From contig JBEKVI010000021.1 of assembly GCA_049514215.1 (NCBI GenBank), forward strand, positions 1 to 64,000: DNA of 64,000 nt. Direction: 5' to 3'. Position numbers and translations under genes: made by a program. Shown here piece after piece: positions 1 through 64,000 of the stretch. The notes under the pieces were generated by a model. That model saw only the letters and a list, made by a program, of their open reading frames with translations. It had not been told where the DNA came from and did not search any database. This DNA comes from Burkholderiaceae bacterium. GTDB lineage: Bacteria; Pseudomonadota; Gammaproteobacteria; Burkholderiales; Burkholderiaceae_D. Positions within the stretch are counted from its first letter, which is position 1; every line of letters starts with the position of its first letter.

Positions 1-1965
1 GATTCCCTGCGTGGTCGCATCGCCGAAATTGACGGGTTGCGAAACCCAGCGCGGGAACTTCGAATAGACGACCGTCTCAAGCGTGGTGACGTTGCGCATG
101 AGATCGTGGATATCGCGATCGAATACGCTAATCGACATGACGCCGCTGTGGAAATCGTAGTGTTCCAGGGCAATGTCCAGACCGGTGGCGAGTTCGGGCT
201 TCAGATGGGGATTGCCCACCGTGTCGGGCGCCGAGGCGACGTTGGTCCCGGTGACGGGATAGAGCGTGGTCACGCTTGGCAGCGCGATGAGCTGCTGCAG
301 CGTGGGCGCCCGGTAGCTGCGCGTGACGCTGATGCGTAACTGGTCGCGGTCCGGTTCGTCGAAGCGCCAGACGGCATGCGCCAACGGCGTGAGGACATCG
401 CTTGTGTTGGTGACCTGATTTAAGGCGTTATCGCTGGTCGTCGTGATTCCTTCCCAGCGCAGTCCCAGTTCGGCCGCCCAATGCTCGAATGGCGACCAGT
501 CATCCTGCAGGTAGGCGGCCGAGCGCATGACCGATGCCTGAACGTCAGCGCCGAATGCCGCAAGGAGCGGCACGCCGTTTTGAATCGTGGAGGCCGACTC
601 GTTGCGATTGAGATTCTCCAGCTCCGCGCCCGTCACGAACGTCTGGGTCGGCGAGAGCCGTGTGGTCACCTTGCCTGTCAACTGCCAGGACACGTCGTGA
701 ATGTCGCTCAGTGCGAGCTGGGTGAGCGCGCGTGCGCCGTCGGATTCCAATTCGTCGATGAGCGAATTGGTCTCTGACTCGAAGGCCCCGACGTAGCTAT
801 GAATCTCGAGCTTGGTGTCATGCCCCAGGGGCTTGACCCATTGCAGCTGAACGCGTTCCAGGGCCGAGTGCGCCCCACCCGTGGTTAGACTGGTGGCGTA
901 AGGAGGAAGCGAGAGTCCGACAGGCTGGTAGAGCGTGCCGTCGATCTGGTTCTGGCTCTTGGAGAGCGTGAAAAACGGCTGCAGCGTCAGCTGTTCTCCG
1001 CCGCCTAGCTGCCACTGCAGGCGTGAGGTGAAATGGACATTATCGCGTCGGCCGACCTGCTCGGTGTTGACGTCCTGCTCCAGCTGCGTGGCGCCCGTAG
1101 TCGCATTGGTGAAATCGTAGCGCGTGAGCGTATCCGTCAGAAAGTTCGTCTGGGCCACCGACAAGGTGATGTTGTAAGTCCCATGTTCGCCCATGATGTC
1201 ATTGCGGATCCACGAGACATTCGACTGGCCGCGGCCGGCTTCGTCGCCGAGCTGGACGCGCACTTCGTTGATGTGCGTGCGCAGCGCTTCGCGCAGCACG
1301 ATATTGATCGTTCCCGCGATCGCCCGTGCTCCGGTTTCCGCCGTGGGGGCGCGATAGATCTCGATGCGTTCGACCTGATCGGGCATGAGCTGGTCGATCG
1401 AGAAGCCCGGTGGCACGCGTTCCCCGTTGATGAGGATCTGCGTATAGCCGTGCCCCATGCCGCGCATGACGATACTGCCGCCGCGGCGGGCCCGGCCCAC
1501 GATCGAAATGCCCGGGAGGCGCTTGAGGACCTCGTCGAGCGTCGAGTCACCGAAGCGTTCGATTTCCTCGCGCCCGATGACGATCTTCGCGGCCGTCGAC
1601 TCGCGGCGCTGATCGGCGTCGGATTTCACCCCGGTGATGTCGATCTGCTCCAGAGGTTGGCCTGGCTGGACCTTGCCATGGGATTCCTCGTTCTCGCCAG
1701 ACGGAGTCGGCTCCTCGTTCATCTCCGGATTGCCCGGCGGATTGCCTGCCGGCGGCCCGCCGGGCGCGGTTCCGGGGATGCCACCCGTATCCGGCGCGCC
1801 ACTTGAAGCGGGGCTGCCTGGAGTGTCGCCAGGCGGTGCGGCTTCGACGTTTCCCGCGTACAAGGCCAAGGTAACGGCACCCCCTACGAGGACCAAGGCA
1901 GCATCCAGGCGAGTGCGCTTGGGATCTTGGGGAGTTGCAGACTGGCGGATCCGGCCGGGCCTCAT
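1..1965 (-). CDS. TonB-dependent outer-membrane receptor; only the N-terminal part is in the window (gene runs off the 5' window edge)
   Basis: Uninterrupted minus-strand frame from ATG (revcomp of cat at 1963-1965) to position 1; not in the ORF track because no stop lies in the window. My translation gives a signal peptide (MRPGRIRQ..ALVLVGGAVTLALYAGNVEA), a TonB-box-like DITGV, plug-domain motifs (GGSIVMRGMGHGYTQILINGERV; ERIEIYRAPTAETGARAIAGTINIVLR), then beta-barrel-like repeats. Confidence 0.8.
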   Translation of the reverse strand, partial: MRPGRIRQSATPQDPKRTRLDAALVLVGGAVTLALYAGNVEAAPPGDTPGSPASSGAPDTGGIPGTAPGGPPAGNPPGNPEMNEEPTPSGENEESHGKVQPGQPLEQIDITGVKSDADQRRESTAAKIVIGREEIERFGDSTLDEVLKRLPGISIVGRARRGGSIVMRGMGHGYTQILINGERVPPGFSIDQLMPDQVERIEIYRAPTAETGARAIAGTINIVLREALRTHINEVRVQLGDEAGRGQSNVSWIRNDIMGEHGTYNITLSVAQTNFLTDTLTRYDFTNATTGATQLEQDVNTEQVGRRDNVHFTSRLQWQLGGGEQLTLQPFFTLSKSQNQIDGTLYQPVGLSLPPYATSLTTGGAHSALERVQLQWVKPLGHDTKLEIHSYVGAFESETNSLIDELESDGARALTQLALSDIHDVSWQLTGKVTTRLSPTQTFVTGAELENLNRNESASTIQNGVPLLAAFGADVQASVMRSAAYLQDDWSPFEHWAAELGLRWEGITTTSDNALNQVTNTSDVLTPLAHAVWRFDEPDRDQLRISVTRSYRAPTLQQLIALPSVTTLYPVTGTNVASAPDTVGNPHLKPELATGLDIALEHYDFHSGVMSISVFDRDIHDLMRNVTTLETVVYSKFPRWVSQPVNFGDATTQGI

Positions 1966-2313
1966 CCGGGTGGTTGGCGGCGCGAACGGATCACCGGAGG
2001 AAGGGGGCTTGAACAAGGATCTCTGGCTGGACTGGGTTGCCGGGTCGCGTCATTTGCGCATTGAAATTCGCAGCGAGTGTGCCCGAGACGCGCGTCTGAA
2101 TGATCACAACGAAGGGCTGGTCTGTCATCAAATCTCACGGCGAGCCCAAGAGGGGCTTCCAAGCGAAGAAGCGCGTGCTGGAATAAAATAGCGTTTTTGG
2201 AGCGCAAGCGGGGACCGCCTCGACTGCGCCCGCCCACCTCCGATCGATACTGCGGCCGTCACCCGCCTGTCTTGCCCGCGCCGCCGCGGTGTCCCTCCAA
2301 GAGAGCCTTCTAC

Positions 2314-3567
2314 ATGAGCACAACGGTTTCAAGTCTTCGTCCAGCGGGCGCCCCGCCGTCGGAGACCACGGGGTTTGGCGTCCTTGGGGCGCTCAGTTTC
2401 TCGCATTTCCTCAACGACATGATGCAGTCGTTGATCCTTGCAATCTATCCGCTGCTCAAGGGCGACTTTAGCCTCAGCTTCGCGCAAATCGGTCTCATCA
2501 CGCTGACCTATCAGGTGACCGCCTCGTTGTTGCAACCGATCGTGGGGCTCTACACCGACAAGCACCCGAAGCCCTATTCGCTGTCGATCGGCATGGGATT
2601 CACCCTGATTGGGTTAGTCGCCCTCTCGATGGCACCGAATTTCGAGACCGTGCTCCTGGCGGCCGCCTTGGTTGGGACCGGCTCATCCATCTTCCATCCG
2701 GAATCCTCACGGGTCGCCCGCATGGCCTCGGGAGGCCGCCATGGCCTTGCCCAGTCGCTGTTTCAGGTCGGAGGGAATGCAGGCAGCGCGATGGGGCCGC
2801 TTTTGGCGGCATGGATCATCATTCCCCACGGGCGGCCGAGCCTGGCCTGGTTTTCGTTGGCGGCCCTGTTGGCCATGATCGTGCTGTTTCAGGTGGGAAC
2901 CTGGTACAAGCACAGCCGCCAGGCGGCGCGCGCGAAGACGGCAACGCCGCGTCCGATGCTGGTTTTGCCCCGCTCGAAGGTCATGCTCTCGGTGGGCGTG
3001 CTTTTGGTGCTCGTCTTCTCCAAGTACTTTTATCTGGCGAGCCTGAACAGCTACTACACGTTCTACCTGATGCACCGATTCCAGCTCTCGGTACAGGCCG
3101 CTCAGATCTATCTGTTCGCGTTTCTCTTCGCTGCGGCCGTGGGGACTTTGGTTGGAGGTCCGGTCGGTGACCGGATCGGCCGCAAATACGTCATCTGGGG
3201 CTCGATTCTGGGTGTCGCACCCTTTACGCTCGCGCTTCCCTACGCGAACCTCTTCTGGACGGCGGTCCTGACGATTATTATTGGTCTGATCATCGCTTCG
3301 GCGTTCTCGGCAATCGTGGTCTATGCCCAGGAACTGATTCCCGGCAAGGTCGGAACGGTCTCCGGACTTTTCTTTGGGTTCGCCTTCGGCATGGGTGGGG
3401 TCGGGGCGGCCGTCCTCGGGAAACTGATCGATCTGACGGATATCACCTTTGTTTATCGGCTCTGCGCTTTCTTGCCCCTGATCGGTTTGGTCACAGCTCT
3501 CCTGCCCGACCTCGAGCGCGCCAAAACCACCACGGCCGCCAAGGGGGCAGGCAGCGCTGCGGTCTAG
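2314..3567 (+). CDS. fsr: MFS transporter, fosmidomycin-resistance (Fsr) family
   Basis: Internal Met (MSTTVSS) of ORF 2197..3567. FSHFLNDMMQSLILAIYPLLKGDFSLSFAQIGLITLTYQ...HPESSRVARMASGGRHGLAQSLFQVGGN..YVIWGSILGVAPFTL is near-colinear with E. coli Fsr from memory. Confidence 0.85.
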   Translation: MSTTVSSLRPAGAPPSETTGFGVLGALSFSHFLNDMMQSLILAIYPLLKGDFSLSFAQIGLITLTYQVTASLLQPIVGLYTDKHPKPYSLSIGMGFTLIGLVALSMAPNFETVLLAAALVGTGSSIFHPESSRVARMASGGRHGLAQSLFQVGGNAGSAMGPLLAAWIIIPHGRPSLAWFSLAALLAMIVLFQVGTWYKHSRQAARAKTATPRPMLVLPRSKVMLSVGVLLVLVFSKYFYLASLNSYYTFYLMHRFQLSVQAAQIYLFAFLFAAAVGTLVGGPVGDRIGRKYVIWGSILGVAPFTLALPYANLFWTAVLTIIIGLIIASAFSAIVVYAQELIPGKVGTVSGLFFGFAFGMGGVGAAVLGKLIDLTDITFVYRLCAFLPLIGLVTALLPDLERAKTTTAAKGAGSAAV

Positions 3568-4517
3568 AGGCGCCGAGCCCAGGCGGCCGCCGCTTGCGGC
3601 GCGAGCAGATAGCCGCGCGAGCCGAAACGACCCAGGTGCGCAAGCCCTAATGGAAGGTCGGCGCTCTCGAGCCTGACGCCGTGCCAGCGCAACTTCGGGG
3701 TGAGCGGCTTCTGAAACACGTCTTGGCAACGCTCGATGAGGCGTTCGTAGGCGGTAAGGCTCTCGCTTTCCGATGGGAAATGCTTGAACTGGGCTTCGGT
3801 GGTCGACCCGACGATGCTGCCCTCGCGATGGGGCGCGCAGTACAGTCCGTAGGAGAGCGCCTCCTCGGAGAGGCGCTCTCGGGTGAGGAGCACGCTGCCG
3901 GGCCGAAATCGGGCATTGGCTCCGATCTGCGCGGCGCCTCGCGCGCCGCCGCACCACAGAAGCGTGCGACCGACGATGGTCCGGCCGTCGTCCAGCATCA
4001 ATTGGTTTTGCGCGACGTCGATGCGAGCGACGCGGGCCTGCATGAACTTTGCCGCGCTGGCCTTACGCAGAGCATCGAGTAAAGGCGCCGTCTCCACCCA
4101 ACCGGAATCGGGAAGGTAGAGGGTCGCGACCCAGTCCCCGCGGACGACAGACCGTATTTTCTCCCCGCTCTCCCACGCGTGGCGGACACGATCCCTCAAG
4201 ATCGCGGCCCATTCGTCGCGCTGCGTGGTCTCAGGCACGGGTCGCCAGAGCCCGCGCCCGAAGGCCAGACGATGGCCCTCCACCCGGAGCGCCTCGATGA
4301 GTTCGAAGGTCGTTCTTGCGCCTTCGATGTCGAGCGGCGAGAGCCGCGCACGATAGCCCCTGACCGGGTTAATCAGCGCCGTGGGGACGTGGCTTGCGCA
4401 GTCGAGCCCGGAGTCGATGACAAGACAGCGGCGATTCCGACGCGAGGCGAAGTAGGCCGCAGACAGGCCGGCGATACCGGCTCCGACGATCACGACGTCG
4501 GCATCGCTTGCGTGCAT
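3564..4517 (-). CDS. mnmC: FAD-dependent oxidase, MnmC C-terminal (DAO) domain homolog
   Basis: Start at MHASDADVVIVGAGIAGLSAAYF (Rossmann GxGxxG). DAO-type fold. Lies immediately downstream of the MnmC methyltransferase-domain ORF. Confidence 0.7.
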   Translation of the reverse strand: MHASDADVVIVGAGIAGLSAAYFASRRNRRCLVIDSGLDCASHVPTALINPVRGYRARLSPLDIEGARTTFELIEALRVEGHRLAFGRGLWRPVPETTQRDEWAAILRDRVRHAWESGEKIRSVVRGDWVATLYLPDSGWVETAPLLDALRKASAAKFMQARVARIDVAQNQLMLDDGRTIVGRTLLWCGGARGAAQIGANARFRPGSVLLTRERLSEEALSYGLYCAPHREGSIVGSTTEAQFKHFPSESESLTAYERLIERCQDVFQKPLTPKLRWHGVRLESADLPLGLAHLGRFGSRGYLLAPQAAAAWARRL

Positions 4518-4530
4518 GGAAGCACGGCTC

Positions 4531-5226
4531 CTAGGTTTTTTGGGCGCGCAACCATTCGCGCTTGCCCGGCAGACCTTCGCAGCGCTCGACTTCGAGCCCC
4601 GCGGCGGACAGTGCCCGGCGCACCTCTCCGGCGGCGCTATAGGTGGCAATCCAGCCCGAAGGCCGCAGACAACGGGCAAGTCGGCACACGAACGCGGGCG
4701 TCCACAGTTCGGGATTCACCTTCCTCGAGAATCCATCCAGATAGACCGCATCGGCCCATGCGGTCGGAAGCAGCGCCGAAGTCGCATCGGAAAAAATGAC
4801 CCGCAGCCGTCGCTCGCCAATCTCGAGCTCCACGGGTTGGTGTTCGCAACCGGGCGATTTCGACTCGCGCGGCCAGGCGTCGATGAGCGCCTGCCAGAGG
4901 GGCTCGTTTGTGCCGGGATGAGACTGTGCGCAGGCGGCCAGGACCGCGGCCGGCTGCGGATCGAATTCGTAGGCCAGATAGTCCAGAGCGCTCTTGCGCG
5001 CGGTCACATCGGCGAGCGTGACTAAGAAATTCAAGCCCAGGCCGAATCCGATTTCCAGGACGTGCGCATGGGCACAGCGATCGAGCTGGGTCCCCCCAAG
5101 AAAGACGGTGCGCGCCTGCGTGAGGGCTCCAAAGCGGCTGTGATAGTGCTCGCCAAAGCGCGAGGAGAAGCGTGTCGTGCTCCCATCGGCGGTTGGCTCG
5201 AACTCCGCCGTGGGATCGAGGACCAC
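4531..5226 (-). CDS. mnmC: tRNA mnm5s2U34 methyltransferase domain, MnmC N-terminal domain homolog (separate ORF)
   Basis: 231 aa with a SAM-MTase-like core (HVLEIGFGLGLNF...VYLDGFSRKVNPELWT). Stop at 4531-4533; the next ORF starts 14 nt downstream in a different frame. Confidence 0.65.
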   Translation of the reverse strand: MVLDPTAEFEPTADGSTTRFSSRFGEHYHSRFGALTQARTVFLGGTQLDRCAHAHVLEIGFGLGLNFLVTLADVTARKSALDYLAYEFDPQPAAVLAACAQSHPGTNEPLWQALIDAWPRESKSPGCEHQPVELEIGERRLRVIFSDATSALLPTAWADAVYLDGFSRKVNPELWTPAFVCRLARCLRPSGWIATYSAAGEVRRALSAAGLEVERCEGLPGKREWLRAQKT

Positions 5227-5227
5227 C

Positions 5228-6754
5228 TCAATCCTCGGCCCGCAGATGCGGAAAGAGAATGACGTCGCGAATGTTGGGCGAGTCGGTCAAAAGCATCACG
5301 ATCCGGTCGATCCCCACACCACAACCTCCGGTCGGAGGCAGCCCGTACTCGAGAGCACGGATGTAGTCGGCGTCGAAGAACATCGCCTCCTCGTCTCCGG
5401 CCTCCTTGGCCAGAACCTGCTTTCTGAAGCGTTCGGCCTGATCCTCGGGGTCGTTGAGTTCGGAGAAGCCATTGGCCATTTCCCGACCCGAGATGAAGAG
5501 CTCGAAGCGGTCGGTGAGTTCGGGGTTCTGATCGGACGCCCGCGCCAGCGGCGAGACCTCGGCCGGGTAGTCCATGATGAACGTGGGGTTCCACAGATGG
5601 GCTTCGGCCACCGCCTCAAACAGGGCCAGCTGCAGCGCACCGGCTCCTGCGTTGCGCAACGCCGGCGCTTCGAGACGGGTATGGTGACGCTTCAGTTCCG
5701 CCCGCAAGAACGCCGCGTCGTCGAGTTGAGCGTCGTGGTATTCGGGCGCATGCCGCAAAATCGCCTCGCGGATGGTCAGACGCTCGAAGGGTCGCTCCAG
5801 GTCAAGCTCGCGCCCCTGGTACTGGATCACGGCGTGACCGAGGGTGTCGAGTGCGGCCTGGCGGATGAGCCCTTCGGTGAAGTCCATGATCCAGCGATAG
5901 TCCGCGTAGGCGGCATAGAACTCGAGCATCGTGAACTCGGGATTGTGGCGCGGAGACGTGCCTTCATTGCGGAAATTGCGGTTGATCTCGAAGACCCTCT
6001 CGAAGCCGCCCACCACGAGGCGCTTGAGGTAGAGCTCGGGGGCGATGCGCAGGTACATCTGCATGTCGAGCGCATTGTGATGCGTGACGAAAGGACGCGC
6101 GGCCGCGCCACCGGCGATGGGATGCAGCATCGGCGTCTCCACCTCCAAGAAGGCGTGGCGGTCCATGTAGCTGCGAATCGAAGCGATCGCCCGGGAGCGC
6201 GCGACAAACGTGCGGCGCGTCGACTCCTCGACGATGAGATCGACGTAGCGCTGACGGTAACGCAGTTCCTGGTCGGCGATGCCGTGAAATTTGTCCGGAA
6301 GCGGTCGCAGCGCCTTGACCAGAAGGCGAAGGCTCTCGACCTTGACCGAAAGCTCGCCCGTGCGGGTCTTAAAGAGGGTCCCGGTCGCCCCGACGATATC
6401 GCCCAGATCCCAGTGCTTGAATTCACCATAGGCCTCGCTTCCCAATGCGTCGGCCGTGACATAGAGCTGGATGCGTCCGGTGACGTCCTGGATAGTCGCA
6501 AAGCTGGCCTTGCCCATGACCCGTTTGAGCATGATCCGCCCTGCCACACACACCGCATGCGGAGTCTCGCCCAGCGCTTCGGCCGGCACTTCGCCGAATT
6601 GGGCATGGAGTGCATGGGCCTTGTGTGTCGGGACGAAATCATTGGGATAGGCAATGCCTTCGCGCCGCATCTGGGCGAGCTTGGCGCGCCGTTCGGCGAT
6701 GATCTGGTTATCGTCCAACGAGGAAGGCTCTCTCGGGGGAATGGAGGTGCTCAT
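5228..6754 (-). CDS. lysS: Lysyl-tRNA synthetase, class II
   Basis: 508 aa, colinear with E. coli LysS ([19 protein letters not shown]..., [35 protein letters not shown]). Confidence 0.95.
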
Positions 6755-7530
6755 GAGTGCGCAGTAGGAGGAGAGGGGCTGGAGTGATTGCGCAGGTCGT
6801 CGATTTCGTTTTGACCGAAATCCGCGCGGCCGATGAATTCGAGGATGCGTTTTGCGACGTCAGACGCCTGAGCGAGCTGATTGCCGGCCTTCATCGCACG
6901 AAAGCGCTCAACGTTGGGGAAATCGCCCTGGTCCTGACCGCGAATCTGCGTTTGCATCTCGGTATCGATGACTCCCGGGGCCAGCGAGACAATGAGCGCC
7001 GGATTCGGTTGTGTAGCCTGTTCGAGCTTGACGCAGCGCGAGAACATGTCGAGCGCCGCCTTGGTGGCGCAGTACGCGCTCCAGCCCTGGTAGGGATTGC
7101 GCGCGGCACCCGAGGAGATATTCACGATACGACGCGCACCGCTAAACGTCTCGGTCGCCTTCAGAAAGCGCGACGTGAAGATCATGGCGGCCGTCACGTT
7201 CAAGTTGAACGCCATGGCCAACTCATCGCTGGGAAGGTTGGACGCCTGTGCGACCGGCCCCACCATGCCCGCATTGTTGATGAGCACAAGGCGCAGTGCC
7301 TTTTCGTCGAGCTCGTCGCAGATCGACTGGGCGAGCATGTCGGTGGCTTCGATCTGGCTGAGGTCCTGCAGATAGTAGTCGAGCCATCCCGAGGCGTTCT
7401 GGGCTTTCTCTTCCAGCGCGCGATTGGGGCCGCGCGCAACGCAGATCACGCGCCGCTCGGGCGAGATGAGCTCCTCGGCAAGCGCGGCTCCCAGGCCGCG
7501 CGAGGTGCCGGTAACGATGAACACTTCCAT
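6751..7530 (-). CDS. Short-chain dehydrogenase/reductase (SDR) family oxidoreductase
   Basis: [17 protein letters not shown] (TGxxxGxG), NNAG, YxxxK (YCATK). Stop overlaps the lysS start codon (ATGA). AGGAGG RBS upstream. Confidence 0.8.
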
Positions 7531-7558
7531 GGCACTCCTCCTGATGCGCGACAAAGCG

Positions 7559-8663
7559 CTAGACGCCCTGCTTTAGGCTGGCTGCGATAAAGGGATCGAG
7601 ATCGCCATCGAGGACCTTGCCGGTGTTGGAGATCTCCACATTGGTGCGCAAATCCTTGATGCGCGACTGGTCCAGCACGTAGCTGCGGATCTGATGCCCC
7701 CAGCCGACGTCGGTCTTGGACGCCTCGAGCTTGTCCTGCTCGGACTGGCGCTTGCGAATCTCGAGTTCATAGAGCTTCGATTTGAGCATCGCCATGGCCT
7801 CGGCCCGGTTGCGATGCTGCGAGCGATCATTTTGGCATTGAACGACGATGCCGCTGGGCAGGTGCGTGATGCGCACCGCCGAGTCGGTCTTGTTGATGTG
7901 CTGGCCGCCGGCGCCGGAAGCGCGAAAAGTGTCGATGCGCAGATCCGCCGGATTGATCTCGATCTCGATGGAATCGTCGACCTCGGGATAGACGAACACG
8001 CTTGCAAACGACGTATGGCGGCCGCCGGCCGAATCGAAAGGCGATTTGCGGACCAGTCGATGCACTCCGGTTTCCGTGCGCAGATACCCGTAAGCGTAGT
8101 CGCCCGAGACCTTGATGGTCGCGCTCTTGATTCCCGCGGTCTCGCCCTGGGATTCCTCGAGCAGTTCGGACTTGAAGCCCTTTCGCTCGGCATAGCGCAG
8201 GTACTGACGCTCGAGCATCGAAGCCCAGTCCTGGGCCTCGGTTCCGCCCGCGCCAGCCTGGATATCGATGAAGCAGTTCAAAGGGTCGGCGGGATTGGAG
8301 AACATCCGGCGAAATTCCATGCCTTCCACCGTTTCGCGCAACTTGGAGACGTCGGCTTCCACCGCCACGAGCGTGGCATCGTCGTCTTCAGCGCGTGCCA
8401 TCTCGAAAATCTCCGCTGCGTCATTTAACCCGGTGTCGAGTCCGCGCAGGTTCCCCACCACGTCCTCCAGGGCCTTCTTTTCTCGGCCCAGGTCCTGCGC
8501 GCGCTTGGGATCGTCCCAGACCTTGGGGTCTTCGAGAGCGTGTTGAACCTCGATCAGGCGATTAGCCCTGGTTTCGAAGTCAAAGATACCTCCGCAGTTC
8601 GCGCGCACGTGCGCGCAGGTCGTCTAAAGTCGATTCAATCAGGTTGAGGCGTTCGGCTTCCAT
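7559..8663 (-). CDS. prfB: Peptide chain release factor 2, with programmed +1 ribosomal frameshift
   Basis: Frame 0 reads [27 protein letters not shown] then CTT TGA C (minus strand, stop at 8580-8582). The +1 frame continues [12 protein letters not shown]... through the GGQ motif ([18 protein letters not shown]) and SPF motif. An AGG sits upstream of the shift site. Confidence 0.95.
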
Positions 8664-8736
8664 GGCGCTGGGTCTTCGGGAAACCGAAATTATAACCCCC
8701 GCGCGGCAGGCGCAGTTCTTTCGCTGCGGACTTCCG

Positions 8737-8979
8737 CTAACGGGTGCGTTTGGGCCGTCCCGGACGCCTTCGGGCGCTGCTCTTTTTGGGCTGCAGCGCG
8801 AGGGTGTCGTCGGCCGGATTCCAGGGCAGTCCGGTCCTTTGCTCAATGAAGCCGCGAATCAGTCGGCGAACGACCTGCGAGGGGGTCGTATCTTCATCGG
8901 CGCAAAGGCGTTCAAAGACCCCCTTCTTGCGCGGATCGATGAGGACCGTCAGGCGGGCAGTGCGATTTTCGATGGGCAT
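8737..8979 (-). CDS. Ribbon-helix-helix (CopG/Arc-like) DNA-binding protein with basic C-terminal tail
   Basis: MPIENRTARLTVLIDPRKKGVFERLCADEDTTPSQVVRRLIRGFIEQ fits an RHH beta-alpha-alpha fold. Tail is Arg/Lys-rich. No cognate toxin gene follows. Confidence 0.5.
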   Translation of the reverse strand: MPIENRTARLTVLIDPRKKGVFERLCADEDTTPSQVVRRLIRGFIEQRTGLPWNPADDTLALQPKKSSARRRPGRPKRTR

Positions 8980-9020
8980 GGTCGGCGCCTCGGTAGAACC
9001 TCTTGGGGGATGTTCATTGT

Positions 9021-9039
9021 ATGATAACTGGATTATCAT
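9021..9039. promoter_or_regulatory. AT-rich inverted repeat ATGATAA-N5-TTATCAT in the divergent RHH/sulP intergenic region (candidate operator)
   Basis: 7-bp perfect arms read from the sequence. Embedded in the only AT-rich stretch locally (9010-9055), just upstream of the GGAGG RBS and ATG of sulP. Hexamers resemble Fur-type TGATAA/TTATCA motifs. Confidence 0.35.
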
Positions 9040-9064
9040 CAAAGTTAAATATCATGGAGGTGGC

Positions 9065-10783
9065 ATGGTCGCGTTGACGACCCGCGAATACGCGCGTTTA
9101 TTCCTGCCCAAACTCGTCACCGTGCTGCGCGAGGGCTACGGCCTGCGCGATCTGCGGGCCGACACGCTGGCCGGGCTTACGGTCGCGATCGTCGCGCTCC
9201 CGCTGGCCATGGCGCTTGCGATCGCAAGCGGGGCGTCGCCGGAAAAGGGCATCTATACGGCGATCGTGGCCGGATTCCTGGTTTCCGCCTTGGGCGGCTC
9301 ACGGGTGCAGATCGGGGGACCCACGGCGGCGTTCATTCCGGTGGTCTTCGGGGTCATCCAGCGCTTCGGATTCGGTGGCTTGATCCTGTGCACGCTTCTA
9401 GCCGGGATCCTCTTGATCGCGGCCGGGCTGCTCAGACTGGGTACGCTCATGAAGTACATGCCTCAACCCGTGATCACGGGCTTTACCGCGGGCATTGCCG
9501 TGAGCATCTTCAGCAGCCAGGTGAAAGACGCCCTGGGCCTGTCGATGGATCAGGTGCCGGCCGAGTTCGTCGATCGCTGGGCTGCCTATGCCGCCCATGT
9601 GACCACGGTCCAACCCGCGGCCTTGTTTTTGACGGTCTTCTCGCTCGTGGTGATCTTCGCGCTGCGGCGCTATCGGCCACAGTGGCCGGGCTTCCTCGTT
9701 GCGGTCGTCTTGTGCACGCTCATTGCGGCCGGCCTTCATTTCTCCGTCGACACCATCGGCACGCGCTTTGGCGGTCTGCCCTCGAGTCTGCCGGTTTTCG
9801 CAATTCCGAGGATCCCCTTCGAGCGTACCGGGGAGCTCTTGCGCAGCTCCTTTACCATCGCCTTTCTGGCCGGGGTCGAATCGCTCTTGTCCGCGGTCGT
9901 GGCCGACGGTATGACCGGGGGGCGCCACCGTTCCAATGCCGAACTCGTGGCCCAGGGCGTGGCTAATATTGGGTCGGCGGTTTTCGGAGGACTTCCAGCC
10001 ACGGGCGCCATCGCGCGGACCGTCACCAATATCCGTACCGGTGGCCGCACGCCTGTGGCCGGCATTACGCATGCCTTTTTCCTGCTCATTTTCGTTCTGC
10101 TCCTCGGGCCCTACATGCGCTACGTCCCGCTCGCGGCGCTGGCTGGCGTGCTGCTCGTCGTGGCGTGGAACATGAGCGAGATCGAACAGTTCCGTCAGAC
10201 CCTGTCGGCACCACGCGGCGACTGGTCGGTGCTGATTCTGACCTTTGTCCTGACGGTGGCGTTCGATCTGACGCTCGCAGTCGAGGCCGGACTCGTGGTG
10301 TCTTCGTTCGTCTTCATGTTTCGCATGTCGCAAAGCGTCGAGGTGGCAGCCGGTCGCGGCACGAGCGAGGCGATCGAGAGCGAGGACAATGACGGAGAGG
10401 ATCCGACCCAGCGCTTAAGACTGCCGGCCAACGTCGAGGTCTACCAGATTACCGGACCTCTATTTTTCGGCACGGCAAGCCGGATGGATGCGCTCCTGGA
10501 TCAATTCCAACGCCGTCCGAAAGCGCTCATCCTGCGCATGTCGCTCGTGCCGCTGGTCGACGCGACGGGAGTGCACGCCCTAAAGGGATTGTGCGATCGT
10601 TGCCGGCGCACGCACATCACGCTCGTCATCGAAGGTTTGCAAGCCCAGCCGCGTCGCGTCGTGGACCAGATGCACCTGACCGAGCGCGCGGGTGACTTCT
10701 ATCTCGTCAACGACTACGAAGCCGCCCTTGCGCTGGTCGCAGCCGAGATCAAGCCTGGCGTGGCCGCGGCTTCGAAGGCTTGA
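9065..10783 (+). CDS. SulP-family anion (sulfate/bicarbonate) permease with C-terminal STAS domain
   Basis: Starts at MVALTTREYARLFLPKL after GGAGG. Multiple TM segments. The C-terminus (LRMSLVPLVDATGVHALKGL) is STAS-like. Confidence 0.85.
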   Translation: MVALTTREYARLFLPKLVTVLREGYGLRDLRADTLAGLTVAIVALPLAMALAIASGASPEKGIYTAIVAGFLVSALGGSRVQIGGPTAAFIPVVFGVIQRFGFGGLILCTLLAGILLIAAGLLRLGTLMKYMPQPVITGFTAGIAVSIFSSQVKDALGLSMDQVPAEFVDRWAAYAAHVTTVQPAALFLTVFSLVVIFALRRYRPQWPGFLVAVVLCTLIAAGLHFSVDTIGTRFGGLPSSLPVFAIPRIPFERTGELLRSSFTIAFLAGVESLLSAVVADGMTGGRHRSNAELVAQGVANIGSAVFGGLPATGAIARTVTNIRTGGRTPVAGITHAFFLLIFVLLLGPYMRYVPLAALAGVLLVVAWNMSEIEQFRQTLSAPRGDWSVLILTFVLTVAFDLTLAVEAGLVVSSFVFMFRMSQSVEVAAGRGTSEAIESEDNDGEDPTQRLRLPANVEVYQITGPLFFGTASRMDALLDQFQRRPKALILRMSLVPLVDATGVHALKGLCDRCRRTHITLVIEGLQAQPRRVVDQMHLTERAGDFYLVNDYEAALALVAAEIKPGVAAASKA

Positions 10784-10910
10784 CGGGGCCCGTTCCTGGC
10801 GGGCCGTGTCAGCACGCCCGTCGCGCCAACGCCCGCAGCGGCGGCGTCGTATCGATTCGACGTGGCCTGCGCCTCGCATTAAGATGGCGGCACAACTCTG
10901 GAGACGATTC

Positions 10911-11441
10911 ATGCATTTGCTCGGGCCCGATGTATCCCGGCGCCGGTTATTGCTAGCGGGGATCACGGCAGCGGCAGCCAGCGCCAGTCGCTTTTGCCTC
11001 GCCGCGGACGCCGCGGGGGCGAATGCGCCGCCGGCTGCGACCCCGTCGGCAACGGACACGCCCGCCCAAGCCGTGACGCAGCAGTGGGCCCGGTTCTGGA
11101 ACGCCGAGTCGCTCGATGCGCTCATGGCGCTCTACGCCAAAGACGGCGAGTTCTATCCGACCTCGGGCGAGCGCGTGACCGGAACGAGCGCGATCCGTGC
11201 TCTGTTTCAGGATGCACTGGCCGCCAACAAGCCCGTCATCCAGATGACGAGTGTGACCAGTGCGCGCTCGGGGACTCTCGCCTTCGATAGCGGAGATTAC
11301 GTCGAGATCATCACGAAAAGGGCCAACGGGACCGCCTTTCCGGTCACGGGCCGCTATCTTTTCGTCGTGCGCCAAGCCAGTGGCGGCCACTGGCTCATTG
11401 CCCAGCAGATGTGGACGGAAGGTCCGCAAAAGGCCAAGTAG
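10911..11441 (+). CDS. Secreted NTF2-like / SnoaL-like (DUF4440-type) protein
   Basis: GGAGA RBS 9 nt upstream. Twin-arginine-like signal RRRLLLAGITAAAASASRF. Domain WARFWNAESLDALMALYAKDGEFY...GGHWLIAQQMW. Confidence 0.6.
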   Translation: MHLLGPDVSRRRLLLAGITAAAASASRFCLAADAAGANAPPAATPSATDTPAQAVTQQWARFWNAESLDALMALYAKDGEFYPTSGERVTGTSAIRALFQDALAANKPVIQMTSVTSARSGTLAFDSGDYVEIITKRANGTAFPVTGRYLFVVRQASGGHWLIAQQMWTEGPQKAK

Positions 11442-11463
11442 GAACGGTCCGCCCGGCGGCGTC

Positions 11464-12951
11464 CTACTCCTCGGGAGCGCCGATCGCCTCGAACAGCGCC
11501 GCCGTGTCGAGTAGCCGCGCACTGGCGCTGTCGATCTGATTGGTCCGCTCCTCCTGCCAGGTCTGCTCGCTGTTGACCACGGCCAGGATCGTCTCGCTTC
11601 CGAGGCGGTAGCGGCGTTCGGTTTCCTCGAAGAAGTTGCGCGCCGCACCTTCGGCACCCTTTCTTTCGGATTCGAGGTGGGCATCTTCCTCGAGGGTGCG
11701 CAAGGCATCGGCTACATTTTGGAACGCACGCAAGACAGCCGAGCGGTAGCGCTCGCGCGCCGACTCGAGGTCATCCTGGGCCTGCCTTTGACGCGCGCGC
11801 AGCGAGCCGCCCGCGAACAGCGGCTGAGTCACCCCGGCCGCGAGGCCCCAGACCGTGGTCGGGCTACGCAGGAATTCGCCACGCGTGAAGCTTTCCGATC
11901 CATAGGTGCCGGTCAGACTGATCTGGGGGTACAGATTGGCGGTGGCCAGACCGAGCTTGGCATTGGCTGCATGCAGGCTGGCCTCGGAGGCCAGGATGTC
12001 AGGCCGGGTATGCACGAGTTCGGAGGGCACGCTGATCGGAAGATCGGAGGGCAGCGTAAGACTTGCGAAGGGAAGATCCTCGGGCGCTTGTTCCGGCGTG
12101 CGGCCCAGAAGGACTGCAAGCGCGTGGCGGTCGTGCGCCCACTGCGTGCGAAGCGGAGACAGCGCGGCAGCTGCAGTCTCCTTCGCGCGCAGAGCATCGA
12201 GCACGTCGCGGTGCGGGGCGGCCCCCAGGGCGTAACGCTGGCGGGTCAGGGCTTCGGCCGTGCGGGCCAGCTCGACCAAGCGCTCGGTCGCCTGGATCTC
12301 CTCGTGGAGCGCGGCAGCGCGAATCGCCGTCATGACGATATTGCCCGCGAGCACCTGGCGCGCGGCGCGCAACTCGAGTGCCTGCATCTCGACTTGTGCG
12401 CGACTGGCCTCGTTGGCGCGGCGAATGCCGCCAAAGAGGTCGAGGTCATATCCCACGTTGATCACGCCCGCATAGAGCTTGTAGATGGAGGTGGGTGGAC
12501 CAAAGTCGGGAAGCCCGATGGAGCGCTCGTGCGCGAGTTCCCCCGAAAGGCTCGCATAAGGCAACTCGGAGGATCCGACCTGGGCCGAAAGTGCTTCTCT
12601 TGCGCCAAGCAGAGATGACGTCGCGCTCGCGATATCGGCGTTGTGGGCGAGCCCCTCTTCGACCAGGGCGTCCAGCGTCTTCGAGTGGTAGGCCTGCCAC
12701 CAGCGCACGGGTGGCGCGCCAAAGGAAATGACCTGCGGACTGTCCAAGCCAGGGGAGAGGTCCGGCGGCGTCGCATCTGCGGTGTAGTGCGTGCTTGGAG
12801 GCGCTTGGGGTCGCTCAAAATCAGGGCCTACCGCACAACCCGCGATGCACCAGGCCAAGGTCAGAAATGGGGCCCAGTATGGCGTGCGCTGTGCGGCGAG
12901 CCCAACGGCTCTCCTGCCCACCTTTGCAAGACGCTCGCGCGTATCGCTCAT
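11464..12951 (-). CDS. RND efflux outer-membrane factor lipoprotein (NodT/OprM family)
   Basis: Lipobox IAGCAVGPDF, typical OMF length (495 aa). ATGA overlap with the upstream RND gene. Confidence 0.85.
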   Translation of the reverse strand: MSDTRERLAKVGRRAVGLAAQRTPYWAPFLTLAWCIAGCAVGPDFERPQAPPSTHYTADATPPDLSPGLDSPQVISFGAPPVRWWQAYHSKTLDALVEEGLAHNADIASATSSLLGAREALSAQVGSSELPYASLSGELAHERSIGLPDFGPPTSIYKLYAGVINVGYDLDLFGGIRRANEASRAQVEMQALELRAARQVLAGNIVMTAIRAAALHEEIQATERLVELARTAEALTRQRYALGAAPHRDVLDALRAKETAAAALSPLRTQWAHDRHALAVLLGRTPEQAPEDLPFASLTLPSDLPISVPSELVHTRPDILASEASLHAANAKLGLATANLYPQISLTGTYGSESFTRGEFLRSPTTVWGLAAGVTQPLFAGGSLRARQRQAQDDLESARERYRSAVLRAFQNVADALRTLEEDAHLESERKGAEGAARNFFEETERRYRLGSETILAVVNSEQTWQEERTNQIDSASARLLDTAALFEAIGAPEE

Positions 12952-15900
12952 GGTGCAAGCGGCGCGTTGATCTCGTCGGCCCCAACGCGGAACCAGGCGG
13001 CGTAGAGCGCCGGCAGATAAAAGAGCGTCAGAACGGTCGCAACCGTGATCCCCCCCATGAGTGCCGTTGCCATCGGACCGAAAAAATTGCTGCGCAAGAG
13101 CGGAATCAAGGCCAGTACGGCGGCTGCGGCAGTCAGGGTGATGGGTCTAAAGCGCCTGACCGTGGCCCCGATGATCGCCTCCCAGCGCGGGATGCCGGCT
13201 CGAATGTCCTCATCGATCTGGTGCACGAGGATGACCGAGTTGCGCATGATGATTCCAAACATGGCGATGATCCCCAAGAGCGCCACAAAGCCGAACGGTT
13301 TGCCAAAAGCCAAGAGCGCCGCGACGACGCCGATCAATCCCAGCGGAGCGGTCAAGACCACCATGAGTACACGCGAGAGGCTTTGCAGCTGCAGCATGAG
13401 CAAGGTGAGCACCACAAGGACCATGATGGGCATCTGCGCGTTGATCGATGACTGCGCCTTGCCGTTTTCCTCAACGGCGCCGCCGATTTCGATGTGGTAC
13501 CCGAACGGCAGCCGGCTGCGGAGACCGGTCAGGCGCTGATCGATCTCATGCGTGACATCGATCGGCTGCACGGATGGAATCGTGTCCGACTGGACCGTGA
13601 TCGTCGGCTGCCGGTCGCGTTCCCAAACCACCCCGTATTCGAGCGTATTGGTGACGTGCACCAGCTGCGCCAGAGGGATGATGGCTCCAGAGGGCGCGCG
13701 AAGCGTCAAAGATCCGATCGTATCGGGGTCGACGCGCTGCGCCGGCAAGGCGCGCAGATCCACCGCGATGAGCTTGTCACGCTCCCGGTATTGCGTGACC
13801 GTCATGCCAGTGAGCGTCAGATTCAAGAAACGGGCGACATCGTCGGAACTCAGGCCCACCAGGCTTGCCTTGGCCTGGTCGATCTCGAGTCGCACGCTGC
13901 GCTCGGCCGGTTCATCCCAGTCGAACTGCACGTTCGCAAGTCTGGAGTCGGCACGCATGAGTTCGGCAAGCTCATCGGCGATCCTGCGCACCGTTCCGAT
14001 CTCTTTTCCCTTGACGCGAAAGCGCACCGGAAATCCCACCGGAGGGCCGCTCTCCAGGCGGGTGATCCGTCCATGGGCTGCGCTAAAGTCCGAGCGCAGC
14101 CTTTGAGCCAGCCAGCGCGCCAGCGACTCGCGCTGAGCGACACTGCCGGTCGTCACGAGAAATTGGGCAAAATTCGGTTGCGCGAGCTGCTGGTCAAGTG
14201 GCAGGTAGAAGCGAGGGGCACCCGAGCCGACGAAACTGGCGAAGTTGACGATTTCGGAGCGCGCATTCAGAAGCGCTTCCATCCGCTTGACGAGCTCGAG
14301 CGTGGCGTTAATCGAGGCCCCCTCGGGGAGCCTCAGGTCGATAAGAAGCTCGGGGCGATCCGAACTCGGGAAGAACTGCTTGGGGATCTGGCCAAAGCCG
14401 GCCATTGCGACTGCGAAGAGCACGATCGTGATGAAAAGGACCACGAAGCGGCGCTTGACGCACCAGTTCAAAACGACCCGCAGCCGGCTGTAGAAGGGCG
14501 TGTCGTAGACGTCGGGTTCTCCGTCGTGCGTGACCTTTTGGACGAAGTTCGCAGGTCTTGGCGCCGGCCGCAAGGCGCTGGGAACGAAGCGATGCCACCA
14601 GGGGGCCACACGCGTAGCTCCGGGCGCCAGCGCACCATGTCCGTCGGGCAGCAGGTAGTAGCCCAGAAGCGGGATGATGATCACTGCTGCAAGCCAGGAG
14701 ATGATCAAGGCAATCGCCGAGACCTCGAATATGGAGCGCGTGTATTCACCGGTTCCCGACCGGGCCAGCGCGATCGGCAGAAATCCGGCGGTGGTCACAA
14801 GCGTGCCCGTGAGCATCGGAAAGGCCGTGCTCTGGTAGGCGAAGGCCGCCGCGCGCGTGCGTTCCCATCCCTGCTCGAGCTTGACCTTCATCATCTCGAT
14901 GGCAATGATGGCATCGTCGACCAGAAGGCCCAGCGCAAGGATGAGCGTCCCCAGGGACACCTTGTGCAATCCGACGTCAAACGAGCGCATGAGCCACGCT
15001 GTTGCCGCAAGGACAAAGGGAATCGCGATGACCACGACCAGTCCGGTACGTACTCCGAGGCTGACCAGGCTCACCAGCAGCACGATCCCGATGGCCTCGG
15101 CGACGGCCTCCGCGAAGTCGTCGACCGAGCGCGCGACCGCATGCGGCATGCTCGTGACTTCGACAAGCTTTAGACCCGCCGGCAGACGCTGACCGAGCCG
15201 CTTGACCTCGGCATCGAGCGCGTGTCCGAGCTGGATCACGTCGCCTGCCGGTTGCATTGCAATGCCGATGCCCAAGACGGTCTGGCCGTCGACGCGCATG
15301 AGTTGAGCGGGAGGATCGTCATAGCCGCGGCGGATCGTGGCGATATCGGCCAGACGCACCGGCCGGCCATTGATCCGAAGCATGGCTTCGCCGATGTCTG
15401 ACACCTGTTCGAATTGACCGGAGGTGCGCACATAGACGCGGTCTCCGGCTGCCGTGTAGGTGCCCGAAGGGCCCACGGCGTTCTGGTGGCCAAGCGCTTC
15501 TGCGATGTTCTCCAGCGAGAGCCCCAAGCGTGCGATTTTCGCGTTGTCGAGTTCGACGTAGATGCGCTGGGTCTGATCGGCGATGAAGTCGATCTTGGCA
15601 ACATTTTCGATCGGCAGGAGCTCGGCACGGATCTGCTCGGCGTAGTCGTGCAGCTGGGCAGGCGAATATCCGTCGCCTTCGAGCGCGTAGAGATTCGTAT
15701 AGACGTCTCCGAACTCGTCATTGAAGAACGGACCGATCACCCCGGAGGGCAATGTGGCGAGGATGTCGGCTACCTTTTTTCGGACCTGGTACCAGGTGTA
15801 TGGGACCTCCTGGGGTGGCGCCGAGTCCTTGATGTTGAAAAACAGCTGTGACTCTCCGGGTCGGGAGTAGCTGCGGATAAAGTCGACGTTGGGCGTTTCC

Positions 15901-16127
15901 TGGAGCTTGCGCGCGATGCGGTCGGTCACTTCCTCTTGCATCTGGCGCGCCGTTGCCCCGGGCCAATAGGTTTGCACGACCATGACCTTGAACGTGAAAG
16001 GCGGGTCTTCAGACTGGGACAGACGGGTATAGGAGATTGCGCCCAGGATCGCCACGACGACCATGACGTAGATGACCAAGGCCCGGTGGCGTAGTGACCA
16101 CGCCGAGAGGTTCCAGCGCTCGTTCAC
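12948..16127 (-). CDS. RND efflux transporter permease subunit (AcrB/HAE1-like)
   Basis: 1059 aa with 12-TM RND architecture. N-terminus colinear with AcrB-type pumps. ATGA overlap with the MFP gene. Confidence 0.9.
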   Translation of the reverse strand: MNERWNLSAWSLRHRALVIYVMVVVAILGAISYTRLSQSEDPPFTFKVMVVQTYWPGATARQMQEEVTDRIARKLQETPNVDFIRSYSRPGESQLFFNIKDSAPPQEVPYTWYQVRKKVADILATLPSGVIGPFFNDEFGDVYTNLYALEGDGYSPAQLHDYAEQIRAELLPIENVAKIDFIADQTQRIYVELDNAKIARLGLSLENIAEALGHQNAVGPSGTYTAAGDRVYVRTSGQFEQVSDIGEAMLRINGRPVRLADIATIRRGYDDPPAQLMRVDGQTVLGIGIAMQPAGDVIQLGHALDAEVKRLGQRLPAGLKLVEVTSMPHAVARSVDDFAEAVAEAIGIVLLVSLVSLGVRTGLVVVIAIPFVLAATAWLMRSFDVGLHKVSLGTLILALGLLVDDAIIAIEMMKVKLEQGWERTRAAAFAYQSTAFPMLTGTLVTTAGFLPIALARSGTGEYTRSIFEVSAIALIISWLAAVIIIPLLGYYLLPDGHGALAPGATRVAPWWHRFVPSALRPAPRPANFVQKVTHDGEPDVYDTPFYSRLRVVLNWCVKRRFVVLFITIVLFAVAMAGFGQIPKQFFPSSDRPELLIDLRLPEGASINATLELVKRMEALLNARSEIVNFASFVGSGAPRFYLPLDQQLAQPNFAQFLVTTGSVAQRESLARWLAQRLRSDFSAAHGRITRLESGPPVGFPVRFRVKGKEIGTVRRIADELAELMRADSRLANVQFDWDEPAERSVRLEIDQAKASLVGLSSDDVARFLNLTLTGMTVTQYRERDKLIAVDLRALPAQRVDPDTIGSLTLRAPSGAIIPLAQLVHVTNTLEYGVVWERDRQPTITVQSDTIPSVQPIDVTHEIDQRLTGLRSRLPFGYHIEIGGAVEENGKAQSSINAQMPIMVLVVLTLLMLQLQSLSRVLMVVLTAPLGLIGVVAALLAFGKPFGFVALLGIIAMFGIIMRNSVILVHQIDEDIRAGIPRWEAIIGATVRRFRPITLTAAAAVLALIPLLRSNFFGPMATALMGGITVATVLTLFYLPALYAAWFRVGADEINAPLAP

Positions 16128-17269
16128 GGCCGTGCGGTTGCGAAGTCCGAAGTCTGTGGCGAGACGACCTGGCCCGCGTTGACGGTGTGAACTCCCTGAG
16201 CGACGATTTCTTCTCCGGCCCGGATCCCGTCGGACAGATCAACGACTTCAGCGCCATAGCGCGCAATCGAGACCTTGCGCAGTTCGAGTTTGCGGTCTGC
16301 CGGATGGATCACCCAGACCGCGGTCGCGTCGCCCTGGTGAAACAGGGCGGATGCGGGGATCCGGAACACGGTCGTGGCTCGGGCGTTGGCCAGCCGCGCG
16401 CTGGCCGTCATCCCGAGACGGACCTCGGGCGCTTCGCCCTCGAGCGCGAGCTTGACGCGATAGGTCCGGCTCTGAGGGTCGGAGGCTTCGGCCAGTTCGC
16501 GAACGTGCGCAACATAGGAGCGACCCGGCAGTGATCCGAGGGTCACGATGGCTTGGGCCTTGGGGGCAAATGCGGCAATACCCTCCTCTGGGACATCGAT
16601 GAGAATGTCCTTCTCACCACCCCAGGCGAACCCGAACACGGCCTGACCGGGTCCAACCACACTGCCGACCTCGGCCAGTTCTGCCGTGATCACGCCATCG
16701 CTTGGCGCAGCCAGCGTGGTATAGCGTGCCTGGTTTTGCGCGAGCGCAATCTGTTGCCGGCTTTGTTCGAGTTCGGCCCGTCGCACCGCCAGGTCGGCTG
16801 CGCTTTGATCGTGTTCGGCGTGGCTGATGAGATCGGCCTGGGCTTGCTGTCCATTGCGCGCCTCGATCTGGCCGGCCAGCGTGAGACGCTCCTCGGCCAC
16901 ACGCGCGGCGGCCAGTGACTGGGCCAGATTGGCTTGGGAGTCGGCCTGGTCGAGTACGGCCAGCGCTTGCCCCACGCGCACCTTCTCGCCCAGATGCGCG
17001 TGCCGGGCCTTCAGTTGGCCCGCGATCCGAAACGACAGGGGTGTCTCGAAATGCGAGCGAACCTCGCCCGCGTAGACCACACTTTCGCCCGCCGGTGCGG
17101 CGAGAACCGTGGCCGAGAGGATGGGCTGAGGGCTCTCGTTTGCAACCGGGGACTTGGAGCAGGCGGCAAGGACGAGGGCAACCCACAGGAAGGCGGTGGC
17201 GCACACGAGGCGGCCGACGGCGTTGCCTGCGGGCTCGCGGAATCGATTGTGCCATTGGACCAACCCCAT
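16124..17269 (-). CDS. RND efflux periplasmic adaptor (membrane fusion protein)
   Basis: Signal/lipobox LAACSKSP, coiled-coil hairpin (QANLAQSLAAARVAEERL...), beta-barrel domain. Confidence 0.85.
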   Translation of the reverse strand: MGLVQWHNRFREPAGNAVGRLVCATAFLWVALVLAACSKSPVANESPQPILSATVLAAPAGESVVYAGEVRSHFETPLSFRIAGQLKARHAHLGEKVRVGQALAVLDQADSQANLAQSLAAARVAEERLTLAGQIEARNGQQAQADLISHAEHDQSAADLAVRRAELEQSRQQIALAQNQARYTTLAAPSDGVITAELAEVGSVVGPGQAVFGFAWGGEKDILIDVPEEGIAAFAPKAQAIVTLGSLPGRSYVAHVRELAEASDPQSRTYRVKLALEGEAPEVRLGMTASARLANARATTVFRIPASALFHQGDATAVWVIHPADRKLELRKVSIARYGAEVVDLSDGIRAGEEIVAQGVHTVNAGQVVSPQTSDFATARP

Positions 17270-17329
17270 GCTGACCTCGCAAGAACCTGTCGAATGCGCG
17301 CTGCTGCGGCGCGGAAGGATCTCGCGAAA

Positions 17330-17360
17330 GTTATATAATCATTGAACAGTTGTCAATGAT
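17330..17360 (-). promoter_or_regulatory. TetR-type operator palindrome ATCATTGA-N7-TCAATGAT overlapping a sigma70-like promoter (minus strand TTGACA ... TATAAC) for the efflux operon
   Basis: Perfect 8-bp arms at 17338-17345 and 17353-17360. Minus-strand reading gives TTGACA-N15-TATAAC. Sits between the tetR stop (17360-17362) and the MFP start (17269). Confidence 0.55.
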
Positions 17361-18028
17361 TAGTTATGGCTTCGGCGCACGATTCCGTGAAACTGGATTT
17401 CGATCAGTTTTGCGACGAGCTCTTTCTTGCTCGCCCAGGGAAAGCCCGTCATGGTGTTGAGCAGCGCGACCAAACCATGGCCGGCCGCCCAGAGGCACTG
17501 GGCGACCACCGCCGGCTCGAAGTTGAGCTCGCCCCTGCGTCCGATGAGCGCGATGTGCTCTTGCAGCAGGAGAAAACACTGAATGCCCTGGGGCTGCATT
17601 TCCGCGGGCAAATCCATGTTCTTGGCCTCGGTATGGTCGTCATGTCGGCTCAACATGAAAGCGATACGATATTCGTCACTGTGCTCGAGCCCGAACTCGA
17701 CGTACGCTTGCATGAGAAGGCGCAACTTCTCCAGGGGCTCGCCTTCCCCTTCGGTGACCTTGCGAAACAGACCCACAAGCTTGGTAAAGCAGCGTTCGCA
17801 CAGCGCATCGAGGATGGCATCCTTGGTCGGAAAGTAAACGTAGAGCGTCGTCTGCGAGATCCCAAGCGCGTCGGCGATGCGACGCGTCGAGACGCTCTCA
17901 AAGCCGTGCTCCACAAAAAGCCGGGCGGCCGCGCCTAGGATCTCATCGCGCCGCTCATGGCCCCGGCCCCGCGGCTTACGCTGCCCGGGTTCGCTCAAGA
18001 AGATGCTCGATTGGTGTTCTTTGGTCAT
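17360..18028 (-). CDS. TetR/AcrR family transcriptional repressor
   Basis: HTH ILGAAARLFVEHGFESVSTRRIADALGISQTTLYVYFPTKDAI. Start at MTKEHQ. Directly upstream of the efflux operon. Confidence 0.85.
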   Translation of the reverse strand: MTKEHQSSIFLSEPGQRKPRGRGHERRDEILGAAARLFVEHGFESVSTRRIADALGISQTTLYVYFPTKDAILDALCERCFTKLVGLFRKVTEGEGEPLEKLRLLMQAYVEFGLEHSDEYRIAFMLSRHDDHTEAKNMDLPAEMQPQGIQCFLLLQEHIALIGRRGELNFEPAVVAQCLWAAGHGLVALLNTMTGFPWASKKELVAKLIEIQFHGIVRRSHN

Positions 18029-18173
18029 GTTGGCTTCCTCGGAGCAAAGCGCCCAGAGGTTTCGGGTTTCCTTTTTTTTAGTGTACAGCGCAAGCCCCTG
18101 CACAGGTCCAGCGCGCGTGATGATCTGAAACCCGGCAGGCTCGCCTCGCCCGCGCAACACCCAGGCCCTCAGT

Positions 18174-19895
18174 TCATGCCGCTTCGGCCTGCTCGATTAC
18201 GAGTTGCAGGCGCGCGACGCCGCGAAAGCTGTCTTCGGCGAGCCGGTAGGCAAGCCGCGCGCGTGGGGGCAGGGCATCGCAATGGTTGAACCAGATCGCC
18301 TCGAAGCTGCGACCGGCGTCACTGCGCAAGACGAGCTTGAGGTGTTTGTCCTGGAGGACTTGCTGTTTCACGACCATGAACTCGTTGCAGAAGAGGGGAA
18401 TCGCGAAGCCCTGTCCCCAGACCTCGGCGGCGATCGCCCGCGCCGTGGCCGCGGTGGCCTCGGCGTCGTCGAGCGGCCCGTCGACTTCGAGCGTGCGCGC
18501 GAGCAGCTTAGGGTCGAGCGTCGCGCTCACGGCCGCCTCGAAAGCCTCGGAAAATGCGTCAAAGGCCGTCTTCTCGATGGTCAGGCCCGCGGCCATGGCG
18601 TGCCCTCCGAACCGTTGGATCAATCCGGGATGGCGTTTGCTGACGAGATCGAGGACATCGCGCAGATGCAGACCAAGGATCGATCGCCCCGAGCCTCTCA
18701 GGGTGCCGTCGGCATTCGGTGCAAACGCGACGGTGGGACGGTGAAAGCGGTCCTTCAGCCGCGAGGCCAGGATTCCGACCACGCCCTGGTGCCAGGCTGC
18801 ATCGTAGAGGCAAAGGCTTGCGCGATGCGAGGCGATCGATTCGGCGCCCAGCCGTTCCACCAGCTCGAGCGCCGTGGTTTGCATCTGTTCTTCGATGCCT
18901 CGCCTTTCCCGGTTGATCGCATCGAGCTGTTGCGCGATTTCAAGCGCTCTTTCGAAGTCGTCGGTCAAAAGACATTCGATTCCGAGCGCCATGTCTGCAA
19001 GGCGGCCGGCGGCGTTTAAGCGCGGACCCAGCGCGAACCCCAGATCGTGGACACTGGCGAGCCGCGCCTGCCGGCCAGCGGCCAGAAAAAGCGCAGTGAT
19101 GCCTGGTTGCGTCCGCCCCGCCTGGATGCGCTGCAGCCCCTGGGCGACGAGCCGCCGGTTGTTCGGGTCCAAGCGCACGACGTCGGCGACCGTCCCCAGG
19201 GCGACGAGACCCAAAAGGCTGTCCAGGCGCGGTTGCGGCGCTTCGCGATACGCGCCCAGTGCGCGCAGGTGCGCGCGCAAAGCCAGGAGAACGTAGAACA
19301 TCACGCCCACTCCCGCCAAGTGCTTGCTCGGAAAGCGGCACCCCGGCTGATTTGGGTTGACGATGCAAGCTGCCTCGGGAAGGACATCGGCCGCCAGATG
19401 ATGGTCGGTGACGAGGACGTCGATGCCCAGCCGCCGCGCCTCGAGAGCCCCTTCCACGCTCGCGATCCCGTTGTCGACCGTGATGATGAGATCGGGCCGG
19501 AAACGCTCGTGGGTCAGGCGAACGATTTCCGGCGTAAGGCCATAGCCGTATTCGAAGCGGTTGGGCACGACATACTCGATCTTCGCCCCGAACAGGCGCA
19601 GGCCCCGTACACCCACCGCACAGGCCGTGGCTCCGTCGCAGTCATAGTCGGCCACGATCACCATTTTCTTGTCGGCGGCGATCGCGGCGGCCAGAAGCTT
19701 TGCCGCATCCTCCACGTTCTTTAATGTGTCGGGCGGCAAGAGCTGACCGAGCTCGAGATTGAGTTCGGCCGCATCGAGCACCCCACGGGCGGCAAACAGT
19801 CGCGCGAAAAGCGGGGAGACCCCCGCCTCGACCAGTCTGCGCAAGGCAGGTTCATGAATCGGCCGTGCCACGAGTTGCATCGAAGAGGTGCCCAT
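18174..19895 (-). CDS. recJ: Single-stranded-DNA-specific exonuclease RecJ
   Basis: DHH/DHHA1 motifs (VIVADYDCDGATACAVG, TVDNGIASVEGA, VTDHHLAADVLPEA, GGHAMAAGLTIE), colinear with E. coli RecJ. The long N-terminal extension of ORF 18174..20432 is discarded; start placed at MGTSSMQLV. Confidence 0.9.
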   Translation of the reverse strand: MGTSSMQLVARPIHEPALRRLVEAGVSPLFARLFAARGVLDAAELNLELGQLLPPDTLKNVEDAAKLLAAAIAADKKMVIVADYDCDGATACAVGVRGLRLFGAKIEYVVPNRFEYGYGLTPEIVRLTHERFRPDLIITVDNGIASVEGALEARRLGIDVLVTDHHLAADVLPEAACIVNPNQPGCRFPSKHLAGVGVMFYVLLALRAHLRALGAYREAPQPRLDSLLGLVALGTVADVVRLDPNNRRLVAQGLQRIQAGRTQPGITALFLAAGRQARLASVHDLGFALGPRLNAAGRLADMALGIECLLTDDFERALEIAQQLDAINRERRGIEEQMQTTALELVERLGAESIASHRASLCLYDAAWHQGVVGILASRLKDRFHRPTVAFAPNADGTLRGSGRSILGLHLRDVLDLVSKRHPGLIQRFGGHAMAAGLTIEKTAFDAFSEAFEAAVSATLDPKLLARTLEVDGPLDDAEATAATARAIAAEVWGQGFAIPLFCNEFMVVKQQVLQDKHLKLVLRSDAGRSFEAIWFNHCDALPPRARLAYRLAEDSFRGVARLQLVIEQAEAA

Positions 19896-19900
19896 GGCTC

Positions 19901-20902
19901 TTAGGATAACGCGGCTTCGGGCGCTGCCAGGAGCTCGTGCGGCGTTCCGCGTTGCCACACTTTCCAGAAGTCGCGCCGCTTCAGACGTACCGTGCGCAGC
20001 GTCGCGGTATCGCACAACACCAGGATGAGTTCCTTCAGCATGCCCGAGCGCACCTCGGCGATACGCTGGCCTATCCGGATGTCGAGCTCCTGCAGTGCTT
20101 CTTGCCAGGCGATCCAGTCTTCGCGCCGGGCAGGATCGGAAAGCCCCTGGAAAGTCTCGAGCGCGAGCCTTGGTTTTTCGCTCGTGCCCAAAGCCGACCA
20201 GGGCATGGCACTTTGGCGCACATCCGAGTAGCGCAGCCGTGGCATGTCGGTGGATCCATTGCCCGAAAGCCAGAGGGTGTTCACGACGGGTTGGCCTTCG
20301 GCCTCGCGCGCGGTATTGACGCCGTGCGTAAACCAGGTCATCTGGATCTCGTTTTGCGCGTTGCGCCAGGCGCGCGCGGCTTCCTCGTCGCCCTCGGGCA
20401 GCCAGTCGAGAAGACTTCGGCCAATGGCGCATTCGATGCTGGCCCCGCGAAGGCGAAGCGCACGGTGGGAACGCAGGAGCCAGCGTTCACGGGAGGCGAC
20501 CTCCAGGTCGAATCCATGATCCGCGAGGATCGGGCGCGCCATGGCCGCAAGCGCTTGGCTTTCCGCGTCGTCTAGTGCGAGCTCGGCCGGATTTCCGAGC
20601 ACCAGCTGGTTTTGCCCGACGGTGAAATGTGCTGGTTCGAGCATCCAGAGGGAAGCGTTGGGCAAAGGCGGGGCGGCATCGAGCGCGTTGGCCCAGGCGA
20701 GCGCAAGATTCGCGTTGGAATCCCCCAGTATCCACTGCTGCGCTGCCGTCAATGGCGCCTGGCCCTCGAGAGGGACGATGCTTTTGGCCGAGCCCCGCAT
20801 CGCGACCAAGCGCAAGGCCGGAAGATTGAGCCCCGCCACGAGTGCGGGTGCGATCTCGGCCGGAATCAGGGCGTCGGGCACGACGATTTCCAGGGCATCC
20901 AT
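19901..20902 (-). CDS. Conserved hypothetical protein adjacent to recJ (possibly RpfE-type family)
   Basis: 333 aa from MDALEIVVPDALIPAEIAP. No recognisable catalytic motif. Sits immediately upstream of recJ, a position occupied by rpfE-like genes in some proteobacteria (from memory, unverified). Confidence 0.4.
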   Translation of the reverse strand: MDALEIVVPDALIPAEIAPALVAGLNLPALRLVAMRGSAKSIVPLEGQAPLTAAQQWILGDSNANLALAWANALDAAPPLPNASLWMLEPAHFTVGQNQLVLGNPAELALDDAESQALAAMARPILADHGFDLEVASRERWLLRSHRALRLRGASIECAIGRSLLDWLPEGDEEAARAWRNAQNEIQMTWFTHGVNTAREAEGQPVVNTLWLSGNGSTDMPRLRYSDVRQSAMPWSALGTSEKPRLALETFQGLSDPARREDWIAWQEALQELDIRIGQRIAEVRSGMLKELILVLCDTATLRTVRLKRRDFWKVWQRGTPHELLAAPEAALS

Positions 20903-20929
20903 GCGGGCGAATTGTAGGCCATCGAAACT

Positions 20930-22237
20930 ATGGCAAACTTCTCGCTTCCCCCTTTCACGGCCAGGCCGCATTTGACACTTCCGTTCGAGCTGCAAATTGG
21001 ATTGCGCTATACGCGCGCCGGAAAACGGCGCCAGGGCGCGGGCTCTGGCAATGGTCTCATCTCCTTCGTGTCCCTGATCTCCGTACTGGGCATCGGCTTG
21101 GGGGTCGCAGCGCTCATCACGGTGCTCTCTGTCATGAACGGGTTTCAGAAGGAGGTCCGCGACCGGATGCTGGGGGTCCTGGCCCATATTGAGATATCGG
21201 CCGCGAGCGGCAGCATCGGCGACTGGCAGGCCCTGGCCAATGACGCCCGACGCAATCGCGAGGTCACCGGCGCTGCGCCTTATGTGACCGGTCAGGTCCT
21301 TCTGACGCGGGGCGACACCTTTCGGGGTGCCCTGCTGCGGGGCGTGTTGCCCTCAGCCGAACCCCAGGTGTCGGATCTCGATCGCGACATGATCCTTGGC
21401 CATCTCACGGACCTGGTCCCCGGCGAATTCGGGATTGTTCTGGGCTCGGAACTTGCCCGCTCGTTTGGCGTTGGTCGAGGCGACAAGGTCACGATGGTGG
21501 TGCCCGAAGGGCAGGTGACTCCGGCCGGGGTCATGCCCCGCTTTCGCCAGTTCACGGTGGTGGGCGTGTTCGAATCGGGGCACTACGAATACGACAGCAC
21601 GCTTGCGCTCGTACAGATCGATGACGCCACCAAACTCTTTCGGCAAGACGGCTACACCGGTGTGCGCCTGAAACTGCGCGACATGCAGGATGCGCCCGAA
21701 GTCGCCTACGCGCTCTCGCGCCAGCTACGCGGGGATTACCTGGTGCTCGACTGGACCCAGCAGAACCGCAACTGGTTCGCGGCCGTCCAAACCGAGAAGA
21801 AAATGATGGCCGTCATCCTTGCGCTCATCATCATGGTGGCAGCGACGAACCTGGTTTCTTCGCTCGTCATGACCGTGCGCGACAAACAATCCGACATCGC
21901 GATCCTGCGCACGCTCGGTGCGGCGCCCGGCTCGATCACGGCGATTTTTGTGATCCAGGGCGCGCTAATCGGACTGCTCGGATGCGGGGCAGGCGTTCTT
22001 TTGGGCGTGTTCCTCTCGCTGAACATCGGATCGATCGTCTCGGGAATCGAGAATCTGTTTGGCGTGAGTTTTCTGCCCAAGGACGTCTATTTCATCAATA
22101 CCATGCCTTCGGACATGCACCTGTCCGACATCGTGGTCATCGGCTGCTTCTCGATCGTGCTAAGCCTCGTTGCGACGCTCTATCCGAGCTGGCGCGCGGC
22201 GCGCGTCCAGCCGGCCGACGCGCTACGCTACGACTGA
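20930..22237 (+). CDS. lolC: Lipoprotein-release ABC transporter permease (LolC/LolE family, FtsX fold)
   Basis: LPFELQIGLRYTRAGKRRQG...ISFVSLISVLGIGLGVAALITVLSVMNGFQKEVRDRMLGVLAHIEI is colinear with LolC/E. 4 TM segments plus a periplasmic domain. Confidence 0.9.
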   Translation: MANFSLPPFTARPHLTLPFELQIGLRYTRAGKRRQGAGSGNGLISFVSLISVLGIGLGVAALITVLSVMNGFQKEVRDRMLGVLAHIEISAASGSIGDWQALANDARRNREVTGAAPYVTGQVLLTRGDTFRGALLRGVLPSAEPQVSDLDRDMILGHLTDLVPGEFGIVLGSELARSFGVGRGDKVTMVVPEGQVTPAGVMPRFRQFTVVGVFESGHYEYDSTLALVQIDDATKLFRQDGYTGVRLKLRDMQDAPEVAYALSRQLRGDYLVLDWTQQNRNWFAAVQTEKKMMAVILALIIMVAATNLVSSLVMTVRDKQSDIAILRTLGAAPGSITAIFVIQGALIGLLGCGAGVLLGVFLSLNIGSIVSGIENLFGVSFLPKDVYFINTMPSDMHLSDIVVIGCFSIVLSLVATLYPSWRAARVQPADALRYD

Positions 22238-22719
22238 TGATGGATTGTCTCGTGCGTCGCGCCAAGGAATGCGAGGCTCAGGAACTCACGGCGCTTGCAT
22301 TGCGCGCCAAGGCGGCTTGGGGCTACGCTGGCGAACAGCTTCGCCAATGGGCAGCCGAGCTCTCGATTGGAACTGAATTGGTGCGGGAGAACCTGTGTCT
22401 GGTCGCCGAGCGTGAAGGACAGATCGTCGGTTGCGCGATCGTCCTTAAGCGCAGCTCCGAGTGGATCCTCGACGCGCTCTGGGTCGAGCCCAACCTCTTC
22501 GGGCAGGGAGTCGGAACGCGGCTTTTGCAGGACGCTGCGGCGAACGCACGACAGGAGGGGGCGTGTAGGCTCACCATTGATGCAGACCCCAACGCCGAGG
22601 GATTCTATGCGTCCCGGGGCGCATGCACCGTGGCTCGGGTAGCCGCACCGATTGCAGAGGATCCGGCCCGCATGCGTCCCCAGATGGTTCTAGGGCTCGT
22701 CGGCGGCCCTTCCTCATAA
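22237..22719 (+). CDS. GNAT family N-acetyltransferase
   Basis: 160 aa. Acetyl-CoA-binding motif (QIVGCAIVLKRSSEWILDALWVEPNLFGQGVGTRLL). Start ATG overlaps the lolC TGA (TGATG). Confidence 0.7.
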   Translation: MMDCLVRRAKECEAQELTALALRAKAAWGYAGEQLRQWAAELSIGTELVRENLCLVAEREGQIVGCAIVLKRSSEWILDALWVEPNLFGQGVGTRLLQDAAANARQEGACRLTIDADPNAEGFYASRGACTVARVAAPIAEDPARMRPQMVLGLVGGPSS

Positions 22720-22743
22720 AAAACTCTTCTTCGGAGACCAATC

Positions 22744-23346
22744 ATGAAACTTGTGGGCTTGTACGATTCACCGTTCGTGCGCCGAGTGGCCATCTCCTTG
22801 CACGTACAGGGCTACACGTTTCATCATGTTCCGCTTTCGGTCTTTCGCAATATCGACGCGTTTCGCCTCTACAATCCCCTGATCAAGGCCCCAACGCTCG
22901 TCCTCACCGACGGCACCGTACTGGCCGAGAGCAGCTTGATCCTGGATTACCTCGATGAGCGTGTGGAGCGGCGCCTCGTTCCTGGCGCCGGGTCCGAGCG
23001 GGTGGCGGCGCTGCAGACGATCGGCACCGCACTTGTCGCCTGCGAAAAAGTGGCCGCCTGCGTCTATGAGACTGAGCTGCGTCCCGTCGAGAAGCACTAC
23101 GCTCCCGTGATCGATCGCTATCGCGGCCAGATTGCGACGGCGCTTGAGATCTTGGACGGCAAGGGCATTACGCTCGCAGTGGGTCAGCCGCTCGATCAGG
23201 TTGTGATCACCACGGCTGTGGCCTATCGTTTTGCCGGACACGCGATTCCCGACCTTCTAGGGCACGGCCGCTATCCGCATCTCGCGGCGCTTTCGGCGCA
23301 GTGCGAGGAACTACCGGCCTTCCTGTCCGCGCCCCTGGAGGGTTGA
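22744..23346 (+). CDS. Glutathione S-transferase
   Basis: GST N-domain ([19 protein letters not shown]...[21 protein letters not shown]) and C-domain. RBS GGAGAC. Confidence 0.8.
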
Positions 23347-24014
23347 TGCCGACGGTGCTATCGGCCGAGCATCTCGCCAAGACCTTTCGTCTTGGACCCA
23401 CCACAGTGGAAGTGCTGCGCGATGTCAATCTGTCCATCGCGCAAAGCGAAACGGTGGCCATTGTCGGCGCATCAGGTTCGGGCAAGAGCACGCTGCTGCA
23501 TTGCTTGGGGGGCCTTGATGCGCCCACGCACGGCAAGGTGTTCGTCGATGGCGTTGACCTCGCCACCCTTTCTGAGCAGGGGCGTGGCAAGGTCCGCAAT
23601 GAGCGTCTTGGGTTCGTGTACCAGTTTCATCATCTCCTGGCCGAGTTTTCGGCCGAGGACAACGTGGCCATGCCCCTGCGCATCCGTCGCATGCCCGCAA
23701 TAAAGGCCCGTAACGCCGCGCGCGCCATGCTCGAACGCGTCGGCCTCGGGCACCGGCTCGAGCACCGGCCCGGAGAGCTTTCGGGCGGCGAGCGCCAGAG
23801 AGCGGCGCTCGCCCGGGCGCTGGTCACCGAGCCCGCCTGTGTGCTTGCCGACGAGCCGACCGGCAATCTGGATCGCGGGACGGCACACGAAATCTTCAAC
23901 CTCTTGCTGGAGCTCAATAGCGGCCTTAAGACCAGTTTTGTTGTGGTCACGCACGATCTGGAACTGGCCGGTCAGATGAATCGCACGCTTTCATTGCGCG
24001 ACGGTGCGCTCTAG
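23346..24014 (+). CDS. lolD: Lipoprotein-release ABC transporter ATP-binding protein
   Basis: Walker [10 protein letters not shown], signature LSGGERQR, Walker [12 protein letters not shown]. Start overlaps the GST stop (TGATG). Confidence 0.85.
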
Positions 24015-24027
24015 CGAGGGCTTGTGA

Positions 24028-24906
24028 ATGGACGAGGCCGGATCGACGAGCGGGCAGAACGATCGCGCGACGCCGTCCGAGGTGGGCTGGATCGATACGC
24101 ACTGCCACCTGGACGCATCGGAATTCGATTTGGATCGCGATGCGGTCGTCGACGGTGCGCGTGCCAACGGGGTCCGTCAGATCGTCATTCCCGCCGTCCA
24201 CGTTGGCAACTTCGCGGCCGTACGCGCTCTCGCACACAGGATTCCGGGTGCGGCCTATGCGCTCGGGATTCATCCCATGGCGACGCCCCATTCCCAGAAA
24301 AGCGACATCGAACGCCTTCTGGAGGCGCTCGAGGCGTCTCGGGACGATCCAAAGCTGGTCGCCATTGGTGAGATCGGGCTGGATTATTTCGTCACCGACC
24401 TCAAATCGGACTCCGCGCGTGACACCCAGGAGTGGTTCTATCGCGAGCAACTCAAGCTCGCCAGACGGTTCGCTCTACCCGTCATCTTGCACGTGCGCCG
24501 CTCGGCCGACCGCCTGCTGAAGGACTTGCGTCAGATCGAAGTGCCAGGAGGGATCGGCCACGCCTTTAATGGAAGTGAACAGCAGGCCCAGGGTTTCGTG
24601 GATCTGGGCTTTCGTCTCGGGTTCGGGGGAGCGATGACCTTCGAGAGGGCATTGCAGATCCGCCGGCTTGCGCAGTCCTTGCCCGAGACGGTACCCGTGC
24701 TTGAGACCGATGCCCCGGATATCGCACCGGCCTGGCTCTATCGTCAGCGTAATGCTCCCGGGGAGTTGCCGCGCATCGCGGAGACGCTCGCTTTGCTGCG
24801 GCGCTGGAGCCCTCTTGAGACCGCACGAATAACAACCGAAAACGCCTACGCGGCGCTGCCTCGCCTTAAGGCCCTTGGCCAGTCGGCCACGCAAACGGCT
24901 CGCTAG
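24028..24906 (+). CDS. tatD: TatD-family metal-dependent hydrolase/DNase
   Basis: IDTHCHLD motif, GIHP, EIGLDY, LPVILHVR, ETDAPD. Confidence 0.85.
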   Translation: MDEAGSTSGQNDRATPSEVGWIDTHCHLDASEFDLDRDAVVDGARANGVRQIVIPAVHVGNFAAVRALAHRIPGAAYALGIHPMATPHSQKSDIERLLEALEASRDDPKLVAIGEIGLDYFVTDLKSDSARDTQEWFYREQLKLARRFALPVILHVRRSADRLLKDLRQIEVPGGIGHAFNGSEQQAQGFVDLGFRLGFGGAMTFERALQIRRLAQSLPETVPVLETDAPDIAPAWLYRQRNAPGELPRIAETLALLRRWSPLETARITTENAYAALPRLKALGQSATQTAR

Positions 24907-24918
24907 GCCAGAATGAGT

Positions 24919-24960
24919 GACGGGGCGAAAGCCGCAATTGGCTTTCGCCCCGTCTTTTCG
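24919..24960 (+). terminator. Rho-independent terminator hairpin between convergent tatD and flotillin genes
   Basis: Perfect 15-bp stem GACGGGGCGAAAGCC / GGCTTTCGCCCCGTC, 6-nt loop GCAATT, followed by TTTTCG. Confidence 0.7.
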
Positions 24961-24976
24961 CGTGCGCAACAACCGA

Positions 24977-27040
24977 TTACGTGCTGCCGCCCGACGAGTC
25001 ACCGTGGCTCGATGCGCCGTTTAAGCCCGCGCCACCGCGCACACCACCGCCTTCCAGACGGCTCGAGGCGCCTCGCAGGAGCCCGCTGCTCGCCCTCGGT
25101 GCGAACCCAGCGCCCTGCTCGCGCACCACGAGGGCAAGTAGGGCATCGACTAGTGAGCCCCCGGCGCTGGTGCCATCACCGGAGCCGCCCACCTGGATCT
25201 GCGGGACGATGGGAATGCCGCCCGCTTTGATGGCGTCGGCGAAACGCTCGAAAACCTGTTGCGCCAATTGATACTCAGGCCCGCCAAACGCGTCGACTTT
25301 CAAGCGCGTTGCGCTGGCTTCGGCTCCTCCGACTTTCGCAATGCGTTGAGCCTCGCCTTCGCCCAGCAGCGTGAGTCGCTCCGCTTCGGCGCCAGCAGCA
25401 ATGCGGATGCGTCGCGCGTCCTGTTCGGCAAACGCCGCCGCGGCCCGGCCTTCATTGGCCCGGACTTCGACCGAAAGGAGGGAGCGCGTGATATCGCCTT
25501 GCTGGGCCGCCTTGGCTTCTGCCTCGCGCAGGGTACGCTCCTGAATGGCGGCACGTTCGCGCAATTCAAAGGTTGCAACCTGCTCGATGGCGATTTGGCG
25601 TTCGCGCAGCTGACGCAGGATCTCCTCGATCTGGCCATTGGCCCGGTCCGACGAGCGCGGGGTGCCGATGAGGACCTCCTGCAATTCGAGCGAATAGGCG
25701 GCAAACTTGGTCTTCATGTCTTCGGAGCTCAGGCGTTGAATATCGGAGCGCTCTTGCAAAAGCTCGATCAAGGTCTTGGTCTGGGCGATATTTTTGAAAT
25801 AGGCCGAGACCATGGGGTCCAGGGTCTGTTCGACTAGACGCCGGATGTCGCCGAAACGCTGTACCACCAAGGGCGCTTTCATGTAATCGATGTGAACCAC
25901 GACCGACAGCGGGAGCGAGGGCTCGAAGGCATCCTTGGTGATGAGCGAGACTTCCTTCAGGTTCTGGTCAAACTTGTGTTCGCTCGTCACCTCTGCGCTC
26001 CATTTCAGAATGAAGTTCGTCGTAGGAACGAGGACGACTTGGCCGGCATAGGTGTTAAAAGCATATTTGCCGGGCAGAAGCGGAGTGGCCCACACGCCGC
26101 GAAACCCGGTCTCGACCAGCTCCCCATGGCGGTAGGCATCGCCCGAGACATCCCTGCCTTGTTTTCCGGTGTAGGAGACGACGACGCCGGCGTGTCCGAC
26201 CGGAATGACGGTCTTTCCAATCAGTTCCACCGTGGCGAAGAGTCGGTTCAGGTAGTACGAGCCATCCACGAGGACCTGGTACTGGCGCCCCCGATATCCG
26301 GCCTTCAGAAACCGGTCCGGATCCTGAAAATTGTTGTGAAAGGCCGCCGAGCCCGGCGCATCTCCAACCGCGGGCGCGATGATCTCGCCAGCCGGTAGCG
26401 CCGGTCCGTCATGGATGGTCACGACGCCAACCAAATCATCGCGGTCCTTGATGACCAGGGGCGTATACCCATGCCGTTCCTCGAGCGTGGCTCCGGTCTG
26501 TGCGAAAAGCGCCTCCTCGCTCGCGTCCAGCTGGAGAGCGAAGAGCTTGCCTTCGGTCAAGACGACGAATTGGGCCAGATTTAAGGCATAGGTCCCTTCC
26601 CGCAGGATGGTCCGTTGGGGACCCTTTTGACCGCCGGCCAAGAGGAAGACACGCACGTTCTCGAAGGAGGCGGCCTCATCGTTAGAGGCGAGGGTCTGGC
26701 CGGCCGAGAGCGGGCGCCCGTCCCGGGCGAAGACGTAGCCGATCTGACCTTGCGTGATGGTCACGAGCGGGACATGATGGATCCGGTATTGAAACGGGGC
26801 GAAAAAATGAAAACCGCCCCGAAGCACTTCCGGCTGATAGCCGGCTTCACCGGCGAGCGCCATGAGGCCCGTCTCTACCGAACCCTGGGCACTCCAGATT
26901 TTTTCCACGATGCCGACCTGGCTGTTCGGAATGTATCGAATCACGCCTGAGATTCGGATGAGCCAGGCGAGAACCAGCACGGCAGCCACGACGTAGGCCG
27001 CCCGCGGAATGAGGCTCAATAGCTCACTTAAGGTATCCAT
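24977..27040 (-). CDS. Flotillin-like SPFH/band-7 domain membrane protein (YqiK-like)
   Basis: N-terminal TM (AAYVVAAVLVLAWLI), SPFH domain, long Ala/Glu/Arg coiled coil (EAEAKAAQQ...AERLTLLGEGEAQRIAKV), Gly/Ser-rich C-terminal tail. Confidence 0.75.
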   Translation of the reverse strand: MDTLSELLSLIPRAAYVVAAVLVLAWLIRISGVIRYIPNSQVGIVEKIWSAQGSVETGLMALAGEAGYQPEVLRGGFHFFAPFQYRIHHVPLVTITQGQIGYVFARDGRPLSAGQTLASNDEAASFENVRVFLLAGGQKGPQRTILREGTYALNLAQFVVLTEGKLFALQLDASEEALFAQTGATLEERHGYTPLVIKDRDDLVGVVTIHDGPALPAGEIIAPAVGDAPGSAAFHNNFQDPDRFLKAGYRGRQYQVLVDGSYYLNRLFATVELIGKTVIPVGHAGVVVSYTGKQGRDVSGDAYRHGELVETGFRGVWATPLLPGKYAFNTYAGQVVLVPTTNFILKWSAEVTSEHKFDQNLKEVSLITKDAFEPSLPLSVVVHIDYMKAPLVVQRFGDIRRLVEQTLDPMVSAYFKNIAQTKTLIELLQERSDIQRLSSEDMKTKFAAYSLELQEVLIGTPRSSDRANGQIEEILRQLRERQIAIEQVATFELRERAAIQERTLREAEAKAAQQGDITRSLLSVEVRANEGRAAAAFAEQDARRIRIAAGAEAERLTLLGEGEAQRIAKVGGAEASATRLKVDAFGGPEYQLAQQVFERFADAIKAGGIPIVPQIQVGGSGDGTSAGGSLVDALLALVVREQGAGFAPRASSGLLRGASSRLEGGGVRGGAGLNGASSHGDSSGGST

Positions 27041-27409
27041 AACACTTTCCTTCCTTTCTTTTTATGTGCCGCGCGACTCGGGCGGGACCTCCCCACCCGC
27101 GCTCCGGCAATCCCAGCCTAGGTTTGCCGCCATAAAGATTCCGTAAAAGCCGACTGACGGCAGGCGGTGGGGGACCAGGAACCGGCAGGCACAGGCTTGG
27201 TGCCGTGAGGCGTGGGGACCGCGTCAGGGTGTTACTCGGGTGCACCGAATCGGTGTGGGATGCCCGCAGACGAGTCGCGCGAATGCTCGTAAATGGCGCG
27301 CTTCTTGCTAAACTGCGGGGTCGAATGCCATGGGGATCAGGATTCGTCCGAAACATTATCCAAGGACGGGCACTGCGGTAAGTCAGCGTCACAGATTTGC
27401 GGGGACTGC

Positions 27410-28837
27410 ATGTCGGGAAAGCGCAGCAACCAGTTTTTTGACGAAATGTCCGAGGCCGAAGGCGGAATCCGAACGCACTACCAGGCGTTCAAGAGCTGGC
27501 TCGATGGGCAAGGGGAAGAAGCGTTAACTGCCAAGCGCGCCGAGGCTGAAGTGATCTTTCGGCGAGTGGGCATTACCTTCGCCGTCTACGGCGACAACGC
27601 GGGCACCGAGCGCACCATCCCCTTCGACATCATCCCCCGCATCTTTCCGTCGGCAGAGTGGCGCCAGCTCGAGATGGGTTTGCGGCAACGCGTGAAGGCG
27701 TTGAACCTGTTCATCCACGACGTCTACCACGACCAGAAGATCATTAAAGCCGGCATCATCCCGGCCGACCAGATCCTGAACAATTCGCAGTACCGTCCCC
27801 AGATGCGGGACGTGGATGTGCCTTTGAACATGTATGCGCATATCGCGGGAATCGACGTCGTGCGCGCGGGCGAGGGCGAGTTCTACGTCCTCGAGGACAA
27901 CCTGCGGGTGCCTTCGGGTGTGTCGTACATGCTCGAAGACCGCAAGATGATGATGCGCCTGTTTCCCGAACTGTTTTCGTGTAACCGCGTCGCCCCGGTC
28001 GCGCACTACCCCGACCTGCTTTTGGATACGCTGCGTGCGGTCGCGCCGCAAGCCGGCACCGAACCCACCGTCGTCGTGCTCACTCCCGGGAGCTACAACT
28101 CGGCGTATTTCGAACATGCGTTTCTCGCCCAGCAGATGGGAGTGGAACTGGTCGAGGGGCAAGACCTTTTCGTCGACGACGGCTACGTCTACATGCGAAC
28201 CACCCGGGGCCCGCGGCGTGTGGATGTGATCTACCGGCGCGTCGATGACGATTTTCTCGATCCACTGGTGTTCCGGGACGACTCCACCTTGGGGGTGCCG
28301 GGGATTCTATCGGTCTACCGCCACGGCAATGTCACCCTGTCGAATGCGATCGGGACCGGAATCGCCGACGACAAGTCGGTGTATCCCTTCGTGCCGGAGA
28401 TGATCCGCTTCTACCTCGATGAGGACGCCATCTTAAACAACGTGCCGACGTATCAGTGCCGAAGGAAGGACGAGCTTTCCTATGCGCTGGCCAATCTCTC
28501 CCAGCTCGTGGTCAAAGAGACTCATGGCGCGGGCGGCTATGGCATGTTGATCGGGCCGGCTGCGACCAAGGCTGAAATCGAGAAGTTCCGTGCGGTCCTC
28601 ATTGCCAATCCCGAGAAATACATCGCTCAACCCACGCTCGCGCTTTCGGCATGCCCGACTTTCGTGGAAAGCGGCGTCGCTCCGCGCCACATCGATCTGC
28701 GTCCTTTCGTGCTTTCGGGCAAGAGTGTGAGAATGGTGCCAGGCGGACTCACCCGCGTGGCACTGCGTGAAGGCTCGCTCGTGGTGAATTCCTCGCAGGG
28801 CGGGGGCACCAAGGACACCTGGGTGCTGGAGGAATGA
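27410..28837 (+). CDS. Circularly permuted type-2 ATP-grasp protein (COG2308; DUF404/DUF407)
   Basis: MSGKRSNQFFDEMSEAEGGIRTHYQAFKSWLDG... Family signature in the ORF translation; first gene of a conserved ATP-grasp/alpha-E/transglutaminase operon. Confidence 0.85.
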   Translation: MSGKRSNQFFDEMSEAEGGIRTHYQAFKSWLDGQGEEALTAKRAEAEVIFRRVGITFAVYGDNAGTERTIPFDIIPRIFPSAEWRQLEMGLRQRVKALNLFIHDVYHDQKIIKAGIIPADQILNNSQYRPQMRDVDVPLNMYAHIAGIDVVRAGEGEFYVLEDNLRVPSGVSYMLEDRKMMMRLFPELFSCNRVAPVAHYPDLLLDTLRAVAPQAGTEPTVVVLTPGSYNSAYFEHAFLAQQMGVELVEGQDLFVDDGYVYMRTTRGPRRVDVIYRRVDDDFLDPLVFRDDSTLGVPGILSVYRHGNVTLSNAIGTGIADDKSVYPFVPEMIRFYLDEDAILNNVPTYQCRRKDELSYALANLSQLVVKETHGAGGYGMLIGPAATKAEIEKFRAVLIANPEKYIAQPTLALSACPTFVESGVAPRHIDLRPFVLSGKSVRMVPGGLTRVALREGSLVVNSSQGGGTKDTWVLEE

Positions 28838-28838
28838 G

Positions 28839-29822
28839 ATGCTAAGCCGGACCGCAGATCACCTGTTCTGGATGGCCCGCTACGTCGAGCGCGCGGAAAA
28901 CACGGCCCGCATGCTCGATGTCAATATCCAGATGTCGCTTTTGCCGCAGTCCAATATCGGGGTCGACGAAGGTTGGCGCGCCATGCTGGGAATCTCCGAG
29001 CTCCAGCGCGCCTACGATGCGCGCCACGATTCGGTCACTTCGCGCGAGGTGATCGAATTCATGGTGCGCGATCCGAGCAACAACTCGTCGATCCATTCGT
29101 GCTTGCACGCCGCCCGCGAAAACGCCCGCGCGGTTCGGGGAACGCTGACCACCGAAGTGTGGGAGACGCACAACGCCACCTGGCTGGAATTGAACAACCT
29201 GCTTTCCGGCAGAAGCCTCGAGCGCGACCCGAGCGAATTCTTCGAATGGGTCAAGTTCCGCTCGCACCTTTCGCGCGGTGTCATGATCGGCACCATGATC
29301 AAGGACGAGGCCTTCCACTTTGCCCGACTGGGGACCTTCGTCGAGCGCGCCGACAATACGGCGCGCATCTTGGACGTGAAGTATCACGGCTTGGCCGAAC
29401 TGGGACGGCTGGTCGAGCCCGGCAGTGTCGATACCAAGGGCGAGCCCGAAGTCAATATCCACCGCGACTTCTACCACTGGGCCGCGGTGCTGCGCTCGGT
29501 ATCGGCCTTCGAGATCTATCGCAAGGTGTATCGCGACGTGATCACGCCTGCGCGCGTGGCGGAGCTTCTCATCTTGCGCCAGGACATGCCGCGCTCCCTG
29601 GCCGCGTGCGTCCAGGAGGTCATGCAAAACCTGGCGAAGGTCTCCAACGACCACTCGGGTGAAACCGAACGCCGCGCCGGCATGCTCTCAAGCGAACTCG
29701 GGTACGGTCGTATCGAGGACATCCTGCAAACCGGGCTGCATGCGTATCTCACCAATTTTCTCGAACGCGTCAACGATTTGGGCTCCAGAATCAGTCGTGA
29801 CTTCCTGGTCTGGAGCCAGTAA
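28839..29822 (+). CDS. Alpha-E domain protein (COG2307; DUF403)
   Basis: MLSRTADHLFWMARYVERAENTARMLDVN is the canonical alpha-E N-terminus. 1-nt gap after the ATP-grasp stop. Confidence 0.85.
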   Translation: MLSRTADHLFWMARYVERAENTARMLDVNIQMSLLPQSNIGVDEGWRAMLGISELQRAYDARHDSVTSREVIEFMVRDPSNNSSIHSCLHAARENARAVRGTLTTEVWETHNATWLELNNLLSGRSLERDPSEFFEWVKFRSHLSRGVMIGTMIKDEAFHFARLGTFVERADNTARILDVKYHGLAELGRLVEPGSVDTKGEPEVNIHRDFYHWAAVLRSVSAFEIYRKVYRDVITPARVAELLILRQDMPRSLAACVQEVMQNLAKVSNDHSGETERRAGMLSSELGYGRIEDILQTGLHAYLTNFLERVNDLGSRISRDFLVWSQ

Positions 29823-29844
29823 GCACCCTCCTTAAGGGATCAAC

Positions 29845-32800
29845 TTGTCCATCCACGTCGCACTAAAGCATGTCACCGAATATCGGTACGACCGTCTCGT
29901 TGGCCTGTCGCCGCAGATCGTGCGTCTTCGTCCGGCTCCGCATTGCCGCACGCCGATCCTCTCCTATTCCCAAAAGGTCGAGCCGACCCAGCATTTCATC
30001 AACTGGATGCAGGATCCCTTCGCCAATTACCTGGCGCGCTTAGTCTTTCCCGACCGCACGCGCGACTTCAAGGTGACCGTCGATCTGGTCGCGGAGATGG
30101 CGGTCTACAACCCCTTCGATTTTTTCCTTGAACCCTACGCTGAGAAATTTCCGTTTCGCTACGACGCCGAACTCGCCCGTGAACTGGCTCCCTATCTCGT
30201 CAAGCTCGACGAGGATCTCTCGAAGCATCCGCGTTTCAAGTCGTTTCTGAAGAGCGTCGATTTGACCAAGCAGGGCACGGTGGACTTTCTGGTCGAGCTC
30301 AACCGCCATGTCCAATCGGACGTCGCCTATCTCATCCGGATGGAGCCGGGCGTCCAGTCACCCGAGCAGACCCTCGTTAAGGCCGCCGGGTCTTGTCGCG
30401 ATTCGGCCTGGCTTTTGGTCCAGCTCCTGCGCCATCTCGGTCTTGCGGCGCGCTTCGTGTCAGGTTACCTCATCCAGCTCAAAGCGGATGTGAAGGCCCT
30501 CGATGGGCCTTCGGGCGCCGAGACCGATTTCACCGACCTGCACGCCTGGTGCGAGGTCTATCTGCCGGGCGCGGGATGGATCGGCTTTGACCCTACCTCC
30601 GGACTTCTTGCAGGGGAAGGTCATATCCCGCTCGCCTCGACCCCGGAGCCGGGCAGCGCCGCTCCCGTGACCGGGGCCGTGGACAAGTCCGAAGTCGAGT
30701 TCACGCACACCATGTCTGTCACGCGCATCTACGAGTCGCCGCGCGTGACCAAACCTTATTCCGAGGAACAGTGGAAGGACATCCTCTCGCTCGGTGAAAT
30801 GGTCGATTCCCGCCTGGATGCAATGGATGTCCGCCTGACCCAGGGGGGCGAGCCCACCTTCGTGTCGGTTGATGACCGCGACGGGGAGGAATGGAATACC
30901 GCGGCGCTTGGCAAGACCAAGCGCGGCTATGCCACCGAGCTCGTCCAGAAGCTGCGCGACCGTTATGGTCAGGGTGGCTTTTTACACTTTGGTCAGGGTA
31001 AGTGGTATCCGGGAGAGCAGCTGCCGCGCTGGGCACTTTCGGTCTGCTGGAGGGCGGACGGGCAGCCGTGCTGGGCCAACCCGGCCCTGTTTGCCGACGA
31101 GCGCCTGCCCTCGTCGTATACCCCCGAGGATGCCCGGCGTTTCATCGATGCGCTAACGACGCGCTTGGATCTGGATCCGCGCTTCGTCATCCCTGGCTTC
31201 GAGGATGTTTTCTATTACATGTGGCGCGAGCGCCGGCTTCCGGTCAATGTCGATCCCTTCGATTCGCGCGTGGACGACGAAATGGAGCGCGAGCGTCTGC
31301 GCCACGTCTTCGATCGCGGCTTGAAAACCGAGGTGGGATTCGCGCTGCCGATCCGGGTGAACACCGACGCGCGTCCGGGACAGCCGCGCTGGATCAGCGG
31401 ACCCTGGTACATGCGCGACGAGCGCATGTACCTGTTTCCCGGCGACTCGCCCATGGGCTACCGGCTGCCGTTGGATTCGCTGCCCTGGATCACGCAAGGC
31501 GACCAGATCCCCAGTTTCGCGCAGGATCCTTTCGCCGCGCAGAACGCCTTGCCTGCGTACGCCCAGTTGCGCATGCAGTCCCCGCAGCATCTTGTGGGCT
31601 TCGGTCCCGGAGGTCTGGCCTACACCGGCAACGTGCACGGCGCCTCCGAGCCCGCGCTGCAAGAAGGCGCCTTGGCGGCAACGGGCCTGCCTGCCGGCCG
31701 TGGCGCCGGTCCGGCCGCCCCGGCCGGCGCCGGTGCGCGGCCGCCGGCTGCCACGACGCTTGTGCCAGCGCTTGATAAAAAGGAAGCGCGCATGCCGGCA
31801 CGCTTCGAATCAGCGGGCTGGCTCACGCGCACGGCGCTATGTGTGGAGACGCGCAAAGGCGTTCTCTACGTATTCATGCCGCCACTGACCGCACTCGAGG
31901 ATTACCTCACCTTGCTTGCGGCCGTCGAGATGACGGCCGAGACTTTAGGCGTGAAAATCGTGCTCGAGGGCTATCCCCCGCCACGCGATGCGCGCCTGAA
32001 ACTGCTGCAGGTCACACCGGACCCTGGCGTCATTGAAGTCAACATCCATCCGGCCGCGAATTGGGCCGAACTGGTGGATCACACCGAGTTTCTCTACCAG
32101 GCCGCGTTCGAGACGCGCCTGTCGACCGAGAAGTTTATGGTCGATGGGCGGCACACCGGAACCGGCGGTGGCAACCACTTCGTCCTGGGCGGCGCGACGC
32201 CGGCCGACAGCCCCTTCCTGCGCAGGCCCGACCTGCTGGCGAGCCTCGTGTCGTATTGGCACAACCACCCCTCGTTGTCCTACCTCTTCACAGGCCTTTT
32301 CATCGGACCCACGAGCCAGGCGCCGCGCATCGACGAGGCGCGCAACGACCAGGTCTACGAAATCGAAATTGCGCTTCAGGAGATCCACAAGCGCTCGGGG
32401 CCGGGAACGGTGCCTCCGCCCTGGCTCATCGATCGGACCCTGCGCAACATCCTGGTTGACGTGACGGGCAACACCCATCGCTCCGAATTCTGCATCGACA
32501 AGCTCTATGCCCCCGAGGGTCCGACCGGGCGGCTGGGCCTGCTGGAGTTGCGCGCCTTCGAGATGCCCCCCCACGCGCGCATGAGCCTGGTGCAGCAGCT
32601 CCTCTTGCGCGCCCTCGTTGCGGCTTTCTGGAAGAAACCCTACACCGCGAAATTGACGCGCTGGGGTACGGAACTGCACGATCGCTTCCTTCTGCCCAGT
32701 TTCGTCGCCTTGGATTTCGAGGACGTGCTCTCGGATTTGGCCGAGCAGGGTTTCGTGTTCCAGAAGACGTGGTTCGCCCCGCACTTCGAGTTTCGCTTTC

Positions 32801-33336
32801 CTCTTTTAGGCGAGGTCGCCGCACGCAGCATCCATCTGTCGCTGCGCTCGGCGCTCGAGCCCTGGCATGTGCTAGGCGAGGAGGGCGCAGCCGGCGGCAC
32901 GGCCCGCTATGTCGACTCGTCTTTGGAACGCATCGAGGCCAAGGTGACCGGATTTAACGACACGCGCTACATCATTACCGTCAATGGTCGCGCGCTCCCG
33001 CTCCATCCGACCGGACGTGTGGGCGAGTTTGTCGCCGGGGTCCGCTACAAGGCATGGGCGCCCACGAGCGCATTGCATCCGACCATTGGCGTGCATGCCC
33101 CGTTGGTTTTTGACATCGTCGATACGTGGAACAACCGCTCGCTTGGGGGTTGCCAGTATCATGTGGCGCATCCCGGGGGCCGCAACTACAACACGTTTCC
33201 GATCAACGCCTATGAAGCCGAAAGTCGCCGCCTTGCTCGCTTCTCGAGGCTTGCCCACACGCCGGGGCGGTTTGACGTGGCCGCTGCGGTGCGAAGCCTC
33301 GAATTCCCCTTCACACTGGATCTGCGCCATGACTAG
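29845..33336 (+). CDS. Large transglutaminase-family protein (Bact_transglu_N + transglutaminase core + DUF2126-like C-terminal region)
   Basis: 1163 aa. N-terminus HVTEYRYDRLVGLSPQ. Cys-His-Asp core (GSCRDSAWLLVQLLRHLGLAARFVSGYL ... DLHAWCEVYLPGAGWIGFDPTSG). Confidence 0.85.
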   Translation: MSIHVALKHVTEYRYDRLVGLSPQIVRLRPAPHCRTPILSYSQKVEPTQHFINWMQDPFANYLARLVFPDRTRDFKVTVDLVAEMAVYNPFDFFLEPYAEKFPFRYDAELARELAPYLVKLDEDLSKHPRFKSFLKSVDLTKQGTVDFLVELNRHVQSDVAYLIRMEPGVQSPEQTLVKAAGSCRDSAWLLVQLLRHLGLAARFVSGYLIQLKADVKALDGPSGAETDFTDLHAWCEVYLPGAGWIGFDPTSGLLAGEGHIPLASTPEPGSAAPVTGAVDKSEVEFTHTMSVTRIYESPRVTKPYSEEQWKDILSLGEMVDSRLDAMDVRLTQGGEPTFVSVDDRDGEEWNTAALGKTKRGYATELVQKLRDRYGQGGFLHFGQGKWYPGEQLPRWALSVCWRADGQPCWANPALFADERLPSSYTPEDARRFIDALTTRLDLDPRFVIPGFEDVFYYMWRERRLPVNVDPFDSRVDDEMERERLRHVFDRGLKTEVGFALPIRVNTDARPGQPRWISGPWYMRDERMYLFPGDSPMGYRLPLDSLPWITQGDQIPSFAQDPFAAQNALPAYAQLRMQSPQHLVGFGPGGLAYTGNVHGASEPALQEGALAATGLPAGRGAGPAAPAGAGARPPAATTLVPALDKKEARMPARFESAGWLTRTALCVETRKGVLYVFMPPLTALEDYLTLLAAVEMTAETLGVKIVLEGYPPPRDARLKLLQVTPDPGVIEVNIHPAANWAELVDHTEFLYQAAFETRLSTEKFMVDGRHTGTGGGNHFVLGGATPADSPFLRRPDLLASLVSYWHNHPSLSYLFTGLFIGPTSQAPRIDEARNDQVYEIEIALQEIHKRSGPGTVPPPWLIDRTLRNILVDVTGNTHRSEFCIDKLYAPEGPTGRLGLLELRAFEMPPHARMSLVQQLLLRALVAAFWKKPYTAKLTRWGTELHDRFLLPSFVALDFEDVLSDLAEQGFVFQKTWFAPHFEFRFPLLGEVAARSIHLSLRSALEPWHVLGEEGAAGGTARYVDSSLERIEAKVTGFNDTRYIITVNGRALPLHPTGRVGEFVAGVRYKAWAPTSALHPTIGVHAPLVFDIVDTWNNRSLGGCQYHVAHPGGRNYNTFPINAYEAESRRLARFSRLAHTPGRFDVAAAVRSLEFPFTLDLRHD

Positions 33337-33381
33337 GTCAGCGAGCTTCTGCCATCGCGCACACGTGGGTTACGACGGGCG

Positions 33382-35988
33382 TTGTCGGGCTGGTCCCCTG
33401 CGCCACCGATGCGCGAGCGCTTTGGCCTGATCGTGCCCAACACGCTGTTCCAGACCGAGGAGGGTACCGAGGCCGCAGCGACCGCAGCGCGGCTGGCCCT
33501 TCCGCCTAAGCCGGGATATTTCGACGAATTGCGCAGTGACGCGGCCCTGCTAAGGCCGACGTGGCAGCGCTTTTTTGACCTCCTGGGCTCATCGGGCTTC
33601 GCCGACCTCGATCACCGCGTCGAGGTCGTCGCGCGCCAGATCCGCGAAAACGGCATCACTTACAACATCTACGCGGACAGCGACGGACCGGCGCGTCCCT
33701 GGTCACTCGATCTCTTGCCCTTTGTGATCGACCAGAACGACTGGTCCCAGCTCGAAGCCGGCCTGAAGCAGCGAGCCGAGCTGCTCAATGCGATCCTAGC
33801 TGACGTCTACGGCGCGCAGCAGCTGCTGCATCGCGGTCTTCTGCCCCCGGCCCTGGTCAATGGCCACCCCGGGTATCTGCGCGCCGTGCGCGGGTTCTCA
33901 CCTCCGAAGGGCGTCTATCTGCACATCGCCGCCTTCGATATCGCCCGCGCGCCCGACGGGGGCTGGTGGGTGGTCTCCCAGCGGACCCAGGCGCCGTCCG
34001 GGCTCGGTTACCTCCTCGAGAATCGCCTGACGATATCGCGGCTGTTTCCCGACGCGTTTCGCGAGATGCACGTGCAGCATCTCGCAACGAGCTATCGCCT
34101 TCTGGTCGACAATCTGGTGCGTTTAAGTCCTGCAAGCGAGGGGGCTCCGCGCATCGTGCTTCTCACGCCGGGTCCCTACAACGAGACCTACTTCGAGCAT
34201 GCCTACCTGGCGCGTTATTTGGGGCTGCCGCTGGTGGAAGGAAGCGACCTCACCGTCCGCGAGGATCAGCTTTTCCTGAAGACGCTCTACGGCTTAGAGA
34301 GGGTGCATGGCGTCCTCAGACGTCTGGACGACGACTATCTCGACCCGCTGGAACTGCGCTCGGATTCGACGTTGGGTGTGCCCGGCTTGCTGCAGGCGAT
34401 GCGCTCGGGCAATGTCCTCATCGCCAATGCTCCAGGCACCAGCTTTCTCGAGTCGCCCGCCATCAACGGGTTTTTGCCGGCGATCGCACGCTACCTGACC
34501 GGCAAAGAGCTGTCCTTGCCTTCGCTGTCGTCCTGGTGGTGCGGCGAAGACGCGGCACGACAGCAGATCCTGCCCTATCTGCAGGATCTGGTCGTCAAAC
34601 CCACCTATCCGACGGCGAGTTTCGAGCCGATCATTGGTGCGAACGTGAGCGCTGGCGAAATCGAGAGTTGGCGTGCGCGTATCGACGACGAGGGCGCAGA
34701 CTATACGGTGCAGGCCTACCTGCCGCTGTCGCAGGCGCCCACCTGGACGGCCGGGCGCATTGTGCCGCGGGCGGCCATGGTCCGGGTGTTTGCGATTGCC
34801 AACGAGGAGGGGGGCTGGCACATCCTGCCTGGTGGACTCACGCGCATTGCAAGTCTGGATCAGCAGGTGGTCTCGATGCAGCGGGGCGGCAGCAGCCTCG
34901 ACAGCTGGGTGCTCACGGATGGGCCGGTCGATGCCTTTTCCATGCTTCCGCATCAGCTGGGGCCAGACGAGCTCGCCCAAAAGCGCCGACCAGTCTCCAG
35001 TCGCGCTGCAGAGAATCTGTTCTGGATGGGACGCTATGCCGAGCGTGCCGAGAACGCCGTGCGCCTCGCACGCGTCGTTCTCACCTGGCTTAACGGCGAC
35101 GAAGATGCACCGCCCCCGTTTCTGGATGCCCTGGGCCAGCTGTGCGTCTTGCGCGGCTTGGTCGCCGAGACCGTGCCTTCGCCTGCGACCGACGCCCGCG
35201 AATTCGAGCATGCGCTTACGGCCGCCATGGCGGACAGCCAGACTTCCACGAGCGTGGGCTTTAACGTGCACGCCATGGGTTATGCCGCAAGCCAGATCCG
35301 CGACCGACTCTCGCCCACCCACTGGAGGTTGATCCTGGCTGCAGGCGACGAATTCTTCGCCAAGCTTCGGCAAACCGCCGAGGAGGTCTCGACGGTGGAA
35401 GTGCTGCCGGCGCTCGAGTACCTGGGGATGCAGCTTTCGGCCATCACCGGTGCCCAGACGGATCGCATGACCCGCGATTCGGGATGGCGCCTTATGACCA
35501 TTGGGCGCCAGATCGAACGTCTGTCGAGCATGAGTTCGACTCTGTGGGCGTTGTTTCAGGACCAGGTGGTGCTGCTTGAACCCGGCTTCGATCTGCTGCT
35601 GGATCTGTTCGACAGCACGATCACCTATCGCGCGCACTACCAAAGGCGCCACGAGATACCCGCTCTTTTGGATCTGTTGGTCATGGACCCGGAAAACCCG
35701 CGCTCGCTTGCGTGCGTTCTCGAGGTGCTGCGCAACCAGATTCTCCTGCTACCGGCATCGGATTCCAAAAGCGGGGCACAAGCCGTAGGCGACCTGCTTG
35801 CGGTATTGCCCTTTGCCGGAGTCGGCATGAACCTCGAAGAACTCTGCGAGCGCGATGACCAGGGCCACTTCGTGAAGCTTCTTGCGCTCGCGAGTCGGAC
35901 GAGCGAGGCCGCGCGCACACTTTCCGACGAGATCGGAAGGCGTTATTTCAGTCATGTCGCCGAACCGGATCGGGCGCTAGCCGCATGA
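33382..35988 (+). CDS. Fusion protein: circularly permuted ATP-grasp (COG2308) N-terminal + alpha-E (COG2307) C-terminal
   Basis: 868 aa. N-terminal half parallels gene 27410-28837 (TLLTPGPYNETYFEHAYLARYLG, DDDYLDPLELRSDSTLGVPGL). C-terminal part carries ENLFWMGRYAERAENAVRLARV (alpha-E). An alternative start MRERFG lies at 33409. Confidence 0.8.
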   Translation: MSGWSPAPPMRERFGLIVPNTLFQTEEGTEAAATAARLALPPKPGYFDELRSDAALLRPTWQRFFDLLGSSGFADLDHRVEVVARQIRENGITYNIYADSDGPARPWSLDLLPFVIDQNDWSQLEAGLKQRAELLNAILADVYGAQQLLHRGLLPPALVNGHPGYLRAVRGFSPPKGVYLHIAAFDIARAPDGGWWVVSQRTQAPSGLGYLLENRLTISRLFPDAFREMHVQHLATSYRLLVDNLVRLSPASEGAPRIVLLTPGPYNETYFEHAYLARYLGLPLVEGSDLTVREDQLFLKTLYGLERVHGVLRRLDDDYLDPLELRSDSTLGVPGLLQAMRSGNVLIANAPGTSFLESPAINGFLPAIARYLTGKELSLPSLSSWWCGEDAARQQILPYLQDLVVKPTYPTASFEPIIGANVSAGEIESWRARIDDEGADYTVQAYLPLSQAPTWTAGRIVPRAAMVRVFAIANEEGGWHILPGGLTRIASLDQQVVSMQRGGSSLDSWVLTDGPVDAFSMLPHQLGPDELAQKRRPVSSRAAENLFWMGRYAERAENAVRLARVVLTWLNGDEDAPPPFLDALGQLCVLRGLVAETVPSPATDAREFEHALTAAMADSQTSTSVGFNVHAMGYAASQIRDRLSPTHWRLILAAGDEFFAKLRQTAEEVSTVEVLPALEYLGMQLSAITGAQTDRMTRDSGWRLMTIGRQIERLSSMSSTLWALFQDQVVLLEPGFDLLLDLFDSTITYRAHYQRRHEIPALLDLLVMDPENPRSLACVLEVLRNQILLLPASDSKSGAQAVGDLLAVLPFAGVGMNLEELCERDDQGHFVKLLALASRTSEAARTLSDEIGRRYFSHVAEPDRALAA

Positions 35989-36917
35989 GCGAGCGCCTTC
36001 AGACCCGGCTGCGGGTGGTGCACGAGACCCGCTACAGGTACGCGAGCCGGGTCGAATTCGCCCATCATCTGGCCTATTTACGGCCGCTTGAGGCGGCATC
36101 GTTCCAGATGCTCGACCGCTTTGGTCTGACGATCACACCGCGGCCTTCGTATCTTGCGGAGAACCGCGACTCCTACGGCAACGCGCGCGTGTTCTTCTCG
36201 CTCTATGTCCCGCATCGCGAGCTCATCGTGCGCGCCGAAAGTGCGTTGACCATCGCCGACCGCTTCGCCGGTGTCGATCTGGATGCGGGCATCAGCTGGG
36301 AGAAAGTGCGCAAGAGCCTGCGTTACGAGGCGGGCGAGCCGTGGCTTGAGCCCACCGAATACGTGTTCGCCTCTCCCTTTGTACTCCTGCACGCCGAACT
36401 GCGCGACTACGCCCTGGGCTCGTTTACGCCGGATCGACCACTGCGCCAGGCTGCCTTGGATCTCATGCACCGGATCCATGCGGACTTCACCTACGAGTCG
36501 GCCAGCACCGATGTCTCCACGCCGCTGTTGGAGGCGTTCCAGATGCGGCGTGGCGTGTGCCAGGACTTCGCGCATGTCTTCATCAGCTGCATGAGAAGCC
36601 TCGGACTGGCTGCCGCCTATGTGAGCGGCTATCTCCTCACGCATCCGCCTGCAGGCCGTCCTCGACTGACGGGGGCCGATGCCTCGCATGCCTGGGCCTC
36701 GGTGTGGTGCCCCGACCTCTCGGCCAACTCGGGATGGCTCGATCTGGATCCGACCAATGATCTCGTGCCCTCGATGGGGCATGTCGTTCTCGCCCGCGGA
36801 CGCGACTACGGCGATGTCGCGCCACTCAGAGGGGTGATCCGCGGGGGTCGCGATCACGAGCTCTCGGTCGCCGTCTCGGTCGAGCCGGTGGGCACACCCG
36901 AGTACTCCCAGCCCTAG
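35985..36917 (+). CDS. Transglutaminase-family protein (short form: Bact_transglu_N + core)
   Basis: VHETRYRYASRV...GVCQDFAHVFISCMRSLGLAAAYVSGYL...HAWASVWCPDLSANSGWLDLDPTND. ATGA overlap with the upstream fusion gene. Confidence 0.85.
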   Translation: MSERLQTRLRVVHETRYRYASRVEFAHHLAYLRPLEAASFQMLDRFGLTITPRPSYLAENRDSYGNARVFFSLYVPHRELIVRAESALTIADRFAGVDLDAGISWEKVRKSLRYEAGEPWLEPTEYVFASPFVLLHAELRDYALGSFTPDRPLRQAALDLMHRIHADFTYESASTDVSTPLLEAFQMRRGVCQDFAHVFISCMRSLGLAAAYVSGYLLTHPPAGRPRLTGADASHAWASVWCPDLSANSGWLDLDPTNDLVPSMGHVVLARGRDYGDVAPLRGVIRGGRDHELSVAVSVEPVGTPEYSQP

Positions 36918-36927
36918 TTTTTTTGGC

Positions 36928-38199
36928 TCAGGGATACAGGCCGCGTTCCTCCCGGGCCTGCAGCACCCGTGTGCAGGCCACCACGAACGCCGCGGTGCGC
37001 AGCGGTATGCGGTGCTGGTCGGCGGTCTCCCAGATGCGTTTGAGGGCGTCGACCATGATCCGGTCCAAGCGCACGTTGATCTCGTCCTCGCTCCAGAAAA
37101 AGGAGCTGAAGTCCTGCACCCACTCGAAGTACGAGACCGTGACCCCGCCGGCGTTGGCGATGACATCCGGCACGACCAGGATGCCGCGATCGCCGAGGAC
37201 CAGGTCGGCGTCCGGCGTGGTCGGTCCATTCGCGCCTTCGAGAACGATGCGCGTCTTGACGCGCTCGGCGCGGGCGCGGTTGAGCTGACCCTCGAGAGCG
37301 GCCGGAATCAGAAACTCGGACGGAACATCCCAGAATTCTTCCAGCGTGATCTTCTCTCCCCCCGCGAATTCGCCCACACCCCCTTTTTGATGGAGTTCGG
37401 CCATGAGGTTGGCGATGTCCAGGCCGTTGGGGTTGTAAATCGTCCCGGTGTGATCCTGTACCGCGACGATTTTTGCGCCGTTGCCGGCGAATAGTTCCGC
37501 GGCAGCCGAGCCGACGTTGCCGAAGCCTTGGACGGCGACGCGCGCGTTCTCCAAGGGAACATTCTGGCGGCGGGCAGCCTCGCGGCCCACCACGAAGACG
37601 CCGCGGCCGGTGGCCTTGACGCGGCCAAGCGAGCCTCCCAGAGGAACGGGTTTGCCCGTCACGACGCCCGTGGCGGTCGAGCCGACGTTCATCGAGTAGG
37701 TGTCCATCATCCAGGCCATGATCTCGGCGTTGGTGTTCACGTCCGGCGCCGGGATGTCCTTGTCCGGCCCGATGATGAGGCCAATCTCGCTCGTGTAGCG
37801 GCGCGTAAGGCGTTCGAGCTCCTTGCGCGAAAGCTCTTTGGGGTCGACGCGCACGCCGCCTTTGGCGCCGCCAAAGGGCAGATTCACCGCCGCCGTCTTG
37901 ACCGTCATCCAGGCCGCCAGGGCCATCACTTCCTCCAGCGTCACATCCGGATGAAAGCGCACCCCGCCTTTGCCCGGCCCGCGCGAGAGGTTGTGCTGGA
38001 CGCGATAGCCCTCGTAGTGGGCGACGCTGCCGTCGTCCAGTTCGATGGGAACGTCGACGACCAGGCACCGCTTGGGGCGGCGCAGGGTTTCGGCCCAGCG
38101 CGCGAAATGTCCGAGATAGGGCACTACGCGCTCTACCTGGTCGAGGTAGGTGCCCCACGGGCTGTTGGGGGAAGGAGAGACGTAGGAAAGGTTCGGCAT
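36928..38199 (-). CDS. gdhA: NAD(P)-dependent glutamate dehydrogenase
   Basis: Glu/Leu/Phe/Val dehydrogenase signature [11 protein letters not shown]. Rossmann [10 protein letters not shown]. Start at MPNLSYV. Confidence 0.9.
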
Positions 38200-38347
38200 G
38201 GGGCAACTCCCAGAATCGGAAATGGGCGCGACGATACAGGAGTTCAGGGGAGCATGTCCTGTTGCGTTGCAGCAAAGGAAGAGGGGAGCATTTGCCCGCT
38301 TTATTGTTAATCCGCGGTGCAAGCGTTGTATGGGACGCGAGTCTGGG

Positions 38348-38376
38348 GGTCAAACGAGACCGAAGGCGCCTACAAT
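38348..38376 (+). promoter_or_regulatory. Candidate sigma70-type promoter for the Anbu gene (GGTCAA-N16-TACAAT)
   Basis: TACAAT at 38371-38376, about 35 nt upstream of the ATG at 38412. The -35 match is weak. Confidence 0.3.
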
Positions 38377-38411
38377 GCCAAGATACTCCACAAGCATACC
38401 GGCTGGGCTTT

Positions 38412-39293
38412 ATGACTTATTGCGTTGCGATGCGCCTTGACGAGGGATTGGTATTTCTCTCCGATTCACGAACCAACGCAGGGGTGGACCAGATCAGCAC
38501 CTTTCGCAAGATGCTGGTTTTCGAGCGGCCATCCGAACGCGTCCTGGTGTTGATGACCGCGGGCAACCTTGCCATCGGGCAGTCGGTCCGACAGTTGATC
38601 GAGGAGCGGACCAGCGCCCGCGGCAAGAATATCTGGACCGTGTCCTCCATGGTGGACGCCGTGCGCTTAGTCGGCGAGGCCGTGCGCGATGTGCGCACGC
38701 GCGATGCCGAAGCGCTCACCGAGGCCGGCATCGAATTTAGCATCAGCTTCATCTTGGGTGGTCAGATCGGCAACGAGCGCACGCGCCTTTTCATGGTCTA
38801 TGCGGCGGGAAACTACATCGAAGCCCACGACGAGAGCCCCTACTTTCAGATCGGCGAATCCAAGTACGGAAAACCCGTGATCGACCGCATGATCCGGCCG
38901 GAAAGCTCGCTTGACGAAGGTGCGAAGTGCGCACTGGTCTCGATGGATTCGACTCTGCGCTCCAATATCTCGGTGGGACTACCGCTCGATCTTCTGTGCT
39001 ACGAGGTGAATTCGCTCTGTGTGACGCGCTTTACGAGCATTGACCATCGCAACCAATACTTCCAGATGATCCACAACACCTGGGGCCAGCGCTTAAAGCA
39101 GATTTTTGCCGAGATCCCGGACCCGGTTTGGAACGAGAACCAACCCAAGGAGGAGGGCAGCCGCAGGGCGGCCTTGGGTGAGCCGGTACGCGCGATCCTG
39201 CCCGAGTCCCTCGCCTCGCCCAATGAGACCGTGCCGTCGCGGCGCTTTCAGACACTCGCCGAACAGGAACCGAACACGACCCAGTTTCTCTGA
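38412..39293 (+). CDS. Anbu (ancestral beta-subunit) proteasome-homolog peptidase, Ntn-hydrolase T1 family
   Basis: Starts MTYCVAMRLDEGLVFLSDSRTNAG, with Thr directly after the initiator Met (Ntn nucleophile position). About 293 aa. Classically linked to COG2308/2307/1305 operons. Confidence 0.8.
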   Translation: MTYCVAMRLDEGLVFLSDSRTNAGVDQISTFRKMLVFERPSERVLVLMTAGNLAIGQSVRQLIEERTSARGKNIWTVSSMVDAVRLVGEAVRDVRTRDAEALTEAGIEFSISFILGGQIGNERTRLFMVYAAGNYIEAHDESPYFQIGESKYGKPVIDRMIRPESSLDEGAKCALVSMDSTLRSNISVGLPLDLLCYEVNSLCVTRFTSIDHRNQYFQMIHNTWGQRLKQIFAEIPDPVWNENQPKEEGSRRAALGEPVRAILPESLASPNETVPSRRFQTLAEQEPNTTQFL

Positions 39294-39326
39294 CGCCGCG
39301 CAACACGCGCGCGTGCAGCCGAGGCT

Positions 39327-40115
39327 ATGGCGCTTGTCCAGTTTTCCCACGCCAACGGCTTTCCGGCCGGAAGCTATCAGACGTTTCTTGGGTATTGGCC
39401 GCCTTCGCTGAAGGTGCGAGCCGTCGAGCGTATCGGTGTGGACCCGACCTATCCCATCACCGACGGCTGGCCGCACCTCGTGCGGCAACTCGTCGAACAA
39501 ATCGAAGACGCCAGCGAGGCGCCGATTCTGGTCGGGCATTCGCTGGGAGGACTACTGAGCCTGCAGGCGGCCTATCGTGTGCCCAAGCGGGTGCGGGCGG
39601 TGATCCTCTTGGAAGCGCCGATACTGAATTCGCGGCGCGCGGCGATCTTCGCGCTCGCTAAGCTCGTTGGAATCGAAACACGCGTAACGCCAGCGGGCTT
39701 GACGCAGCGGCGGCGCGAGCGCTGGCCCACGCGCGCCGATGCGCGCCGCCATTTCCTGGACCGCGGCGTGTTTTCGCAGTTCGACCCCCGGGCACTGGAC
39801 GACTATATCCGGGCCGGGCTCGTCGATGACAGTCAGGGCGTGTCGCTGGCGATCGACCGGACCATTGAATCGAACATCTACCGCACCATTCCCCACACCC
39901 TGCATCGACTCGCCAAGCGCCCTTCGATCGTGCCCTTCGGATTCATCGGTGGCCGGCGTTCCCGCGAGATCGCGCTGGCGGGAGCGGCACTCTCAGAGCA
40001 GTTTTGCGAACCCCATTTTCGCTGGATCGACGGCACGCACCTGTTTCCCATGGAGCATCCCGAACAGGCGGCGCAGGTGATTGTCGATCTCATGGTCGAG
40101 ATGAAGCTTCTGTAG
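39327..40115 (+). CDS. Alpha/beta-hydrolase fold protein
   Basis: Nucleophile elbow GHSLGG. 262 aa. Only 33 nt after the Anbu stop. Confidence 0.7.
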   Translation: MALVQFSHANGFPAGSYQTFLGYWPPSLKVRAVERIGVDPTYPITDGWPHLVRQLVEQIEDASEAPILVGHSLGGLLSLQAAYRVPKRVRAVILLEAPILNSRRAAIFALAKLVGIETRVTPAGLTQRRRERWPTRADARRHFLDRGVFSQFDPRALDDYIRAGLVDDSQGVSLAIDRTIESNIYRTIPHTLHRLAKRPSIVPFGFIGGRRSREIALAGAALSEQFCEPHFRWIDGTHLFPMEHPEQAAQVIVDLMVEMKLL

Positions 40116-40208
40116 GCGAAACCCGGCAAGCGCTGAGCGCTCCGGGCTTGCAGAATTCGCTTAGAATCAGAACGTGCCGATGTAAGCCAACCCGTTTCGG
40201 ATGCCCGC

Positions 40209-41096
40209 ATGCCCCTCGAGCCGCGCCTTTTGGATGTCCAGTGCATAACCTCGGCCGGACTGCACCGGATGGCCTATGCGGAGTGGGGCGATCCGGCCAA
40301 TTCCCGCGTGCTCGTGGCCGTCCATGGCCTCTCACGCGTGGGTCGGGACTTCGACAATTTTGCGCGCGCCTTCTGCGACGAGTACCGGGTCGTCTGCCCG
40401 GATGTGGTCGGACGCGGCCGCTCGGACTGGCTCAAGAATCCGATGCTCTACCAGTATCCGACCTACGTGTCGGACATGGTGACGCTTCTGGCGCGCTTGA
40501 ATGCAAAAACCGTGCACTGGTTCGGCACCTCGATGGGGGGATTGATCGGGATGGGGATTGCGTCACTGGACTCCAATCCGATCGAGCGTCTGATTCTCAA
40601 CGACGTGGGCCCGGTGGTTCGCGTCGAAGCCTTGCGACGCATCGCGGAATACTTTGGCCGCCCGATCCGGTTTGCGAGCATCGATGAGGCAATCCAGTAC
40701 ATCCGCACCGTCTCGGCGCCCTTTGGGCCGCATAGCGACGCCGAATGGCGTTATCTTACGGAAATCGTGCTGCGGCGGGACGGCGAGGGCTGGGTGCTCC
40801 ACTACGATCCCCGGATCGCAGAGCCGTTTCGCGCCGACATGGCGGCAAATCCTGGACGGGGCGACATGCTGCTTTGGGACGTCTACGACAAAATCCGCTG
40901 TCCTACGCTTGCGGTCCGTGGGGCGCTCTCCGATCTTCTGAGTCCGCAGGACCACGAGGAGATGGGCAAACGCGGCCCGAAAGCGACACTGGCGACCATT
41001 GAAGGCGTGGGCCACGCCCCCACCTTCATGCATGCCGACCAGATCGCGGTGGCGCGGCGCTTTCTGGCGTCCGACGAGCTCCAGACCCATGGTTAG
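40209..41096 (+). CDS. Alpha/beta-hydrolase fold protein
   Basis: Nucleophile elbow GTSMGG, HGLSRVGRDF. 295 aa. Confidence 0.7.
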   Translation: MPLEPRLLDVQCITSAGLHRMAYAEWGDPANSRVLVAVHGLSRVGRDFDNFARAFCDEYRVVCPDVVGRGRSDWLKNPMLYQYPTYVSDMVTLLARLNAKTVHWFGTSMGGLIGMGIASLDSNPIERLILNDVGPVVRVEALRRIAEYFGRPIRFASIDEAIQYIRTVSAPFGPHSDAEWRYLTEIVLRRDGEGWVLHYDPRIAEPFRADMAANPGRGDMLLWDVYDKIRCPTLAVRGALSDLLSPQDHEEMGKRGPKATLATIEGVGHAPTFMHADQIAVARRFLASDELQTHG

Positions 41097-41460
41097 TCTC
41101 GGTCAGGGACCCGTCAAACGGCTTCATGTCGGACCGCGCCTGTCCGAGACGGCGATCCATAACGGCGTGGTCTACCTCGCAGGTCAGATCGCCGAAAACG
41201 AGGCGCCCACCGTCTACGAGCAAACGCGTGAGGTGCTAGGGCACGTCGACCGGCTGTTGGCCGAGGCCGACAGTGACAAGACCCTGATCCTGTCGGCGAT
41301 GGTGTTCATCAAGGATATGGCGCAGTTCAACGAAATGAATCGCGCCTGGGATGAATGGGTGATGCCGGGCCATACACCGCCGCGGGCGACGGTCGAGGCG
41401 CGTCTGGCCCGCGAGACGATCTTAGTCGAGATCAAGATTATCGCAGCGCAGTATACCTAG
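41089..41460 (+). CDS. RidA/YjgF/TdcF-family reactive-intermediate deaminase
   Basis: 123 aa (SETAIHNGVVYLAGQIAEN...PRATVEARLARETILVEIKIIA). Overlaps the preceding gene by 8 nt. Confidence 0.8.
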   Translation: MVSLGQGPVKRLHVGPRLSETAIHNGVVYLAGQIAENEAPTVYEQTREVLGHVDRLLAEADSDKTLILSAMVFIKDMAQFNEMNRAWDEWVMPGHTPPRATVEARLARETILVEIKIIAAQYT

Positions 41461-41510
41461 GCGGGGTCGAGTTTCGGCTCAGCACAGCGGGAGCCGAAGG
41501 CAATGCACGA

Positions 41511-43898
41511 ATGCAGTACGCAGCGACGGCAGCGGCCAAGCCTGCGCGCATCATCGAACCCTACCGGACCTATAATTCCATCATGGCGCCGACTTCCACT
41601 TCGCAAACGGCGTTAGGTCTTCCGAACGACCTCGCAAAGCTTGCGGAACGGTCGGCCGAGGACGCTGTCACGCCTCTCATTGCCCATCTGGACGAATCCG
41701 ATGCACGTCGGGTCCGTCAGGCGTGGGAATTCGCGCACGCGCTCTATGGAGGCACCCGTCTGTCGACAGGCGAGACCGCAAGCGGTCATGCCTTGGGACT
41801 GCTGGCCATCCTCGACTCGGTGCGCGCGGATGCCGCGGCCCGGGCCGCGGGCGTGCTGTTCGGGGCCGCCGATCTGCTCGCGCGCCCCGAAGAGCAGCTG
41901 CTCGAAACGTTCGGTCCGGAAATCGCTCCGATCGCTCTGGGCGTGCGTCAGCTGGCCCGCATCGGCGAGCTCACGCGCCGCTCGGACCATTCCAATCCGC
42001 GGCTGCGCGATCCAAGGGAGGTCGAGCGGCAGGTCGAGATGCTGCGCAAGATGCTTCTCGCGTTCGCGACCGATATTCGGGTCGTGCTCGTTCGGCTCGC
42101 CTCGCGCCTGCAGACGCTACGCCACTTCGCCGCGAGCAAGCTTCCGATCGCGCCTGAGCTCGCGCGCGAATCGCTCGACCTGTATGCCCCGCTGGCCAAT
42201 CGCCTTGGCGTGTGGCAGATCAAGTGGGAGTTGGAAGACCTCTCGTTTCGATTCATCGAGCCCGATACCTACAAGCGCATCGCGCGCCAGCTCGACGAGA
42301 AGCGGGTCGAGCGCGAGGCCTTCATCGAAAGTTCGATCGCACAGACTCGAGCCCTCCTCGAAAAAGCCGGGATTGCCGCCGAGGTCACCGGACGCCCCAA
42401 GCACATTTTTAGCATCGTCAACAAGATGCGGGCCAAGGGACTGGATTTCGAGAACCTCTACGACGTGCGCGCATTGCGTGTCATCGTCTCCGACGAGAAG
42501 GCGTGCTACAACGCTTTGAGCGTCATCCACGGGCGATGGGCGGCGCTGCCCGAGGAGTTCGACGACTATATTTCGCGTCCCAAGCCCAACGGCTACCGCT
42601 CCTTGCACACGGTCGTGCGCGACACCAACCAGAGGCCCTTCGAAGTCCAGATCCGCACCCGCGAGATGCACCGCTTCGCCGAGTACGGTGTGGCTGCGCA
42701 TTGGCGCTACAAGGAGTCCGGTAGCAACCAGGGGGCGCAGGGACGCTATGAAGAGAAGATCGCGTGGCTAAGACAGCTTCTGGCCTGGAAGGCCGAGGTC
42801 GCCGACTCGGTCTCGACGGGCGATGGGTCCACGGGCGGGCGCGACATGCCCGACCAGATCGCCCCCGCTCGCATTCTCGATGAGCACATCTATGTGTTGA
42901 CACCGCACGCGCAGGTGATCGAGTTGACGGCCGGATCGACGCCCGTGGACTTTGCCTATCATCTGCACACCGACGTCGGCCACCGCTGTCGCGGGGCGCG
43001 CGTTGACGGCGCAATGGTCCCCTTAAATACGCAGCTTAAAAACGGCCAGACGGTCGAGATCATCATGGCCAAACCGGGCAGTCCCGGGTTTGGCCCGTCG
43101 CGGGACTGGCTTAACGCGCAACTCGGCTTTCTGGCGAGCCCGCGTGCCCGGGCCAAGGTGCGGCAATGGTTCAATGCGCTCGATCTGTCCGAGACCGTGG
43201 CCGTCGGGCGTGCTTTGGTCGAAAAGACTTTGCAGCGCGAAGGCAAGACCGCGGTCAATCTGGACGAGCTCGCCCAAAGGCTCGGCTTTGCTCGAACCGA
43301 AGAATTGTTTGCGGCAGTCGCCAAGGACGAATTCAGCCTGCGTCTGGTCGAATCCGCAGTGGCGACCCCGCGTGGCGCGGGGCTGGACACCGATGTCGCC
43401 CAAGACGAGCCGTTTGTTGCGCGCAAAAGTCGTGCGGGCGAAGGTGTCTCGGGAAAAGGTGTACTGGTCGTGGGCGTTGATGCGCTCATGACCCAGTTGG
43501 CCAAGTGCTGTCGTCCCGCCCCACCGGACCCGATCGTCGGGTTCGTCACGCGCGGGCGAGGTGTCTCGATCCACCGGCGCGATTGCGCCAATCTCTCGAC
43601 CATGTGTCAAAGGCATCCCGAGCGCGTCATCGATACCGCCTGGGGAGACGCCGACAATGCGGTCTATGCCGTCGACGTCATGGTGATTGCGACCGACCGC
43701 CAGGGGCTCTTGCGCGACATTTCCGAAGTGTTCTCGCGCGAGAAGATCAATGTCGTGGGTGTGAACACCGAGTCCCGAAAGGGGATCGCCCGGATGCGCT
43801 TTACGGCGGAAGTCGATGACGCCAATCAGTTGCAGCGGGCGCTTTTGCAGATCCGGGAAGTCAAGGGTGTCGAGGAAGCCCGGCGCGGCGCACTCTAG
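41511..43898 (+). CDS. relA: (p)ppGpp synthetase RelA/SpoT-family protein (RelA-type, HD motif degenerate)
   Basis: RelA_SpoT synthetase domain (HIFSIVNKMRAKGLDFENLYDVRALRVIVSD...RPKPNGYRSLHTVV), TGS and ACT domains. No His-Asp hydrolase dyad seen in the N-terminal region. Confidence 0.8.
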   Translation: MQYAATAAAKPARIIEPYRTYNSIMAPTSTSQTALGLPNDLAKLAERSAEDAVTPLIAHLDESDARRVRQAWEFAHALYGGTRLSTGETASGHALGLLAILDSVRADAAARAAGVLFGAADLLARPEEQLLETFGPEIAPIALGVRQLARIGELTRRSDHSNPRLRDPREVERQVEMLRKMLLAFATDIRVVLVRLASRLQTLRHFAASKLPIAPELARESLDLYAPLANRLGVWQIKWELEDLSFRFIEPDTYKRIARQLDEKRVEREAFIESSIAQTRALLEKAGIAAEVTGRPKHIFSIVNKMRAKGLDFENLYDVRALRVIVSDEKACYNALSVIHGRWAALPEEFDDYISRPKPNGYRSLHTVVRDTNQRPFEVQIRTREMHRFAEYGVAAHWRYKESGSNQGAQGRYEEKIAWLRQLLAWKAEVADSVSTGDGSTGGRDMPDQIAPARILDEHIYVLTPHAQVIELTAGSTPVDFAYHLHTDVGHRCRGARVDGAMVPLNTQLKNGQTVEIIMAKPGSPGFGPSRDWLNAQLGFLASPRARAKVRQWFNALDLSETVAVGRALVEKTLQREGKTAVNLDELAQRLGFARTEELFAAVAKDEFSLRLVESAVATPRGAGLDTDVAQDEPFVARKSRAGEGVSGKGVLVVGVDALMTQLAKCCRPAPPDPIVGFVTRGRGVSIHRRDCANLSTMCQRHPERVIDTAWGDADNAVYAVDVMVIATDRQGLLRDISEVFSREKINVVGVNTESRKGIARMRFTAEVDDANQLQRALLQIREVKGVEEARRGAL

Positions 43899-43951
43899 CG
43901 AAGTGCGCCCGCACCGCGCAGCAGGCCCTCAAATAACGACGGAGGTGGGCG

Positions 43952-44443
43952 GTGAAGTGGAACGTCGTGGTTTTCTCCGGACTCATTATTCTGGGTCTGG
44001 GTGGTCCGGCCGCAGCACAGGTGGCCGTGTCTGCCGCAAGCGACCAGGAGGCTCTTCTGGTTTCGGGTGACGCGAGGCTTGCCGCAAACAAGCGGCTCGT
44101 CTACGACTTCTGGCGCGAGGTCTTCGAAGGAGGACATCTCGATCTCGCGCCCCAGTATCTCGCGCCCGGATACATCCAGCACAATCCGAACGTCCCCACG
44201 GGGCGTGAAGGCTTCGTTCTCTTTTTCTCCAAGTTTGCCAAGCCCAAGCCCACCGAGGCGCGCATCAAGGCACCTTTGGTCGCGATCGTCGCCGAGGGTG
44301 ATCTGGTGGTCTTTAGCTTTGCCCACGAACTCGCTGATCCCAAGGATGCCTCGCATCACTACACGACGACCTGGTTCGACATGTTTCGCGTGGCCGACGG
44401 AAAAATCGTGGAGCACTGGGACCCCGCCGAAATTAAGCACTAA
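43952..44443 (+). CDS. Secreted SnoaL-like/NTF2-fold protein (ester-cyclase-like)
   Basis: Signal peptide MKWNVVVFSGLIILGLGGPAAAQ. Core YDFWREVFEGGHLDLAPQYLAPGYIQHNP. Confidence 0.6.
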   Translation: MKWNVVVFSGLIILGLGGPAAAQVAVSAASDQEALLVSGDARLAANKRLVYDFWREVFEGGHLDLAPQYLAPGYIQHNPNVPTGREGFVLFFSKFAKPKPTEARIKAPLVAIVAEGDLVVFSFAHELADPKDASHHYTTTWFDMFRVADGKIVEHWDPAEIKH

Positions 44444-44568
44444 TCCTCCGGGCGAGGTGCCTAAGGGGTCCACGGCCCCCGGTTCACCGCAGCCTTTAAA
44501 TCAGCCGGGCGACCAGAGGGACGTTTCGGGAGCGCGTCACAAGCGTTCGGGGATGGTTCTGCCGCAAT

Positions 44569-44584
44569 TGGCATGAACTCTGCT
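44569..44584 (+). promoter_or_regulatory. Candidate sigma54 (-24/-12) promoter TGGCAT-N6-TGCTT upstream of the allophanate hydrolase gene
   Basis: GG at 44570-44571 and GC at 44582-44583 are 11 nt apart as in the TGGCAC-N5-TTGC consensus. ATG at 44621. Confidence 0.4.
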
Positions 44585-44620
44585 TGTGTTCCATGTGGTA
44601 TACCAGTCGGCGCCTCCCCC

Positions 44621-46357
44621 ATGCCCCTATCGCTTCCCCTGCAGGAAAAGCTGCGGCACTTTCATGAAAGTGCCGATCATGCAGCTCCTTCGATCTGGAT
44701 TACGCGCGGGCCTCAGTATCTGCTTGCCAACGCGAGTGATCAGGGTGGGGCGCTTGCCGGCAAGCTCGTGGCGGTCAAGGACAATATCGATGTCGCCGGC
44801 TTTCCGACGACGCTGGCGTGCCCGCCCATGACCTATCAGCCCACGCGTTCGGCGCGGGTCGTGGAGCGCCTGGTTCAGGCGGGGGCGCTCGTCGTGGGCA
44901 AGACCAATCTTGACCAGTTCGCCTGCGGATTGGTCGGCACCCGCTCTCCCTATGGTGCCGTACCCAATGCCTTTTTGCCCGAGTACATCAGCGGCGGGTC
45001 GAGCTCGGGTTCGGCCGTGGCCGTGGCTTTGGGACTGGTCGACATTGCGCTCGGTACCGATACGGCAGGCTCAGGCCGAATCCCGGCCGGCTATAACAAC
45101 ATCGTGGGGCTAAAGCCCTCGCGCGGCCTAATTAGCGCCCGCGGTGTCTTTCCCGCTTGCCAGCATCTCGACTGCGTCTCGATCATGACGCGCGAGGTGG
45201 GATTGGCGGCCGAGGTGTTAAGGGTTTGCGCGGGAGCCGATCGCGAAGACCCGTTCTCCCGGGCGCTTCCCCTTTTGCCCGGGTTTGTCGCCGAATCCTT
45301 CCAGTTCGGGGTACCCGGTGCCAAACAACTGGAGTTCTTCGGCGACGCCTTGTCTGCCGAGGCCTTTGGCCGGGCGCGGGCGCTACTGGCCGGGCTTGGC
45401 GGGCGCGAGAATACGATCGACTTTGCGCCTTTGGCCAAGGCCGCTGACGCGCTCTACGAAGACGCTTGGGTGGCCGAGCGCTATGCAGCCATTAGGTCCT
45501 TCTTCGATCGTCAGCCCGAGGCCATCGATCCGGTGGTGCGCGCCATTATCGAGCGCGGCAGGCACCATTCTGCGGCAGATCTCTTTGACGCGATGGTGCG
45601 CATGGGCCACTGGCATCAGCAGGCCCAAGCCCTCTGGGACGGGCTCGACGTGCTGGTGGTGCCTACGGCGCCTAACCACCCGACGATTGCCGAAGTGCAA
45701 AGCGATCCCGTCGAAACCAATCGACGTCTGGGCGTCTACACCAACTTCGTCAATCTCCTGGATCTGGCGGCGGTCGCCGTTCCGGCATCGATGCGTCCGG
45801 ATGGCCTTCCTTTCGGGATCACGCTCATCGGTCCTGCTGGCAGCGAGTGGCGTCTGTTGGATCTGGCGAAGCGCATCCACGCCGCCACGGGGCTTGCGGG
45901 AGGATTGGTGGGCGAGCCGGAAGTCTCCACCGGACCCATGGCACGCGCGCCAGGCGCGATCGTCCGGGTGGCAGTGGTGGGCGCGCACCTCGATGGACTG
46001 CCCTTAAACGGGCTCCTACGCTCGCGGGGCGCGCGACTGGTGTGCCTGACGAGCACGGCTCCCGTCTATCGCCTCTACGCGCTTCAGGGAACAAGGCCCG
46101 CCAAACCGGGACTCGTGCGCCAGGGCGCATCCGGCAAGGCCGGGCTTGCGATCGAAGCCGAGATCTGGGAGCTGCCCACGGCGCACTACGGTGCCTTTGT
46201 CGCCGAGATTCCGGCGCCTTTGGGCATCGGCATGATCGAGATGGCCGACGGCAGTCGCGTGCAGGGCTTTCTGTGCGAAGCAGCGGCCGTCGAGAACGCG
46301 CTCGACATCTCCCATTTCGGGGGCTGGCGCGCGTACCTGAAGCATTCGAGCACATGA
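44621..46357 (+). CDS. Allophanate hydrolase (AtzF-like: amidase-signature domain + C-terminal allophanate-hydrolase domain)
   Basis: Amidase signature GGSSSGSAVAVALG...GTDTAGSGRIPA. About 130-aa C-terminal extension (VGAHLDGLPLN...) typical of AtzF. 578 aa. Confidence 0.8.
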   Translation: MPLSLPLQEKLRHFHESADHAAPSIWITRGPQYLLANASDQGGALAGKLVAVKDNIDVAGFPTTLACPPMTYQPTRSARVVERLVQAGALVVGKTNLDQFACGLVGTRSPYGAVPNAFLPEYISGGSSSGSAVAVALGLVDIALGTDTAGSGRIPAGYNNIVGLKPSRGLISARGVFPACQHLDCVSIMTREVGLAAEVLRVCAGADREDPFSRALPLLPGFVAESFQFGVPGAKQLEFFGDALSAEAFGRARALLAGLGGRENTIDFAPLAKAADALYEDAWVAERYAAIRSFFDRQPEAIDPVVRAIIERGRHHSAADLFDAMVRMGHWHQQAQALWDGLDVLVVPTAPNHPTIAEVQSDPVETNRRLGVYTNFVNLLDLAAVAVPASMRPDGLPFGITLIGPAGSEWRLLDLAKRIHAATGLAGGLVGEPEVSTGPMARAPGAIVRVAVVGAHLDGLPLNGLLRSRGARLVCLTSTAPVYRLYALQGTRPAKPGLVRQGASGKAGLAIEAEIWELPTAHYGAFVAEIPAPLGIGMIEMADGSRVQGFLCEAAAVENALDISHFGGWRAYLKHSST

Positions 46358-46403
46358 TGGGATTCCTTTTTTCCAACGCCGGCCTTCCACAGAAGACATC
46401 ACC

Positions 46404-47435
46404 ATGACCGATACAAACGATGATTTGGGTGTGCGCTGGAAAAGCGGCGATGTGCGGACGGGCCGTCGGCGTTTTGTCGGACTTGCAGGCGCGTCAGCCG
46501 CCGTCGCCTTGGCGCCTTGGCGCGCAGCGCGCTCCGAGTCGGGCACCAAGGTGCGCATCGGCTACTGGCCGATCGCAGCGGGGCTGCCGTTTTACGCAGC
46601 TCTCGAGAAGGGCTACTTCAAGGAGGCCGGCCTTGATGTCGAAGGGGTGAAGTTTGCCGGTGCGCAGCAAGTGATGGAAGCGATGCTTTCGGGGCGCTGC
46701 GACGGCAGTGCCAATGGCACGGGATCGGCCAATCTCGCCATCGGCGAGATCGCCTCGCCTGGCCTGTTGAAGATCTTCGCATCGAATCCGAGCAACGCGA
46801 GCGCGGTCCTCGACGAATTCCTGGTGGCCAGCGCAAGTCCCGTGAAATCCATCTCCGAACTGAAGGGCAAGAGGGTCGGCTCGGGTCCGGGCATCCAGAA
46901 CGTGACACTGGCCAAGGCCGTGCTCGAGAAGGCCGGCGCAAGCGGAGCCACGGTGGTGGAGTTGCCCATCGCAGCGCACGTCGGTGCGCTGGCTGCCGGG
47001 CAGATCGATGCGGTGTACACGCTCGAGCCCACAGGTACGGTCGGGCGTCTTGCCGGATCCACGCGCATCCTCGAGCCCGGCGTCATCGCCCACTATGTCC
47101 TGGGCGATCCGCAGGCACCGTGGTTCGGCGGTTCGGCCTCCCTGACGTCGTCATTCATCAAGGACCATCCGGCGGAGACGAAGGCGTTTATCGCGGCCTA
47201 TGCCCGCGGCATCGATCTGGTCAGAAAGGACCCCAACGAAGCGCGCAAGTATCTCAAGGGGTATACGGCGATCGACGGAAGCCTGACCCAGGAGGTGCCG
47301 CTGGCAGCCTATAAGCTCTCGACCGAGTTCACGCATTCCGACGTCGAGATGTTCCAGAAGTTCTTCGACCTTTTCTCCGACAAGGGTATCTTCAAGTCGC
47401 GCGTACTGGTCGAACCGATGCTCTATAAGGGATGA
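46404..47435 (+). CDS. ABC transporter substrate-binding protein, NitT/TauT (NMT1/SsuA-like) family
   Basis: Tat-like signal RRRFVGLAGASAAVALA. NMT1-like fold. Confidence 0.75.
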   Translation: MTDTNDDLGVRWKSGDVRTGRRRFVGLAGASAAVALAPWRAARSESGTKVRIGYWPIAAGLPFYAALEKGYFKEAGLDVEGVKFAGAQQVMEAMLSGRCDGSANGTGSANLAIGEIASPGLLKIFASNPSNASAVLDEFLVASASPVKSISELKGKRVGSGPGIQNVTLAKAVLEKAGASGATVVELPIAAHVGALAAGQIDAVYTLEPTGTVGRLAGSTRILEPGVIAHYVLGDPQAPWFGGSASLTSSFIKDHPAETKAFIAAYARGIDLVRKDPNEARKYLKGYTAIDGSLTQEVPLAAYKLSTEFTHSDVEMFQKFFDLFSDKGIFKSRVLVEPMLYKG

Positions 47436-48265
47436 CCATGGAGACTTCCAGTGGCGATCTGGTGGCACCCGAAGCGTTAGCGCAAAAGCCGGTGAGACGA
47501 TTCACCCTGGGGTCGGTTGCGACCGCACTCATCCCGCTTCTGGGGCCGCTTGCGCTTTTCATCGTCTGGGACGTCATGGTGCGTGCCCGCATCGTCAGTC
47601 CCGTCCTTTTACCGCTACCCCTGGCCACGCTCGTCACGCTCGTGACGGGCATGTTCTCGGGCTCGCTGCTTCAGGATTTCGGCTACACCCTCTTGCGCAC
47701 TCTGGAGGCCTTTGGTCTGGCCGCAATTGTGGGCGTGCCCCTGGGCGTTCTTTTGGGCAGTAACGAGCGCGCCTATCGCAGCGTGGAATTCCTGATTGAC
47801 TTCTTCCGATCCACGCCCTCGTCGGCCCTGATCCCGCTGTTTCTCATGATCTTCGGTGTCTCCGACATCAACAAGGTCGCCATCGCCGCATTTGCGGCAC
47901 TCCTCGTCATCCTCTTTAACAGCGCCTATGGCGTCATCAATGCGCGCAAGCAGCGCGTCATGGCCGCTCAAGTCATGGGCGCCTCGCGCTGGCAGATCTT
48001 CCGGGACGTCCTCATCTGGGAGAGCCTGCAGCCGACTTTCGTGGGCCTGCGCAGTGCCATCTCGATGGCCTTGGTCATCGTCATCGTAGCCGAGATGTTC
48101 ATCGGCTCCGAAAACGGGCTCGGCCATCGCATCATCGATGCGCAGCAGGTACTGAACGTGCGCGACATGTATGCGTCGATCCTCGCCGCCGGAGGCCTGG
48201 GATATGCGCTCAACATCCTTTTTCTCGTGCTCGAAAAACGCATCGTCCACTGGAGCGGCAGATAG
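47432..48265 (+). CDS. ABC transporter permease, NitT/TauT family
   Basis: Six TM segments. ATGA overlap with the upstream binding-protein gene. Confidence 0.8.
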   Translation: MTMETSSGDLVAPEALAQKPVRRFTLGSVATALIPLLGPLALFIVWDVMVRARIVSPVLLPLPLATLVTLVTGMFSGSLLQDFGYTLLRTLEAFGLAAIVGVPLGVLLGSNERAYRSVEFLIDFFRSTPSSALIPLFLMIFGVSDINKVAIAAFAALLVILFNSAYGVINARKQRVMAAQVMGASRWQIFRDVLIWESLQPTFVGLRSAISMALVIVIVAEMFIGSENGLGHRIIDAQQVLNVRDMYASILAAGGLGYALNILFLVLEKRIVHWSGR

Positions 48266-48267
48266 TC

Positions 48268-49086
48268 GTGCGTCCCGTCAATCCCCCCCTAGCCGATACC
48301 ACCCCAACCCCGGTGTTTGTCCCGGGGCCGCCCGGAACACACATTACCATCCGCGGGCTCACCAAGTTCTTCGCGGGGCGGCCCCTCTACCAGAACTTTG
48401 ATCTGGACATTCCTAAGGCCAGCATCGTCTCGGTGTTTGGGCCCAATGGATGCGGAAAGTCGACGCTCATCAACATGATCGCCGGGCTCATTCCGATCGA
48501 CTCGGGCTCGATCCTGTTCGACGGAAAATCGCTCGCCCAAACGAAGATCGGCTATGTCTTTCAGAACTACCGCGAGGCGCTTTTCCCGTGGCTGCGCACG
48601 ATCGACAACATTGCCTATCCGCTGCGTCTGGAGGGCAAAACGCGCGCCCAGGTCGAGCAGCGCGTGGCCGAACTGGTGGCCTCGTTTGACGTCAAGTTCG
48701 ATCTGCACCGCTATCCCTACGAGCTCTCCGGCGGCCAGCAGCAGACCGCCTCCATCATGCGGGCTCTTGCTCCCCAGCCGGAAGTGCTCTTTCTGGACGA
48801 ACCCTTTTCGGCACTGGACTTCGAGATGACCCTGTTCATCCGCGAAAAGCTCCAGGAGGTCTTCATGGCGACCGGCACCACGATGATGCTGGTCTCGCAT
48901 GACCTCGAGGAGGCCGTCTACCTGGCCGACCAGGTTCTCCTGTTGACCAAGCGCCCCACCCGCATTGCCGAAATTCTGACCTACGCCGATCACCGTCCGC
49001 GCACCGTCGAGACACTCTCGGCACCCAGTTTCATCCATACCAAGGCCAAGAGCCTTGAAATCTTCCAGCGCGAAGTCCGCCGATAG
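48268..49086 (+). CDS. ABC transporter ATP-binding protein, NitT/TauT family
   Basis: Walker A GPNGCGKST, signature LSGGQQQ, Walker B LFLDEPFSALD. Confidence 0.85.
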   Translation: MRPVNPPLADTTPTPVFVPGPPGTHITIRGLTKFFAGRPLYQNFDLDIPKASIVSVFGPNGCGKSTLINMIAGLIPIDSGSILFDGKSLAQTKIGYVFQNYREALFPWLRTIDNIAYPLRLEGKTRAQVEQRVAELVASFDVKFDLHRYPYELSGGQQQTASIMRALAPQPEVLFLDEPFSALDFEMTLFIREKLQEVFMATGTTMMLVSHDLEEAVYLADQVLLLTKRPTRIAEILTYADHRPRTVETLSAPSFIHTKAKSLEIFQREVRR

Positions 49087-49101
49087 AAAGACACGATCCC
49101 G

Positions 49102-49284
49102 ATGCAGCCCAGTGAATACGAAGAGTACGTGGCCGCCGCCTTAACGCTTGCGGGCTATTCGTTTGATGCGCCGCAGCGCGCGTTGATCGCGGCCGAGTTC
49201 GCGCGCATCGCCGGCATCGCCGCCGACTTTGTCGACGAACCCCTGGCCGTGGAGCTCGAGCCGATCACGCTGTTTCGTCCATGA
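49102..49284 (+). CDS. Small (60 aa) AtzG-like subunit partner of the downstream amidase
   Basis: 60-aa ORF whose stop overlaps (ATGA) the amidase start. Position and size match AtzG of atzG-atzE-atzH operons. Confidence 0.5.
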   Translation: MQPSEYEEYVAAALTLAGYSFDAPQRALIAAEFARIAGIAADFVDEPLAVELEPITLFRP

Positions 49285-50729
49285 CTGTGACGACCGCCCA
49301 GCAAATCGGCGCGGCGATCCGTGTGGGATCCATCAGCGCGAGCGCGGTCGTGGAGGATTGTCTGGAACGCATCGCAAGGCGCGATCCGGTGCTCAACAGT
49401 TTTACCGAGGTCACTGCCGAGCGCGCGCGCCGTGAGGCGGCCGAGATCGATGCCCTGGCGGCCCGGGGAGCTGCGCTGCCGCCGCTCGCCGGAGTACCGT
49501 ATGCGGTGAAGAATCTGTTTGATGTCGAGGGGGTGATCACGCTCGCCGGGGCCAAGATCAATCGCGACCGCGCGCCTGCCAAGGCCGACTCGGTGCTCGT
49601 AGGACGCATGCGCGCGGCCGGCGCCATCCTGGTTGGCGCGCTCAATATGGATGAACATGCCTACGGCTTCACCACGGAGAACACACACTTCGGGGCGACG
49701 CGCAATCCGCATGATCCTAGCCGGACTGCGGGCGGCTCTTCCGGAGGCTGCGGAGCCGCGGTGGGCGCCGGACTCGTTCCGATTGCGCTGGGCTCGGACA
49801 CCAATGGTTCGATTCGCGTGCCGTCCTCGCTTTGCGGCGTCTTTGGTCTGAAGCCAACCTATGGCAGGCTGCCACGTACCGGAACGTTTCCGTTCGTGCA
49901 CGGCCTAGACCACCTCGGACCCTTTGGGGCTTCGGTGGGCGATCTCGCCTTGTCTTACGATGCCATGCAGGGTTTTGATGCGGGCGATCCGGCCTGCGCA
50001 CCCCGTGGCTTGGAGCCGACCTTTGCCGCCGTGCGGCGCGGTGCGCCGCCTCCCGACGGAGAACGCATGGCCGTCTTGGGCGGACACTTCGAGCGATGGG
50101 CGTCTCCACGGGCGCGCGCGGCCACTGCTGAGGTCGCGGCTGCTTTGTGCGTCACGCACCGGGTCGAATTGCAGGGGGCCAACCAGGCCCGTGCCGCGGC
50201 CTTCATCACCACCGGCTCGGAGGGCGGCGCACTGCATCGGCATGCCCTCATCGAGCGCTACGCCGAGTTCGAGCCGCTCTCTCGCGACCGGCTGGTCGCA
50301 GGCTCGCTCATACCGGCCAGTTGGTACATCGCAGCCCAGCGCATCCGCGCGCGCGTCTTAAGTGAGGCACTTGCCCTGTTTGAGCAGTACGAGGTGTTGA
50401 TTGCGCCTGCGACGCCCGTCTGTGCGCCGGTGCTGGGCACCGAGTGGCTCGAGATCAATGGCCAGCGGGTTCCCGCGCGCGCAAGCCTGGGGCTACTGAG
50501 TCAACCGATCTCCGCACTGGGACTGCCGGTCTGCACCGTTCCGATCTGGCCTAGCCTGGTGCAAGAGAGCGATCCCGCGGACCGGCCGCGGCCTGCCCAG
50601 GACCCGGACGGTCATCTTCCCCTCGGTGTGCAGATCATCGCGGCTCCGTGGCGAGAAGACCTGTGTCTGATGGTGGCAGCCCGCCTGGAGGCCTTGGGCA
50701 TCGCGCGTTGCATGAGCCCCTTGAGCTAG
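49281..50729 (+). CDS. AtzE-like amidase (1-carboxybiuret hydrolase family; Ser-cisSer-Lys amidase signature)
   Basis: [68 protein letters not shown]. Close to AtzE as I recall it. Confidence 0.7.
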
Positions 50730-50740
50730 AGGACCGATCC

Positions 50741-51124
50741 ATGGAAATCAATCGACCCGAAGTCTTAGCCGAGGTCACAGCGGCCTTTGAGAGCTACGAG
50801 AAGGCCCTCGTGGGCAACGATGTCGCCATGCTCGATCGCCTGTTTCGCGATGCGCCCGAGACCCTGCGTTACGGCGCCACCGAGAACCTCTATGGCTTTG
50901 CCGCCATTTGTGCGTTTCGCGCCGGTCGCTCGCCGCAGGGCCTCAAGCGACGGGTGCTGCGCTGCGTGATCACGACCTACGGACGCGACTTCGCCACAGC
51001 CAACATCGAATTCCAGCGCGAAGGCCAAAGCGCGGTGGGTCGTCAAAGCCAGACCTGGGTGCGTTTTGACCTGGGGTGGCAGGTGGTCGCAGCACACGTG
51101 AGTTTCCTTGCGATGGCGGCCTGA
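50741..51124 (+). CDS. AtzH-like NTF2-fold protein (DUF3225)
   Basis: 127 aa ([28 protein letters not shown]...). Immediately follows the AtzE-like gene. Confidence 0.55.
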
Positions 51125-51126
51125 AG

Positions 51127-51864
51127 ATGCGCATTGCGGCACCCAAGCGGCGCGATCCAGGCGAGCCCACGCTCGCCGACCAGGCCTACGAGCGCATCAA
51201 GGCGGAGATCTTCGATTTCGAGCTGGTCCCGGGCGACCGTTTCTCCGAAGCCGAACTTGCGCAGCGCCTGGGGATGTCGCGCACCCCGGTGCGCGAAGCC
51301 TTAAGCCGGCTGCAGCGCGAAGGCTATCTGGAAGTCCATTTCAAAAGCGGCTGGTCGGTCAAACCCTTCGATTTCGAGCAGTTCGAGCATCTCTACGACT
51401 TGCGCATGGTCTTGGAGACGACCGCAATCCGGCGCCTTTGCGAGGGAGCGGAAACGTTGATTCTGGCCGAGCCGATCGAGGAGCTCAAACGCATCTGGCT
51501 CGTCCCCAAGGAAGGCCGGGAAAGTGAGGGCTCCAAGGTCGCTCGGCTGGACGAGAACTTTCACGCCGCCCTGGTCGAGGCGGCCGGCAATCCCGAAATC
51601 GCGCGAGTACACAGAGCCGTCACCGAGCGCATCCGCATCATCCGGCGCCTGGATTTCACCCAGGCTGCGCGCATCGACAGCACCTACGACGAACATGCCC
51701 AGATCCTGCGCGTGGTGCTGGCGCGGCGTGCGCCCCAGGCCGAACTCCTTTTGCGTTCGCACATCGAACAGAGCAAAGCCGAGGTGCGCAAGATCACGCT
51801 TCACAAGCTCTATACGGTGCGAGCCGCCTCGGCCGAGCGCCATCGCGTCAAGCCCGAACTCTGA
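51127..51864 (+). CDS. GntR-family transcriptional regulator (FCD-type C-terminal domain)
   Basis: HTH GDRFSEAELAQRLGMSRTPVREAL. 3-nt gap after the AtzH-like stop. Confidence 0.8.
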   Translation: MRIAAPKRRDPGEPTLADQAYERIKAEIFDFELVPGDRFSEAELAQRLGMSRTPVREALSRLQREGYLEVHFKSGWSVKPFDFEQFEHLYDLRMVLETTAIRRLCEGAETLILAEPIEELKRIWLVPKEGRESEGSKVARLDENFHAALVEAAGNPEIARVHRAVTERIRIIRRLDFTQAARIDSTYDEHAQILRVVLARRAPQAELLLRSHIEQSKAEVRKITLHKLYTVRAASAERHRVKPEL

Positions 51865-51993
51865 ACGCCCGACGCCGGCAGGATCGGCTTCACAAGTCCC
51901 CTCTTGCCCGCGAGCGCGCGAGCGCCGTTGACATGGAGCGCCCCCTCTGCGAGCGTATGCGCCTAAAGTAGGCTCCGGCGAAGGAGACAGGCT

Positions 51994-53172
51994 ATGACAT
52001 TGCGACGTCGCGATCTTCTGGCGGCAGCCGGAAGTCTCGGTTGGATATCGGTCCTTAATGCCTGCGGCGGCGCGAATACCGAATCGGGAAACACGCCGCC
52101 GGCCTCGAACATCGATTTGAAGCTCCTAGCCGGCAGCGCACGGCAAAGCCCGGTCAGCAACGATGGTGTGGGCAGCGCTGCGACCTTCACCTCGCTTTTT
52201 TCCTGCGTGACCAACTCCCTCGGCAATATCTACGTCGGCGATACCGATGCGCTACGCATCGTCAGCCCGACGGGTGCGGTCTCGACCGTGGCAGGGCTTG
52301 CGAACAGTTCCGGCTACGCGGACGCGTTGGGATCGTCGGCCCGCTTTGGAATTCTGGGGGCGCTCGCGATCGATCAGAGCGGCAATATTCTGGCTTCCGA
52401 TCAGTACAGTTTCGCAATACGCCAGATCACCCCCGCAGGACAGGTGAGTACCCTCATCGGGGTGACCGGACGCACCGTCCCAGGCGCAGGTGGCGCCAAC
52501 GTCCCTGTCAACGGAACGCTCACCAACATCACGCTGCCCTTTGGCAGCTACGCTGGCGCCATCGCCCTCGATGGCAGCGGAAACATCTATCTCGCCTTTG
52601 CATCCGAGATCCTGAAGGTGTCCACGACGGGCGTGGTGACCACCTTCGCCGGCAGCGCGACCCAAGGCACCACCGACGGCGTCGGAAGCGCCGCCACGTT
52701 TGGCGTCATCACCGCGATGACCAGCGATGGCCTGGGCAATCTCTACGTCACCCAAAACACCGGTGCGGTCGAGACGGCGGGCGTGGCGAGCGTTGCCGCG
52801 ACGGCCTCGGTGCGCAAGATCACACCCGGCGCCGTGGTCAGCACCATCGCCGGGGGCACCAGCGGCAACGCCAACCCGTATGGATACAAGAACGGAGCGG
52901 CGGCTCAGGCCCAGTTCACGCTGCTCGAAGGTATTGCCCTGGATCCCGCAGGTGATTTCTACCTGGCCGACAATGGCAATGGCGTGGTGCGCAAGCTATC
53001 GGCGGGCGGTACTGTGACGACCGTGGCGGGAACCACCGATCCTGTTGGGACCACGATCGTGCCTGGCCCTCTTCCGGCGGAGATCCTGCCTCCTGTCGGC
53101 CTTGCCCTCGCGGGAAGCAAGCTCGTCATCCTCTGTCCGAACGCGGTCCTTCAGACGACCGGCTTGCCTTAG
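51994..53172 (+). CDS. NHL-repeat-like beta-propeller lipoprotein
   Basis: Lipoprotein signal MTLRRRDLLAAAGSLGWISVLNAC. Repeated Gly/Thr/Ala-rich blades (SPTGAVSTVAG..., ITPAGQVSTLIG..., VSTTGVVTTFAG..., ITPGAVVSTIAG..., LSAGGTVTTVAG). Confidence 0.55.
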   Translation: MTLRRRDLLAAAGSLGWISVLNACGGANTESGNTPPASNIDLKLLAGSARQSPVSNDGVGSAATFTSLFSCVTNSLGNIYVGDTDALRIVSPTGAVSTVAGLANSSGYADALGSSARFGILGALAIDQSGNILASDQYSFAIRQITPAGQVSTLIGVTGRTVPGAGGANVPVNGTLTNITLPFGSYAGAIALDGSGNIYLAFASEILKVSTTGVVTTFAGSATQGTTDGVGSAATFGVITAMTSDGLGNLYVTQNTGAVETAGVASVAATASVRKITPGAVVSTIAGGTSGNANPYGYKNGAAAQAQFTLLEGIALDPAGDFYLADNGNGVVRKLSAGGTVTTVAGTTDPVGTTIVPGPLPAEILPPVGLALAGSKLVILCPNAVLQTTGLP

Positions 53173-53458
53173 AGAGTGGATAGACGTCACGCGTCCTTCG
53201 GTTGGCCTTTCTCGATCTTTTTCGAGTTGCGTTGTAAGCGAGATATTGTCATTGTTTTTCAGCCCGCTCGAACGCCAAGATGAAAAGAGTGCGCAGAGGC
53301 ATCCGCTTTTGCGCGTCGCAAAGACCTCCAGGGTGTCGTGCTCGCCGGTCACCCCCAAAACTCGTCCGGCTACAATCATCCCAGGTGTCCGGGATCGGAA
53401 GATTCGGCCGTTTTGAAGAGCTGCGCGGGCCCGCCCCTATCAAACGAGGAGTCAGACC

Positions 53459-53848
53459 ATGGCGATACAAGGTATGAGCCACTTCACCGTCCTGACGAAT
53501 GACGTGCCGGCGACCGAGCGCTTTTACTGTGATCTTCTCGGTCTTGAAGTAGGCTGGCGTCCGGATTTCAACTTTCCGGGGCTCTGGTTGTACTCCGCCG
53601 GTGTCCCCATTCTCCACGTCATTGGCGGCCGTACGGAGGCAGAACTCCGAGCTGGCGTCATCGATCACATGGCGTTTGACGCCGTTGACCTTCCGACCAC
53701 TGTCGAACGACTGAAGAACCAAGGCGTGAAATACGAGCTGCGCCGGACCGCAGGAAGCGCCCAAGGAATCTGGCAACTGTTCTGCTTTGATCCCAACGGC
53801 GCAAAAGTTGAACTCGATTTCAAGGCAAGTGAATCGCCGCCTGCCTGA
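53459..53848 (+). CDS. VOC/glyoxalase-bleomycin-resistance family protein
   Basis: 129 aa (HFTVLTNDVPATERFYCDLLGLEV...HMAFDAVDL). GAGGAG RBS. Confidence 0.7.
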   Translation: MAIQGMSHFTVLTNDVPATERFYCDLLGLEVGWRPDFNFPGLWLYSAGVPILHVIGGRTEAELRAGVIDHMAFDAVDLPTTVERLKNQGVKYELRRTAGSAQGIWQLFCFDPNGAKVELDFKASESPPA

Positions 53849-53892
53849 GAGCCTAAGACGCGCCGATTCGACACCCGGGATGGCAAGACGGC

Positions 53893-54573
53893 CTAGACCG
53901 TGACCGGGCCAAGCGCTTCCTCTAAGGCCGACAACGGGGCGGTCCATCCCACGATGGCGCCCTGGGCCGTGATCATCTCGAGGGTCGCTTTCTTGAAGGC
54001 CGGGAAATAGCTCTCGGTTGCGTCCTCGATGAGGAGCCCGTTATAGCCGCGATCGTTGGCCTCGCGCATGGTGGTCTGCACGCACACTTCGGTCGTCACG
54101 CCGGCAAAGATCAGGTGCGTGATCTCGCGCGCGCGCAGCACCTGCTCGAGTGGCGTGGCGTAAAAGGCGCCCTTACCGGGCTTGTCGATGACGAGTTCGC
54201 CAGGCTTCGCCGCGAGCTGGGCCACGATGTTATTGCCCGGCTCCCCGGTGATGAGCACGCGTCCCATCGGGCCCGGGTCCCCGATGCGAAGCGAAGGTGA
54301 TCCGCGCAGGCGCTTGGCCGGCGGGCAGTCCGAAAGATCGGGGCGGTGGCCCTCGCGGGTGTGGATGACGGCGATCCCGTGCGCACGGCAGGTTTCAAGA
54401 AGCGCGAAGACCGTCGGCACGATCGCCTCGAGCCGGCTGACGTCATTGCCCAGCGACGCGCCAAATCCGCCGGGCTCGACGAAGTCGCGCTGCATGTCGA
54501 TGACGATCAATGCCGTGTGGGCGGGGTCGAACGCGTATTCGAAAGGGGTGGCTGCAAGGCGGCGCTCGGTCAT
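53893..54573 (-). CDS. Isochorismatase-family cysteine hydrolase (BiuH/TrtA/RutB-like), paralog A
   Basis: Catalytic triad context [12 protein letters not shown] (Asp), DKPGKGAFY (Lys), [12 protein letters not shown] (Cys). 226 aa. Confidence 0.75.
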
Positions 54574-54590
54574 GGCAAATCGATTCCGGA

Positions 54591-56189
54591 TCAGTGTGTC
54601 AGCGCGGGAGATTCCGAGTGCCCGGCCATGTGTCGCCCGATCTCGCGCATGTCGGCATTCTGGACATCAGTCTCATAGACCAAGCGGCCCTCGGACATCA
54701 CGGCGATCCGGTCAGCGAGCTCGAAAAGCTCGTCTAAGTCCTCGCTGACCAAAAGCACCGCCGTCCCGCCGTTGCGTGCCGCGATGATGCGATCGTGAAT
54801 CTCGCTGACGGCGGCGAAATCGAGGCCGAACACGGGATTGGCGACAATGAGCAAGGATACCGGAGCCGAAAGCTCGCGCGCGAGCACTGCGCGCTGCACG
54901 TTGCCTCCCGACAACGTTCCGATGGCGGCCTTGGGCCCCTGCGTTTTGACTTTGAACTCACGAATCCAGCGTTCGGCCTGTGTGCGCGCCGCGCGCCGGT
55001 TAAGCCAAATGCCCATTGCCAGAGGGGCCTGGTCGAAGTTGCGTAGCGCCATGTTGTCGGCCACGCTCATGCGGGCGACGCAGGCGTTTTTCAGGGGCTC
55101 TTCGGGCAGGCTAAAGACGGCGAAGCTGCGGATCTCGTCGCGCTTGGAGTGGTACGGCAGGCCATCGACTGTGATCGATCCCGAACTGGGTTCGCGTTGA
55201 CCGATCAAGGCTTCCACCAGTTGACGCTGCCCGTTGCCCGACACGCCGGCGATGCCGAAGATCTCTCCCGGCCGAACCGAAAGGCTCACCTTCTCAACGG
55301 CCGGCATGCCGATGTCATCTTCGACGACGAGATCGGTGACCAAAAGACGTGGTGCGACATCGGCCTTGAGCGGCGTTTTCTTGGTGTCGGACTGCGGAAT
55401 CTGGCGCGAGCCCACCATCATCTCGGCCATGCGCTGCGCATCGAGCTCGGCAATCGGTGCGCCGCCCGCGAGCCGGCCGCGCCTGAGCACCGTGACGGCG
55501 TCGGCAAAGCCCAGGACCTCGCGAAATTTGTGCGTGATCATGAGAACCGAAAGCCGGCCCGACTGTGTCATCTCCTTGAGCATCCCGAGCACTTCGTCGG
55601 CCTCCTCGAGCGTGAGCACGGAGGTGGGTTCGTCTAAGATCATGAAGCGGCTCTTCAGATAGAGCTGCTTTAGGATCTCGAGCTTTTGTTTCTCGCCTGC
55701 GGCCAACCTTGAGACGGGGCGGTCGAGCGGCACCTGGAACGGGACCGATTGCATGAAGGCCGCGATGCGCTCGCGCTCGTCGCGCCAGCGGATGACCGCG
55801 GGCACGTCGGCACGCGACATGACGAGGTTTTCCGTGGCCGTCATGCTGGGTACGAGGGTGAAATGCTGGTAGACCATGCCGATGCCCAACGCGTGCGCAT
55901 CCTGGGGGGTCGAGATGACCTGTTCGCGGCCGTCGACCATGATCTGACCTTCGTCGGCCAGTTGGTAGCCGACGAGACATTTGACGAGCGTGCTCTTGCC
56001 GGCTCCGTTTTCGCCGAGCAAGGCGTGAAACGATCCCGGCATGACCCGCATCGAGACATCCTCGAGCGCAGCAAATGAGCCAAAGCGCTTGGTCAGGTGC
56101 AAGACTTCGACTCCGACGGCGCGCTCGCTTGGGACCGCCGGATGGGTCTCGCTGCTGACCACCCTGAGCATTTCCGAAGGAATCGACAT
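54591..56189 (-). CDS. ABC transporter ATP-binding protein with duplicated ATPase domains (CUT2/BMP-type)
   Basis: Two Walker A sites (GENGAGKST; GVSGNGQRQ) and two signature/Walker B sets. 532 aa. Confidence 0.85.
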
Positions 56190-56196
56190 GGGCTTC

Positions 56197-56868
56197 CTAG
56201 AGGGCGACGGTCAGTTCGGCGCTGGTTGCGACGGCACCGAACACGCCGCCTTGCATCTTGATCATGTGCAGCGCTGCCCGATGATTGCCCGCGTCGGTGG
56301 CCGCGGTGCAGTCGGCCAGCAACAGGCATTCGAACCCGCGATCGTTGGCGTCGCGCATGGTGGTATGGACGCACACGTCGGTGGTGATGCCCGTGAGAAT
56401 CAGGTTGCGGATGCCACGCGTGCGCAGCACCAGTTCCAGGTCAGTCGCGTAGAACGAGCCCTTGCCGGGTTTGTCGATCACGATTTCGCCGGGATGGGGC
56501 GCAAGCTCGGCGATGATCTCCCAGCCCGGCTCACCGCGCACCAGGATCTTGCCGCAAGGACCCGGATCGCCGATACCGGCACCGATCTGGCGCGAGCGCC
56601 AGCGCTTGTTGGCGGGCAGATCCGACAGATCGGGACGGTGGCCTTCACGGGTGTGGATGATGAGATAGCCCGCCTCGCGCATGGTCGCAAGCAGCGACTT
56701 GATGGGGCCGATGGGCGCGCGCGTGAGCGCCAGATCGTAGCCCATCTTGTCGACGTAGCCGCCTTCGCCACAGAAGTCGGTTTGCATGTCGATGATGATG
56801 AGCGCGGTGTTGCCGGGACGTAGATCGCCGTCGAAGGGCCACGGATAGGGGTCGGCTTGAACGAACAT
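56197..56868 (-). CDS. Isochorismatase-family cysteine hydrolase (BiuH/TrtA/RutB-like), paralog B
   Basis: [33 protein letters not shown]. 223 aa. Start overlaps the upstream permease stop (TAATG). Confidence 0.75.
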
Positions 56869-57788
56869 TATTTTTGGATCGAAAGTTCGCCGGGGGCTCC
56901 GGCCAGCGCGCGGGTGCGCGAGGAGGTCATGATCATGATTGCCAGGGTGAGCGCGTAGGGTGTCGCGTTAAAGAGGTAGTAGCCGCTCGTGATGCCGACC
57001 GACTGAAGTGCCGGACCCAGAGCTCCCGCACCCCCGAAGAGCAGGGCGGCCCAGAAGCAGTTCACGGGATTCCAGCGCGCGAAAATGACGAGCGCGACGG
57101 CGATGAGTCCCTGGCCGCTCGAGAGGCCCTCGCTCCAGCTGCCGGGGTAATAGAGGGAGAGGAAGGAGCCTCCGATTCCCGCAAAGATGCCGCCCACGCC
57201 GGTGCAGCCGATGCGCACGAGATTGACGCGGTAGCCCATGGCGCGCGCGGCTTCGGCGCTGTCTCCGACGATGCGGACCACCAAGCCGATGCGCGTCGTG
57301 CGAAATGCGTAGGCCAGCCCAATGGTCAGGACGATGCCGATCAAGAACAGGGGGTTGATCACCAACGCCGCGCGCAGTGGGGCCAGATCGCTCCAGTTTC
57401 CGAGCGCGAGCCCCGGAAGGAGCTTGGCCTGGGGCTGGATGAAGGGCTTGCCCAGATAGAACGCAAGCCCGGTCCCAAAGAGCATGAGTGCGATGCCTAC
57501 GGCGATGTCGTTGACGCGCTTGAGACTGCAGAGCATGCCGTGCAAAAGGCCAAAGAGTAATCCCACCCCGCCTGCGGCGATCACCCCCCACCAGGGGCTG
57601 CCGGAAAGATAGGAGATCGCATAGCCAGTCATGGCGCCCATGACGAGAATGCCCTCCAGACCCAGATTGATGCGTCCGCTGCGCTCGGTGATGCACTCAC
57701 CTAGGCTCACGAACAAGAAGGGCGTGCTCACGCGAATCGCGCCCGAGAAAATCGCCAGCGGCACGCCCCACCAGCCGATCCCGTTCAT
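56868..57788 (-). CDS. ABC transporter permease (BMP-family importer)
   Basis: Start taken at [16 protein letters not shown] (idx 31 of ORF 56868..57881). Multiple TM segments. ATGA overlap with the upstream permease. Confidence 0.75.
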
Positions 57789-58891
57789 GACGTGGCCTCC
57801 TTGGCTAAGGGCTGTGGCGTGGCCGCGATGCTCGTTGGGGCCGGCTTGGCCCAGTTGATGCGGCCGTAGAGCGTTTCGCAAGCCAGGATGAGCAAGAAGG
57901 CAATGCCCTCAAGAACGAGCACGGCCGCATCAGGCATGTCCAGACGCCGCTGCAGCATCCCGCCGCTGGCTGAAATGCCGCCCAGCAGGATGGCCACGGG
58001 CACGATGGCAATGGGATTGTGGCGCGCGATGAACGCGACCAGGATCCCGGCGTAGCCGTAGCCTGCGATGAGTGACGCGTTGGCCGCGCCATGGACGGCG
58101 GCGACTTCCACCGCGCCGGCCAAGCCCGCCGCAAGTCCTCCGAGCGCGCAGGCCAGAAGCACAAGCCCCCCGGTCGGAAGTCCCGCAAGCAGGCCCGCAC
58201 GCAGGTTTCCGCCAGCCACCCGCATGGCAAAGCCGATGGTCGTGCGATACACGAGGGCATAGGAGAGGATGCAGGCAATGATGCCAAAGCCCAGCCCCCA
58301 GTGGACATTGAGACCGGGCAGATTGCCCAGGCGATTCTCATCGCCAATGGGAAAGGTGGAGGGCTTGTTCAGGCTCGCCGGGTCGCGCAAGACACCTTCG
58401 ACCAAGTGATTGAAAAGGGCGATGGCGATGTACGCCAACAGAAGGCTCGAGATGGTCTCGTTGACGCCCCGGTAATGGCGCAGGCCGCCGGCCAACATGA
58501 TCCAGACCGCGCCCGTGACCATGCCTGCCAGAAGCATTCCGGTATCGACGATGAAAGCACCACTACCCGAGAGCAGATGTCCCATGACGGCAGCCGCAAG
58601 CCCGCCCAGAACGAGTGCGCCTTCTCCACCGATGATCATGAGTCCGACCTGGGCAGGCAGGGCGACACACAGCGCGGTGAGGATGAGAGGCGCAGCCCTC
58701 GAGAGTGTGTTCTGCCAGGAAAAGCCGCTCGCAAACCCGCCCCGGTAGATGAGTGCGTAGACCTCGAGCGGATCTTTGCCGAGTACCCAGACGAAAGCTC
58801 CAAAAAGAACGGCTGCCGCGCACAGCGCAATCAGCGGCACCGCGACCGCCTCGACAGCGGGTCCGAGCTGCGCTCTGCCGGGCCGTTCCAT
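57785..58891 (-). CDS. ABC transporter permease (BMP-family importer)
   Basis: 368 aa, 8-10 TM segments. Confidence 0.8.
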   Translation of the reverse strand: MERPGRAQLGPAVEAVAVPLIALCAAAVLFGAFVWVLGKDPLEVYALIYRGGFASGFSWQNTLSRAAPLILTALCVALPAQVGLMIIGGEGALVLGGLAAAVMGHLLSGSGAFIVDTGMLLAGMVTGAVWIMLAGGLRHYRGVNETISSLLLAYIAIALFNHLVEGVLRDPASLNKPSTFPIGDENRLGNLPGLNVHWGLGFGIIACILSYALVYRTTIGFAMRVAGGNLRAGLLAGLPTGGLVLLACALGGLAAGLAGAVEVAAVHGAANASLIAGYGYAGILVAFIARHNPIAIVPVAILLGGISASGGMLQRRLDMPDAAVLVLEGIAFLLILACETLYGRINWAKPAPTSIAATPQPLAKEATS

Positions 58892-58898
58892 GGGAGCT

Positions 58899-60026
58899 CT
58901 AGATCTTGCCGACCACGCCGGTCACCAGATAGTTCATCTGCTCCAGAACCGGGTCCGTCTGCTGATAGGACGTGCCCGAGGCAATCACGGTCTTGCCCGC
59001 GTTGTCCACGAGGGGACCTTTGAAGATCACGAAGTCGCCCTTCACCATCGAGGCCTTGATGCCATCGGCGGTGCTGCGCGCCGTGGCGCTGGCGCCTGGT
59101 CCGTAGGGGGACATCTTGACGAAGCCCTCCTTGAGGCCGCCGCGCAGGAAGTTCTTCATCGGTGCGCCCGACATCGCGTCATTGACGTGTACGGTGTAGG
59201 GCGTAAGCCAGTTCCACTCCGCCCCCGTCAGATAGCCCTTGGGTGCGAGCGCGGACTGGTTTGCGTGGTAGCCGCACACAAAGATGCCACGCCGCTCGGC
59301 CGTCTCGACGATGACTTTCGGGCTGTCGACGTGGCACGTGATGACGTCGACGCCTTGGTCGATGAGACTGTTGGCCGACTCCGCCTCCTTCACGGGCAGC
59401 GACCAGTCGCCGGTGATAATGAGCTGGGTCGTGATCTTGGGATCGACGCTGCGCGCGCCCAGGGTAAAGGCATTGATGTTGCGCAGCACCTGGGGAATCG
59501 GTTTGGCGGCGATGAAGCCGAGCTTCTTGCTCTTGCTCGCATGGCCTGCGACGACGCCGTTGAGGTACTGGCACTCGTCGATGTAGCCGAAGTAGCTGCC
59601 GGCATTTTTGGGATGCTTGCCTTCGGTCCACATGCCGCCGCAGTGGGCAAAGCGCACCTTCGGATACTTGGCGGCCATGCGCAGCATGAAGGGGTCGAAA
59701 TAGCCGAACGAGGTCGCAAAGATCAACCCGGCGCCGTCTTGTTCGACCATCGAGGACATGGTGTTTTCAACATCGGTGGTTTCAGGTACCTTTTCCTGCT
59801 CGACCACGGTCACGCCGGGCAGCTTCTTGATCTGTGCGGCTGCCTGGGCTTGCGCCTGGTTGTAGCCGTAGTCATCGCGAGGGCCCACGTAGATCACGCC
59901 GACCGTGAGTTTGTCGGCGGCGAACGCGCGCGAAAGCGAAAGTGGACCGACCGCGCTGGCCGCTGCGCCCATCGCGATTTGCTTTAGCACAGCACGGCGG
60001 GACGGGCTCTTGGGCGATGAACTCAT
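58899..60026 (-). CDS. BMP-family (Med/PnrA-like) ABC transporter substrate-binding lipoprotein
   Basis: Tat-type signal SRRAVLKQIAMGAAASAVGPLSLSRAFA. BMP fold (LTVGVIYVGPRDDYGYNQA...). AAGGAGA RBS on the minus strand. Confidence 0.8.
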   Translation of the reverse strand: MSSSPKSPSRRAVLKQIAMGAAASAVGPLSLSRAFAADKLTVGVIYVGPRDDYGYNQAQAQAAAQIKKLPGVTVVEQEKVPETTDVENTMSSMVEQDGAGLIFATSFGYFDPFMLRMAAKYPKVRFAHCGGMWTEGKHPKNAGSYFGYIDECQYLNGVVAGHASKSKKLGFIAAKPIPQVLRNINAFTLGARSVDPKITTQLIITGDWSLPVKEAESANSLIDQGVDVITCHVDSPKVIVETAERRGIFVCGYHANQSALAPKGYLTGAEWNWLTPYTVHVNDAMSGAPMKNFLRGGLKEGFVKMSPYGPGASATARSTADGIKASMVKGDFVIFKGPLVDNAGKTVIASGTSYQQTDPVLEQMNYLVTGVVGKI

Positions 60027-60088
60027 GCCGTTTTCTCCTTATCCATGGAAAATAAAATCTGGGATACCAGACGGTGCGCAACATGGAA

Positions 60089-60105
60089 TGCAATAGGCAT
60101 GCCAG
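60089..60105 (-). promoter_or_regulatory. Candidate sigma54 (-24/-12) promoter CTGGCATGCCTATTGCA (minus strand) for the BMP-ABC/hydrolase operon
   Basis: Minus-strand read matches TGGCAC-N5-TTGCA with GG and GC 11 nt apart. About 60 nt upstream of the ATG at 60026. Confidence 0.5.
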
Positions 60106-60252
60106 CCGCCAGACCGTGCAGGACCCGTCTCAAGGGCACGCCCTGGGCTTCGCGGCCGAAGCCGCATCCACATTGATTCTTAAGGGCGCCCGCGCGTAGT
60201 GTTAAGCGCAGCCGATGGGGCAGGTGATGAGGGCAGGCCTCGAGCCTGCAGC

Positions 60253-60281
60253 AGGCGCGTGGCCCGCTTTGGTGCACGCGC
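60253..60281. promoter_or_regulatory. Inverted repeat GGCGCGTG-N13-CACGCGCC about 150-190 bp upstream of the sigma54 element (candidate enhancer/activator site)
   Basis: Perfect 8-bp arms read from the sequence. Distance from the -24/-12 element is typical for bacterial enhancer-binding-protein sites. Confidence 0.25.
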
Positions 60282-60359
60282 CAAACCGTTCTAGTGCGGA
60301 TCGGTGCCGAGATGGGGGATGGCCGAAGTCATCGCCGCGGGCACCCGGGAATCCCCTGT

Positions 60360-62462
60360 CTAGTGGGGGCCTGCGAGCAAATCGAGCAGCTCTTTCTGGC
60401 CGTCGATGCGTTGTGCGCGGGTGCGCACGCGTGTCCAGGCGCCGTCGCCATCCATCTCCCAGGCGAGGACGTTATCGCGCAGGTGAATGAGCAGGCCTTC
60501 CTGGATGACGCGTTTTTTGAGCTTGGGGTCGCGTACGGGAAAGCAGAGTTCGACGCGTCGAAAGAAATTACGGTCCATCCAGTCGGCGCTGGAAAGATAG
60601 ACGTCCTTGGCGCCGTCATTGTGAAAGTAGAAAATGCGGCTGTGTTCGAGAAAGCGGCCGATGATCGAGCGGACCGTGATGTTCTCCGACAACCCTGGAA
60701 CGCCCGGACGCAGGGCGCACACGCCGCGCACCACGAGATCGATTTTCACGCCGCTTTGGCTGGCAAGATACAACTCGGCGATGACCTCGGGCTCGAGCAG
60801 GGCGTTCATCTTGGCGATGATGCGCGCAGGCTTCTGGCTGCGTGCGTGCTTGGCCTCGCGGCGAATCGCAGAGACCGTGTTGTCGTGCAGCGTGAAAGGC
60901 GAATGCCAGAGTTCTGCCAGAGGCTTGGCACTTCCTAGCCCCGTGAGTTGCTGGAAGACCTCATGGACATCACTGCAGATATCCTCGTTGGCCGTGAAGA
61001 GCCCGAAATCGGTATAGAGCCGCGCCGTGCGAGGATGGTAATTGCCGGTCCCCAGATGCGCGTAGCGCTTGAGGCGGCGAACTCCGTTGCGCGTGAGTTC
61101 GCCGCGCACCACGAGCGCCATCTTGGCGTGGGTTTTGTGCCCCACGACCCCGTAGACGACATGGGCTCCGACCTGCTCGAGCCGCGCTGCCCAGTTGATG
61201 TTGGTTTCCTCGTCGAAGCGCGCCATGAGTTCCACGACGACCGTGACCTCCTTGCCCGAGCGGGCAGCGGTCAGGAGCGCCTCCATGAGCGCGGAGTCGG
61301 TTCCGGTGCGATAGATGGTCTGCTTGATGGCCACCACGGCCGGGTCGGCGGCCGCGCTGCGCAGAAAGTCGAGCACCGGATTAAAGGACTGATACGGGTG
61401 ATGCAAAAGGATGTCCTGCTTGGCGAGGACCTTGAAGAAATCGCTGTGTTTGAGCTGGGCCTTTTGGATCGCGTTGGGAAGCCCGGGACTGAAGGCCGAG
61501 AACTTCAGATCCGCCCGGTCGACGAGATCGGGCAGCTGAATCAGGCGAACCAGATTCACCGGACCGGAGACGCGGTAGACCTCGCGCGGCTCAAGCACGA
61601 ACTCGCGCATGAGCAGCTGCGCGATCGCCTCCGAGCACGTGGCCGAGATCTCCAGGCGCACCGCATCGCCGAAGTGACGCTGTGGCAGCTCACCTTGGAG
61701 AGCCACCCGCAGGTTGGTAATTTCCTCGTCGTCGACAAACAGATCACTGTTGCGGGTCACCCGAAACTGATGGCACCCGTGTACCTGCATCCCGGCGAAC
61801 AAGTCCGCGACGCAGGCTTGCATGATCGAGGTCAGCATCACGAAGCTATAGGGATGGCTGGCCAGTCCGTCGGGCAAGCGAATCAGGCGGGGCAGTGCGC
61901 GTGGCGCCTGCACGATGGCCACGCCCGAATTGCGACCGAACGCGTCCTTGCCACCCAACTCCACGGCGAAGTTCAGGCTCTTGTTGAGCACACGTGGAAA
62001 CGGATGTGCCGGATCGAGCCCTATGGGAGTGAGAACCGGCAGAATCTCGCGATGAAAGTAATCGCGCGCCCAAGCGGCGATCTCATCGTTCCAGTTGGTC
62101 ACGAGTTGCAAAAAGACGCCCTCGGCCTCGAGCGCGGGCAAAAGGGTCGAATTCAACAGTTCGTACTGGCGCGCCACGAGTTCCCGGGCCCGGTCCGAGA
62201 CCATCTGGTAGGTTTCGGAGACGGTGTGGCCGTCGACGTCGCGAAAGCCCGGATTCTGCAGGATCTGTTCTTTCATGCCCGCGATCCGGATCTCGAAGAA
62301 CTCGTCGAGGTTGCTGCTCGTGATGCACAAAAATCGCAACCGCTCCAAAAGCGGCAGGCTCGGGTCCTCAGCCTGGGCAAAGACGCGCTCGTTAAAGGCC
62401 AGAACGCCCAATTCGCGATTCAGAAAGCGCTGCCCGGTAGCCGTCTTTTCCAGTGTCTGCAC
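60360..62462 (-). CDS. ppk: Polyphosphate kinase 1
   Basis: 700 aa, colinear with PPK1 (FLNRELGVLAFNERVFAQA..., PLD-like HKxxxxD region HAKMALVVR). Confidence 0.9.
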   Translation of the reverse strand: MQTLEKTATGQRFLNRELGVLAFNERVFAQAEDPSLPLLERLRFLCITSSNLDEFFEIRIAGMKEQILQNPGFRDVDGHTVSETYQMVSDRARELVARQYELLNSTLLPALEAEGVFLQLVTNWNDEIAAWARDYFHREILPVLTPIGLDPAHPFPRVLNKSLNFAVELGGKDAFGRNSGVAIVQAPRALPRLIRLPDGLASHPYSFVMLTSIMQACVADLFAGMQVHGCHQFRVTRNSDLFVDDEEITNLRVALQGELPQRHFGDAVRLEISATCSEAIAQLLMREFVLEPREVYRVSGPVNLVRLIQLPDLVDRADLKFSAFSPGLPNAIQKAQLKHSDFFKVLAKQDILLHHPYQSFNPVLDFLRSAAADPAVVAIKQTIYRTGTDSALMEALLTAARSGKEVTVVVELMARFDEETNINWAARLEQVGAHVVYGVVGHKTHAKMALVVRGELTRNGVRRLKRYAHLGTGNYHPRTARLYTDFGLFTANEDICSDVHEVFQQLTGLGSAKPLAELWHSPFTLHDNTVSAIRREAKHARSQKPARIIAKMNALLEPEVIAELYLASQSGVKIDLVVRGVCALRPGVPGLSENITVRSIIGRFLEHSRIFYFHNDGAKDVYLSSADWMDRNFFRRVELCFPVRDPKLKKRVIQEGLLIHLRDNVLAWEMDGDGAWTRVRTRAQRIDGQKELLDLLAGPH

Positions 62463-62593
62463 AACGAAGCGGTTTTTCAGAAATGTTTCAAATGGTCGAA
62501 TTCATGCTGCGGCCTTATATATTTCAAGGTCTTGGGTGGCCCTAGCCACTGTTCTGTAATATGCGGGGCTTAAGCTCGTCCTACCATTACATC

Positions 62594-64000
62594 ATGCCCT
62601 CCACTCGCTTGCTTGCTGCGGTCGATCTCGGTTCGAATAGCTTCAGGCTGCTCATCGGCCGAGTCGTCGAGAACGCGGGTGGCTCGCAAGTGTACCCGCT
62701 CGACAGCCTGAAGGAGACCGTGCGGCTCGCTTCGGGTCTGTCGAAGGAAAAGCGATTGGATGCGGCATCCCAGCAGCGCGCTTTGGCCGTGCTGCAGCGC
62801 TTTGGCGAGCGTTTGCGCTCCTTCGCGCCCGACCAGGTCCGTGCGGTCGCCACCAACACCCTGCGCGTCGCAAAAAACGCGGGGGACTTCCTAAAGACCG
62901 CCGAGGCGGCATTGGGGTTTCCCATCGAAGTCATCGCGGGCCGCGAAGAGGCGCGCCTGATCTATAGCGGCGTCTCGCATACTTTCCCGCCGCAGACGGG
63001 ACAAATGCTGGTCGTCGACATCGGTGGCGGTTCGACGGAATTCATCATCGGCGAAGGACACGAACCCAAGCTCATGGAATCGCTCTTCATGGGTTGCGTG
63101 AGCTACAGCATGCAGTTCTTCCCGGGTGGCGAGATCGACCGCTACACGCTCAAGCAGGCCGAGCTTGCCGCCCAGAAGGAAGTCGAGGTCATCGCGCGCG
63201 ATTACATTGCGACCGGCTGGTCTCTTGCCGTCGGATCCTCGGGGACCGCCAAGGCGCTCGGGGAGATCCTGGAAGAAAACGGCTTTTCAGAGCATGGGAT
63301 CACGCGCGAAGGACTCGAAAAACTGCGTGATGTGCTCCTGCGCGCGGGCAATGCAAGCCGCGTGCGCCTGGAAGCCTTAAAGACCGACCGCGTGCCCGTC
63401 ATCCCGGGAGGCTTTGCGATCATGTCCGCCGTCTTTAGCGTGTTGGGTCTTGAGCGCATGGATGTGGCCGAAGGGGCGCTGCGCCAGGGCGTGCTCTATG
63501 ACCTTCTGGGACGCAGTCAGCGCCAGGACATGCGCGATGTCACCATCGAGCAGTTCACCCAGCGCTATGGCGTCGATCGGCCCCAGGCGCGACGCGTAGG
63601 CCAGCTGGCCGTGAAGCTGTTGCACCAGGCCGCGCAAGGCAGCGAGGAAGAGCGAGAGGCGATCGAAAAGATCGTGACCTGGGCTGCGGCGCTTCACGAG
63701 ATCGGATTGTCGATCTCACACTCGGCCTATCACAAGCATTCGGCTTACATCCTGTCGAACGCGGACATGCCGGGATTTTCTAAAATGGACCAAATCAAGA
63801 TGGCTGCTCTGGTGCTGGGGCACACCGGCAAGCTCACCAAGCTGTCCGGACAGCTTTCTGGCCCTAACGACTGGCTGGCCGTCCTTTGCCTGCGGCTGGC
63901 CGTCCTGTTGTTTCGGCGCAGGGCGGAAATGCCGGTGCCCGAGCTGCGCCTGAAGGCCTCTTCCAAGGGCTATACCCTGCATGCCGACGCCGACTGGCTC
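62594..64000 (+). CDS. ppx: Exopolyphosphatase / guanosine pentaphosphate phosphohydrolase (Ppx/GppA); 3' end beyond the window
   Basis: Open frame from ATG 62594 to the window end (no stop, so absent from the ORF track). My translation MPSTRLLAAVDLGSNSFRLLIGRVV...IAGREEARLIYSGV...VVDIGGGSTEF gives Ppx/GppA ASKHA motifs. Divergent from ppk. Confidence 0.85.
   Translation, partial: MPSTRLLAAVDLGSNSFRLLIGRVVENAGGSQVYPLDSLKETVRLASGLSKEKRLDAASQQRALAVLQRFGERLRSFAPDQVRAVATNTLRVAKNAGDFLKTAEAALGFPIEVIAGREEARLIYSGVSHTFPPQTGQMLVVDIGGGSTEFIIGEGHEPKLMESLFMGCVSYSMQFFPGGEIDRYTLKQAELAAQKEVEVIARDYIATGWSLAVGSSGTAKALGEILEENGFSEHGITREGLEKLRDVLLRAGNASRVRLEALKTDRVPVIPGGFAIMSAVFSVLGLERMDVAEGALRQGVLYDLLGRSQRQDMRDVTIEQFTQRYGVDRPQARRVGQLAVKLLHQAAQGSEEEREAIEKIVTWAAALHEIGLSISHSAYHKHSAYILSNADMPGFSKMDQIKMAALVLGHTGKLTKLSGQLSGPNDWLAVLCLRLAVLLFRRRAEMPVPELRLKASSKGYTLHADADWL

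Follow-up and report, generated by a model that had tools for sequence, protein, structure and literature searches.

Introduction

The conserved neighbourhood of ATP-grasp, Alpha-E, transglutaminase (TG) and Anbu genes has been described as uncharacterised in the comparative-genomics literature (PMC3235984, PMC6376114, PMC5666114, PMC2588565), and the locus studied here matches it, as its initial annotation had recognised. No function had been established for the system by 2021 (PMC8665760). Purified Yersinia Anbu was inactive as a peptidase and did not associate stably with the other proteins of its operon, and the ATP-grasp protein of the same operon gave only phosphate release from ATP (PMC6376114). 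In Mycobacterium tuberculosis, Rv2566 is a TG domain fused to a carboxylate-amine ligase (PMC2588565), and Rv2411c and Rv2567 have been assayed for one reaction only, with a negative result (bioRxiv 10.64898/2026.04.15.718621). The Burkholderia cenocepacia H111 genes I35_5080-5083 (DUF404/407, DUF403, TG and large TG) are strongly down in an ntrC mutant and are sigma-54 dependent (PMC5491218), and Pseudomonas putida PP_2685-2688 are induced by nitrogen limitation, which has been attributed to NtrBC (PMC7801951, PMC3235984). In marine metagenomes, the domains of the system co-vary with those of urea metabolism (PMC3597751).

Gene content of the five-gene run

The window, that is, the whole 64 kb stretch of DNA that was analysed, contains five consecutive plus-strand genes and an Anbu gene. 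Rechecking of open reading frames and start codons places them where the initial annotation had put them, and all of its domain assignments were recovered by Pfam or, for Anbu, by matches to solved structures. The first gene, g1 (27410-28837, plus strand), encodes a stand-alone circularly permuted ATP-grasp ligase of 475 aa (Pfam CP_ATPgrasp_2, 1.3e-166; CP_ATPgrasp_1, 1.4e-153), a length also called in the sister lineages L163 and L164. It is followed by g2 (28839-29822, plus strand), a stand-alone Alpha-E protein of 327 aa (Pfam Alpha-E, 2.6e-101); a search for a solved structure of this family found none. The next gene, g3 (29845-33336, plus strand, TTG start), encodes a large protein of 1163 aa that is 100% identical to an NCBI protein of the same length from a metagenome-assembled genome. 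At the N-terminus it carries a cysteine peptidase domain of transglutaminase fold, with the triad Cys184/His233/Asp249 (Pfam Bact_transglu_N, 5e-23; Transglut_core, 8.5e-17), residues 585-646 form a disordered linker, and the remainder is DUF2126 (E=0, 1333 bits), a carboxylate-amine ligase domain of glutamine-synthetase (GS) fold whose best fold matches include gamma-glutamylmethylamide synthetase and glutamate-cysteine ligases.

The fourth gene, g4, encodes a circularly permuted ATP-grasp domain fused to Alpha-E (33433-35988, plus strand, in an open reading frame of 33382-35988; Pfam CP_ATPgrasp_2, 4e-147; Alpha-E, 3e-59). Its most likely start is the GTG at 33433, which gives 851 aa, because conservation with the two sister lineages begins there; 33409 and 33382 are alternative starts. 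The N-terminal half of g4 matches PDB 3N6X at 2e-87; among solved structures this entry, annotated as a putative glutathionylspermidine synthase, is the nearest to the ATP-grasp. The last gene of the run, g5 (35985-36917, plus strand, 310 aa; Pfam Bact_transglu_N and Transglut_core), encodes a short transglutaminase-like cysteine peptidase of the triad type defined below, with catalytic residues Cys192/His235/Asp255 in alignment columns that are at least 95% conserved among 105 sequences. The 64 kb window has no transglutaminase gene apart from g3 and g5. The five genes are tightly packed: gaps of 1, 22 and 96 nt separate g1 from g2, g2 from g3 and g3 from g4, and the ATG of g5 overlaps the stop codon of g4 by 4 nt (ATGA). 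The gene order is identical in the two sister lineages.

The Anbu unit

Anbu (g7, 38412-39293, plus strand, 293 aa) is a proteasome-like Ntn hydrolase that reaches only 24 bits against Pfam Proteasome and matches the solved Anbu structures 5LOY, 5NYW, 5NYJ, 5NYF and 5LOX with E values of 4e-92 to 3e-66. Thr1, Asp17 and Lys32 are all present, and, unlike the solved Anbu proteins, this one has a tail of about 53 aa at its C-terminus. The initial annotation was right in placing this gene 1.5 kb after g5, but the interval holds a complete minus-strand gene for glutamate dehydrogenase (GDH; 36928-38199, 423 aa; Pfam ELFV_dehydrog, 1.4e-79; ELFV_dehydrog_N, 4.5e-56). The stop codon of the GDH gene lies 10 nt from that of g5, and 212 nt separate its start from that of the divergent Anbu gene. 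Since this opposite-strand gene fills the gap, Anbu is a separate transcription unit, 8.6 kb downstream of the g1/g2 pair. Its own upstream region has a conserved TACAAT box about 45 nt 5' of the gene and no sigma-54 site. Moreover, only 2/80 genome loci have Anbu no more than 10 kb from the triad, and the description of the module as capped by Anbu is not supported. The GDH gene occupies the same position in both sister lineages, and the divergent GDH-Anbu pair is also found in L083.

Two alpha/beta hydrolase genes (39327-40115 and 40209-41096) and a RidA/YjgF gene (41089-41460), identified by Pfam, follow Anbu on the plus strand and are probably co-transcribed with it as accessory genes. The order Anbu, two hydrolases, RidA is shared by L001, L002, L163 and L164; an alpha/beta hydrolase follows Anbu in 16/62 loci, and a RidA-family gene lies 3' of the triad in 12. 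As a separate observation, the neighbours related to nitrogen release comprise GDH, RidA and an allophanate hydrolase/amidase cluster.

Two ancient modules

The genes had been regarded as tandem duplicates. The paralogues are, however, only 24-35% identical (35% for g1 and the N-terminal half of g4, 24% for g2 and its C-terminal half, 34% for g5 and the N-terminus of g3), whereas each has orthologues in other phyla at about 60-80% identity, which makes the paralogy ancient.

Gene order in other genomes indicates how the five genes belong together. Whether the stand-alone pair is there or not, the gene for the TG-DUF2126 protein has the fused ATP-grasp/Alpha-E gene after it in 68 of 69 genome loci, and the short TG comes next in 67 of those 68, the contig of the remaining one ending inside the fused gene. 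The loci with this triad come from Burkholderiales, Pseudomonas, Marinobacter, Serratia, Verrucomicrobiota, Planctomycetales and Acidobacteriota. The position of the stand-alone pair is far more variable: among the 55 loci with enough flanking sequence, it is co-directional and upstream of the triad in 10, divergent and upstream in 18, downstream or elsewhere in 4 and absent in 23. In the flanks of the modules, neither a transporter gene nor one that would define a substrate turned out to be conserved.

The proteins themselves fall along the same line. Against g1, the stand-alone ATP-grasps that neighbour Anbu reach a median of 815 bits, compared with 314 bits for the N-terminal half of g4; g1 scores higher in 37/37 cases, and g2 is an orthologue of the canonical Anbu-operon type. 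In turn, g5 scores 411 bits on a model of the triad-type TG versus 222 bits on one of the canonical Anbu-operon TG. When contigs are anchored on Anbu, the canonical order ATPgrasp-AlphaE-TG-Anbu is found in 25/42 with enough upstream sequence; variants of the form ATPgrasp-AlphaE-Anbu-(TG-DUF2126) occur as well, and a single contig, L103, has a full super-operon. These comparative data favour a split into g1+g2, the canonical Anbu-operon pair, and g3+g4+g5, the triad.

A further result that is new here is that the canonical transglutaminase tends to be absent where the triad adjoins. The canonical short TG follows the stand-alone Alpha-E in 4/42 loci with a triad versus 29/38 without one (p=7e-10). 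This association survives lineage collapse at 90% and 80% identity and is gone at 70% (p=0.18), and it may reflect a few ancient events.

A probable nitrogen-regulated promoter

Also new is a predicted sigma-54 promoter with NtrC-type sites 5' of g1, of a kind that recurs at related leading genes. The promoter-like element TGGCGCGCTTCTTGCT (27294-27309, plus strand) matches the -24/-12 consensus about 100 nt 5' of the g1 start codon, is the only plus-strand sigma-54 match with at most one mismatch in the window, and lies inside the longest block conserved 5' of g1 in a phylogenetic footprint of three lineages. Sense-strand sigma-54 sites are found in 48 of the 137 upstream regions of related leading genes, compared with 4 on the antisense strand and, after shuffling, an average of 0.33 (at most 3); before internal g3 genes of the genome set there are none (0/13).

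Two enhancer-like palindromes of NtrC type, with no strand assigned, lie further 5'. The one at 27189-27203, GCACAGGCTTGGTGC, is an exact GCAC-N7-GTGC, the NtrC consensus; it is the sole exact copy in the 64 kb window and is kept in L163. The second, at 27242-27256, GCACCGAATCGGTGT, has one mismatch. Such palindromes are only moderately enriched 5' of the sigma-54 sites of related loci (at most one mismatch in 21/50 versus a background of 16%; exact in 4/50 versus 1.1%). The promoter fits the published NtrC/sigma-54 dependence of the Burkholderia cenocepacia and Pseudomonas putida genes, and the operon appears to be switched on by nitrogen starvation. A second sigma-54-type promoter precedes a Bmp-type ABC transporter, which also counts among the neighbours related to nitrogen release.

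Proposed working and alternatives

As the best explanation of the whole, held with slightly better than even confidence, we propose that two ancient modules, each of them conserved by itself, are combined at this locus and act in the NtrC/sigma-54 response to nitrogen limitation. The architectural and regulatory part of this explanation we consider very probable: gene identities, folds, catalytic residues, conserved order and promoter motifs come from the present analysis, and NtrC/sigma-54 dependence from the literature. Module A would be the remnant of a canonical Anbu operon, formed by g1 and g2, with its own short transglutaminase missing and Anbu in a separate unit; module B would be the near-invariant triad of g3 (TG plus GS-fold DUF2126), g4 and g5. 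What we infer is operon continuity, a shared transglutaminase, the substrates and the direction in which the chemistry runs. Genes g1-g5 would be transcribed as a single operon from the sigma-54 promoter with its upstream NtrC-type sites. Three ATP-dependent carboxylate-amine ligases, namely two ATP-grasp/Alpha-E units and one GS-fold domain, would make gamma-glutamyl- or isopeptide-type amide bonds via acyl-phosphate intermediates, and the two papain-fold Cys-His-Asp transglutaminase domains may hydrolyse or transfer such bonds. The g1/g2 ligase, which has no partner of its own here, is probably served by the transglutaminase of g3 or g5 as well, and Anbu, the hydrolases and RidA might work on downstream products. 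On balance, the system would let nitrogen-starved cells capture, recycle or release the nitrogen of peptide-like or gamma-glutamyl compounds or of proteins. That the chemistry is small-molecule or peptide nitrogen recycling, as opposed to protein tagging, we put forward only tentatively; strong induction of ATP-consuming ligases in nitrogen starvation does not by itself tell building from recycling.

The initial annotation read the locus as two complete paralogous sets, g1+g2+g3 and g4+g5, in a two-tier or heteromeric system of peptide ligation and tagging with Anbu as the terminal peptidase. The position of g3, in the canonical transglutaminase's place after Alpha-E, speaks for this, as do the recurrence of the five-gene order in 10/55 diverse loci, the usual lack of the canonical TG beside the triad and the few contigs where Anbu directly precedes or follows the triad (L085, L093, L103, L110; 6/62). 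Some functional coupling of the two ligase sets is indeed plausible from the TG counts, but the proposed membership is not supported: g3 keeps with g4 and g5 in 68/69 loci regardless of g1 and g2, which are canonical Anbu-operon orthologues, g5 is of the triad type, the pair is divergent from g3 in 18/55 loci, and Anbu, behind an opposite-strand gene, is rarely near the triad. We think that this reading is unlikely. The opposite position, that the modules are functionally independent, merely adjacent and co-regulated only as members of the nitrogen regulon, agrees with the many loci where each module stands alone, with their widely varying order and orientation and with the loss of significance of the TG association after deep lineage collapse. 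It accounts poorly for the repeated juxtaposition of the modules across phyla, for five genes tightly packed behind one promoter-like site and for a pair that is regularly without its own transglutaminase when the triad is present, and it seems quite improbable to us.

Two further alternatives concern the chemistry. In a pupylation-like system, the ligases would put an amino acid or peptide on side chains of target proteins, the TG domains would act as deamidase or de-modifying enzymes, like Dop, and Anbu would degrade or process the marked proteins, recycling amino acids in nitrogen starvation. No conserved small tag open reading frame is present at the locus, nor in the family's neighbourhoods (PMC2588565); no AAA+ unfoldase was found among the Pfam-scanned genes at 23.3-43.9 kb; Anbu is an open split ring without peptidase activity in vitro (PMC6376114, PMC8665760); and most triad loci have no Anbu nearby. 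We regard such a system as improbable. Alternatively, the product might be a small dedicated metabolite, either peptide-like or a thiol, of the same type as glutathionylspermidine or gamma-glutamyl-amines; the TG domains would then be proof-reading or recycling amidases, and the link to nitrogen status would be only indirect. The annotation of 3N6X and the fold matches of DUF2126 point that way, and the glutathionylspermidine synthetase/amidase of Escherichia coli is a precedent for pairing a ligase with a thiol-amidase. Peptide synthesis is also what Iyer et al. predicted, as cited in PMC5666114 and PMC3597751. Yet genes for precursor supply, export or tailoring are not conserved around the modules, and the regulon and neighbours indicate nitrogen scavenging and not a specialised product, which makes this reading rather doubtful, at the lower end of those considered.

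Comparison with known systems

Among the closest known systems are the Pup ligase PafA, the deamidase Dop and the actinobacterial proteasome. In glutathionylspermidine synthetase/amidase and the gamma-glutamyl-amine pathways (PuuA/PuuD, GmaS), a carboxylate-amine ligase that uses ATP is paired with a cysteine amidase for amide bonds of the same kind. Here the ATP-grasp resembles 3N6X, and DUF2126 resembles GmaS and glutamine synthetase; however, there is no family membership at the sequence level, and Alpha-E has no counterpart there.

Another is the canonical Anbu operon (ATP-grasp COG2308, Alpha-E COG2307, transglutaminase COG1305 and Anbu), known for example from P. putida (PP_2685-2688), Yersinia bercovieri and P. 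aeruginosa. Here g1, g2 and Anbu are clear orthologues, and the nitrogen-limitation/NtrC control of P. putida fits the sigma-54/NtrC-type promoter. The differences are that the whole window lacks the short transglutaminase belonging to that operon, that Anbu is displaced behind the opposite-strand GDH gene with its own upstream region, and that it carries the C-terminal tail. B. cenocepacia H111 I35_5080-5083 (BCAM1233-1236) likewise has a stand-alone ATP-grasp and Alpha-E ahead of a large protein under NtrC/sigma-54 dependence, but there and in locus L003 the canonical short transglutaminase is kept between Alpha-E and the large protein, whereas the lineage of the window lost it. Finally, g3-g4-g5 share the exact architecture and order of the Rv2566-type cluster, in which a TG is fused to a carboxylate-amine ligase and which is completed in M. 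tuberculosis by Rv2567 and Rv2569c. The locus is an already-described 'known-unknown', with two ancient enzyme modules joined in one probable operon.

Gene Content of the Locus

The locus begins with a stand-alone, circularly permuted ATP-grasp gene (g1, 27410–28837, 475 aa) and a stand-alone Alpha-E gene (g2, 28839–29822, 327 aa), referred to here as the pair. They are followed by the triad, which is formed by a gene of 1163 aa with a TTG start that joins Bact_transglu_N and Transglut_core domains to DUF2126 (g3, 29845–33336), a fused ATP-grasp/Alpha-E gene (g4, 33433–35988), and a short transglutaminase (TG) gene (g5, 35985–36917, 310 aa). Anbu, a proteasome-like Ntn hydrolase of 293 aa, is encoded at 38412–39293, and all six genes are on the plus strand. 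Checking of the ORFs and start codons found the coordinates of the initial annotation to be exact, and its domain calls for g1–g5 were borne out in HMM searches by overwhelming Pfam E-values. The start of g4 is most likely the GTG at 33433, which gives a protein of 851 aa, because the part shared with two sister lineages starts at V(A/P)NTLFQTEEG. The window derives from an uncultured member of the Burkholderiaceae; its g3 protein has 100% identity to a protein of an NCBI MAG, and the Cys-His-Asp triad is kept in both TG domains (C184/H233/D249 in g3, C192/H235/D255 in g5). The Anbu assignment also stands, although the generic Proteasome model scores this protein at 24 bits: residues 2–240 match the solved Anbu structures 5LOY, 5NYW, 5NYJ, 5NYF, and 5LOX with E = 4e-92 to 3e-66, and Thr1, Asp17, and Lys32, which come right after the initiator Met (MTYCV...SDSRTN...FRK), are invariant in an alignment of Anbu sequences. 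The catalytic residues of Anbu are listed as Thr1, Asp17, and Lys32/33 (PMC6376114).

NCBIfam has no model matching any of the six system proteins, Rfam gave no match anywhere in the window, and PADLOC gave none for g1–g5, Anbu, or the two alpha/beta hydrolases found behind it, leaving a defence role unsupported. Neither the g3–g4 spacer nor the leader of g1 holds a conserved ORF or element apart from the promoter block. Upstream of the locus, a 687-aa SPFH/Band-7 protein is encoded at 24977–27040, divergent from g1. A TatD gene (24028–24906) is located about 2.5 kb upstream of g1, and TatD is likewise found near the ATP-grasp gene in five contigs anchored on Anbu (L103, L119, L120, L134, and L145).

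Two Modules Instead of a Tandem Duplication

The five genes had been read as tandem duplicated sets, with g1–g3 as the first and g4–g5 as the second. The paralogues are too diverged for this, with identities of 35% between g1 and the N-terminal half of g4, 24% between g2 and the C-terminal half of g4, and 34% between g5 and the N-terminus of g3, whereas homologues of g3 from Burkholderiales, Pseudomonas, Marinobacter, Serratia, Verrucomicrobiota, Planctomycetales, and Acidobacteriota are 59–83% identical. Judged by these identities, the two ligase sets belong to paralogous families of ancient origin.

The division into sets was not upheld either when gene neighbourhoods were compared. For this, g3 served as the anchor for 80 genome loci and Anbu for 80 metagenome loci, in which all ORFs were classified with the window proteins. 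The search with g3 alone gave about 3,000 clusters (50% identity, E up to 1e-30). In 69 of the g3 loci the downstream sequence spans at least 3.8 kb; among these, the order g3-type gene, fused ATP-grasp/Alpha-E, short TG was contiguous in 59 and present with an insertion in 9, while one had nothing in the available sequence; the fused gene follows the g3-type gene in 68/69. The position of the stand-alone pair is variable: in 55 loci with enough flank it was co-directional upstream in 10 (the type of the window), divergent upstream in 18, and downstream or elsewhere in 4; it was missing from 23, among them every Pseudomonas locus and Serratia. The whole five-gene order of the window recurs in unrelated phyla.

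Orthology scores point to the same division. Stand-alone ATP-grasps adjacent to Anbu score a median of 815 bits against g1 and 314 against the N-terminal half of g4, with g1 higher in 37/37, and for Anbu-adjacent Alpha-E proteins the median is 440 bits with g2 but 20 bits with the C-terminal half of g4, which places g1 and g2 in the stand-alone, Anbu-linked orthologous group. Two TG models, a canonical one built from short TGs after a stand-alone Alpha-E and a triad one from short TGs after a fused gene, separate both classes cleanly, and g5 obtains 411 bits on the triad model vs 222 bits on the canonical one. There is no other TG gene in the window, so the canonical type is absent throughout. 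Genes g3–g5 have the composition of an Rv2566-type triad: a large TG-DUF2126 protein followed by a co-directional fused gene and a TG of the triad subtype. The near-invariant triad order, the variability of the pair, the orthology scores, the subtype of g5, and the lack of another TG show that the locus is a canonical Anbu-operon pair without its own TG, joined to a TG-DUF2126 triad, an opposite-strand glutamate dehydrogenase (GDH) gene, and an Anbu unit.

The modules are also found in other combinations. In the Anbu-anchored contigs, the canonical order ATP-grasp, Alpha-E, TG, Anbu was seen in 25 of the 42 with enough upstream sequence, and the order ATP-grasp, Alpha-E, Anbu, TG-DUF2126 was seen in L085, L093, L096, and L110. 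One contig, L103, carries a full super-operon of ATP-grasp, Alpha-E, TG, Anbu, TG-DUF2126, fused gene, TG, hydrolase, and RidA. A canonical short TG comes directly after the stand-alone Alpha-E in 29/38 loci without a triad vs 4/42 with one (Fisher p = 7e-10). Thus, part of the initial two-tier idea survives: the Set 1/Set 2 split behind it does not, but the scarcity of the canonical TG where a triad is present hints at module cooperation and suggests that a triad TG is able to serve the g1/g2 ligase. When each Alpha-E identity cluster is counted once, the association has p = 1e-7 at 90% identity, 1.5e-4 at 80%, and 0.18 at 70%; this loss of significance indicates that it may trace to a few old events.

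Anbu and Its Neighbours

Anbu had been described as capping the five genes at a distance of 1.5 kb. The distance is right, but the interval is not empty: it contains a complete minus-strand GDH gene (36928–38199, 423 aa), which is convergent with g5, their stops being 10 nt apart, and divergent from Anbu, with a 212-nt intergenic region between the starts. Therefore, Anbu cannot end a five-gene operon; moreover, it is found within 10 kb of g3 in just 2/80 g3 loci. Two further ORFs in the interval, at 36914–38353 (minus, 479 aa) and 37528–38310 (plus, 260 aa), were rejected as spurious, as they overlap GDH and match no family. Long spurious ORFs in wrong frames are typical of high-GC DNA, and the GC content of the window is about 63%. 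An order of eleven genes including GDH is identical in the two sister lineages, whose g3 is 81–83% identical to that of the window and whose GDH genes are at 9962–11233 (L163) and 17140–18411 (L164). The arrangement is therefore stable, and an assembly artefact as its origin is ruled out. A divergent GDH–Anbu pair is also present in an unrelated contig (L083, GDH at about 8572–9965). The position of GDH beside Anbu may be a further link to nitrogen metabolism, or merely local synteny.

The window Anbu carries a C-terminal tail of about 53 residues (241–293, encoded at 39132–39293), rich in Pro, Glu, Ser, and Asn, which the solved Anbu proteins of 240–251 aa do not have. Since Anbu is of 293 aa in the sister lineages too, and many tblastn matches in the Anbu-anchored set reach residues 285–291, this tail looks like a subfamily trait.

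Close behind Anbu, Pfam identifies two alpha/beta hydrolase genes (39327–41096, plus strand), a RidA-family gene, and a RelA/SpoT gene. The RidA/YjgF gene (41089–41460) closes the Anbu/hydrolase unit in the window, as in L103. An alpha/beta-hydrolase gene directly 3' of Anbu on the same strand was found in 16/62 Anbu loci (the window, L112, L115, L119, L120, L122, L125, L126, L133, L136, L147, L148, L157, and L160–L162); as published descriptions give the Anbu operon four genes, the hydrolase may be a frequent fifth member. A RidA/YjgF gene also comes right after the short TG of the triad in 12 Comamonadaceae-type loci (L005, L013, L014, L017, L033, L035, L039–L043, and L055, at about 17.0–17.9 kb). 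When the ORFs in the flanks were clustered, most of the groups consisted of spurious high-GC ORFs or reflected synteny at the taxon level, with no universal partner besides RidA and the hydrolases.

A Third Ligase Predicted in DUF2126

AlphaFold2 modelling of g3 gave a pLDDT of 48 with 12 close homologues, and a pLDDT of 88.9 with a pTM of 0.88 when 60 sequences down to about 35% identity were used, including representatives of the 50% clusters. The sole disordered part of this model is residues 585–646 (about 31597–31782), a variable linker between well-folded parts of DUF2126. In the model DUF2126 shows the catalytic fold of the glutamine synthetase (GS) type, and a Foldseek search returned the same fold families for it with weaker statistics. 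A sequence profile of 19 sequences run against PDB sequences matched TG domains and no glutamine-synthetase relatives, so that the modelled tie of DUF2126 to the carboxylate-amine ligases (glutamine synthetase, GCL/GCS2, PafA-Dop) is at the fold level only. An hhalign comparison of both DUF2126 halves found no internal repeat, and no solved Alpha-E structure was found. The ligase part of Rv2566 was assigned by Iyer, Burroughs and Aravind by profile work (PMC2588565), and the predicted fold confirms that assignment. DUF2126 is, by this model, the third ligase of the operon, predicted to be ATP-dependent. The operon would thus combine two thiol amidase/transferase domains with three carboxylate-amine ligase units that are predicted to use ATP. 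DUF2126 is also found in proteins of about 750–830 aa without a TG domain within the 50%-cluster library (P0146, P0155, P0160, P0163, and others).

Putative Nitrogen Control

The only plus-strand sigma-54 match of the window at up to one mismatch, TGGCGCGCTTCTTGCT, is at 27294–27309, about 100 nt before the g1 ATG, and this -24/-12 block is the longest conserved stretch upstream of g1 in a three-lineage alignment. The 370-nt region 5' of g1 also holds the only exact GCAC-N7-GTGC palindrome of the window (27189) and a one-mismatch copy at 27242, this motif being the NtrC consensus. Hence, the first gene is preceded by a candidate -24/-12 element with NtrC-type sites upstream (27189–27256), as in a putative regulon member. 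Across the comparison, a sense-strand sigma-54 match within 230 nt of the leading gene was found in 48/137 cases and an antisense one in 4, while composition-matched shuffles gave a mean of 0.33 and a maximum of 3. Matches precede 29/64 leading g3 genes and 0/13 internal ones in the genome set, and NtrC-type palindromes are moderately enriched upstream of the sigma-54 sites across loci. This shows that, across lineages, predicted sigma-54 promoters recur in both modules and would tie the modules to nitrogen starvation.

The GDH–Anbu intergenic region (38200–38411) has no sigma-54 match; it contains a conserved GCCTACAATG block whose -10-like TACAAT box is located about 45 nt 5' of the Anbu start codon and, on the GDH side, a conserved TTGC-N6-GCAA element. 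Simple sigma-70 and terminator scans gave no promoters, and terminator-like sites at chance level. Elsewhere in the window, a second sigma-54-like element, TGGCATGCCTATTGCA (60089–60104, minus), is found about 65 nt upstream of a Bmp/PnrA-type ABC transporter operon (54591–60026, minus).

Homologous clusters have been studied in other bacteria. B. cenocepacia I35_5080–5083 are listed as sigma-54 targets (PMC5491218), and the Anbu operon of P. putida, PP_2685–2688, is strongly induced by nitrogen limitation and has been assigned to NtrBC (PMC7801951; note added in proof, PMC3235984). NtrC/RpoN-dependent induction by nitrogen limitation is shown only for these two clusters, and by analogy it may hold for the window locus. 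Marine metagenomes show these domains co-varying with domains of urea metabolism (PMC3597751). The literature search found no GlnR link for actinobacteria.

Possible Chemistry

Our preferred reading is that of a nitrogen-starvation system that would make and break gamma-glutamyl or isopeptide-type amide bonds, the outcome being nitrogen capture or recycling. We favour it because of the regulon, the GS/GmaS-like and glutathionylspermidine-synthase-like relatives of the ligases, and the recurrent RidA, hydrolase, and GDH neighbours. The main rival is a pupylation-like role in protein marking, for which a tag and an unfoldase were sought: the intergenic regions of the locus hold no conserved ORF that could be a pupylation-type tag gene, and there is no AAA+ unfoldase among the Pfam-scanned genes at 23.3–43.9 kb. 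Together with the lack of a nearby Anbu at most triads, this argues for amide-bond chemistry. In other species, the ATP-grasp of the Yersinia Anbu operon releases phosphate from ATP, the purified Anbu of Yersinia showed neither peptidase activity nor detectable partners, and no peptidase activity could be detected for the solved Anbu proteins (PMC6376114). A single reaction was assayed with Rv2411c and Rv2567, and the outcome was negative (bioRxiv 10.64898/2026.04.15.718621).

We consider the most novel proposal rather improbable. The Anbu-type pair and the TG-DUF2126 triad would form one integrated nitrogen-starvation pathway with the TG domain in common, in which three ligases and two thiol amidases would act sequentially on protein or peptide side chains, as a Gram-negative functional analogue of pupylation that works without a tag; from there the products would pass to Anbu, the alpha/beta hydrolases, and RidA, recycling amino-acid nitrogen. 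A few kb downstream of the locus there is an amide-nitrogen release cluster (44573–50729) with an allophanate hydrolase (Amidase + AH_C), a second amidase, and an NMT1-type ABC transporter (binding protein, permease, ATPase).

Comparison with Known Systems

The Anbu operon is widespread, as is the Rv2566-type cluster. Pathogens such as M. tuberculosis, Burkholderia, and Pseudomonas carry them, and their function has been obscure since 2008; as late as 2021 Anbu was described as having no known function (PMC8665760). The window locus alone leaves that unsolved, and its value is in giving a sharper, testable picture rather than a surprise. The comparison sharpens the problem by separating the modules correctly and by a third ligase from structure prediction, and adds the recurrent putative sigma-54 promoters in both modules and a testable idea of a shared TG. 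If a nitrogen-recycling modification of proteins or peptides were true, it would be a new branch of the bacterial nitrogen economy and would give a physiological role to the proteasome relative Anbu.

Earlier publications already describe the two modules and predict their ligase/peptidase nature, and they also report nitrogen control for homologous clusters. The canonical Anbu operon consists of four contiguous, co-directional genes (ATP-grasp, Alpha-E, TG, and Anbu). In contrast, the window Anbu is parted from g2 by g3–g5 and the minus-strand GDH gene, and there is no canonical TG. What is particular to this lineage is thus a twist on the known systems, in which the canonical TG is lost, GDH inserted, and Anbu displaced.

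Follow-up and report, generated by a model that had tools for sequence, protein, structure and literature searches.

A two-operon locus of a Burkholderiaceae genome that probably serves the uptake and mineralisation of triuret and biuret

We analysed a 64-kb stretch of DNA (the window) from an uncultured Burkholderiaceae MAG. The initial annotation had described in it a cluster at 43952-51864, made up of an allophanate hydrolase gene (atzF), an ABC importer, atzG-atzE-atzH and a GntR regulator gene. Every named gene was found, all on the plus strand, and the genes from atzF to the GntR/FCD regulator form a single tight operon, with intergenic gaps of at most 46 nt and two 4-nt overlaps. The extent given for the cluster missed the trtA/biuH operon, with which the functional unit runs to 60104. 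Its start, 43952, was misplaced: at 43952-44443 lies an unrelated ORF, separate from the cluster, whose SnoaL-like product has a signal peptide and whose conservation was sought in related loci and not found. The first gene, atzF (44621..46357, plus strand; longest ORF from 44573), encodes an allophanate hydrolase with Pfam Amidase and AH_C domains, which scores 739.8 bits with NCBIfam TIGR02713 (cut-off 511) and 773 bits with NF006043, and matches PDB 4gyr (E 2e-149). We placed its most likely start at ATG 44621 because ATG 44573 falls within the -24 element of a sigma-54-type promoter.

The transporter claimed beforehand is present downstream of atzF, as genes for an NMT1/SsuA-like binding protein (46404..47435), a BPD_transp_1 permease (47432..48265, overlapping the binding-protein gene by 4 nt) and an ABC ATPase (48268..49086; Pfam ABC_tran, TauB-like matches, JGI gene call from 48313), all on the plus strand. 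The binding protein carries an RRRF twin-arginine signal, is predicted to be TAT-exported and matches Pfam NMT1 and NMT1_2. Its NCBIfam SsuA_fam score (106 bits) is under the cut-off, as are the TauC/SsuC-like matches of the permease; the NitT/TauT label is that of JGI, and the closest PDB entry reaches no better than E 2.8e-12.

The following gene, atzG (49102..49284, plus strand, GC3 0.77), encodes a 60-aa non-catalytic partner of AtzE and is coupled to atzE (49281..50729, plus strand) by an ATGA overlap that we read directly at 49281-49284, as annotated. AtzG scores 23.8 bits with Pfam AtzG-like PF13318, just under the gathering cut-off of 24, and a profile built from 22 orthologous small ORFs matches AtzG of PDB 6c62_C over its full length (E 5.8e-8). 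Far from being unconserved, this small ORF recurs in 62 related loci, each time immediately before AtzE. AtzE is a Ser-cisSer-Lys amidase of the AtzE family and a putative 1-carboxybiuret hydrolase. It scores 641.8 bits with NF006631 (cut-off 461), its top PDB match is AtzE of Pseudomonas sp. ADP (6c62_A, E 7e-151), with which GGSSGG and an 11-residue motif align, and it is not nearer to GatA, which gives just 186 bits. Next, atzH (50741..51124, plus strand) encodes an NTF2-like decarboxylating amidohydrolase of the AtzH class (Pfam AtzH-like, DUF3225, 191.7 bits; PDB 6bjt, E 5.5e-49) that putatively converts 1,3-dicarboxyurea into allophanate. All 9 published pocket residues are kept, among them Arg66 and Arg96, at which TrtB candidates carry other residues. 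The operon ends with the GntR/FCD-family regulator gene (51127..51864, plus strand; Pfam GntR and FCD; JGI call of 245 aa), whose orthologues, 54-85% identical, occur in most related clusters, AtzEG type and TrtB type alike.

A homologous trio of small protein, AtzE-family amidase and NTF2-like protein is found in hpxWXYZ of Klebsiella and other Enterobacteriaceae, and AtzG-AtzE-AtzH could be the equivalents of HpxX-HpxY-HpxZ, turning oxalurate, which arises from purine breakdown and from uric-acid oxidation, into oxamate. Indeed, 1-carboxybiuret and oxalurate are close structural analogues, the NTF2-like protein is 55% identical to its hpx counterpart with identical pocket residues in HpxZ, and AtzE shares 54% identity with HpxY of Klebsiella (putative oxalurate amidohydrolase) and 56% with AtzE of strain ADP, in a tree that leaves it inseparable from Klebsiella HpxY (bootstrap of the AtzE/HpxY split, 32%). 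NCBIfam also calls the 127-aa AtzH product 'oxalurate catabolism protein HpxZ' (196 bits, cut-off 135). However, this model gives AtzH of Pseudomonas sp. ADP an equal score (196.9 bits) and PGAP names the pADP-1 atzH gene hpxZ, so the name does not discriminate. Moreover, the HpxW/gamma-glutamyltransferase-family gene for oxamate is absent from Pfam scans of the window, the operon opens with an allophanate hydrolase, an enzyme that plays no part in degrading oxalurate, and the adjoining genes encode TrtA and BiuH instead of allantoin or hpx functions. We therefore regard an oxalurate pathway as very improbable here.

A second, convergent operon (53893-60026, minus strand) lies 2 kb downstream of the plus-strand row. 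It opens with bmpA (58899..60026), for a BMP/PnrA-family binding protein (Pfam Bmp, 142.9 bits), followed on the same strand by two BPD_transp_2 permease genes (57785..58891 and 56868..57881), biuH (56197..56868), the gene for the double-domain ABC ATPase of this BMP-type importer (54591..56189, two Pfam ABC_tran stretches) and trtA (53893..54573). The true start of the second permease may lie further downstream, since its longest-ORF start overlaps the upstream gene; the place of the ATPase gene between biuH and trtA is conserved. BiuH, a biuret amidohydrolase, scores 424.9 bits with NCBIfam NF050097 (cut-off 370) and is 76% identical to Rhizobium BiuH (PDB 6azo and 5bk6, E 4e-116). TrtA, an isochorismatase-like cysteine hydrolase predicted to act on triuret, has as top PDB matches 6xix, 6xj4 and 6xje (TrtA of Herbaspirillum sp. 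BH-1, E 1.4e-95, 68% identity), against just 223 bits with BiuH structures and 255.6 bits with the NCBIfam BiuH model, under its cut-off of 370. Its catalytic D/K/C triad is present. Six residues that discriminate TrtA from BiuH have been published (PMC7948467), and both proteins hold all of them in the correct state: TrtA has the specific FNAEYI set (6/6: F35, N41, A134, E160, Y187 and I205) and BiuH has YYSDTV.

Both operons are preceded by a sigma-54-type promoter and then by the palindrome TGGTATNCCA. Upstream of atzF, the candidate -24/-12 promoter TGGCATGAACTCTGCT (44569..44584, plus strand), whose function is suggested by its consensus, is followed by the palindrome TGGTATACCA (44596..44605), a candidate operator for GntR that lies 16 nt 5′ of ATG 44621. 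Upstream of bmpA, the same arrangement is formed on the minus strand by the promoter-type sequence TGGCATGCCTATTGCA (60089..60104) and the candidate GntR operator TGGTATCCCA (60060..60069), 34 nt from the gene. The pattern TGGCAYN5YTGCW occurs just twice in the 64-kb window (0.27 expected by chance) and TGGTATNCCA in just two places (0.10 expected), one ahead of each operon. In related loci the sigma-54-type pattern is conserved 5′ of the first cluster gene, and the palindrome lies 5′ of AtzF, SBP1 or BmpA in L003, L077, L024, L030, L066 and Achromobacter loci. In all, the composite of promoter and palindrome recurs 46 times ahead of first cluster genes in the window and related loci.

Gene content and order, residue signatures, motifs and the conservation of these motifs were all observed directly, and orthology and context suggest what each enzyme, transporter and regulator would do. 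The locus is probably a two-operon regulon for the uptake and full mineralisation of triuret and biuret, which are linear oligomers of urea, and this regulon is probably under nitrogen control. AtzF, AtzE and BiuH exceed their NCBIfam equivalog cut-offs, and for AtzE, AtzH, TrtA and BiuH the best solved-structure match is in each case the characterised enzyme of that name. Substrates would enter through two ABC importers, one of BMP/PnrA type and one of NitT/TauT type, and TrtA would convert triuret into 1-carboxybiuret and NH3. This product has a half-life of about 20 min (PMC7948467), and AtzEG is the known carboxybiuret deaminase (PMC6219798); AtzE-AtzG may deaminate 1-carboxybiuret to 1,3-dicarboxyurea ahead of its spontaneous decarboxylation, AtzH would yield allophanate and CO2, and AtzF would release 2 NH3 and 2 CO2. 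The presence of BiuH alongside AtzEG looks redundant and counts against this reading. BiuH could convert into allophanate the biuret that is imported or that arises from spontaneous decarboxylation of carboxybiuret, avoiding a dead end. The GntR/FCD protein presumably sits on the palindrome of both operons until a pathway inducer appears. The initial annotation had favoured a ureide (such as carboxybiuret, biuret or triuret) over s-triazines, and the trtA/biuH operon, the matching promoter and operator motifs and the lack of AtzD all support it. As the TrtA/BiuH operon shares these motifs, the locus most likely takes nitrogen from triuret and biuret, not from triazine herbicides.

The absence of AtzD/TrzD from the window, also proposed earlier, held in Pfam scans of long, coding-looking ORFs across the 64 kb and in tblastn searches of all six frames with two AtzD-family proteins (E<=1), neither of which gave an AtzD match. 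The cluster might nevertheless supply the lower steps of cyanuric-acid (s-triazine) degradation, with AtzD encoded elsewhere in the genome and cyanuric acid as the main source of carboxybiuret. AtzD and TrtA yield the same product, our scope is 64 kb of the genome, atzD is part of the trtA neighbourhoods published for Herbaspirillum and Rhizobium, and two related metagenome loci (L135 and L114) carry an AtzD-family gene inserted after biuH and before the gene for the ABC ATPase. Against this, AtzD was found within 10 kb of AtzE in 0/80 genome loci and an AtzD-family gene in just 1 of the 32 TrtA-centred loci of at least 8 kb, and the regulon has a dedicated TrtA with a complete specificity signature. 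We consider this reading unlikely, and it is compatible with the use of triuret and biuret.

Related loci were sampled from three independent starts, AtzE, TrtA and the NitT/TauT-type binding protein, and the pairing of AtzE with TrtA was recovered from all three, in several gene orders. Around AtzE, a TrtA with the TrtA signature lies within 10 kb in 17/80 genome loci, in at least five gene orders; among full-flank AtzE loci carrying AtzF, 9/14 also have TrtA and 5/14 lack it nearby. Around TrtA, AtzE is present in 11/32 metagenome loci of at least 8 kb, and one locus centred on the binding protein (L170) has the whole layout of the window. The AtzH-like signature YRRRRFRQQ is present in 64/66 cases from loci with AtzE, while Arg66 is replaced in 10/11 AtzH-like proteins of TrtA loci without AtzE, the TrtB candidates, a class defined by locus context and not against a characterised TrtB sequence. 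This split fits two alternative carboxybiuret routes, AtzEG with AtzH or TrtB, and the window has the former.

In roughly 40 Achromobacter and Bordetella genomes, the NitT/TauT-type importer, AtzG-AtzE, AtzH and GntR occur with the same promoter and palindrome, joined by an FMN reductase, and no TrtA, BiuH, AtzF or AtzD was found within 10 kb. The AtzEG module may hence have another substrate. The importer, AtzG-AtzE-AtzH and GntR would then be a self-contained module for some other stable ureide taken up from outside, and the adjacency of trtA/biuH would reflect shared use of AtzF and nitrogen control, with no hand-over from TrtA to AtzEG. Furthermore, conservation of the binding protein is unusually high (at least 68% identity among the best 120 clusters, versus about 60% for AtzE), it accompanies AtzE in 49/80 loci and TrtA in just 3/32 TrtA-centred loci, and 1-carboxybiuret is too short-lived for an environmental ligand. 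On the other hand, Piscinibacter- and Rubrivivax-type loci fuse atzF-atzGEH to bmpA-biuH-trtA on one strand without this importer, and trtA comes immediately after atzE, atzH or gntR in loci of Casimicrobiaceae and Noviherbaspirillum. In the window itself, both operons share promoter and operator motifs, and AtzF, whose substrate is the product of AtzH, is present. An independent module appears unlikely.

The novelty implied by the initial annotation was too high, because beta-proteobacterial clusters of allophanate hydrolase-(ABC transporter)-atzG-atzE-atzH without atzD were already described, as 'unusual', by Esquirol et al. 2018 (PLoS One, PMC6219798). That paper is older than the discovery of TrtA and left their function open, whereas we can now identify the downstream 'amidases' as TrtA and BiuH and find promoter and operator motifs common to both operons. 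The atzDGEHF operon of Pseudomonas sp. ADP pADP-1 likewise runs atzG-atzE-atzH, its small atzG lying just before atzE, and also contains atzF; its AtzE (54-56% identity) and AtzH (65%) resemble the window proteins, all AtzH pocket residues are shared and the chemistry proposed after 1-carboxybiuret is the same. In contrast, the window lacks AtzD, has TrtA as its carboxybiuret source and possesses BiuH; atzF comes first, not last, with the ABC importer between atzF and atzG. Its regulator is of GntR/FCD type with a sigma-54-type promoter, unlike the divergent LysR-family gene of pADP-1, and its contig has no plasmid or mobile-element genes among its annotated genes, while the strain ADP operon lies on a catabolic plasmid. 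The triuret/biuret cluster trtA-biuH-trtB-atzF, with GntR and a BMP-type ABC cassette, is known from Herbaspirillum sp. BH-1 and R. leguminosarum 3841 (Tassoulas et al. 2020), and an Ideonella dechloratans plasmid (L168) has this characterised layout as bmpA-perm-perm-biuH-ATPase-trtA-atzF-'hpxZ'-gntR. The order from bmpA to trtA, the TrtA and BiuH signatures, AtzF and the orthologous GntR recur in the window. Differences are the decarboxylase slot between atzF and gntR, which is of AtzH class (Arg66 and Arg96 kept) and not of TrtB class, the addition of atzG-atzE and of a second, NitT/TauT-type importer, and the inversion of the atzF-to-gntR block, which consequently converges on the trtA operon.

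No published link from the AtzF-ABC-AtzGEH layout to TrtA was found in the literature. To our knowledge, the AtzEG/AtzH deaminase route had until now been known solely in Pseudomonas sp. ADP, as part of its cyanuric-acid operon. At this locus it would replace the TrtB decarboxylase route, with carboxybiuret supplied by TrtA and not by AtzD.

The locus consists of two convergent gene rows flanked by relA/spoT (41355-43898) and ppk (60360-62462), in a window whose G+C content is 60-65% and whose composition is unbroken at this point. The plus-strand row, in which intergenic gaps are at most 46 nt, comprises atzF (44621-46357), genes for an NMT1/SsuA-like binding protein with a TAT signal (46404-47435), an ABC permease (47432-48265) and an ABC ATPase (48268-49086), then atzG (49102-49284, 60 aa), atzE (49281-50729), atzH (50741-51124, encoding a 127-aa protein) and gntR (51127-51864). 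The initial annotation had recognized this row, and all of its gene assignments (AtzF, ABC importer, AtzG, AtzE, AtzH and GntR) hold, as judged from family matches and matches to the sequences of solved structures. It overlooked, however, the minus-strand operon located two kilobases downstream, and the layout itself had already been published. This second operon runs from bmpA, encoding a BMP/PnrA-type binding protein (58899-60026), through two permease genes (57785-58891 and 56868-57881), the isochorismatase-like hydrolase BiuH (56197-56868) and a double ABC ATPase (54591-56189) to a further isochorismatase-like hydrolase, TrtA (53893-54573).

The cluster had been proposed to start at 43952, but this position belongs to a separate gene (43952-44443) whose SnoaL-like product has a signal peptide and which lies between relA/spoT and the atzF promoter and is conserved in no related locus; a second SnoaL/DUF4440-like ORF is found at 10692-11441. 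The longest atzF ORF begins at 44573, but the gene very probably starts at 44621, because the ATG at 44573 falls within the -24 element of the promoter. Between the two operons, the stretch 51994-53892 contains an NHL-repeat lipoprotein gene (51994-53172) and about 720 bp of low GC3 without a credible ORF. This stretch looks like an insertion, since gntR abuts trtA directly in the syntenic metagenome-assembled genome L003. We rejected the NHL-repeat gene as a member of the cluster, given that it is not conserved with the cluster among the related loci, and also a minus-strand ORF (53249-53947) considered as a possible TrtB, the carboxybiuret decarboxylase, which has no family match and no homologue in any locus (GC3 of 0.61 versus 0.73-0.84 in the cluster genes compared). 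Elsewhere in the window, a set of genes for a circularly permuted ATP-grasp protein, an Alpha-E protein, a transglutaminase-like protein and a DUF2126 putative amidoligase (27293-36917) appears to be unrelated to the ureide locus.

AtzF scores 739.8 bits on TIGR02713 (cut-off 511) and 162 bits on the Pfam AH_C domain. AtzE exceeds the cut-offs of both AtzE family models, NF006631 (641.8 bits, cut-off 461) and TIGR02715 (621.6 bits, cut-off 425.75). Among solved structures it matches AtzE from Pseudomonas sp. ADP best (E 7e-151, 506 bits), with GatA far behind at 186 bits, so that the enzyme belongs to the AtzE family, as first proposed; the structure of AtzEG is said to come from Esquirol et al. 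2018 (JBC). The amidase-signature motifs, GGSSGG and an 11-residue motif aligned with 6c62_A, are intact. The junction of atzG and atzE, read directly, is an ATGA overlap. As a single sequence, the 60-aa AtzG scores 23.8 bits on the Pfam AtzG-like model PF13318 (gathering cut-off 24), and its phmmer search against the PDB returned chance matches only. A profile of 22 orthologous small ORFs matches AtzG (6c62_C) over positions 1-60 with an E-value of 5.8e-8, and a small ORF directly ahead of AtzE is kept in 62 related loci, which confirms the identity that had been suggested for this ORF.

The BiuH protein scores 424.9 bits on the NCBIfam biuret amidohydrolase model (cut-off 370) and shares 76% identity with the crystallised Rhizobium enzyme. 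TrtA stays below the cut-off of this model (255.6 bits); its closest solved relatives are the structures 6XIX, 6XJ4 and 6XJE of the triuret hydrolase of Herbaspirillum sp. BH-1 (E 1.4e-95, 68% identity). Tassoulas et al. described six positions at which TrtA carries F35, N41, A134, E160, Y187 and I205, and BiuH Y, Y, S, D, T and V (PMC7948467). At these positions the window TrtA reads FNAEYI and the window BiuH YYSDTV, and in both proteins the D/K/C triad (D24/K129/C162) and Q202 are intact. TrtA matches also occur in many enterobacterial clinical plasmid records (77 from Escherichia and 13 from Klebsiella, among others); in the one record examined, Klebsiella pneumoniae pINF319.2 (L169:44-3695), a biuH-ABC ATPase-trtA-gntR fragment with the TrtA signature FNMEYI lies beside IS elements. 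A third isochorismatase-like subfamily, with W-G-G-D-T/S-C at the TrtA/BiuH positions and scores below the RutB and BiuH cut-offs, is found beside atzG-atzE(-atzH) and a distant BMP-type ABC system in loci L021, L036, L038, L079 (Noviherbaspirillum) and L087:6442-7248, and may be another feeder enzyme for AtzEG. In the last of these loci, on a Paraburkholderia largidicola plasmid, its gene is followed by one for a 383-aa amidase.

The plus-strand row resembles the atzDGEHF operon of plasmid pADP-1, which is defined by the ring-opening amidohydrolase AtzD, and differs from it in having no such gene. We found no AtzD/TrzD by Pfam in the long, coding-looking ORFs across the window, and tblastn with AtzD of pADP-1 and a second ring-opening amidohydrolase gave no match at E<=1 in the six frames of the window. 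Likewise, no AtzD match (tblastn, E<=1) was obtained in 82 loci, that is, 80 genome loci and two short contigs with identical atzE. The absence of AtzD from the window is thus borne out and, together with the adjoining TrtA and BiuH operon, supports the earlier reading that the locus serves the use of a ureide and not of s-triazines.

The other known system to be weighed is the hpxWXYZ oxalurate cluster of Klebsiella, and here the proteins themselves are of little help. The window AtzE shares 56% identity with its counterpart in strain ADP and 54% with Klebsiella HpxY. In a neighbour-joining tree, HpxY fell outside all AtzE sequences in 64 of 200 bootstraps (32%), with a single HpxY sequence included since the underlying protein search returned only matches of at least 59% identity. 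AtzH matches the Pfam AtzH-like family (DUF3225) with 191.7 bits and structure 6BJT with an E-value of 5.5e-49, and contains all nine residues of the published pocket, Y22, R46, R63, R66, R73, F94, R96, Q106 and Q108 (PMC6219798). These nine residues recur in Klebsiella HpxZ and in PDB 2rcd, so we discarded the pocket as a discriminator between AtzH and HpxZ. We also discarded the NCBIfam HpxZ label as evidence for oxalurate catabolism, because the genuine AtzH of strain ADP scores 196.9 bits on this model and the window protein 196.0 bits. What sets the oxalurate cluster apart is HpxW, a gamma-glutamyltransferase-family oxamate amidohydrolase, and its purine/allantoin neighbours, none of which is present among the scanned ORFs of the window. 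As identity, tree and AtzH pocket all fail to set AtzE and AtzH apart from HpxY and HpxZ, the case for carboxybiuret as the substrate of AtzE rests on genomic context.

The HpxZ label extends further. RefSeq/PGAP names the characterised atzH of pADP-1 (L084:7368-7757) 'hpxZ, oxalurate catabolism protein HpxZ', as it does the corresponding gene in many plasmid records. The NCBIfam HpxZ 'equivalog' takes in AtzH and at least some TrtB candidates, including an Ideonella gene also labelled hpxZ, and automatic hpxZ names are therefore unfit for pathway inference. TrtB was reportedly defined by Aukema et al. 2020. It is the carboxybiuret decarboxylase of the triuret and cyanuric-acid-via-biuret pathways and is homologous to both AtzH and HpxZ (supplement of PMC12625717). 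Where AtzE is encoded in the same locus, the AtzH-like protein has the nine-residue pocket unchanged in 64 of 66 cases, as does AtzH of strain ADP. In TrtA loci without AtzE, the AtzH-like protein is encoded between atzF or trtA and gntR and shares 38-53% identity with its window counterpart. Of the 11 TrtB candidates defined by this context, 10 have C, S, T or V in place of Arg66, and about half have Arg96 replaced; the exception keeping Arg66 is L152. Candidate genes with Arg66 replaced (AtzH numbering) occur in L101, L117, L118, L123-L126, L144, L147, L151 and L168:11478-11879. In the Ideonella dechloratans plasmid cluster, bmpA-perm-perm-biuH-ATPase-trtA-atzF-'hpxZ'-gntR, the AtzH-like protein carries R66T. 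Such a loss of arginine would fit a substrate with one carboxylate (carboxybiuret) as opposed to the two-carboxylate 1,3-dicarboxyurea, and Arg66 may provisionally serve as a simple marker of the TrtB class versus the AtzH/HpxZ class. The window AtzH keeps Arg66 and Arg96 and is encoded directly 3' of atzE; by the Arg66 criterion, the window would provisionally encode the AtzH class and no TrtB. The uncharacterised structure PDB 2owp (Bxe_B1374 of Burkholderia xenovorans) has the same signature as the TrtB candidates (R66C, R96S). Another context for the AtzH family is found on plasmid p3 of Azospirillum brasilense Sp7 (L086, 7817-9375), where an AtzH-like gene follows that of a 393-aa amidase; neither AtzG nor AtzE accompanies it, xanthine-dehydrogenase-like genes lie upstream, and a DUF1116 (AllG-like) gene adjoins it.

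An AtzE-based search with one genome per species yielded 80 loci, the closest of which (L003, 75% identity) is fully syntenic, ppk included. TrtA lies within 10 kb of AtzE in 17 of the 80, with the signature FNAEYI in 16 and FNMEYI in one, and these loci show at least five gene orders: the convergent order of the window; in L077, a single long operon read in one direction; in Piscinibacter and Rubrivivax, a direct fusion of atzF-atzGEH to bmpA-biuH-trtA that lacks the NitT/TauT-type importer; in Casimicrobiaceae, atzF-ABC-atzGE(H)-gntR-trtA, with neither BiuH nor a BMP-type importer; and in Noviherbaspirillum, atzGE(H)-trtA. Full flanks are available for 60 loci, of which 14 contain AtzF and nine of these 14 also TrtA. 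Transport genes, a CN-hydrolase and amidohydrolases recur as unexplained neighbours in AtzE loci. Conversely, 32 TrtA-centred metagenome loci of at least 8 kb contain AtzE in 11 cases, BiuH in 25, AtzF in 12 and an AtzD-family gene in one. Two additional loci were found via the binding protein: L170, a 116-kb metagenome contig with the exact layout of the window, and L171, another such contig, whose layout resembles that of Casimicrobiaceae. In the metagenome loci L135 and L114, the bmpA-biuH-trtA operon is interrupted by a gene for a ring-opening amidohydrolase of the AtzD/barbiturase family, placed between biuH and the gene for the ABC ATPase. The L135 contig also carries atzE-atzH. On this ground some relatives may combine cyanuric acid and triuret entry points.

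The plus-strand importer consists of the NMT1/SsuA-like binding protein (NitT/TauT in the JGI label), a TauC/SsuC-like permease and a TauB-like ATPase, all scoring below the cut-off of every substrate-specific equivalog. No clue to the ligand of the binding protein came from solved structures, which are too distant, or from the names of homologues, which are generic only. The GntR protein combines an N-terminal GntR wHTH with an FCD domain. GntR-family proteins bind palindromes with a GT-N-AC core, and operons for nitrogen scavenging typically have sigma-54 promoters. The palindrome TGGTATNCCA, a candidate operator, occurs at two sites in the 64 kb (0.10 expected), 16 nt upstream of the ATG at 44621 and 34 nt upstream of the bmpA start. 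The sigma-54-type -24/-12 pattern TGGCAYN5YTGCW also has two sites in the window (0.27 expected), each 11-19 nt upstream of a palindrome. We counted 46 occurrences of the composite element across the window, genome and metagenome loci, preceding atzF, the NitT/TauT-type binding-protein gene or bmpA. We predict, from sequence and position, that TGGTATNCCA is bound by the GntR protein and that TGGCAYN5YTGCW acts as a sigma-54 promoter. We did not find the operator motif in the pADP-1, P. putida or Klebsiella clusters, nor ahead of bmpA in any of the 18 TrtA-centred metagenome loci examined, one doubtful match with one mismatch aside. An Rfam scan of 41000-62600 detected no riboswitch, guanidine riboswitches included; its sole match, BM-sr0117 within bmpA, was dismissed as chance (31.5 bits, gathering score 112). 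A scan for generic sigma-70 promoter and terminator consensus sequences gave no excess over shuffled sequence.

By orthology to the characterised enzymes (PMC6219798, PMC7948467), the observed gene content, signatures and motifs, together with their conservation, suggest the following route. Triuret would be taken up, TrtA would hydrolyse it to 1-carboxybiuret, and AtzEG would deaminate this to 1,3-dicarboxyurea; AtzH would then yield allophanate, from which AtzF would free the last two nitrogens. The half-life of 1-carboxybiuret, which breaks down to biuret, is about 20 min (PMC7948467). BiuH would turn biuret, whether imported or formed spontaneously, into allophanate, so that this decay would not be a dead end. 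Regulation of both operons would fall to the GntR protein together with a sigma-54 activator.

The NitT/TauT-type importer accompanies AtzEG rather than TrtA. In L004 (7017-14141) and about 40 other Achromobacter/Bordetella loci, this importer is found with atzG-atzE, gntR, atzH and an FMN reductase gene; one ORF tried as the Achromobacter 'monooxygenase' had no NCBIfam match. This version has the same sigma-54 promoter and palindrome, and no TrtA, BiuH, AtzF or AtzD within 10 kb, which leaves another native AtzEG substrate conceivable. One could go further and suppose that the highly conserved, TAT-exported importer, AtzG-AtzE, AtzH, GntR and the promoter/palindrome make up an ancient, autonomous module dedicated to some natural ureide, recruited independently by the herbicide-era atzDGEHF operon and the triuret clusters. 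We regard this as rather unlikely; if true, AtzEG would act natively on more than 1-carboxybiuret, and its original substrate may have been a different one.

With triuret as the proposed source of 1-carboxybiuret, the locus can be set against earlier work. TrtA has been known since 2020, as has the trtA-biuH-trtB-atzF-gntR-ABC context. Esquirol et al. 2018 reported, from Rhodoferax, Variovorax, Rhizobacter, Leptothrix and Methylibium, clusters of the type allophanate hydrolase-(ABC)-atzG-atzE-atzH that lack atzD, noted 'ABC transporters and amidase enzymes' downstream, and left their role open (PMC6219798). In the non-subscription literature searched, we found no paper linking TrtA to AtzEGH or reporting a common promoter/operator. 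What is new is a proposed TrtA-fed AtzEGH branch with putatively co-regulated BiuH, a variant of known pathways; the advance is incremental rather than a new type of system, since all component enzyme families were already known. Its practical by-products are the provisional Arg66 marker, a candidate operator and promoter, and a caution about the automatic HpxZ label given to genuine AtzH. The proposed route would give the triuret pathway a deaminating branch, the second beside the known TrtB/BiuH one. That atzG-atzE-atzH is widespread in bacteria without a cyanuric acid hydrolase has been a puzzle since 2018, to which this locus and its relatives offer a testable answer: a triuret hydrolase would feed unstable 1-carboxybiuret to AtzEG and AtzH, which would carry it on to allophanate. 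Triuret occurs as a contaminant of urea fertiliser and is also formed on uric acid oxidation, so that the 'herbicide' enzymes AtzEGH may have a natural role that predates herbicides.

Follow-up and report, generated by a model that had tools for sequence, protein, structure and literature searches.

Triuret and biuret are by-products of urea fertiliser and uric acid. In an uncultured Burkholderiales bacterium, a 16.5-kb block located between the housekeeping genes relA and ppk (43.9-60.4 kb of the 64-kb stretch of DNA analysed, hereafter the window) appears from its sequence to carry the complete enzyme set, two importers and a common control circuit needed to convert both compounds into ammonia. 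The order on the plus strand is atzF, an NMT1-type ABC importer, atzG-atzE-atzH and a GntR/FCD regulator. The minus-strand genes face them: biuH and trtA are interspersed among the genes of a BMP-type ABC importer. Every gene named in the original prediction was found where it had been placed, and family matches confirmed relA and ppk as the bounds of the ~16-kb stretch, with the NHL lipoprotein and the VOC protein lying between them. The features are as follows:

41355..43898, plus: relA, left flank, core genome (TIGR00691, 540 bits; colinear with L086 14353-12216)
43952..44443, plus: secreted SnoaL-like protein gene (Pfam SnoaL_2, 48 bits)
44569..44584, plus: sigma54-type promoter of the atzF operon, TGGCATgaactCTGCT (kept in L090 and L091)
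44595..44606, no strand: palindromic operator gTGGTATACCAg, candidate GntR/FCD site (kept in L090 and L091)
44621..46357, plus: atzF, allophanate hydrolase (NF006043, 773 bits vs cut-off 487; TIGR02713, 740 vs 511)
46404-49086, plus: importer 1, NMT1/SsuA-type ABC, three genes
46404..47435, plus: NMT1/SsuA-type periplasmic binding protein, Tat signal (Pfam NMT1, 75 bits)
47432..48265, plus: ABC permease, importer 1
48268..49086, plus: ABC ATPase, importer 1
49102..49284, plus: atzG-like small subunit, 60 aa (stop overlaps the atzE start)
49281..50729, plus: atzE, 1-carboxybiuret hydrolase family amidase (NF006631, 642 bits vs cut-off 461)
50741..51124, plus: atzH, NTF2-like, 1,3-dicarboxyurea decarboxylating amidohydrolase type, Arg66 class (PF11533, 192 bits)
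51127..51864, plus: GntR/FCD-family transcriptional regulator (Pfam GntR and FCD on the identical gene of L001)
51994..53172, plus: NHL-repeat Tat-lipoprotein gene (Pfam NHL/TEN_NHL)
53474..53848, plus: VOC/glyoxalase-family protein gene (Pfam Glyoxalase, 40 bits; JGI 124-aa call in L001)
53893..54573, minus: trtA, triuret hydrolase type (322 bits to TrtA 6XIX)
54591..56189, minus: double-domain ABC ATPase, importer 2
56197..56868, minus: biuH, biuret amidohydrolase (NF050097, 425 bits vs cut-off 370)
56868..57788, minus: permease 2, importer 2 (JGI call, 306 aa)
57785..58891, minus: permease 1, importer 2
58899..60026, minus: BMP/PnrA-family binding protein, importer 2, Tat signal (Pfam Bmp, 143 bits)
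60059..60070, no strand: second copy of the palindromic operator, CTGGtATcCCAG on the minus strand (search with at most one mismatch)
60090..60105, minus: sigma54-type promoter of the BMP-biuH-trtA operon, TGGCATgcctaTTGCA (kept in related loci)
60360..62462, minus: ppk, right flank, core genome (TIGR03705, 934 bits; colinear with L086)

The start of atzF was corrected to 44621 (578 aa in the NCBI and JGI gene calls; identical to P0121), and relA probably starts further downstream than its ORF does. Two minus-strand ORFs were rejected as spurious: 60023-60277, which overlies a promoter and leader, and 53249-53947, which lies opposite the VOC gene on the other strand.

The TrtA-like protein shares 68% identity with the crystallised TrtA, and its scores against BiuH structures are 223 and 198 bits, compared with 322 for 6XIX. 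The D24/K129/C162 triad is kept, and at the six positions that discriminate TrtA from BiuH (PMC7948467) all its residues are of the TrtA type (F35, N41, A134, E160, Y187, I205). The paralogue BiuH shows the BiuH-type residue at 6/6 of these positions and is 76% identical to BiuH from R. leguminosarum. Regarding the remaining enzymes, AtzE matches the AtzE structure 6C62 with 506 bits, and AtzH matches 6BJT with 168 bits and keeps 9/9 of the pocket residues defined in PMC6219798 (Tyr22, Arg46 and seven others). The 60-aa ORF scores 23.8 bits with the Pfam AtzG-like model, slightly below its cut-off of 24, and finds no match among PDB sequences; its homologue in L084 is flagged AtzG-like. AtzF, AtzE, BiuH and AtzH all exceed curated cut-offs for their families; these scores, the sequences themselves and the specificity residues known from the literature thus support the original prediction that every enzyme class leading from triuret to NH3 and CO2 is encoded. 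The island lacks a TrtB-type decarboxylase, and the NTF2-like enzyme it does have is of the AtzH type. Among 37 trtA loci, Arg66 of the AtzH-like protein follows the presence of AtzE without exception (14/14 vs 0/23), and this residue is a candidate marker for separating AtzH from TrtB-like decarboxylases.

The prediction of two different importers was also borne out, one being of the NMT1/SsuA type and the other a BMP-type ABC system. Classically, binding proteins of the BMP family bind nucleosides; triuret and biuret would be the substrates of the importers encoded here. The NMT1/SsuA-type binding protein also reaches 106 bits with TIGR01728, below that model's cut-off, and the ATPase of importer 1 is 84-89% identical in the clusters of Variovorax and Hydrogenophaga as well as in a close relative whose Ppk is 83% identical (the 83% relative).

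Klebsiella hpxWXYZ are oxalurate/oxamate genes, and oxalurate and 1-carboxybiuret are close structural analogues, which counts in favour of a rather unlikely alternative: atzG-atzE-atzH, perhaps together with the NMT1-type importer, would form an HpxXYZ-like amidohydrolase system for oxalurate or another ureide of purine oxidation, and not the carboxybiuret branch. The Klebsiella genes are a homologous three-gene set, and the AtzH-like protein exceeds the cut-off of the NCBIfam HpxZ (oxalurate catabolism) equivalog (197 bits vs 135), so the AtzGEH part could act on oxalurate or another ureide. Besides, atzGEH clusters are widespread without atzD and lie beside ggt and allantoate-hydrolase genes in enterobacteria (PMC6219798), and trtA clusters of comammox Nitrospira adjoin the oxalurate genes allFGHK (PMC12625717). 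However, the island differs from the hpx genes in having no HpxW (GGT-like, ggt/hpxW-type) gene and in its genomic partners, trtA, biuH and atzF, and its small subunit reaches no more than 16 bits with the HpxX model (cut-off 70). The strong matches of AtzE and AtzH to the Pseudomonas sp. ADP proteins, the fully kept AtzH pocket, the agreement between Arg66 and AtzE in 37/37 trtA loci and the tie of the cluster to trtA, the product of TrtA being the known AtzEG substrate, also argue against this alternative. If it were true, the island would be a broader scavenger of purine and uric-acid breakdown products, with triuret and biuret as one input.

The locus resembles the plasmid-borne atzDGEHF of Pseudomonas sp. 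ADP in its AtzE, AtzH and AtzF homologues and in the chemistry from carboxybiuret through dicarboxyurea and allophanate to NH3. Its AtzG, AtzE, AtzH and AtzF homologues even follow the ADP order, except for the importer between atzF and atzG, which would fit the lower half of a cyanuric-acid (s-triazine) pathway. This proposal is hardly credible: the annotated ORFs of the 64-kb window include no cyanuric acid hydrolase of the AtzD/TrzD type, carboxybiuret would be supplied instead by TrtA, which has all the triuret-type residues, and atzD rarely accompanies such clusters (PMC6219798). The window locus is chromosomal and possesses two importers; it also has BiuH, so that biuret is no dead end.

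Clusters of this type are already known, and the window is a well-preserved example. In 2018, clusters with the order atzF-(ABC)-atzGEH-ABC-"amidase" were drawn for Comamonadaceae (PMC6219798); the characterisation of TrtA followed in 2020 (PMC7948467), and nitrifiers were reported to have trtA-biuH-atzF clusters in 2025 (PMC12625717). Esquirol et al. 2018 left the function of their clusters open because TrtA was not then known (PMC6219798). The clusters of Comamonadaceae and other Burkholderiales (PMC6219798, Fig 6C) share with the window the gene set and the atzF-ABC-atzGEH order, and their downstream "amidases" are BiuH and TrtA (Ramlibacter L038, L073, L032, L041, L054). Nevertheless, they run on one strand throughout, whereas the window has two convergent operons with the NHL and VOC genes between them. 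Two gene sets are indeed present, as the original prediction stated, but its word "composite" goes too far, since the whole set atzF-ABC-(atzGE)-atzH-BMP...trtA-gntR is one colinear cluster in Variovorax, Ramlibacter, Hydrogenophaga, Hylemonella and others; the loci thus represent a single known unit, whose two halves converge in the window. The core BMP-perm-perm-biuH-ATPase-trtA is kept in most of 80 trtA loci, and BiuH of at least 60% identity is found in 64 of them.

Herbaspirillum sp. BH-1 and relatives possess trtA-biuH with a bmpA-nupABC-type importer, trtB and atzF (PMC7948467, PMC12625717). The core order of the window is that of a Herbaspirillum MAG (L094), where the GntR gene follows, and the specificity residues of TrtA and BiuH are identical to those of the characterised enzymes. 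In contrast, the AtzH-like enzyme of the window is of the Arg66 type and paired with AtzE-AtzG, while in Herbaspirillum, Paraburkholderia and Massilia trtA is followed directly by a gene of the Cys66 type. Inversion of the atzF half makes the two operons of the window converge. New in the window are these inverted halves and the lineage-specific insertions. The SnoaL-like gene, absent from 80/80 trtA loci and from the 83% relative, is an insertion outside the conserved module. The NHL gene is a secondary insertion absent from relatives (gntR and trtA abut in L084/L090), and the VOC gene belongs to the same insertion.

Presence and absence of the block at the ppk/relA junction were seen when synteny was compared, in agreement with the acquired or modular island originally proposed. 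Among the relatives compared, the block is found only in the window and the two closest (Ppk 87% and 83%). L082 to L085 carry the island beside ppk; the atzF half does not adjoin relA in the 83% relative, and therefore the left boundary is not fixed. With blastn, both flanks are colinear with L086 and the window has 16.7 kb extra. The compositional comparison and the search for mobility genes yielded no indication of recent foreign origin: GC (0.61-0.66) and GC3 (0.71-0.84) cannot be told apart from those of the flanks, and no integrase, tRNA or flanking repeats were found with the block. These results, together with island proteins whose divergence from the 83% relative is similar to that of Ppk (68-91% identity vs 83%), favour a vertically inherited core-genome block lost from the relatives without it. 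Such an origin is nonetheless very unlikely, given that ppk and relA abut in three relatives (L086, L092, L093; Ppk 78-79%), from a 4-nt overlap to a 12-bp gap, with no remnant of the block, and that three others (L087, L088, L089; Ppk 74-77%) carry unrelated cargo at the junction. None of the 80 trtA loci from other genomes is near relA or ppk, and the nearest TrtA relatives (up to 77%) are scattered across Beta- and Alphaproteobacteria, Rokubacteria, Methylomirabilota and Nitrospira.

Both operons have a sigma54-type promoter followed by a common palindrome, TGGTATACCA. The two candidate sigma54 promoters foreseen earlier are present, and the motif upstream of the BMP gene recurs at 21 of the 61 related loci, where 0.49 would be expected, so its conservation exceeds chance. 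Homology with L090 starts exactly at the atzF promoter (44569); upstream of it the DNA is unrelated in L090 and L091, and the promoter-plus-palindrome footprint is kept. Allowing one mismatch at most, the palindrome has two matches only in the 64 kb, each just after the sigma54 -12 element, and the second copy is perfect, CTGGTATACCAG, in L082 and L084. Orthologues of the GntR/FCD regulator (at least 50% identity) flank trtA in 23 of 44 loci with full flanks, and the palindrome is likely the GntR operator. The 64-kb window contains no enhancer-binding protein gene or rpoN, and NtrC-like sites are weak (15 observed vs 3.4 expected at up to three mismatches).

The observed gene content, family membership, specificity residues, presence/absence synteny, and promoter and palindrome conservation are consistent with the following scheme. 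The BMP/PnrA-type and NMT1/SsuA-type importers, both dependent on periplasmic binding proteins, would bring the substrates in. Triuret would be deamidated by TrtA to 1-carboxybiuret, which AtzE-AtzG would deamidate to 1,3-dicarboxyurea, converted in turn to allophanate by AtzH. BiuH would produce allophanate from imported biuret and from spontaneously decarboxylated carboxybiuret (published half-life ~20 min). Flux would pass through AtzEGH rather than BiuH, and AtzF would finally release ammonia and CO2. Both convergent operons would be read from the sigma54-type promoters under nitrogen-limitation control; the island regulator would bind the palindromes and repress transcription in a substrate-responsive way, in addition to the action of an enhancer-binding activator that may be NtrC. 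The block is thus probably a chromosomal island, inserted at the convergent ppk/relA junction in one subclade, that scavenges nitrogen from the linear ureides triuret and biuret.

All the genes that the original prediction had reported between relA and ppk were confirmed as present in the window. They form two convergent groups: the minus-strand genes from the BMP gene to trtA start from the ppk side and run towards the plus-strand genes from atzF to the VOC gene.

Genes of the relA-ppk block (window positions, strand, product)
41355-43898, plus: relA, left flank
43952-44443, plus: secreted SnoaL-like protein
44621-46357, plus: atzF
46404-49086, plus: NMT1/SsuA-type ABC importer
49102-49284, plus: atzG-like ORF, 60 aa
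49281-50729, plus: atzE
50741-51124, plus: atzH
51127-51864, plus: GntR/FCD regulator
51994-53172, plus: NHL-repeat Tat-lipoprotein
53474-53848, plus: VOC/glyoxalase protein
53893-54573, minus: trtA
54591-56189, minus: double ABC ATPase
56197-56868, minus: biuH
56868-58891, minus: two permeases
58899-60026, minus: BMP-family binding protein
60360-62462, minus: ppk, right flank

Two further minus-strand open reading frames were rejected as genes, since the one at 60023-60277 overlies the promoter and leader region and the one at 53249-53947 is antisense to the VOC gene.

The two isochorismatase-like proteins can be told apart by the residues that separate TrtA from BiuH at six positions, F35, N41, A134, E160, Y187 and I205 (Tassoulas et al., PMC7948467). 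In a four-way alignment the product of 53893-54573 has these six and also Q202 (7/7 TrtA-type residues), and aligned with the TrtA structure 6XIX it shows the catalytic triad D24/K129/C162 and the V157-T158 cis-peptide motif. It scores 322 bits against 6XIX versus 223 and 198 bits against two BiuH structures, and it fails the NCBIfam equivalog NF050097 (255.6 bits, cut-off 370). The paralogue at 56197-56868 passes this model with 424.9 bits, and its residues at the six positions (Y, Y, S, D, T, V) are of the BiuH type. The product of 53893-54573 is therefore predicted to be a triuret hydrolase of the TrtA type. Guanylurea hydrolase and RutB were considered for both genes and ruled out by scores and specificity residues. 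The two proteins are 52% identical overall; at the nucleotide level, trtA 54047-54525 and biuH 56336-56817 share 75-78% identity in three segments covering the conserved catalytic core.

AtzF passes both of its family models (TIGR02713, 739.8 against a cut-off of 511; NF006043, 773.2 against 487), and its C-terminal AH_C domain (PF21986) is recorded for an identical protein (P0121). AtzE passes NF006631 (641.8 bits, cut-off 461) and scores 506 bits against AtzE of Pseudomonas sp. ADP (6C62), with the amidase-signature GGSSGG motif visible in the alignment. The AtzG-like ORF is borderline for the Pfam AtzG-like family (23.8 bits, cut-off 24) and found no meaningful match in a PDB sequence search; it overlaps the start of atzE, has the size and position expected for AtzG, and keeps its position in two relatives (L084 and L090). 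AtzH (PF11533) scores 168 bits against 6BJT, and nine of the nine pocket residues defined in PMC6219798 (Y22, R46, R63, R66, R73, F94, R96, Q106 and Q108) are identical to those of Pseudomonas sp. ADP AtzH.

Because the AtzF, AtzE and BiuH cut-offs are passed, the TrtA and AtzH residues match and the AtzG-like ORF lies in the expected place, the gene set is predicted to cover the conversion of triuret to carboxybiuret (TrtA), dicarboxyurea (AtzEG), allophanate (AtzH) and finally NH3 and CO2 (AtzF), and BiuH would provide a side route from biuret to allophanate. The chemistry of these reactions is that of PMC7948467 and PMC6219798. The complete triuret/biuret/carboxybiuret route to ammonia that had been proposed for this DNA is supported by family cut-offs and specificity residues. 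Two related gene combinations were also considered. The AtzH-like protein passes the HpxZ model (197 bits, cut-off 135), but the combination of HpxX, HpxZ and the GGT-like HpxW is absent from the island, where the small subunit fails HpxX (16 bits, cut-off 70) and there is no GGT-like gene. No cyanuric acid hydrolase (AtzD/TrzD) is encoded among the annotated ORFs of the window, so the locus is not an atzDGEHF operon.

Carboxybiuret may also be processed by TrtB, which the legend of Fig. S11 in PMC12625717 describes as a carboxybiuret decarboxylase homologous to AtzH and HpxZ. TrtB is taken here as an AtzH-like protein that acts without AtzEG and whose gene directly follows trtA (or atzD); in the window the gene comes after atzE, and residue 66 (numbering of Pseudomonas sp. 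ADP AtzH) is Arg. Since this protein is of the AtzH type, the locus would use the AtzEGH branch, with no TrtB-type enzyme. Residue 66 is Arg in 14/14 trtA loci with atzE, a count that takes in one locus (L077) whose atzE is cut by the contig end, and C, S, V, T, L, Q, F or Y in 23/23 trtA loci without it (Fisher p = 1.6e-10 over loci L007-L081, a value not corrected for phylogeny). The latter proteins are called TrtB-like on the basis of gene context and residue 66, the TrtB of Herbaspirillum sp. BH-1 being outside the set of aligned sequences. Their genes start 6-54 nt after trtA in 12 loci, and in a Herbaspirillum MAG (L094) the gene order is trtA, a Cys66 AtzH-like gene, gntR. In a Massilia MAG (L016, 1478-2554) trtA and a non-Arg66 AtzH-like gene are fused in frame, and the partial protein sequence P0242 is a TrtA and AtzH-like fusion with an Ala/Pro-rich linker between the domains; such fusions are Rosetta-stone evidence that the two enzymes would act in sequence. 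The downstream part of the Massilia fusion is annotated by NCBI as a separate 'HpxZ'. For a substrate that carries a single carboxylate instead of two, the loss of an arginine would be chemically sensible. In a neighbour-joining tree without bootstrap, the atzE-less L027/L040 (L66) and L031 (Q66) sit inside the Arg66 clade, which suggests that AtzH has been converted repeatedly into a TrtB-like enzyme. These three are Variovorax-type loci.

The wider distribution of the locus was studied by scanning species-representative GTDB genomes, which do not include the window's own species, with the TrtA protein; 80 loci were obtained, the best TrtA match among the representatives searched being 77%. 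The core BMP-permease-permease-biuH-ATPase-trtA is kept from Burkholderiales to Alphaproteobacteria, Rokubacteria, Methylomirabilota and Nitrospira, and the full set atzF-importer-(atzGE)-atzH-BMP...trtA-gntR, with the importer of the NMT1/SsuA type, is colinear on one strand in many Comamonadaceae and relatives (Variovorax, Ramlibacter, Hydrogenophaga, Hylemonella and others). For these reasons the two loci of the original prediction, both of which are present, appear not to be separate loci joined in a composite but two halves of one recurrent supercluster, and the operons would converge because one half has been inverted in this lineage. Of the 44 loci whose 10-kb flanks are complete, 13 have atzE, 14 have an AtzH-like gene without atzE, and 17 have neither.

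The relA-ppk junction was then compared among relatives of decreasing Ppk identity to the window.

Content of the ppk/relA junction in relatives (Ppk identity, locus, content)
87% and 83%, L082-L085: island begins right after ppk
79%, L086: empty, 12-bp gap (12133-12146)
78%, L093: empty, 9-bp gap (9115-9125)
78%, L092: empty, 4-nt overlap (9112-9115)
77%, L088: DUF2939 gene (12115-12793)
77%, L087: MerR-DnaJ-VIT1-PAS/GGDEF genes (10135-15421)
74%, L089: amidase and two other ORFs (12091-15125)

By blastn, window 36366-43822 is colinear with L086 20486-12216 and window 60493-63999 with L086 12006-8503; therefore the window carries about 16.7 kb extra. The expectation of an acquired or modular island is in this respect upheld by synteny, the block being present in L082-L085, absent from L086, L092 and L093, and replaced by other cargo in L087-L089. 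Contiguous flanks in close relatives and differing cargo at the same place characterise a variable-region island, and in this lineage the convergent junction of ppk and relA is a hotspot for cargo. Neither relA nor ppk lies close to any of the 80 trtA loci of other taxa.

The features of a classical mobile genomic island (mobility gene, tRNA or repeat borders, deviant composition) were not found: there is no integrase or transposase among the annotated ORFs, a tRNA scan of the window was empty, and no direct or inverted repeats occur at the island borders except for the trtA/biuH paralogy. The comparison of GC skew and codon usage with the flanks that the original prediction had proposed, run on GC3 for codon usage, gave no compositional difference. 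G+C is flat along the window (about 0.61-0.66), GC3 of the island genes (0.71-0.84) overlaps that of the flank genes (0.71-0.81), and neither these measures nor GC skew gave an island signal. The proteins of the island share 68-91% identity with their counterparts in the 83% relative, and Ppk divergence is similar; like the features above, this speaks against a recent transfer. Homology to this relative spans 44569-51840 and 53893-60105 and thus skips SnoaL as well as the roughly 2 kb with the NHL and VOC genes; all three genes would therefore be later, lineage-specific additions. The NHL and VOC insertion corresponds to window 51865-53892, between gntR and trtA, which abut or overlap in the 83% relative; homologues of SnoaL, NHL and VOC are found in 0/80 trtA loci. 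The gene upstream of atzF in the 83% relative is M50-like and not relA. The pattern is best read as a single insertion into the ppk/relA hotspot in the ancestor of the subclade, after which the block was probably inherited vertically and received small secondary insertions.

Other features were observed in the rest of the window. The relA ORF has 847 aa versus 751-800 aa called in relatives (window 41355-41700), and its real start is probably internal because the NCBIfam alignment begins near residue 110-120. Further upstream, at 27293-36917, genes for circularly permuted ATP-grasp, Alpha-E and transglutaminase-like proteins occur as two sets, one after the other, and one set includes a 1163-aa DUF2126 amidoligase-like protein; this flank is conserved in the relatives L086 and L088. 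An RND efflux operon (outer-membrane factor, AcrB-like pump and membrane-fusion protein) with an adjacent TetR regulator occupies 11464-18160 and is followed by recJ (18174-20432). The pair prfB and lysS lies at 5228-8608; a programmed +1 frameshift near the 5' end is usual in prfB, and the short RF2 ORF (349 aa) is consistent with it.

Regarding regulation, a sigma54-type promoter was taken as GG and GC elements with TGGCAC-N5-TTGCW spacing, placed upstream of the first gene and conserved in orthologous loci. The two candidates that had been predicted are both present and conserved in this way: TGGCATgcctaTTGCA at 60090-60105 (minus), 65-80 nt upstream of the BMP start, and TGGCATgaactCTGCT at 44569-44584 (plus), 37-52 nt upstream of the atzF start. 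With up to 2 mismatches the pattern is no commoner in the window than expected by chance (77 against 71), and it is position and conservation that give the motifs their weight. A stricter pattern occurs in the 230 nt preceding the BMP gene in 21/61 loci, against 0.49 expected, including distant Alphaproteobacteria. Downstream of both promoters lies the palindrome (C)TGGTATACCA(G), at a distance from the -12 element of 12 nt for atzF and 20 nt for BMP, and at up to 1 mismatch the 12-mer occurs in the 64 kb only at these two sites (44595-44606 and 60059-60070). The atzF leaders of the window, L090 and L091 have promoter and palindrome in common and differ in all the DNA upstream; sequences of the tgTATACCa type come after the promoter in other loci, among them those of Ideonella and Methylibium. 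FadR-like GntR regulators have operators of the TGGT-N-ACCA type, which the palindrome would fit. As a GntR/FCD gene is also part of the cluster (23/44 full-flank loci), a GntR repressor may act at the sigma54 promoters through the palindrome.

Nitrogen control of the operons is plausible. NtrC-like sites are about 4-fold enriched upstream, but every match has 2-3 mismatches, so that they give a weak hint at most. The window (60270-60290, minus) and its two closest relatives (L082, L084) share a partly conserved TGCACCAA(A/T)... motif, 150-230 nt ahead of the sigma54 promoter of the BMP operon, which could be a half-conserved, NtrC-like enhancer site. No genes for RpoN or an enhancer-binding activator were found in the window. 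Consensus scans for sigma70 promoters and terminators gave no more matches than shuffled sequence, and an Rfam scan of the whole window for riboswitches (such as guanidine or ykkC upstream of atzF and the NMT1 importer) gave no hits.

The locus belongs to a cluster type already described. Clusters of atzF-(ABC)-atzGEH are known from Rhodoferax, Variovorax, Methylibium and others within the Burkholderiales, with 'ABC transporters and amidase enzymes' downstream on the same strand, and their function was left open (Esquirol et al. 2018, PMC6219798). TrtA was characterised in a paper published in December 2020, which found it clustered with biuH and noted that AtzEG acts on its product (Tassoulas et al., PMC7948467). 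The atzF-biuH-trtA-trtB-bmpA-nupABC clusters of nitrifiers (2025 study, PMC12625717) have trtB, whereas the window has the AtzEGH branch. An explicit link of TrtA to AtzEGH in place of TrtB and the Arg66 marker were not found in the literature searched, which lacked the TrtB-defining paper, nor was a sigma54-plus-palindrome circuit for such clusters.

A broader reading is put forward tentatively, as possible rather than probable. The native, pre-herbicide role of atzG-atzE-atzH would be to process the 1-carboxybiuret that TrtA produces from naturally occurring triuret. AtzH-like proteins would come in two forms and switch between them. Those with Arg66, invariably accompanied by AtzEG, would be dicarboxyurea enzymes; those with another residue at this position, invariably lacking AtzEG and encoded right behind trtA or at times fused to it, would be TrtB-like carboxybiuret decarboxylases. 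Such a switch would have occurred at least twice inside the AtzH clade upon loss of AtzE (L027/L040; L031). The shared circuit of sigma54 promoter and GntR operator would be the ancestral control of the unit.

Triuret and biuret are impurities of urea fertilisers and products of uric acid oxidation, and the triuret route was established only in 2020. At this locus, triuret hydrolase would be wired to AtzEGH instead of the TrtB decarboxylase, and BiuH would be retained as a safety net. This arrangement would supply a natural setting for atzGEH, three genes for which the original role had been left open by Esquirol et al. (2018). The known chemistry is unchanged; the value lies in annotation, evolution and regulation. 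The conserved sigma54 promoter and palindrome offer a concrete, testable regulatory model, and the presence/absence pattern indicates that the capability enters a hotspot of the chromosome as one unit. Should the Arg66 marker hold, annotators could use it to tell AtzH from TrtB and from 'HpxZ', names that are indiscriminately applied at present.
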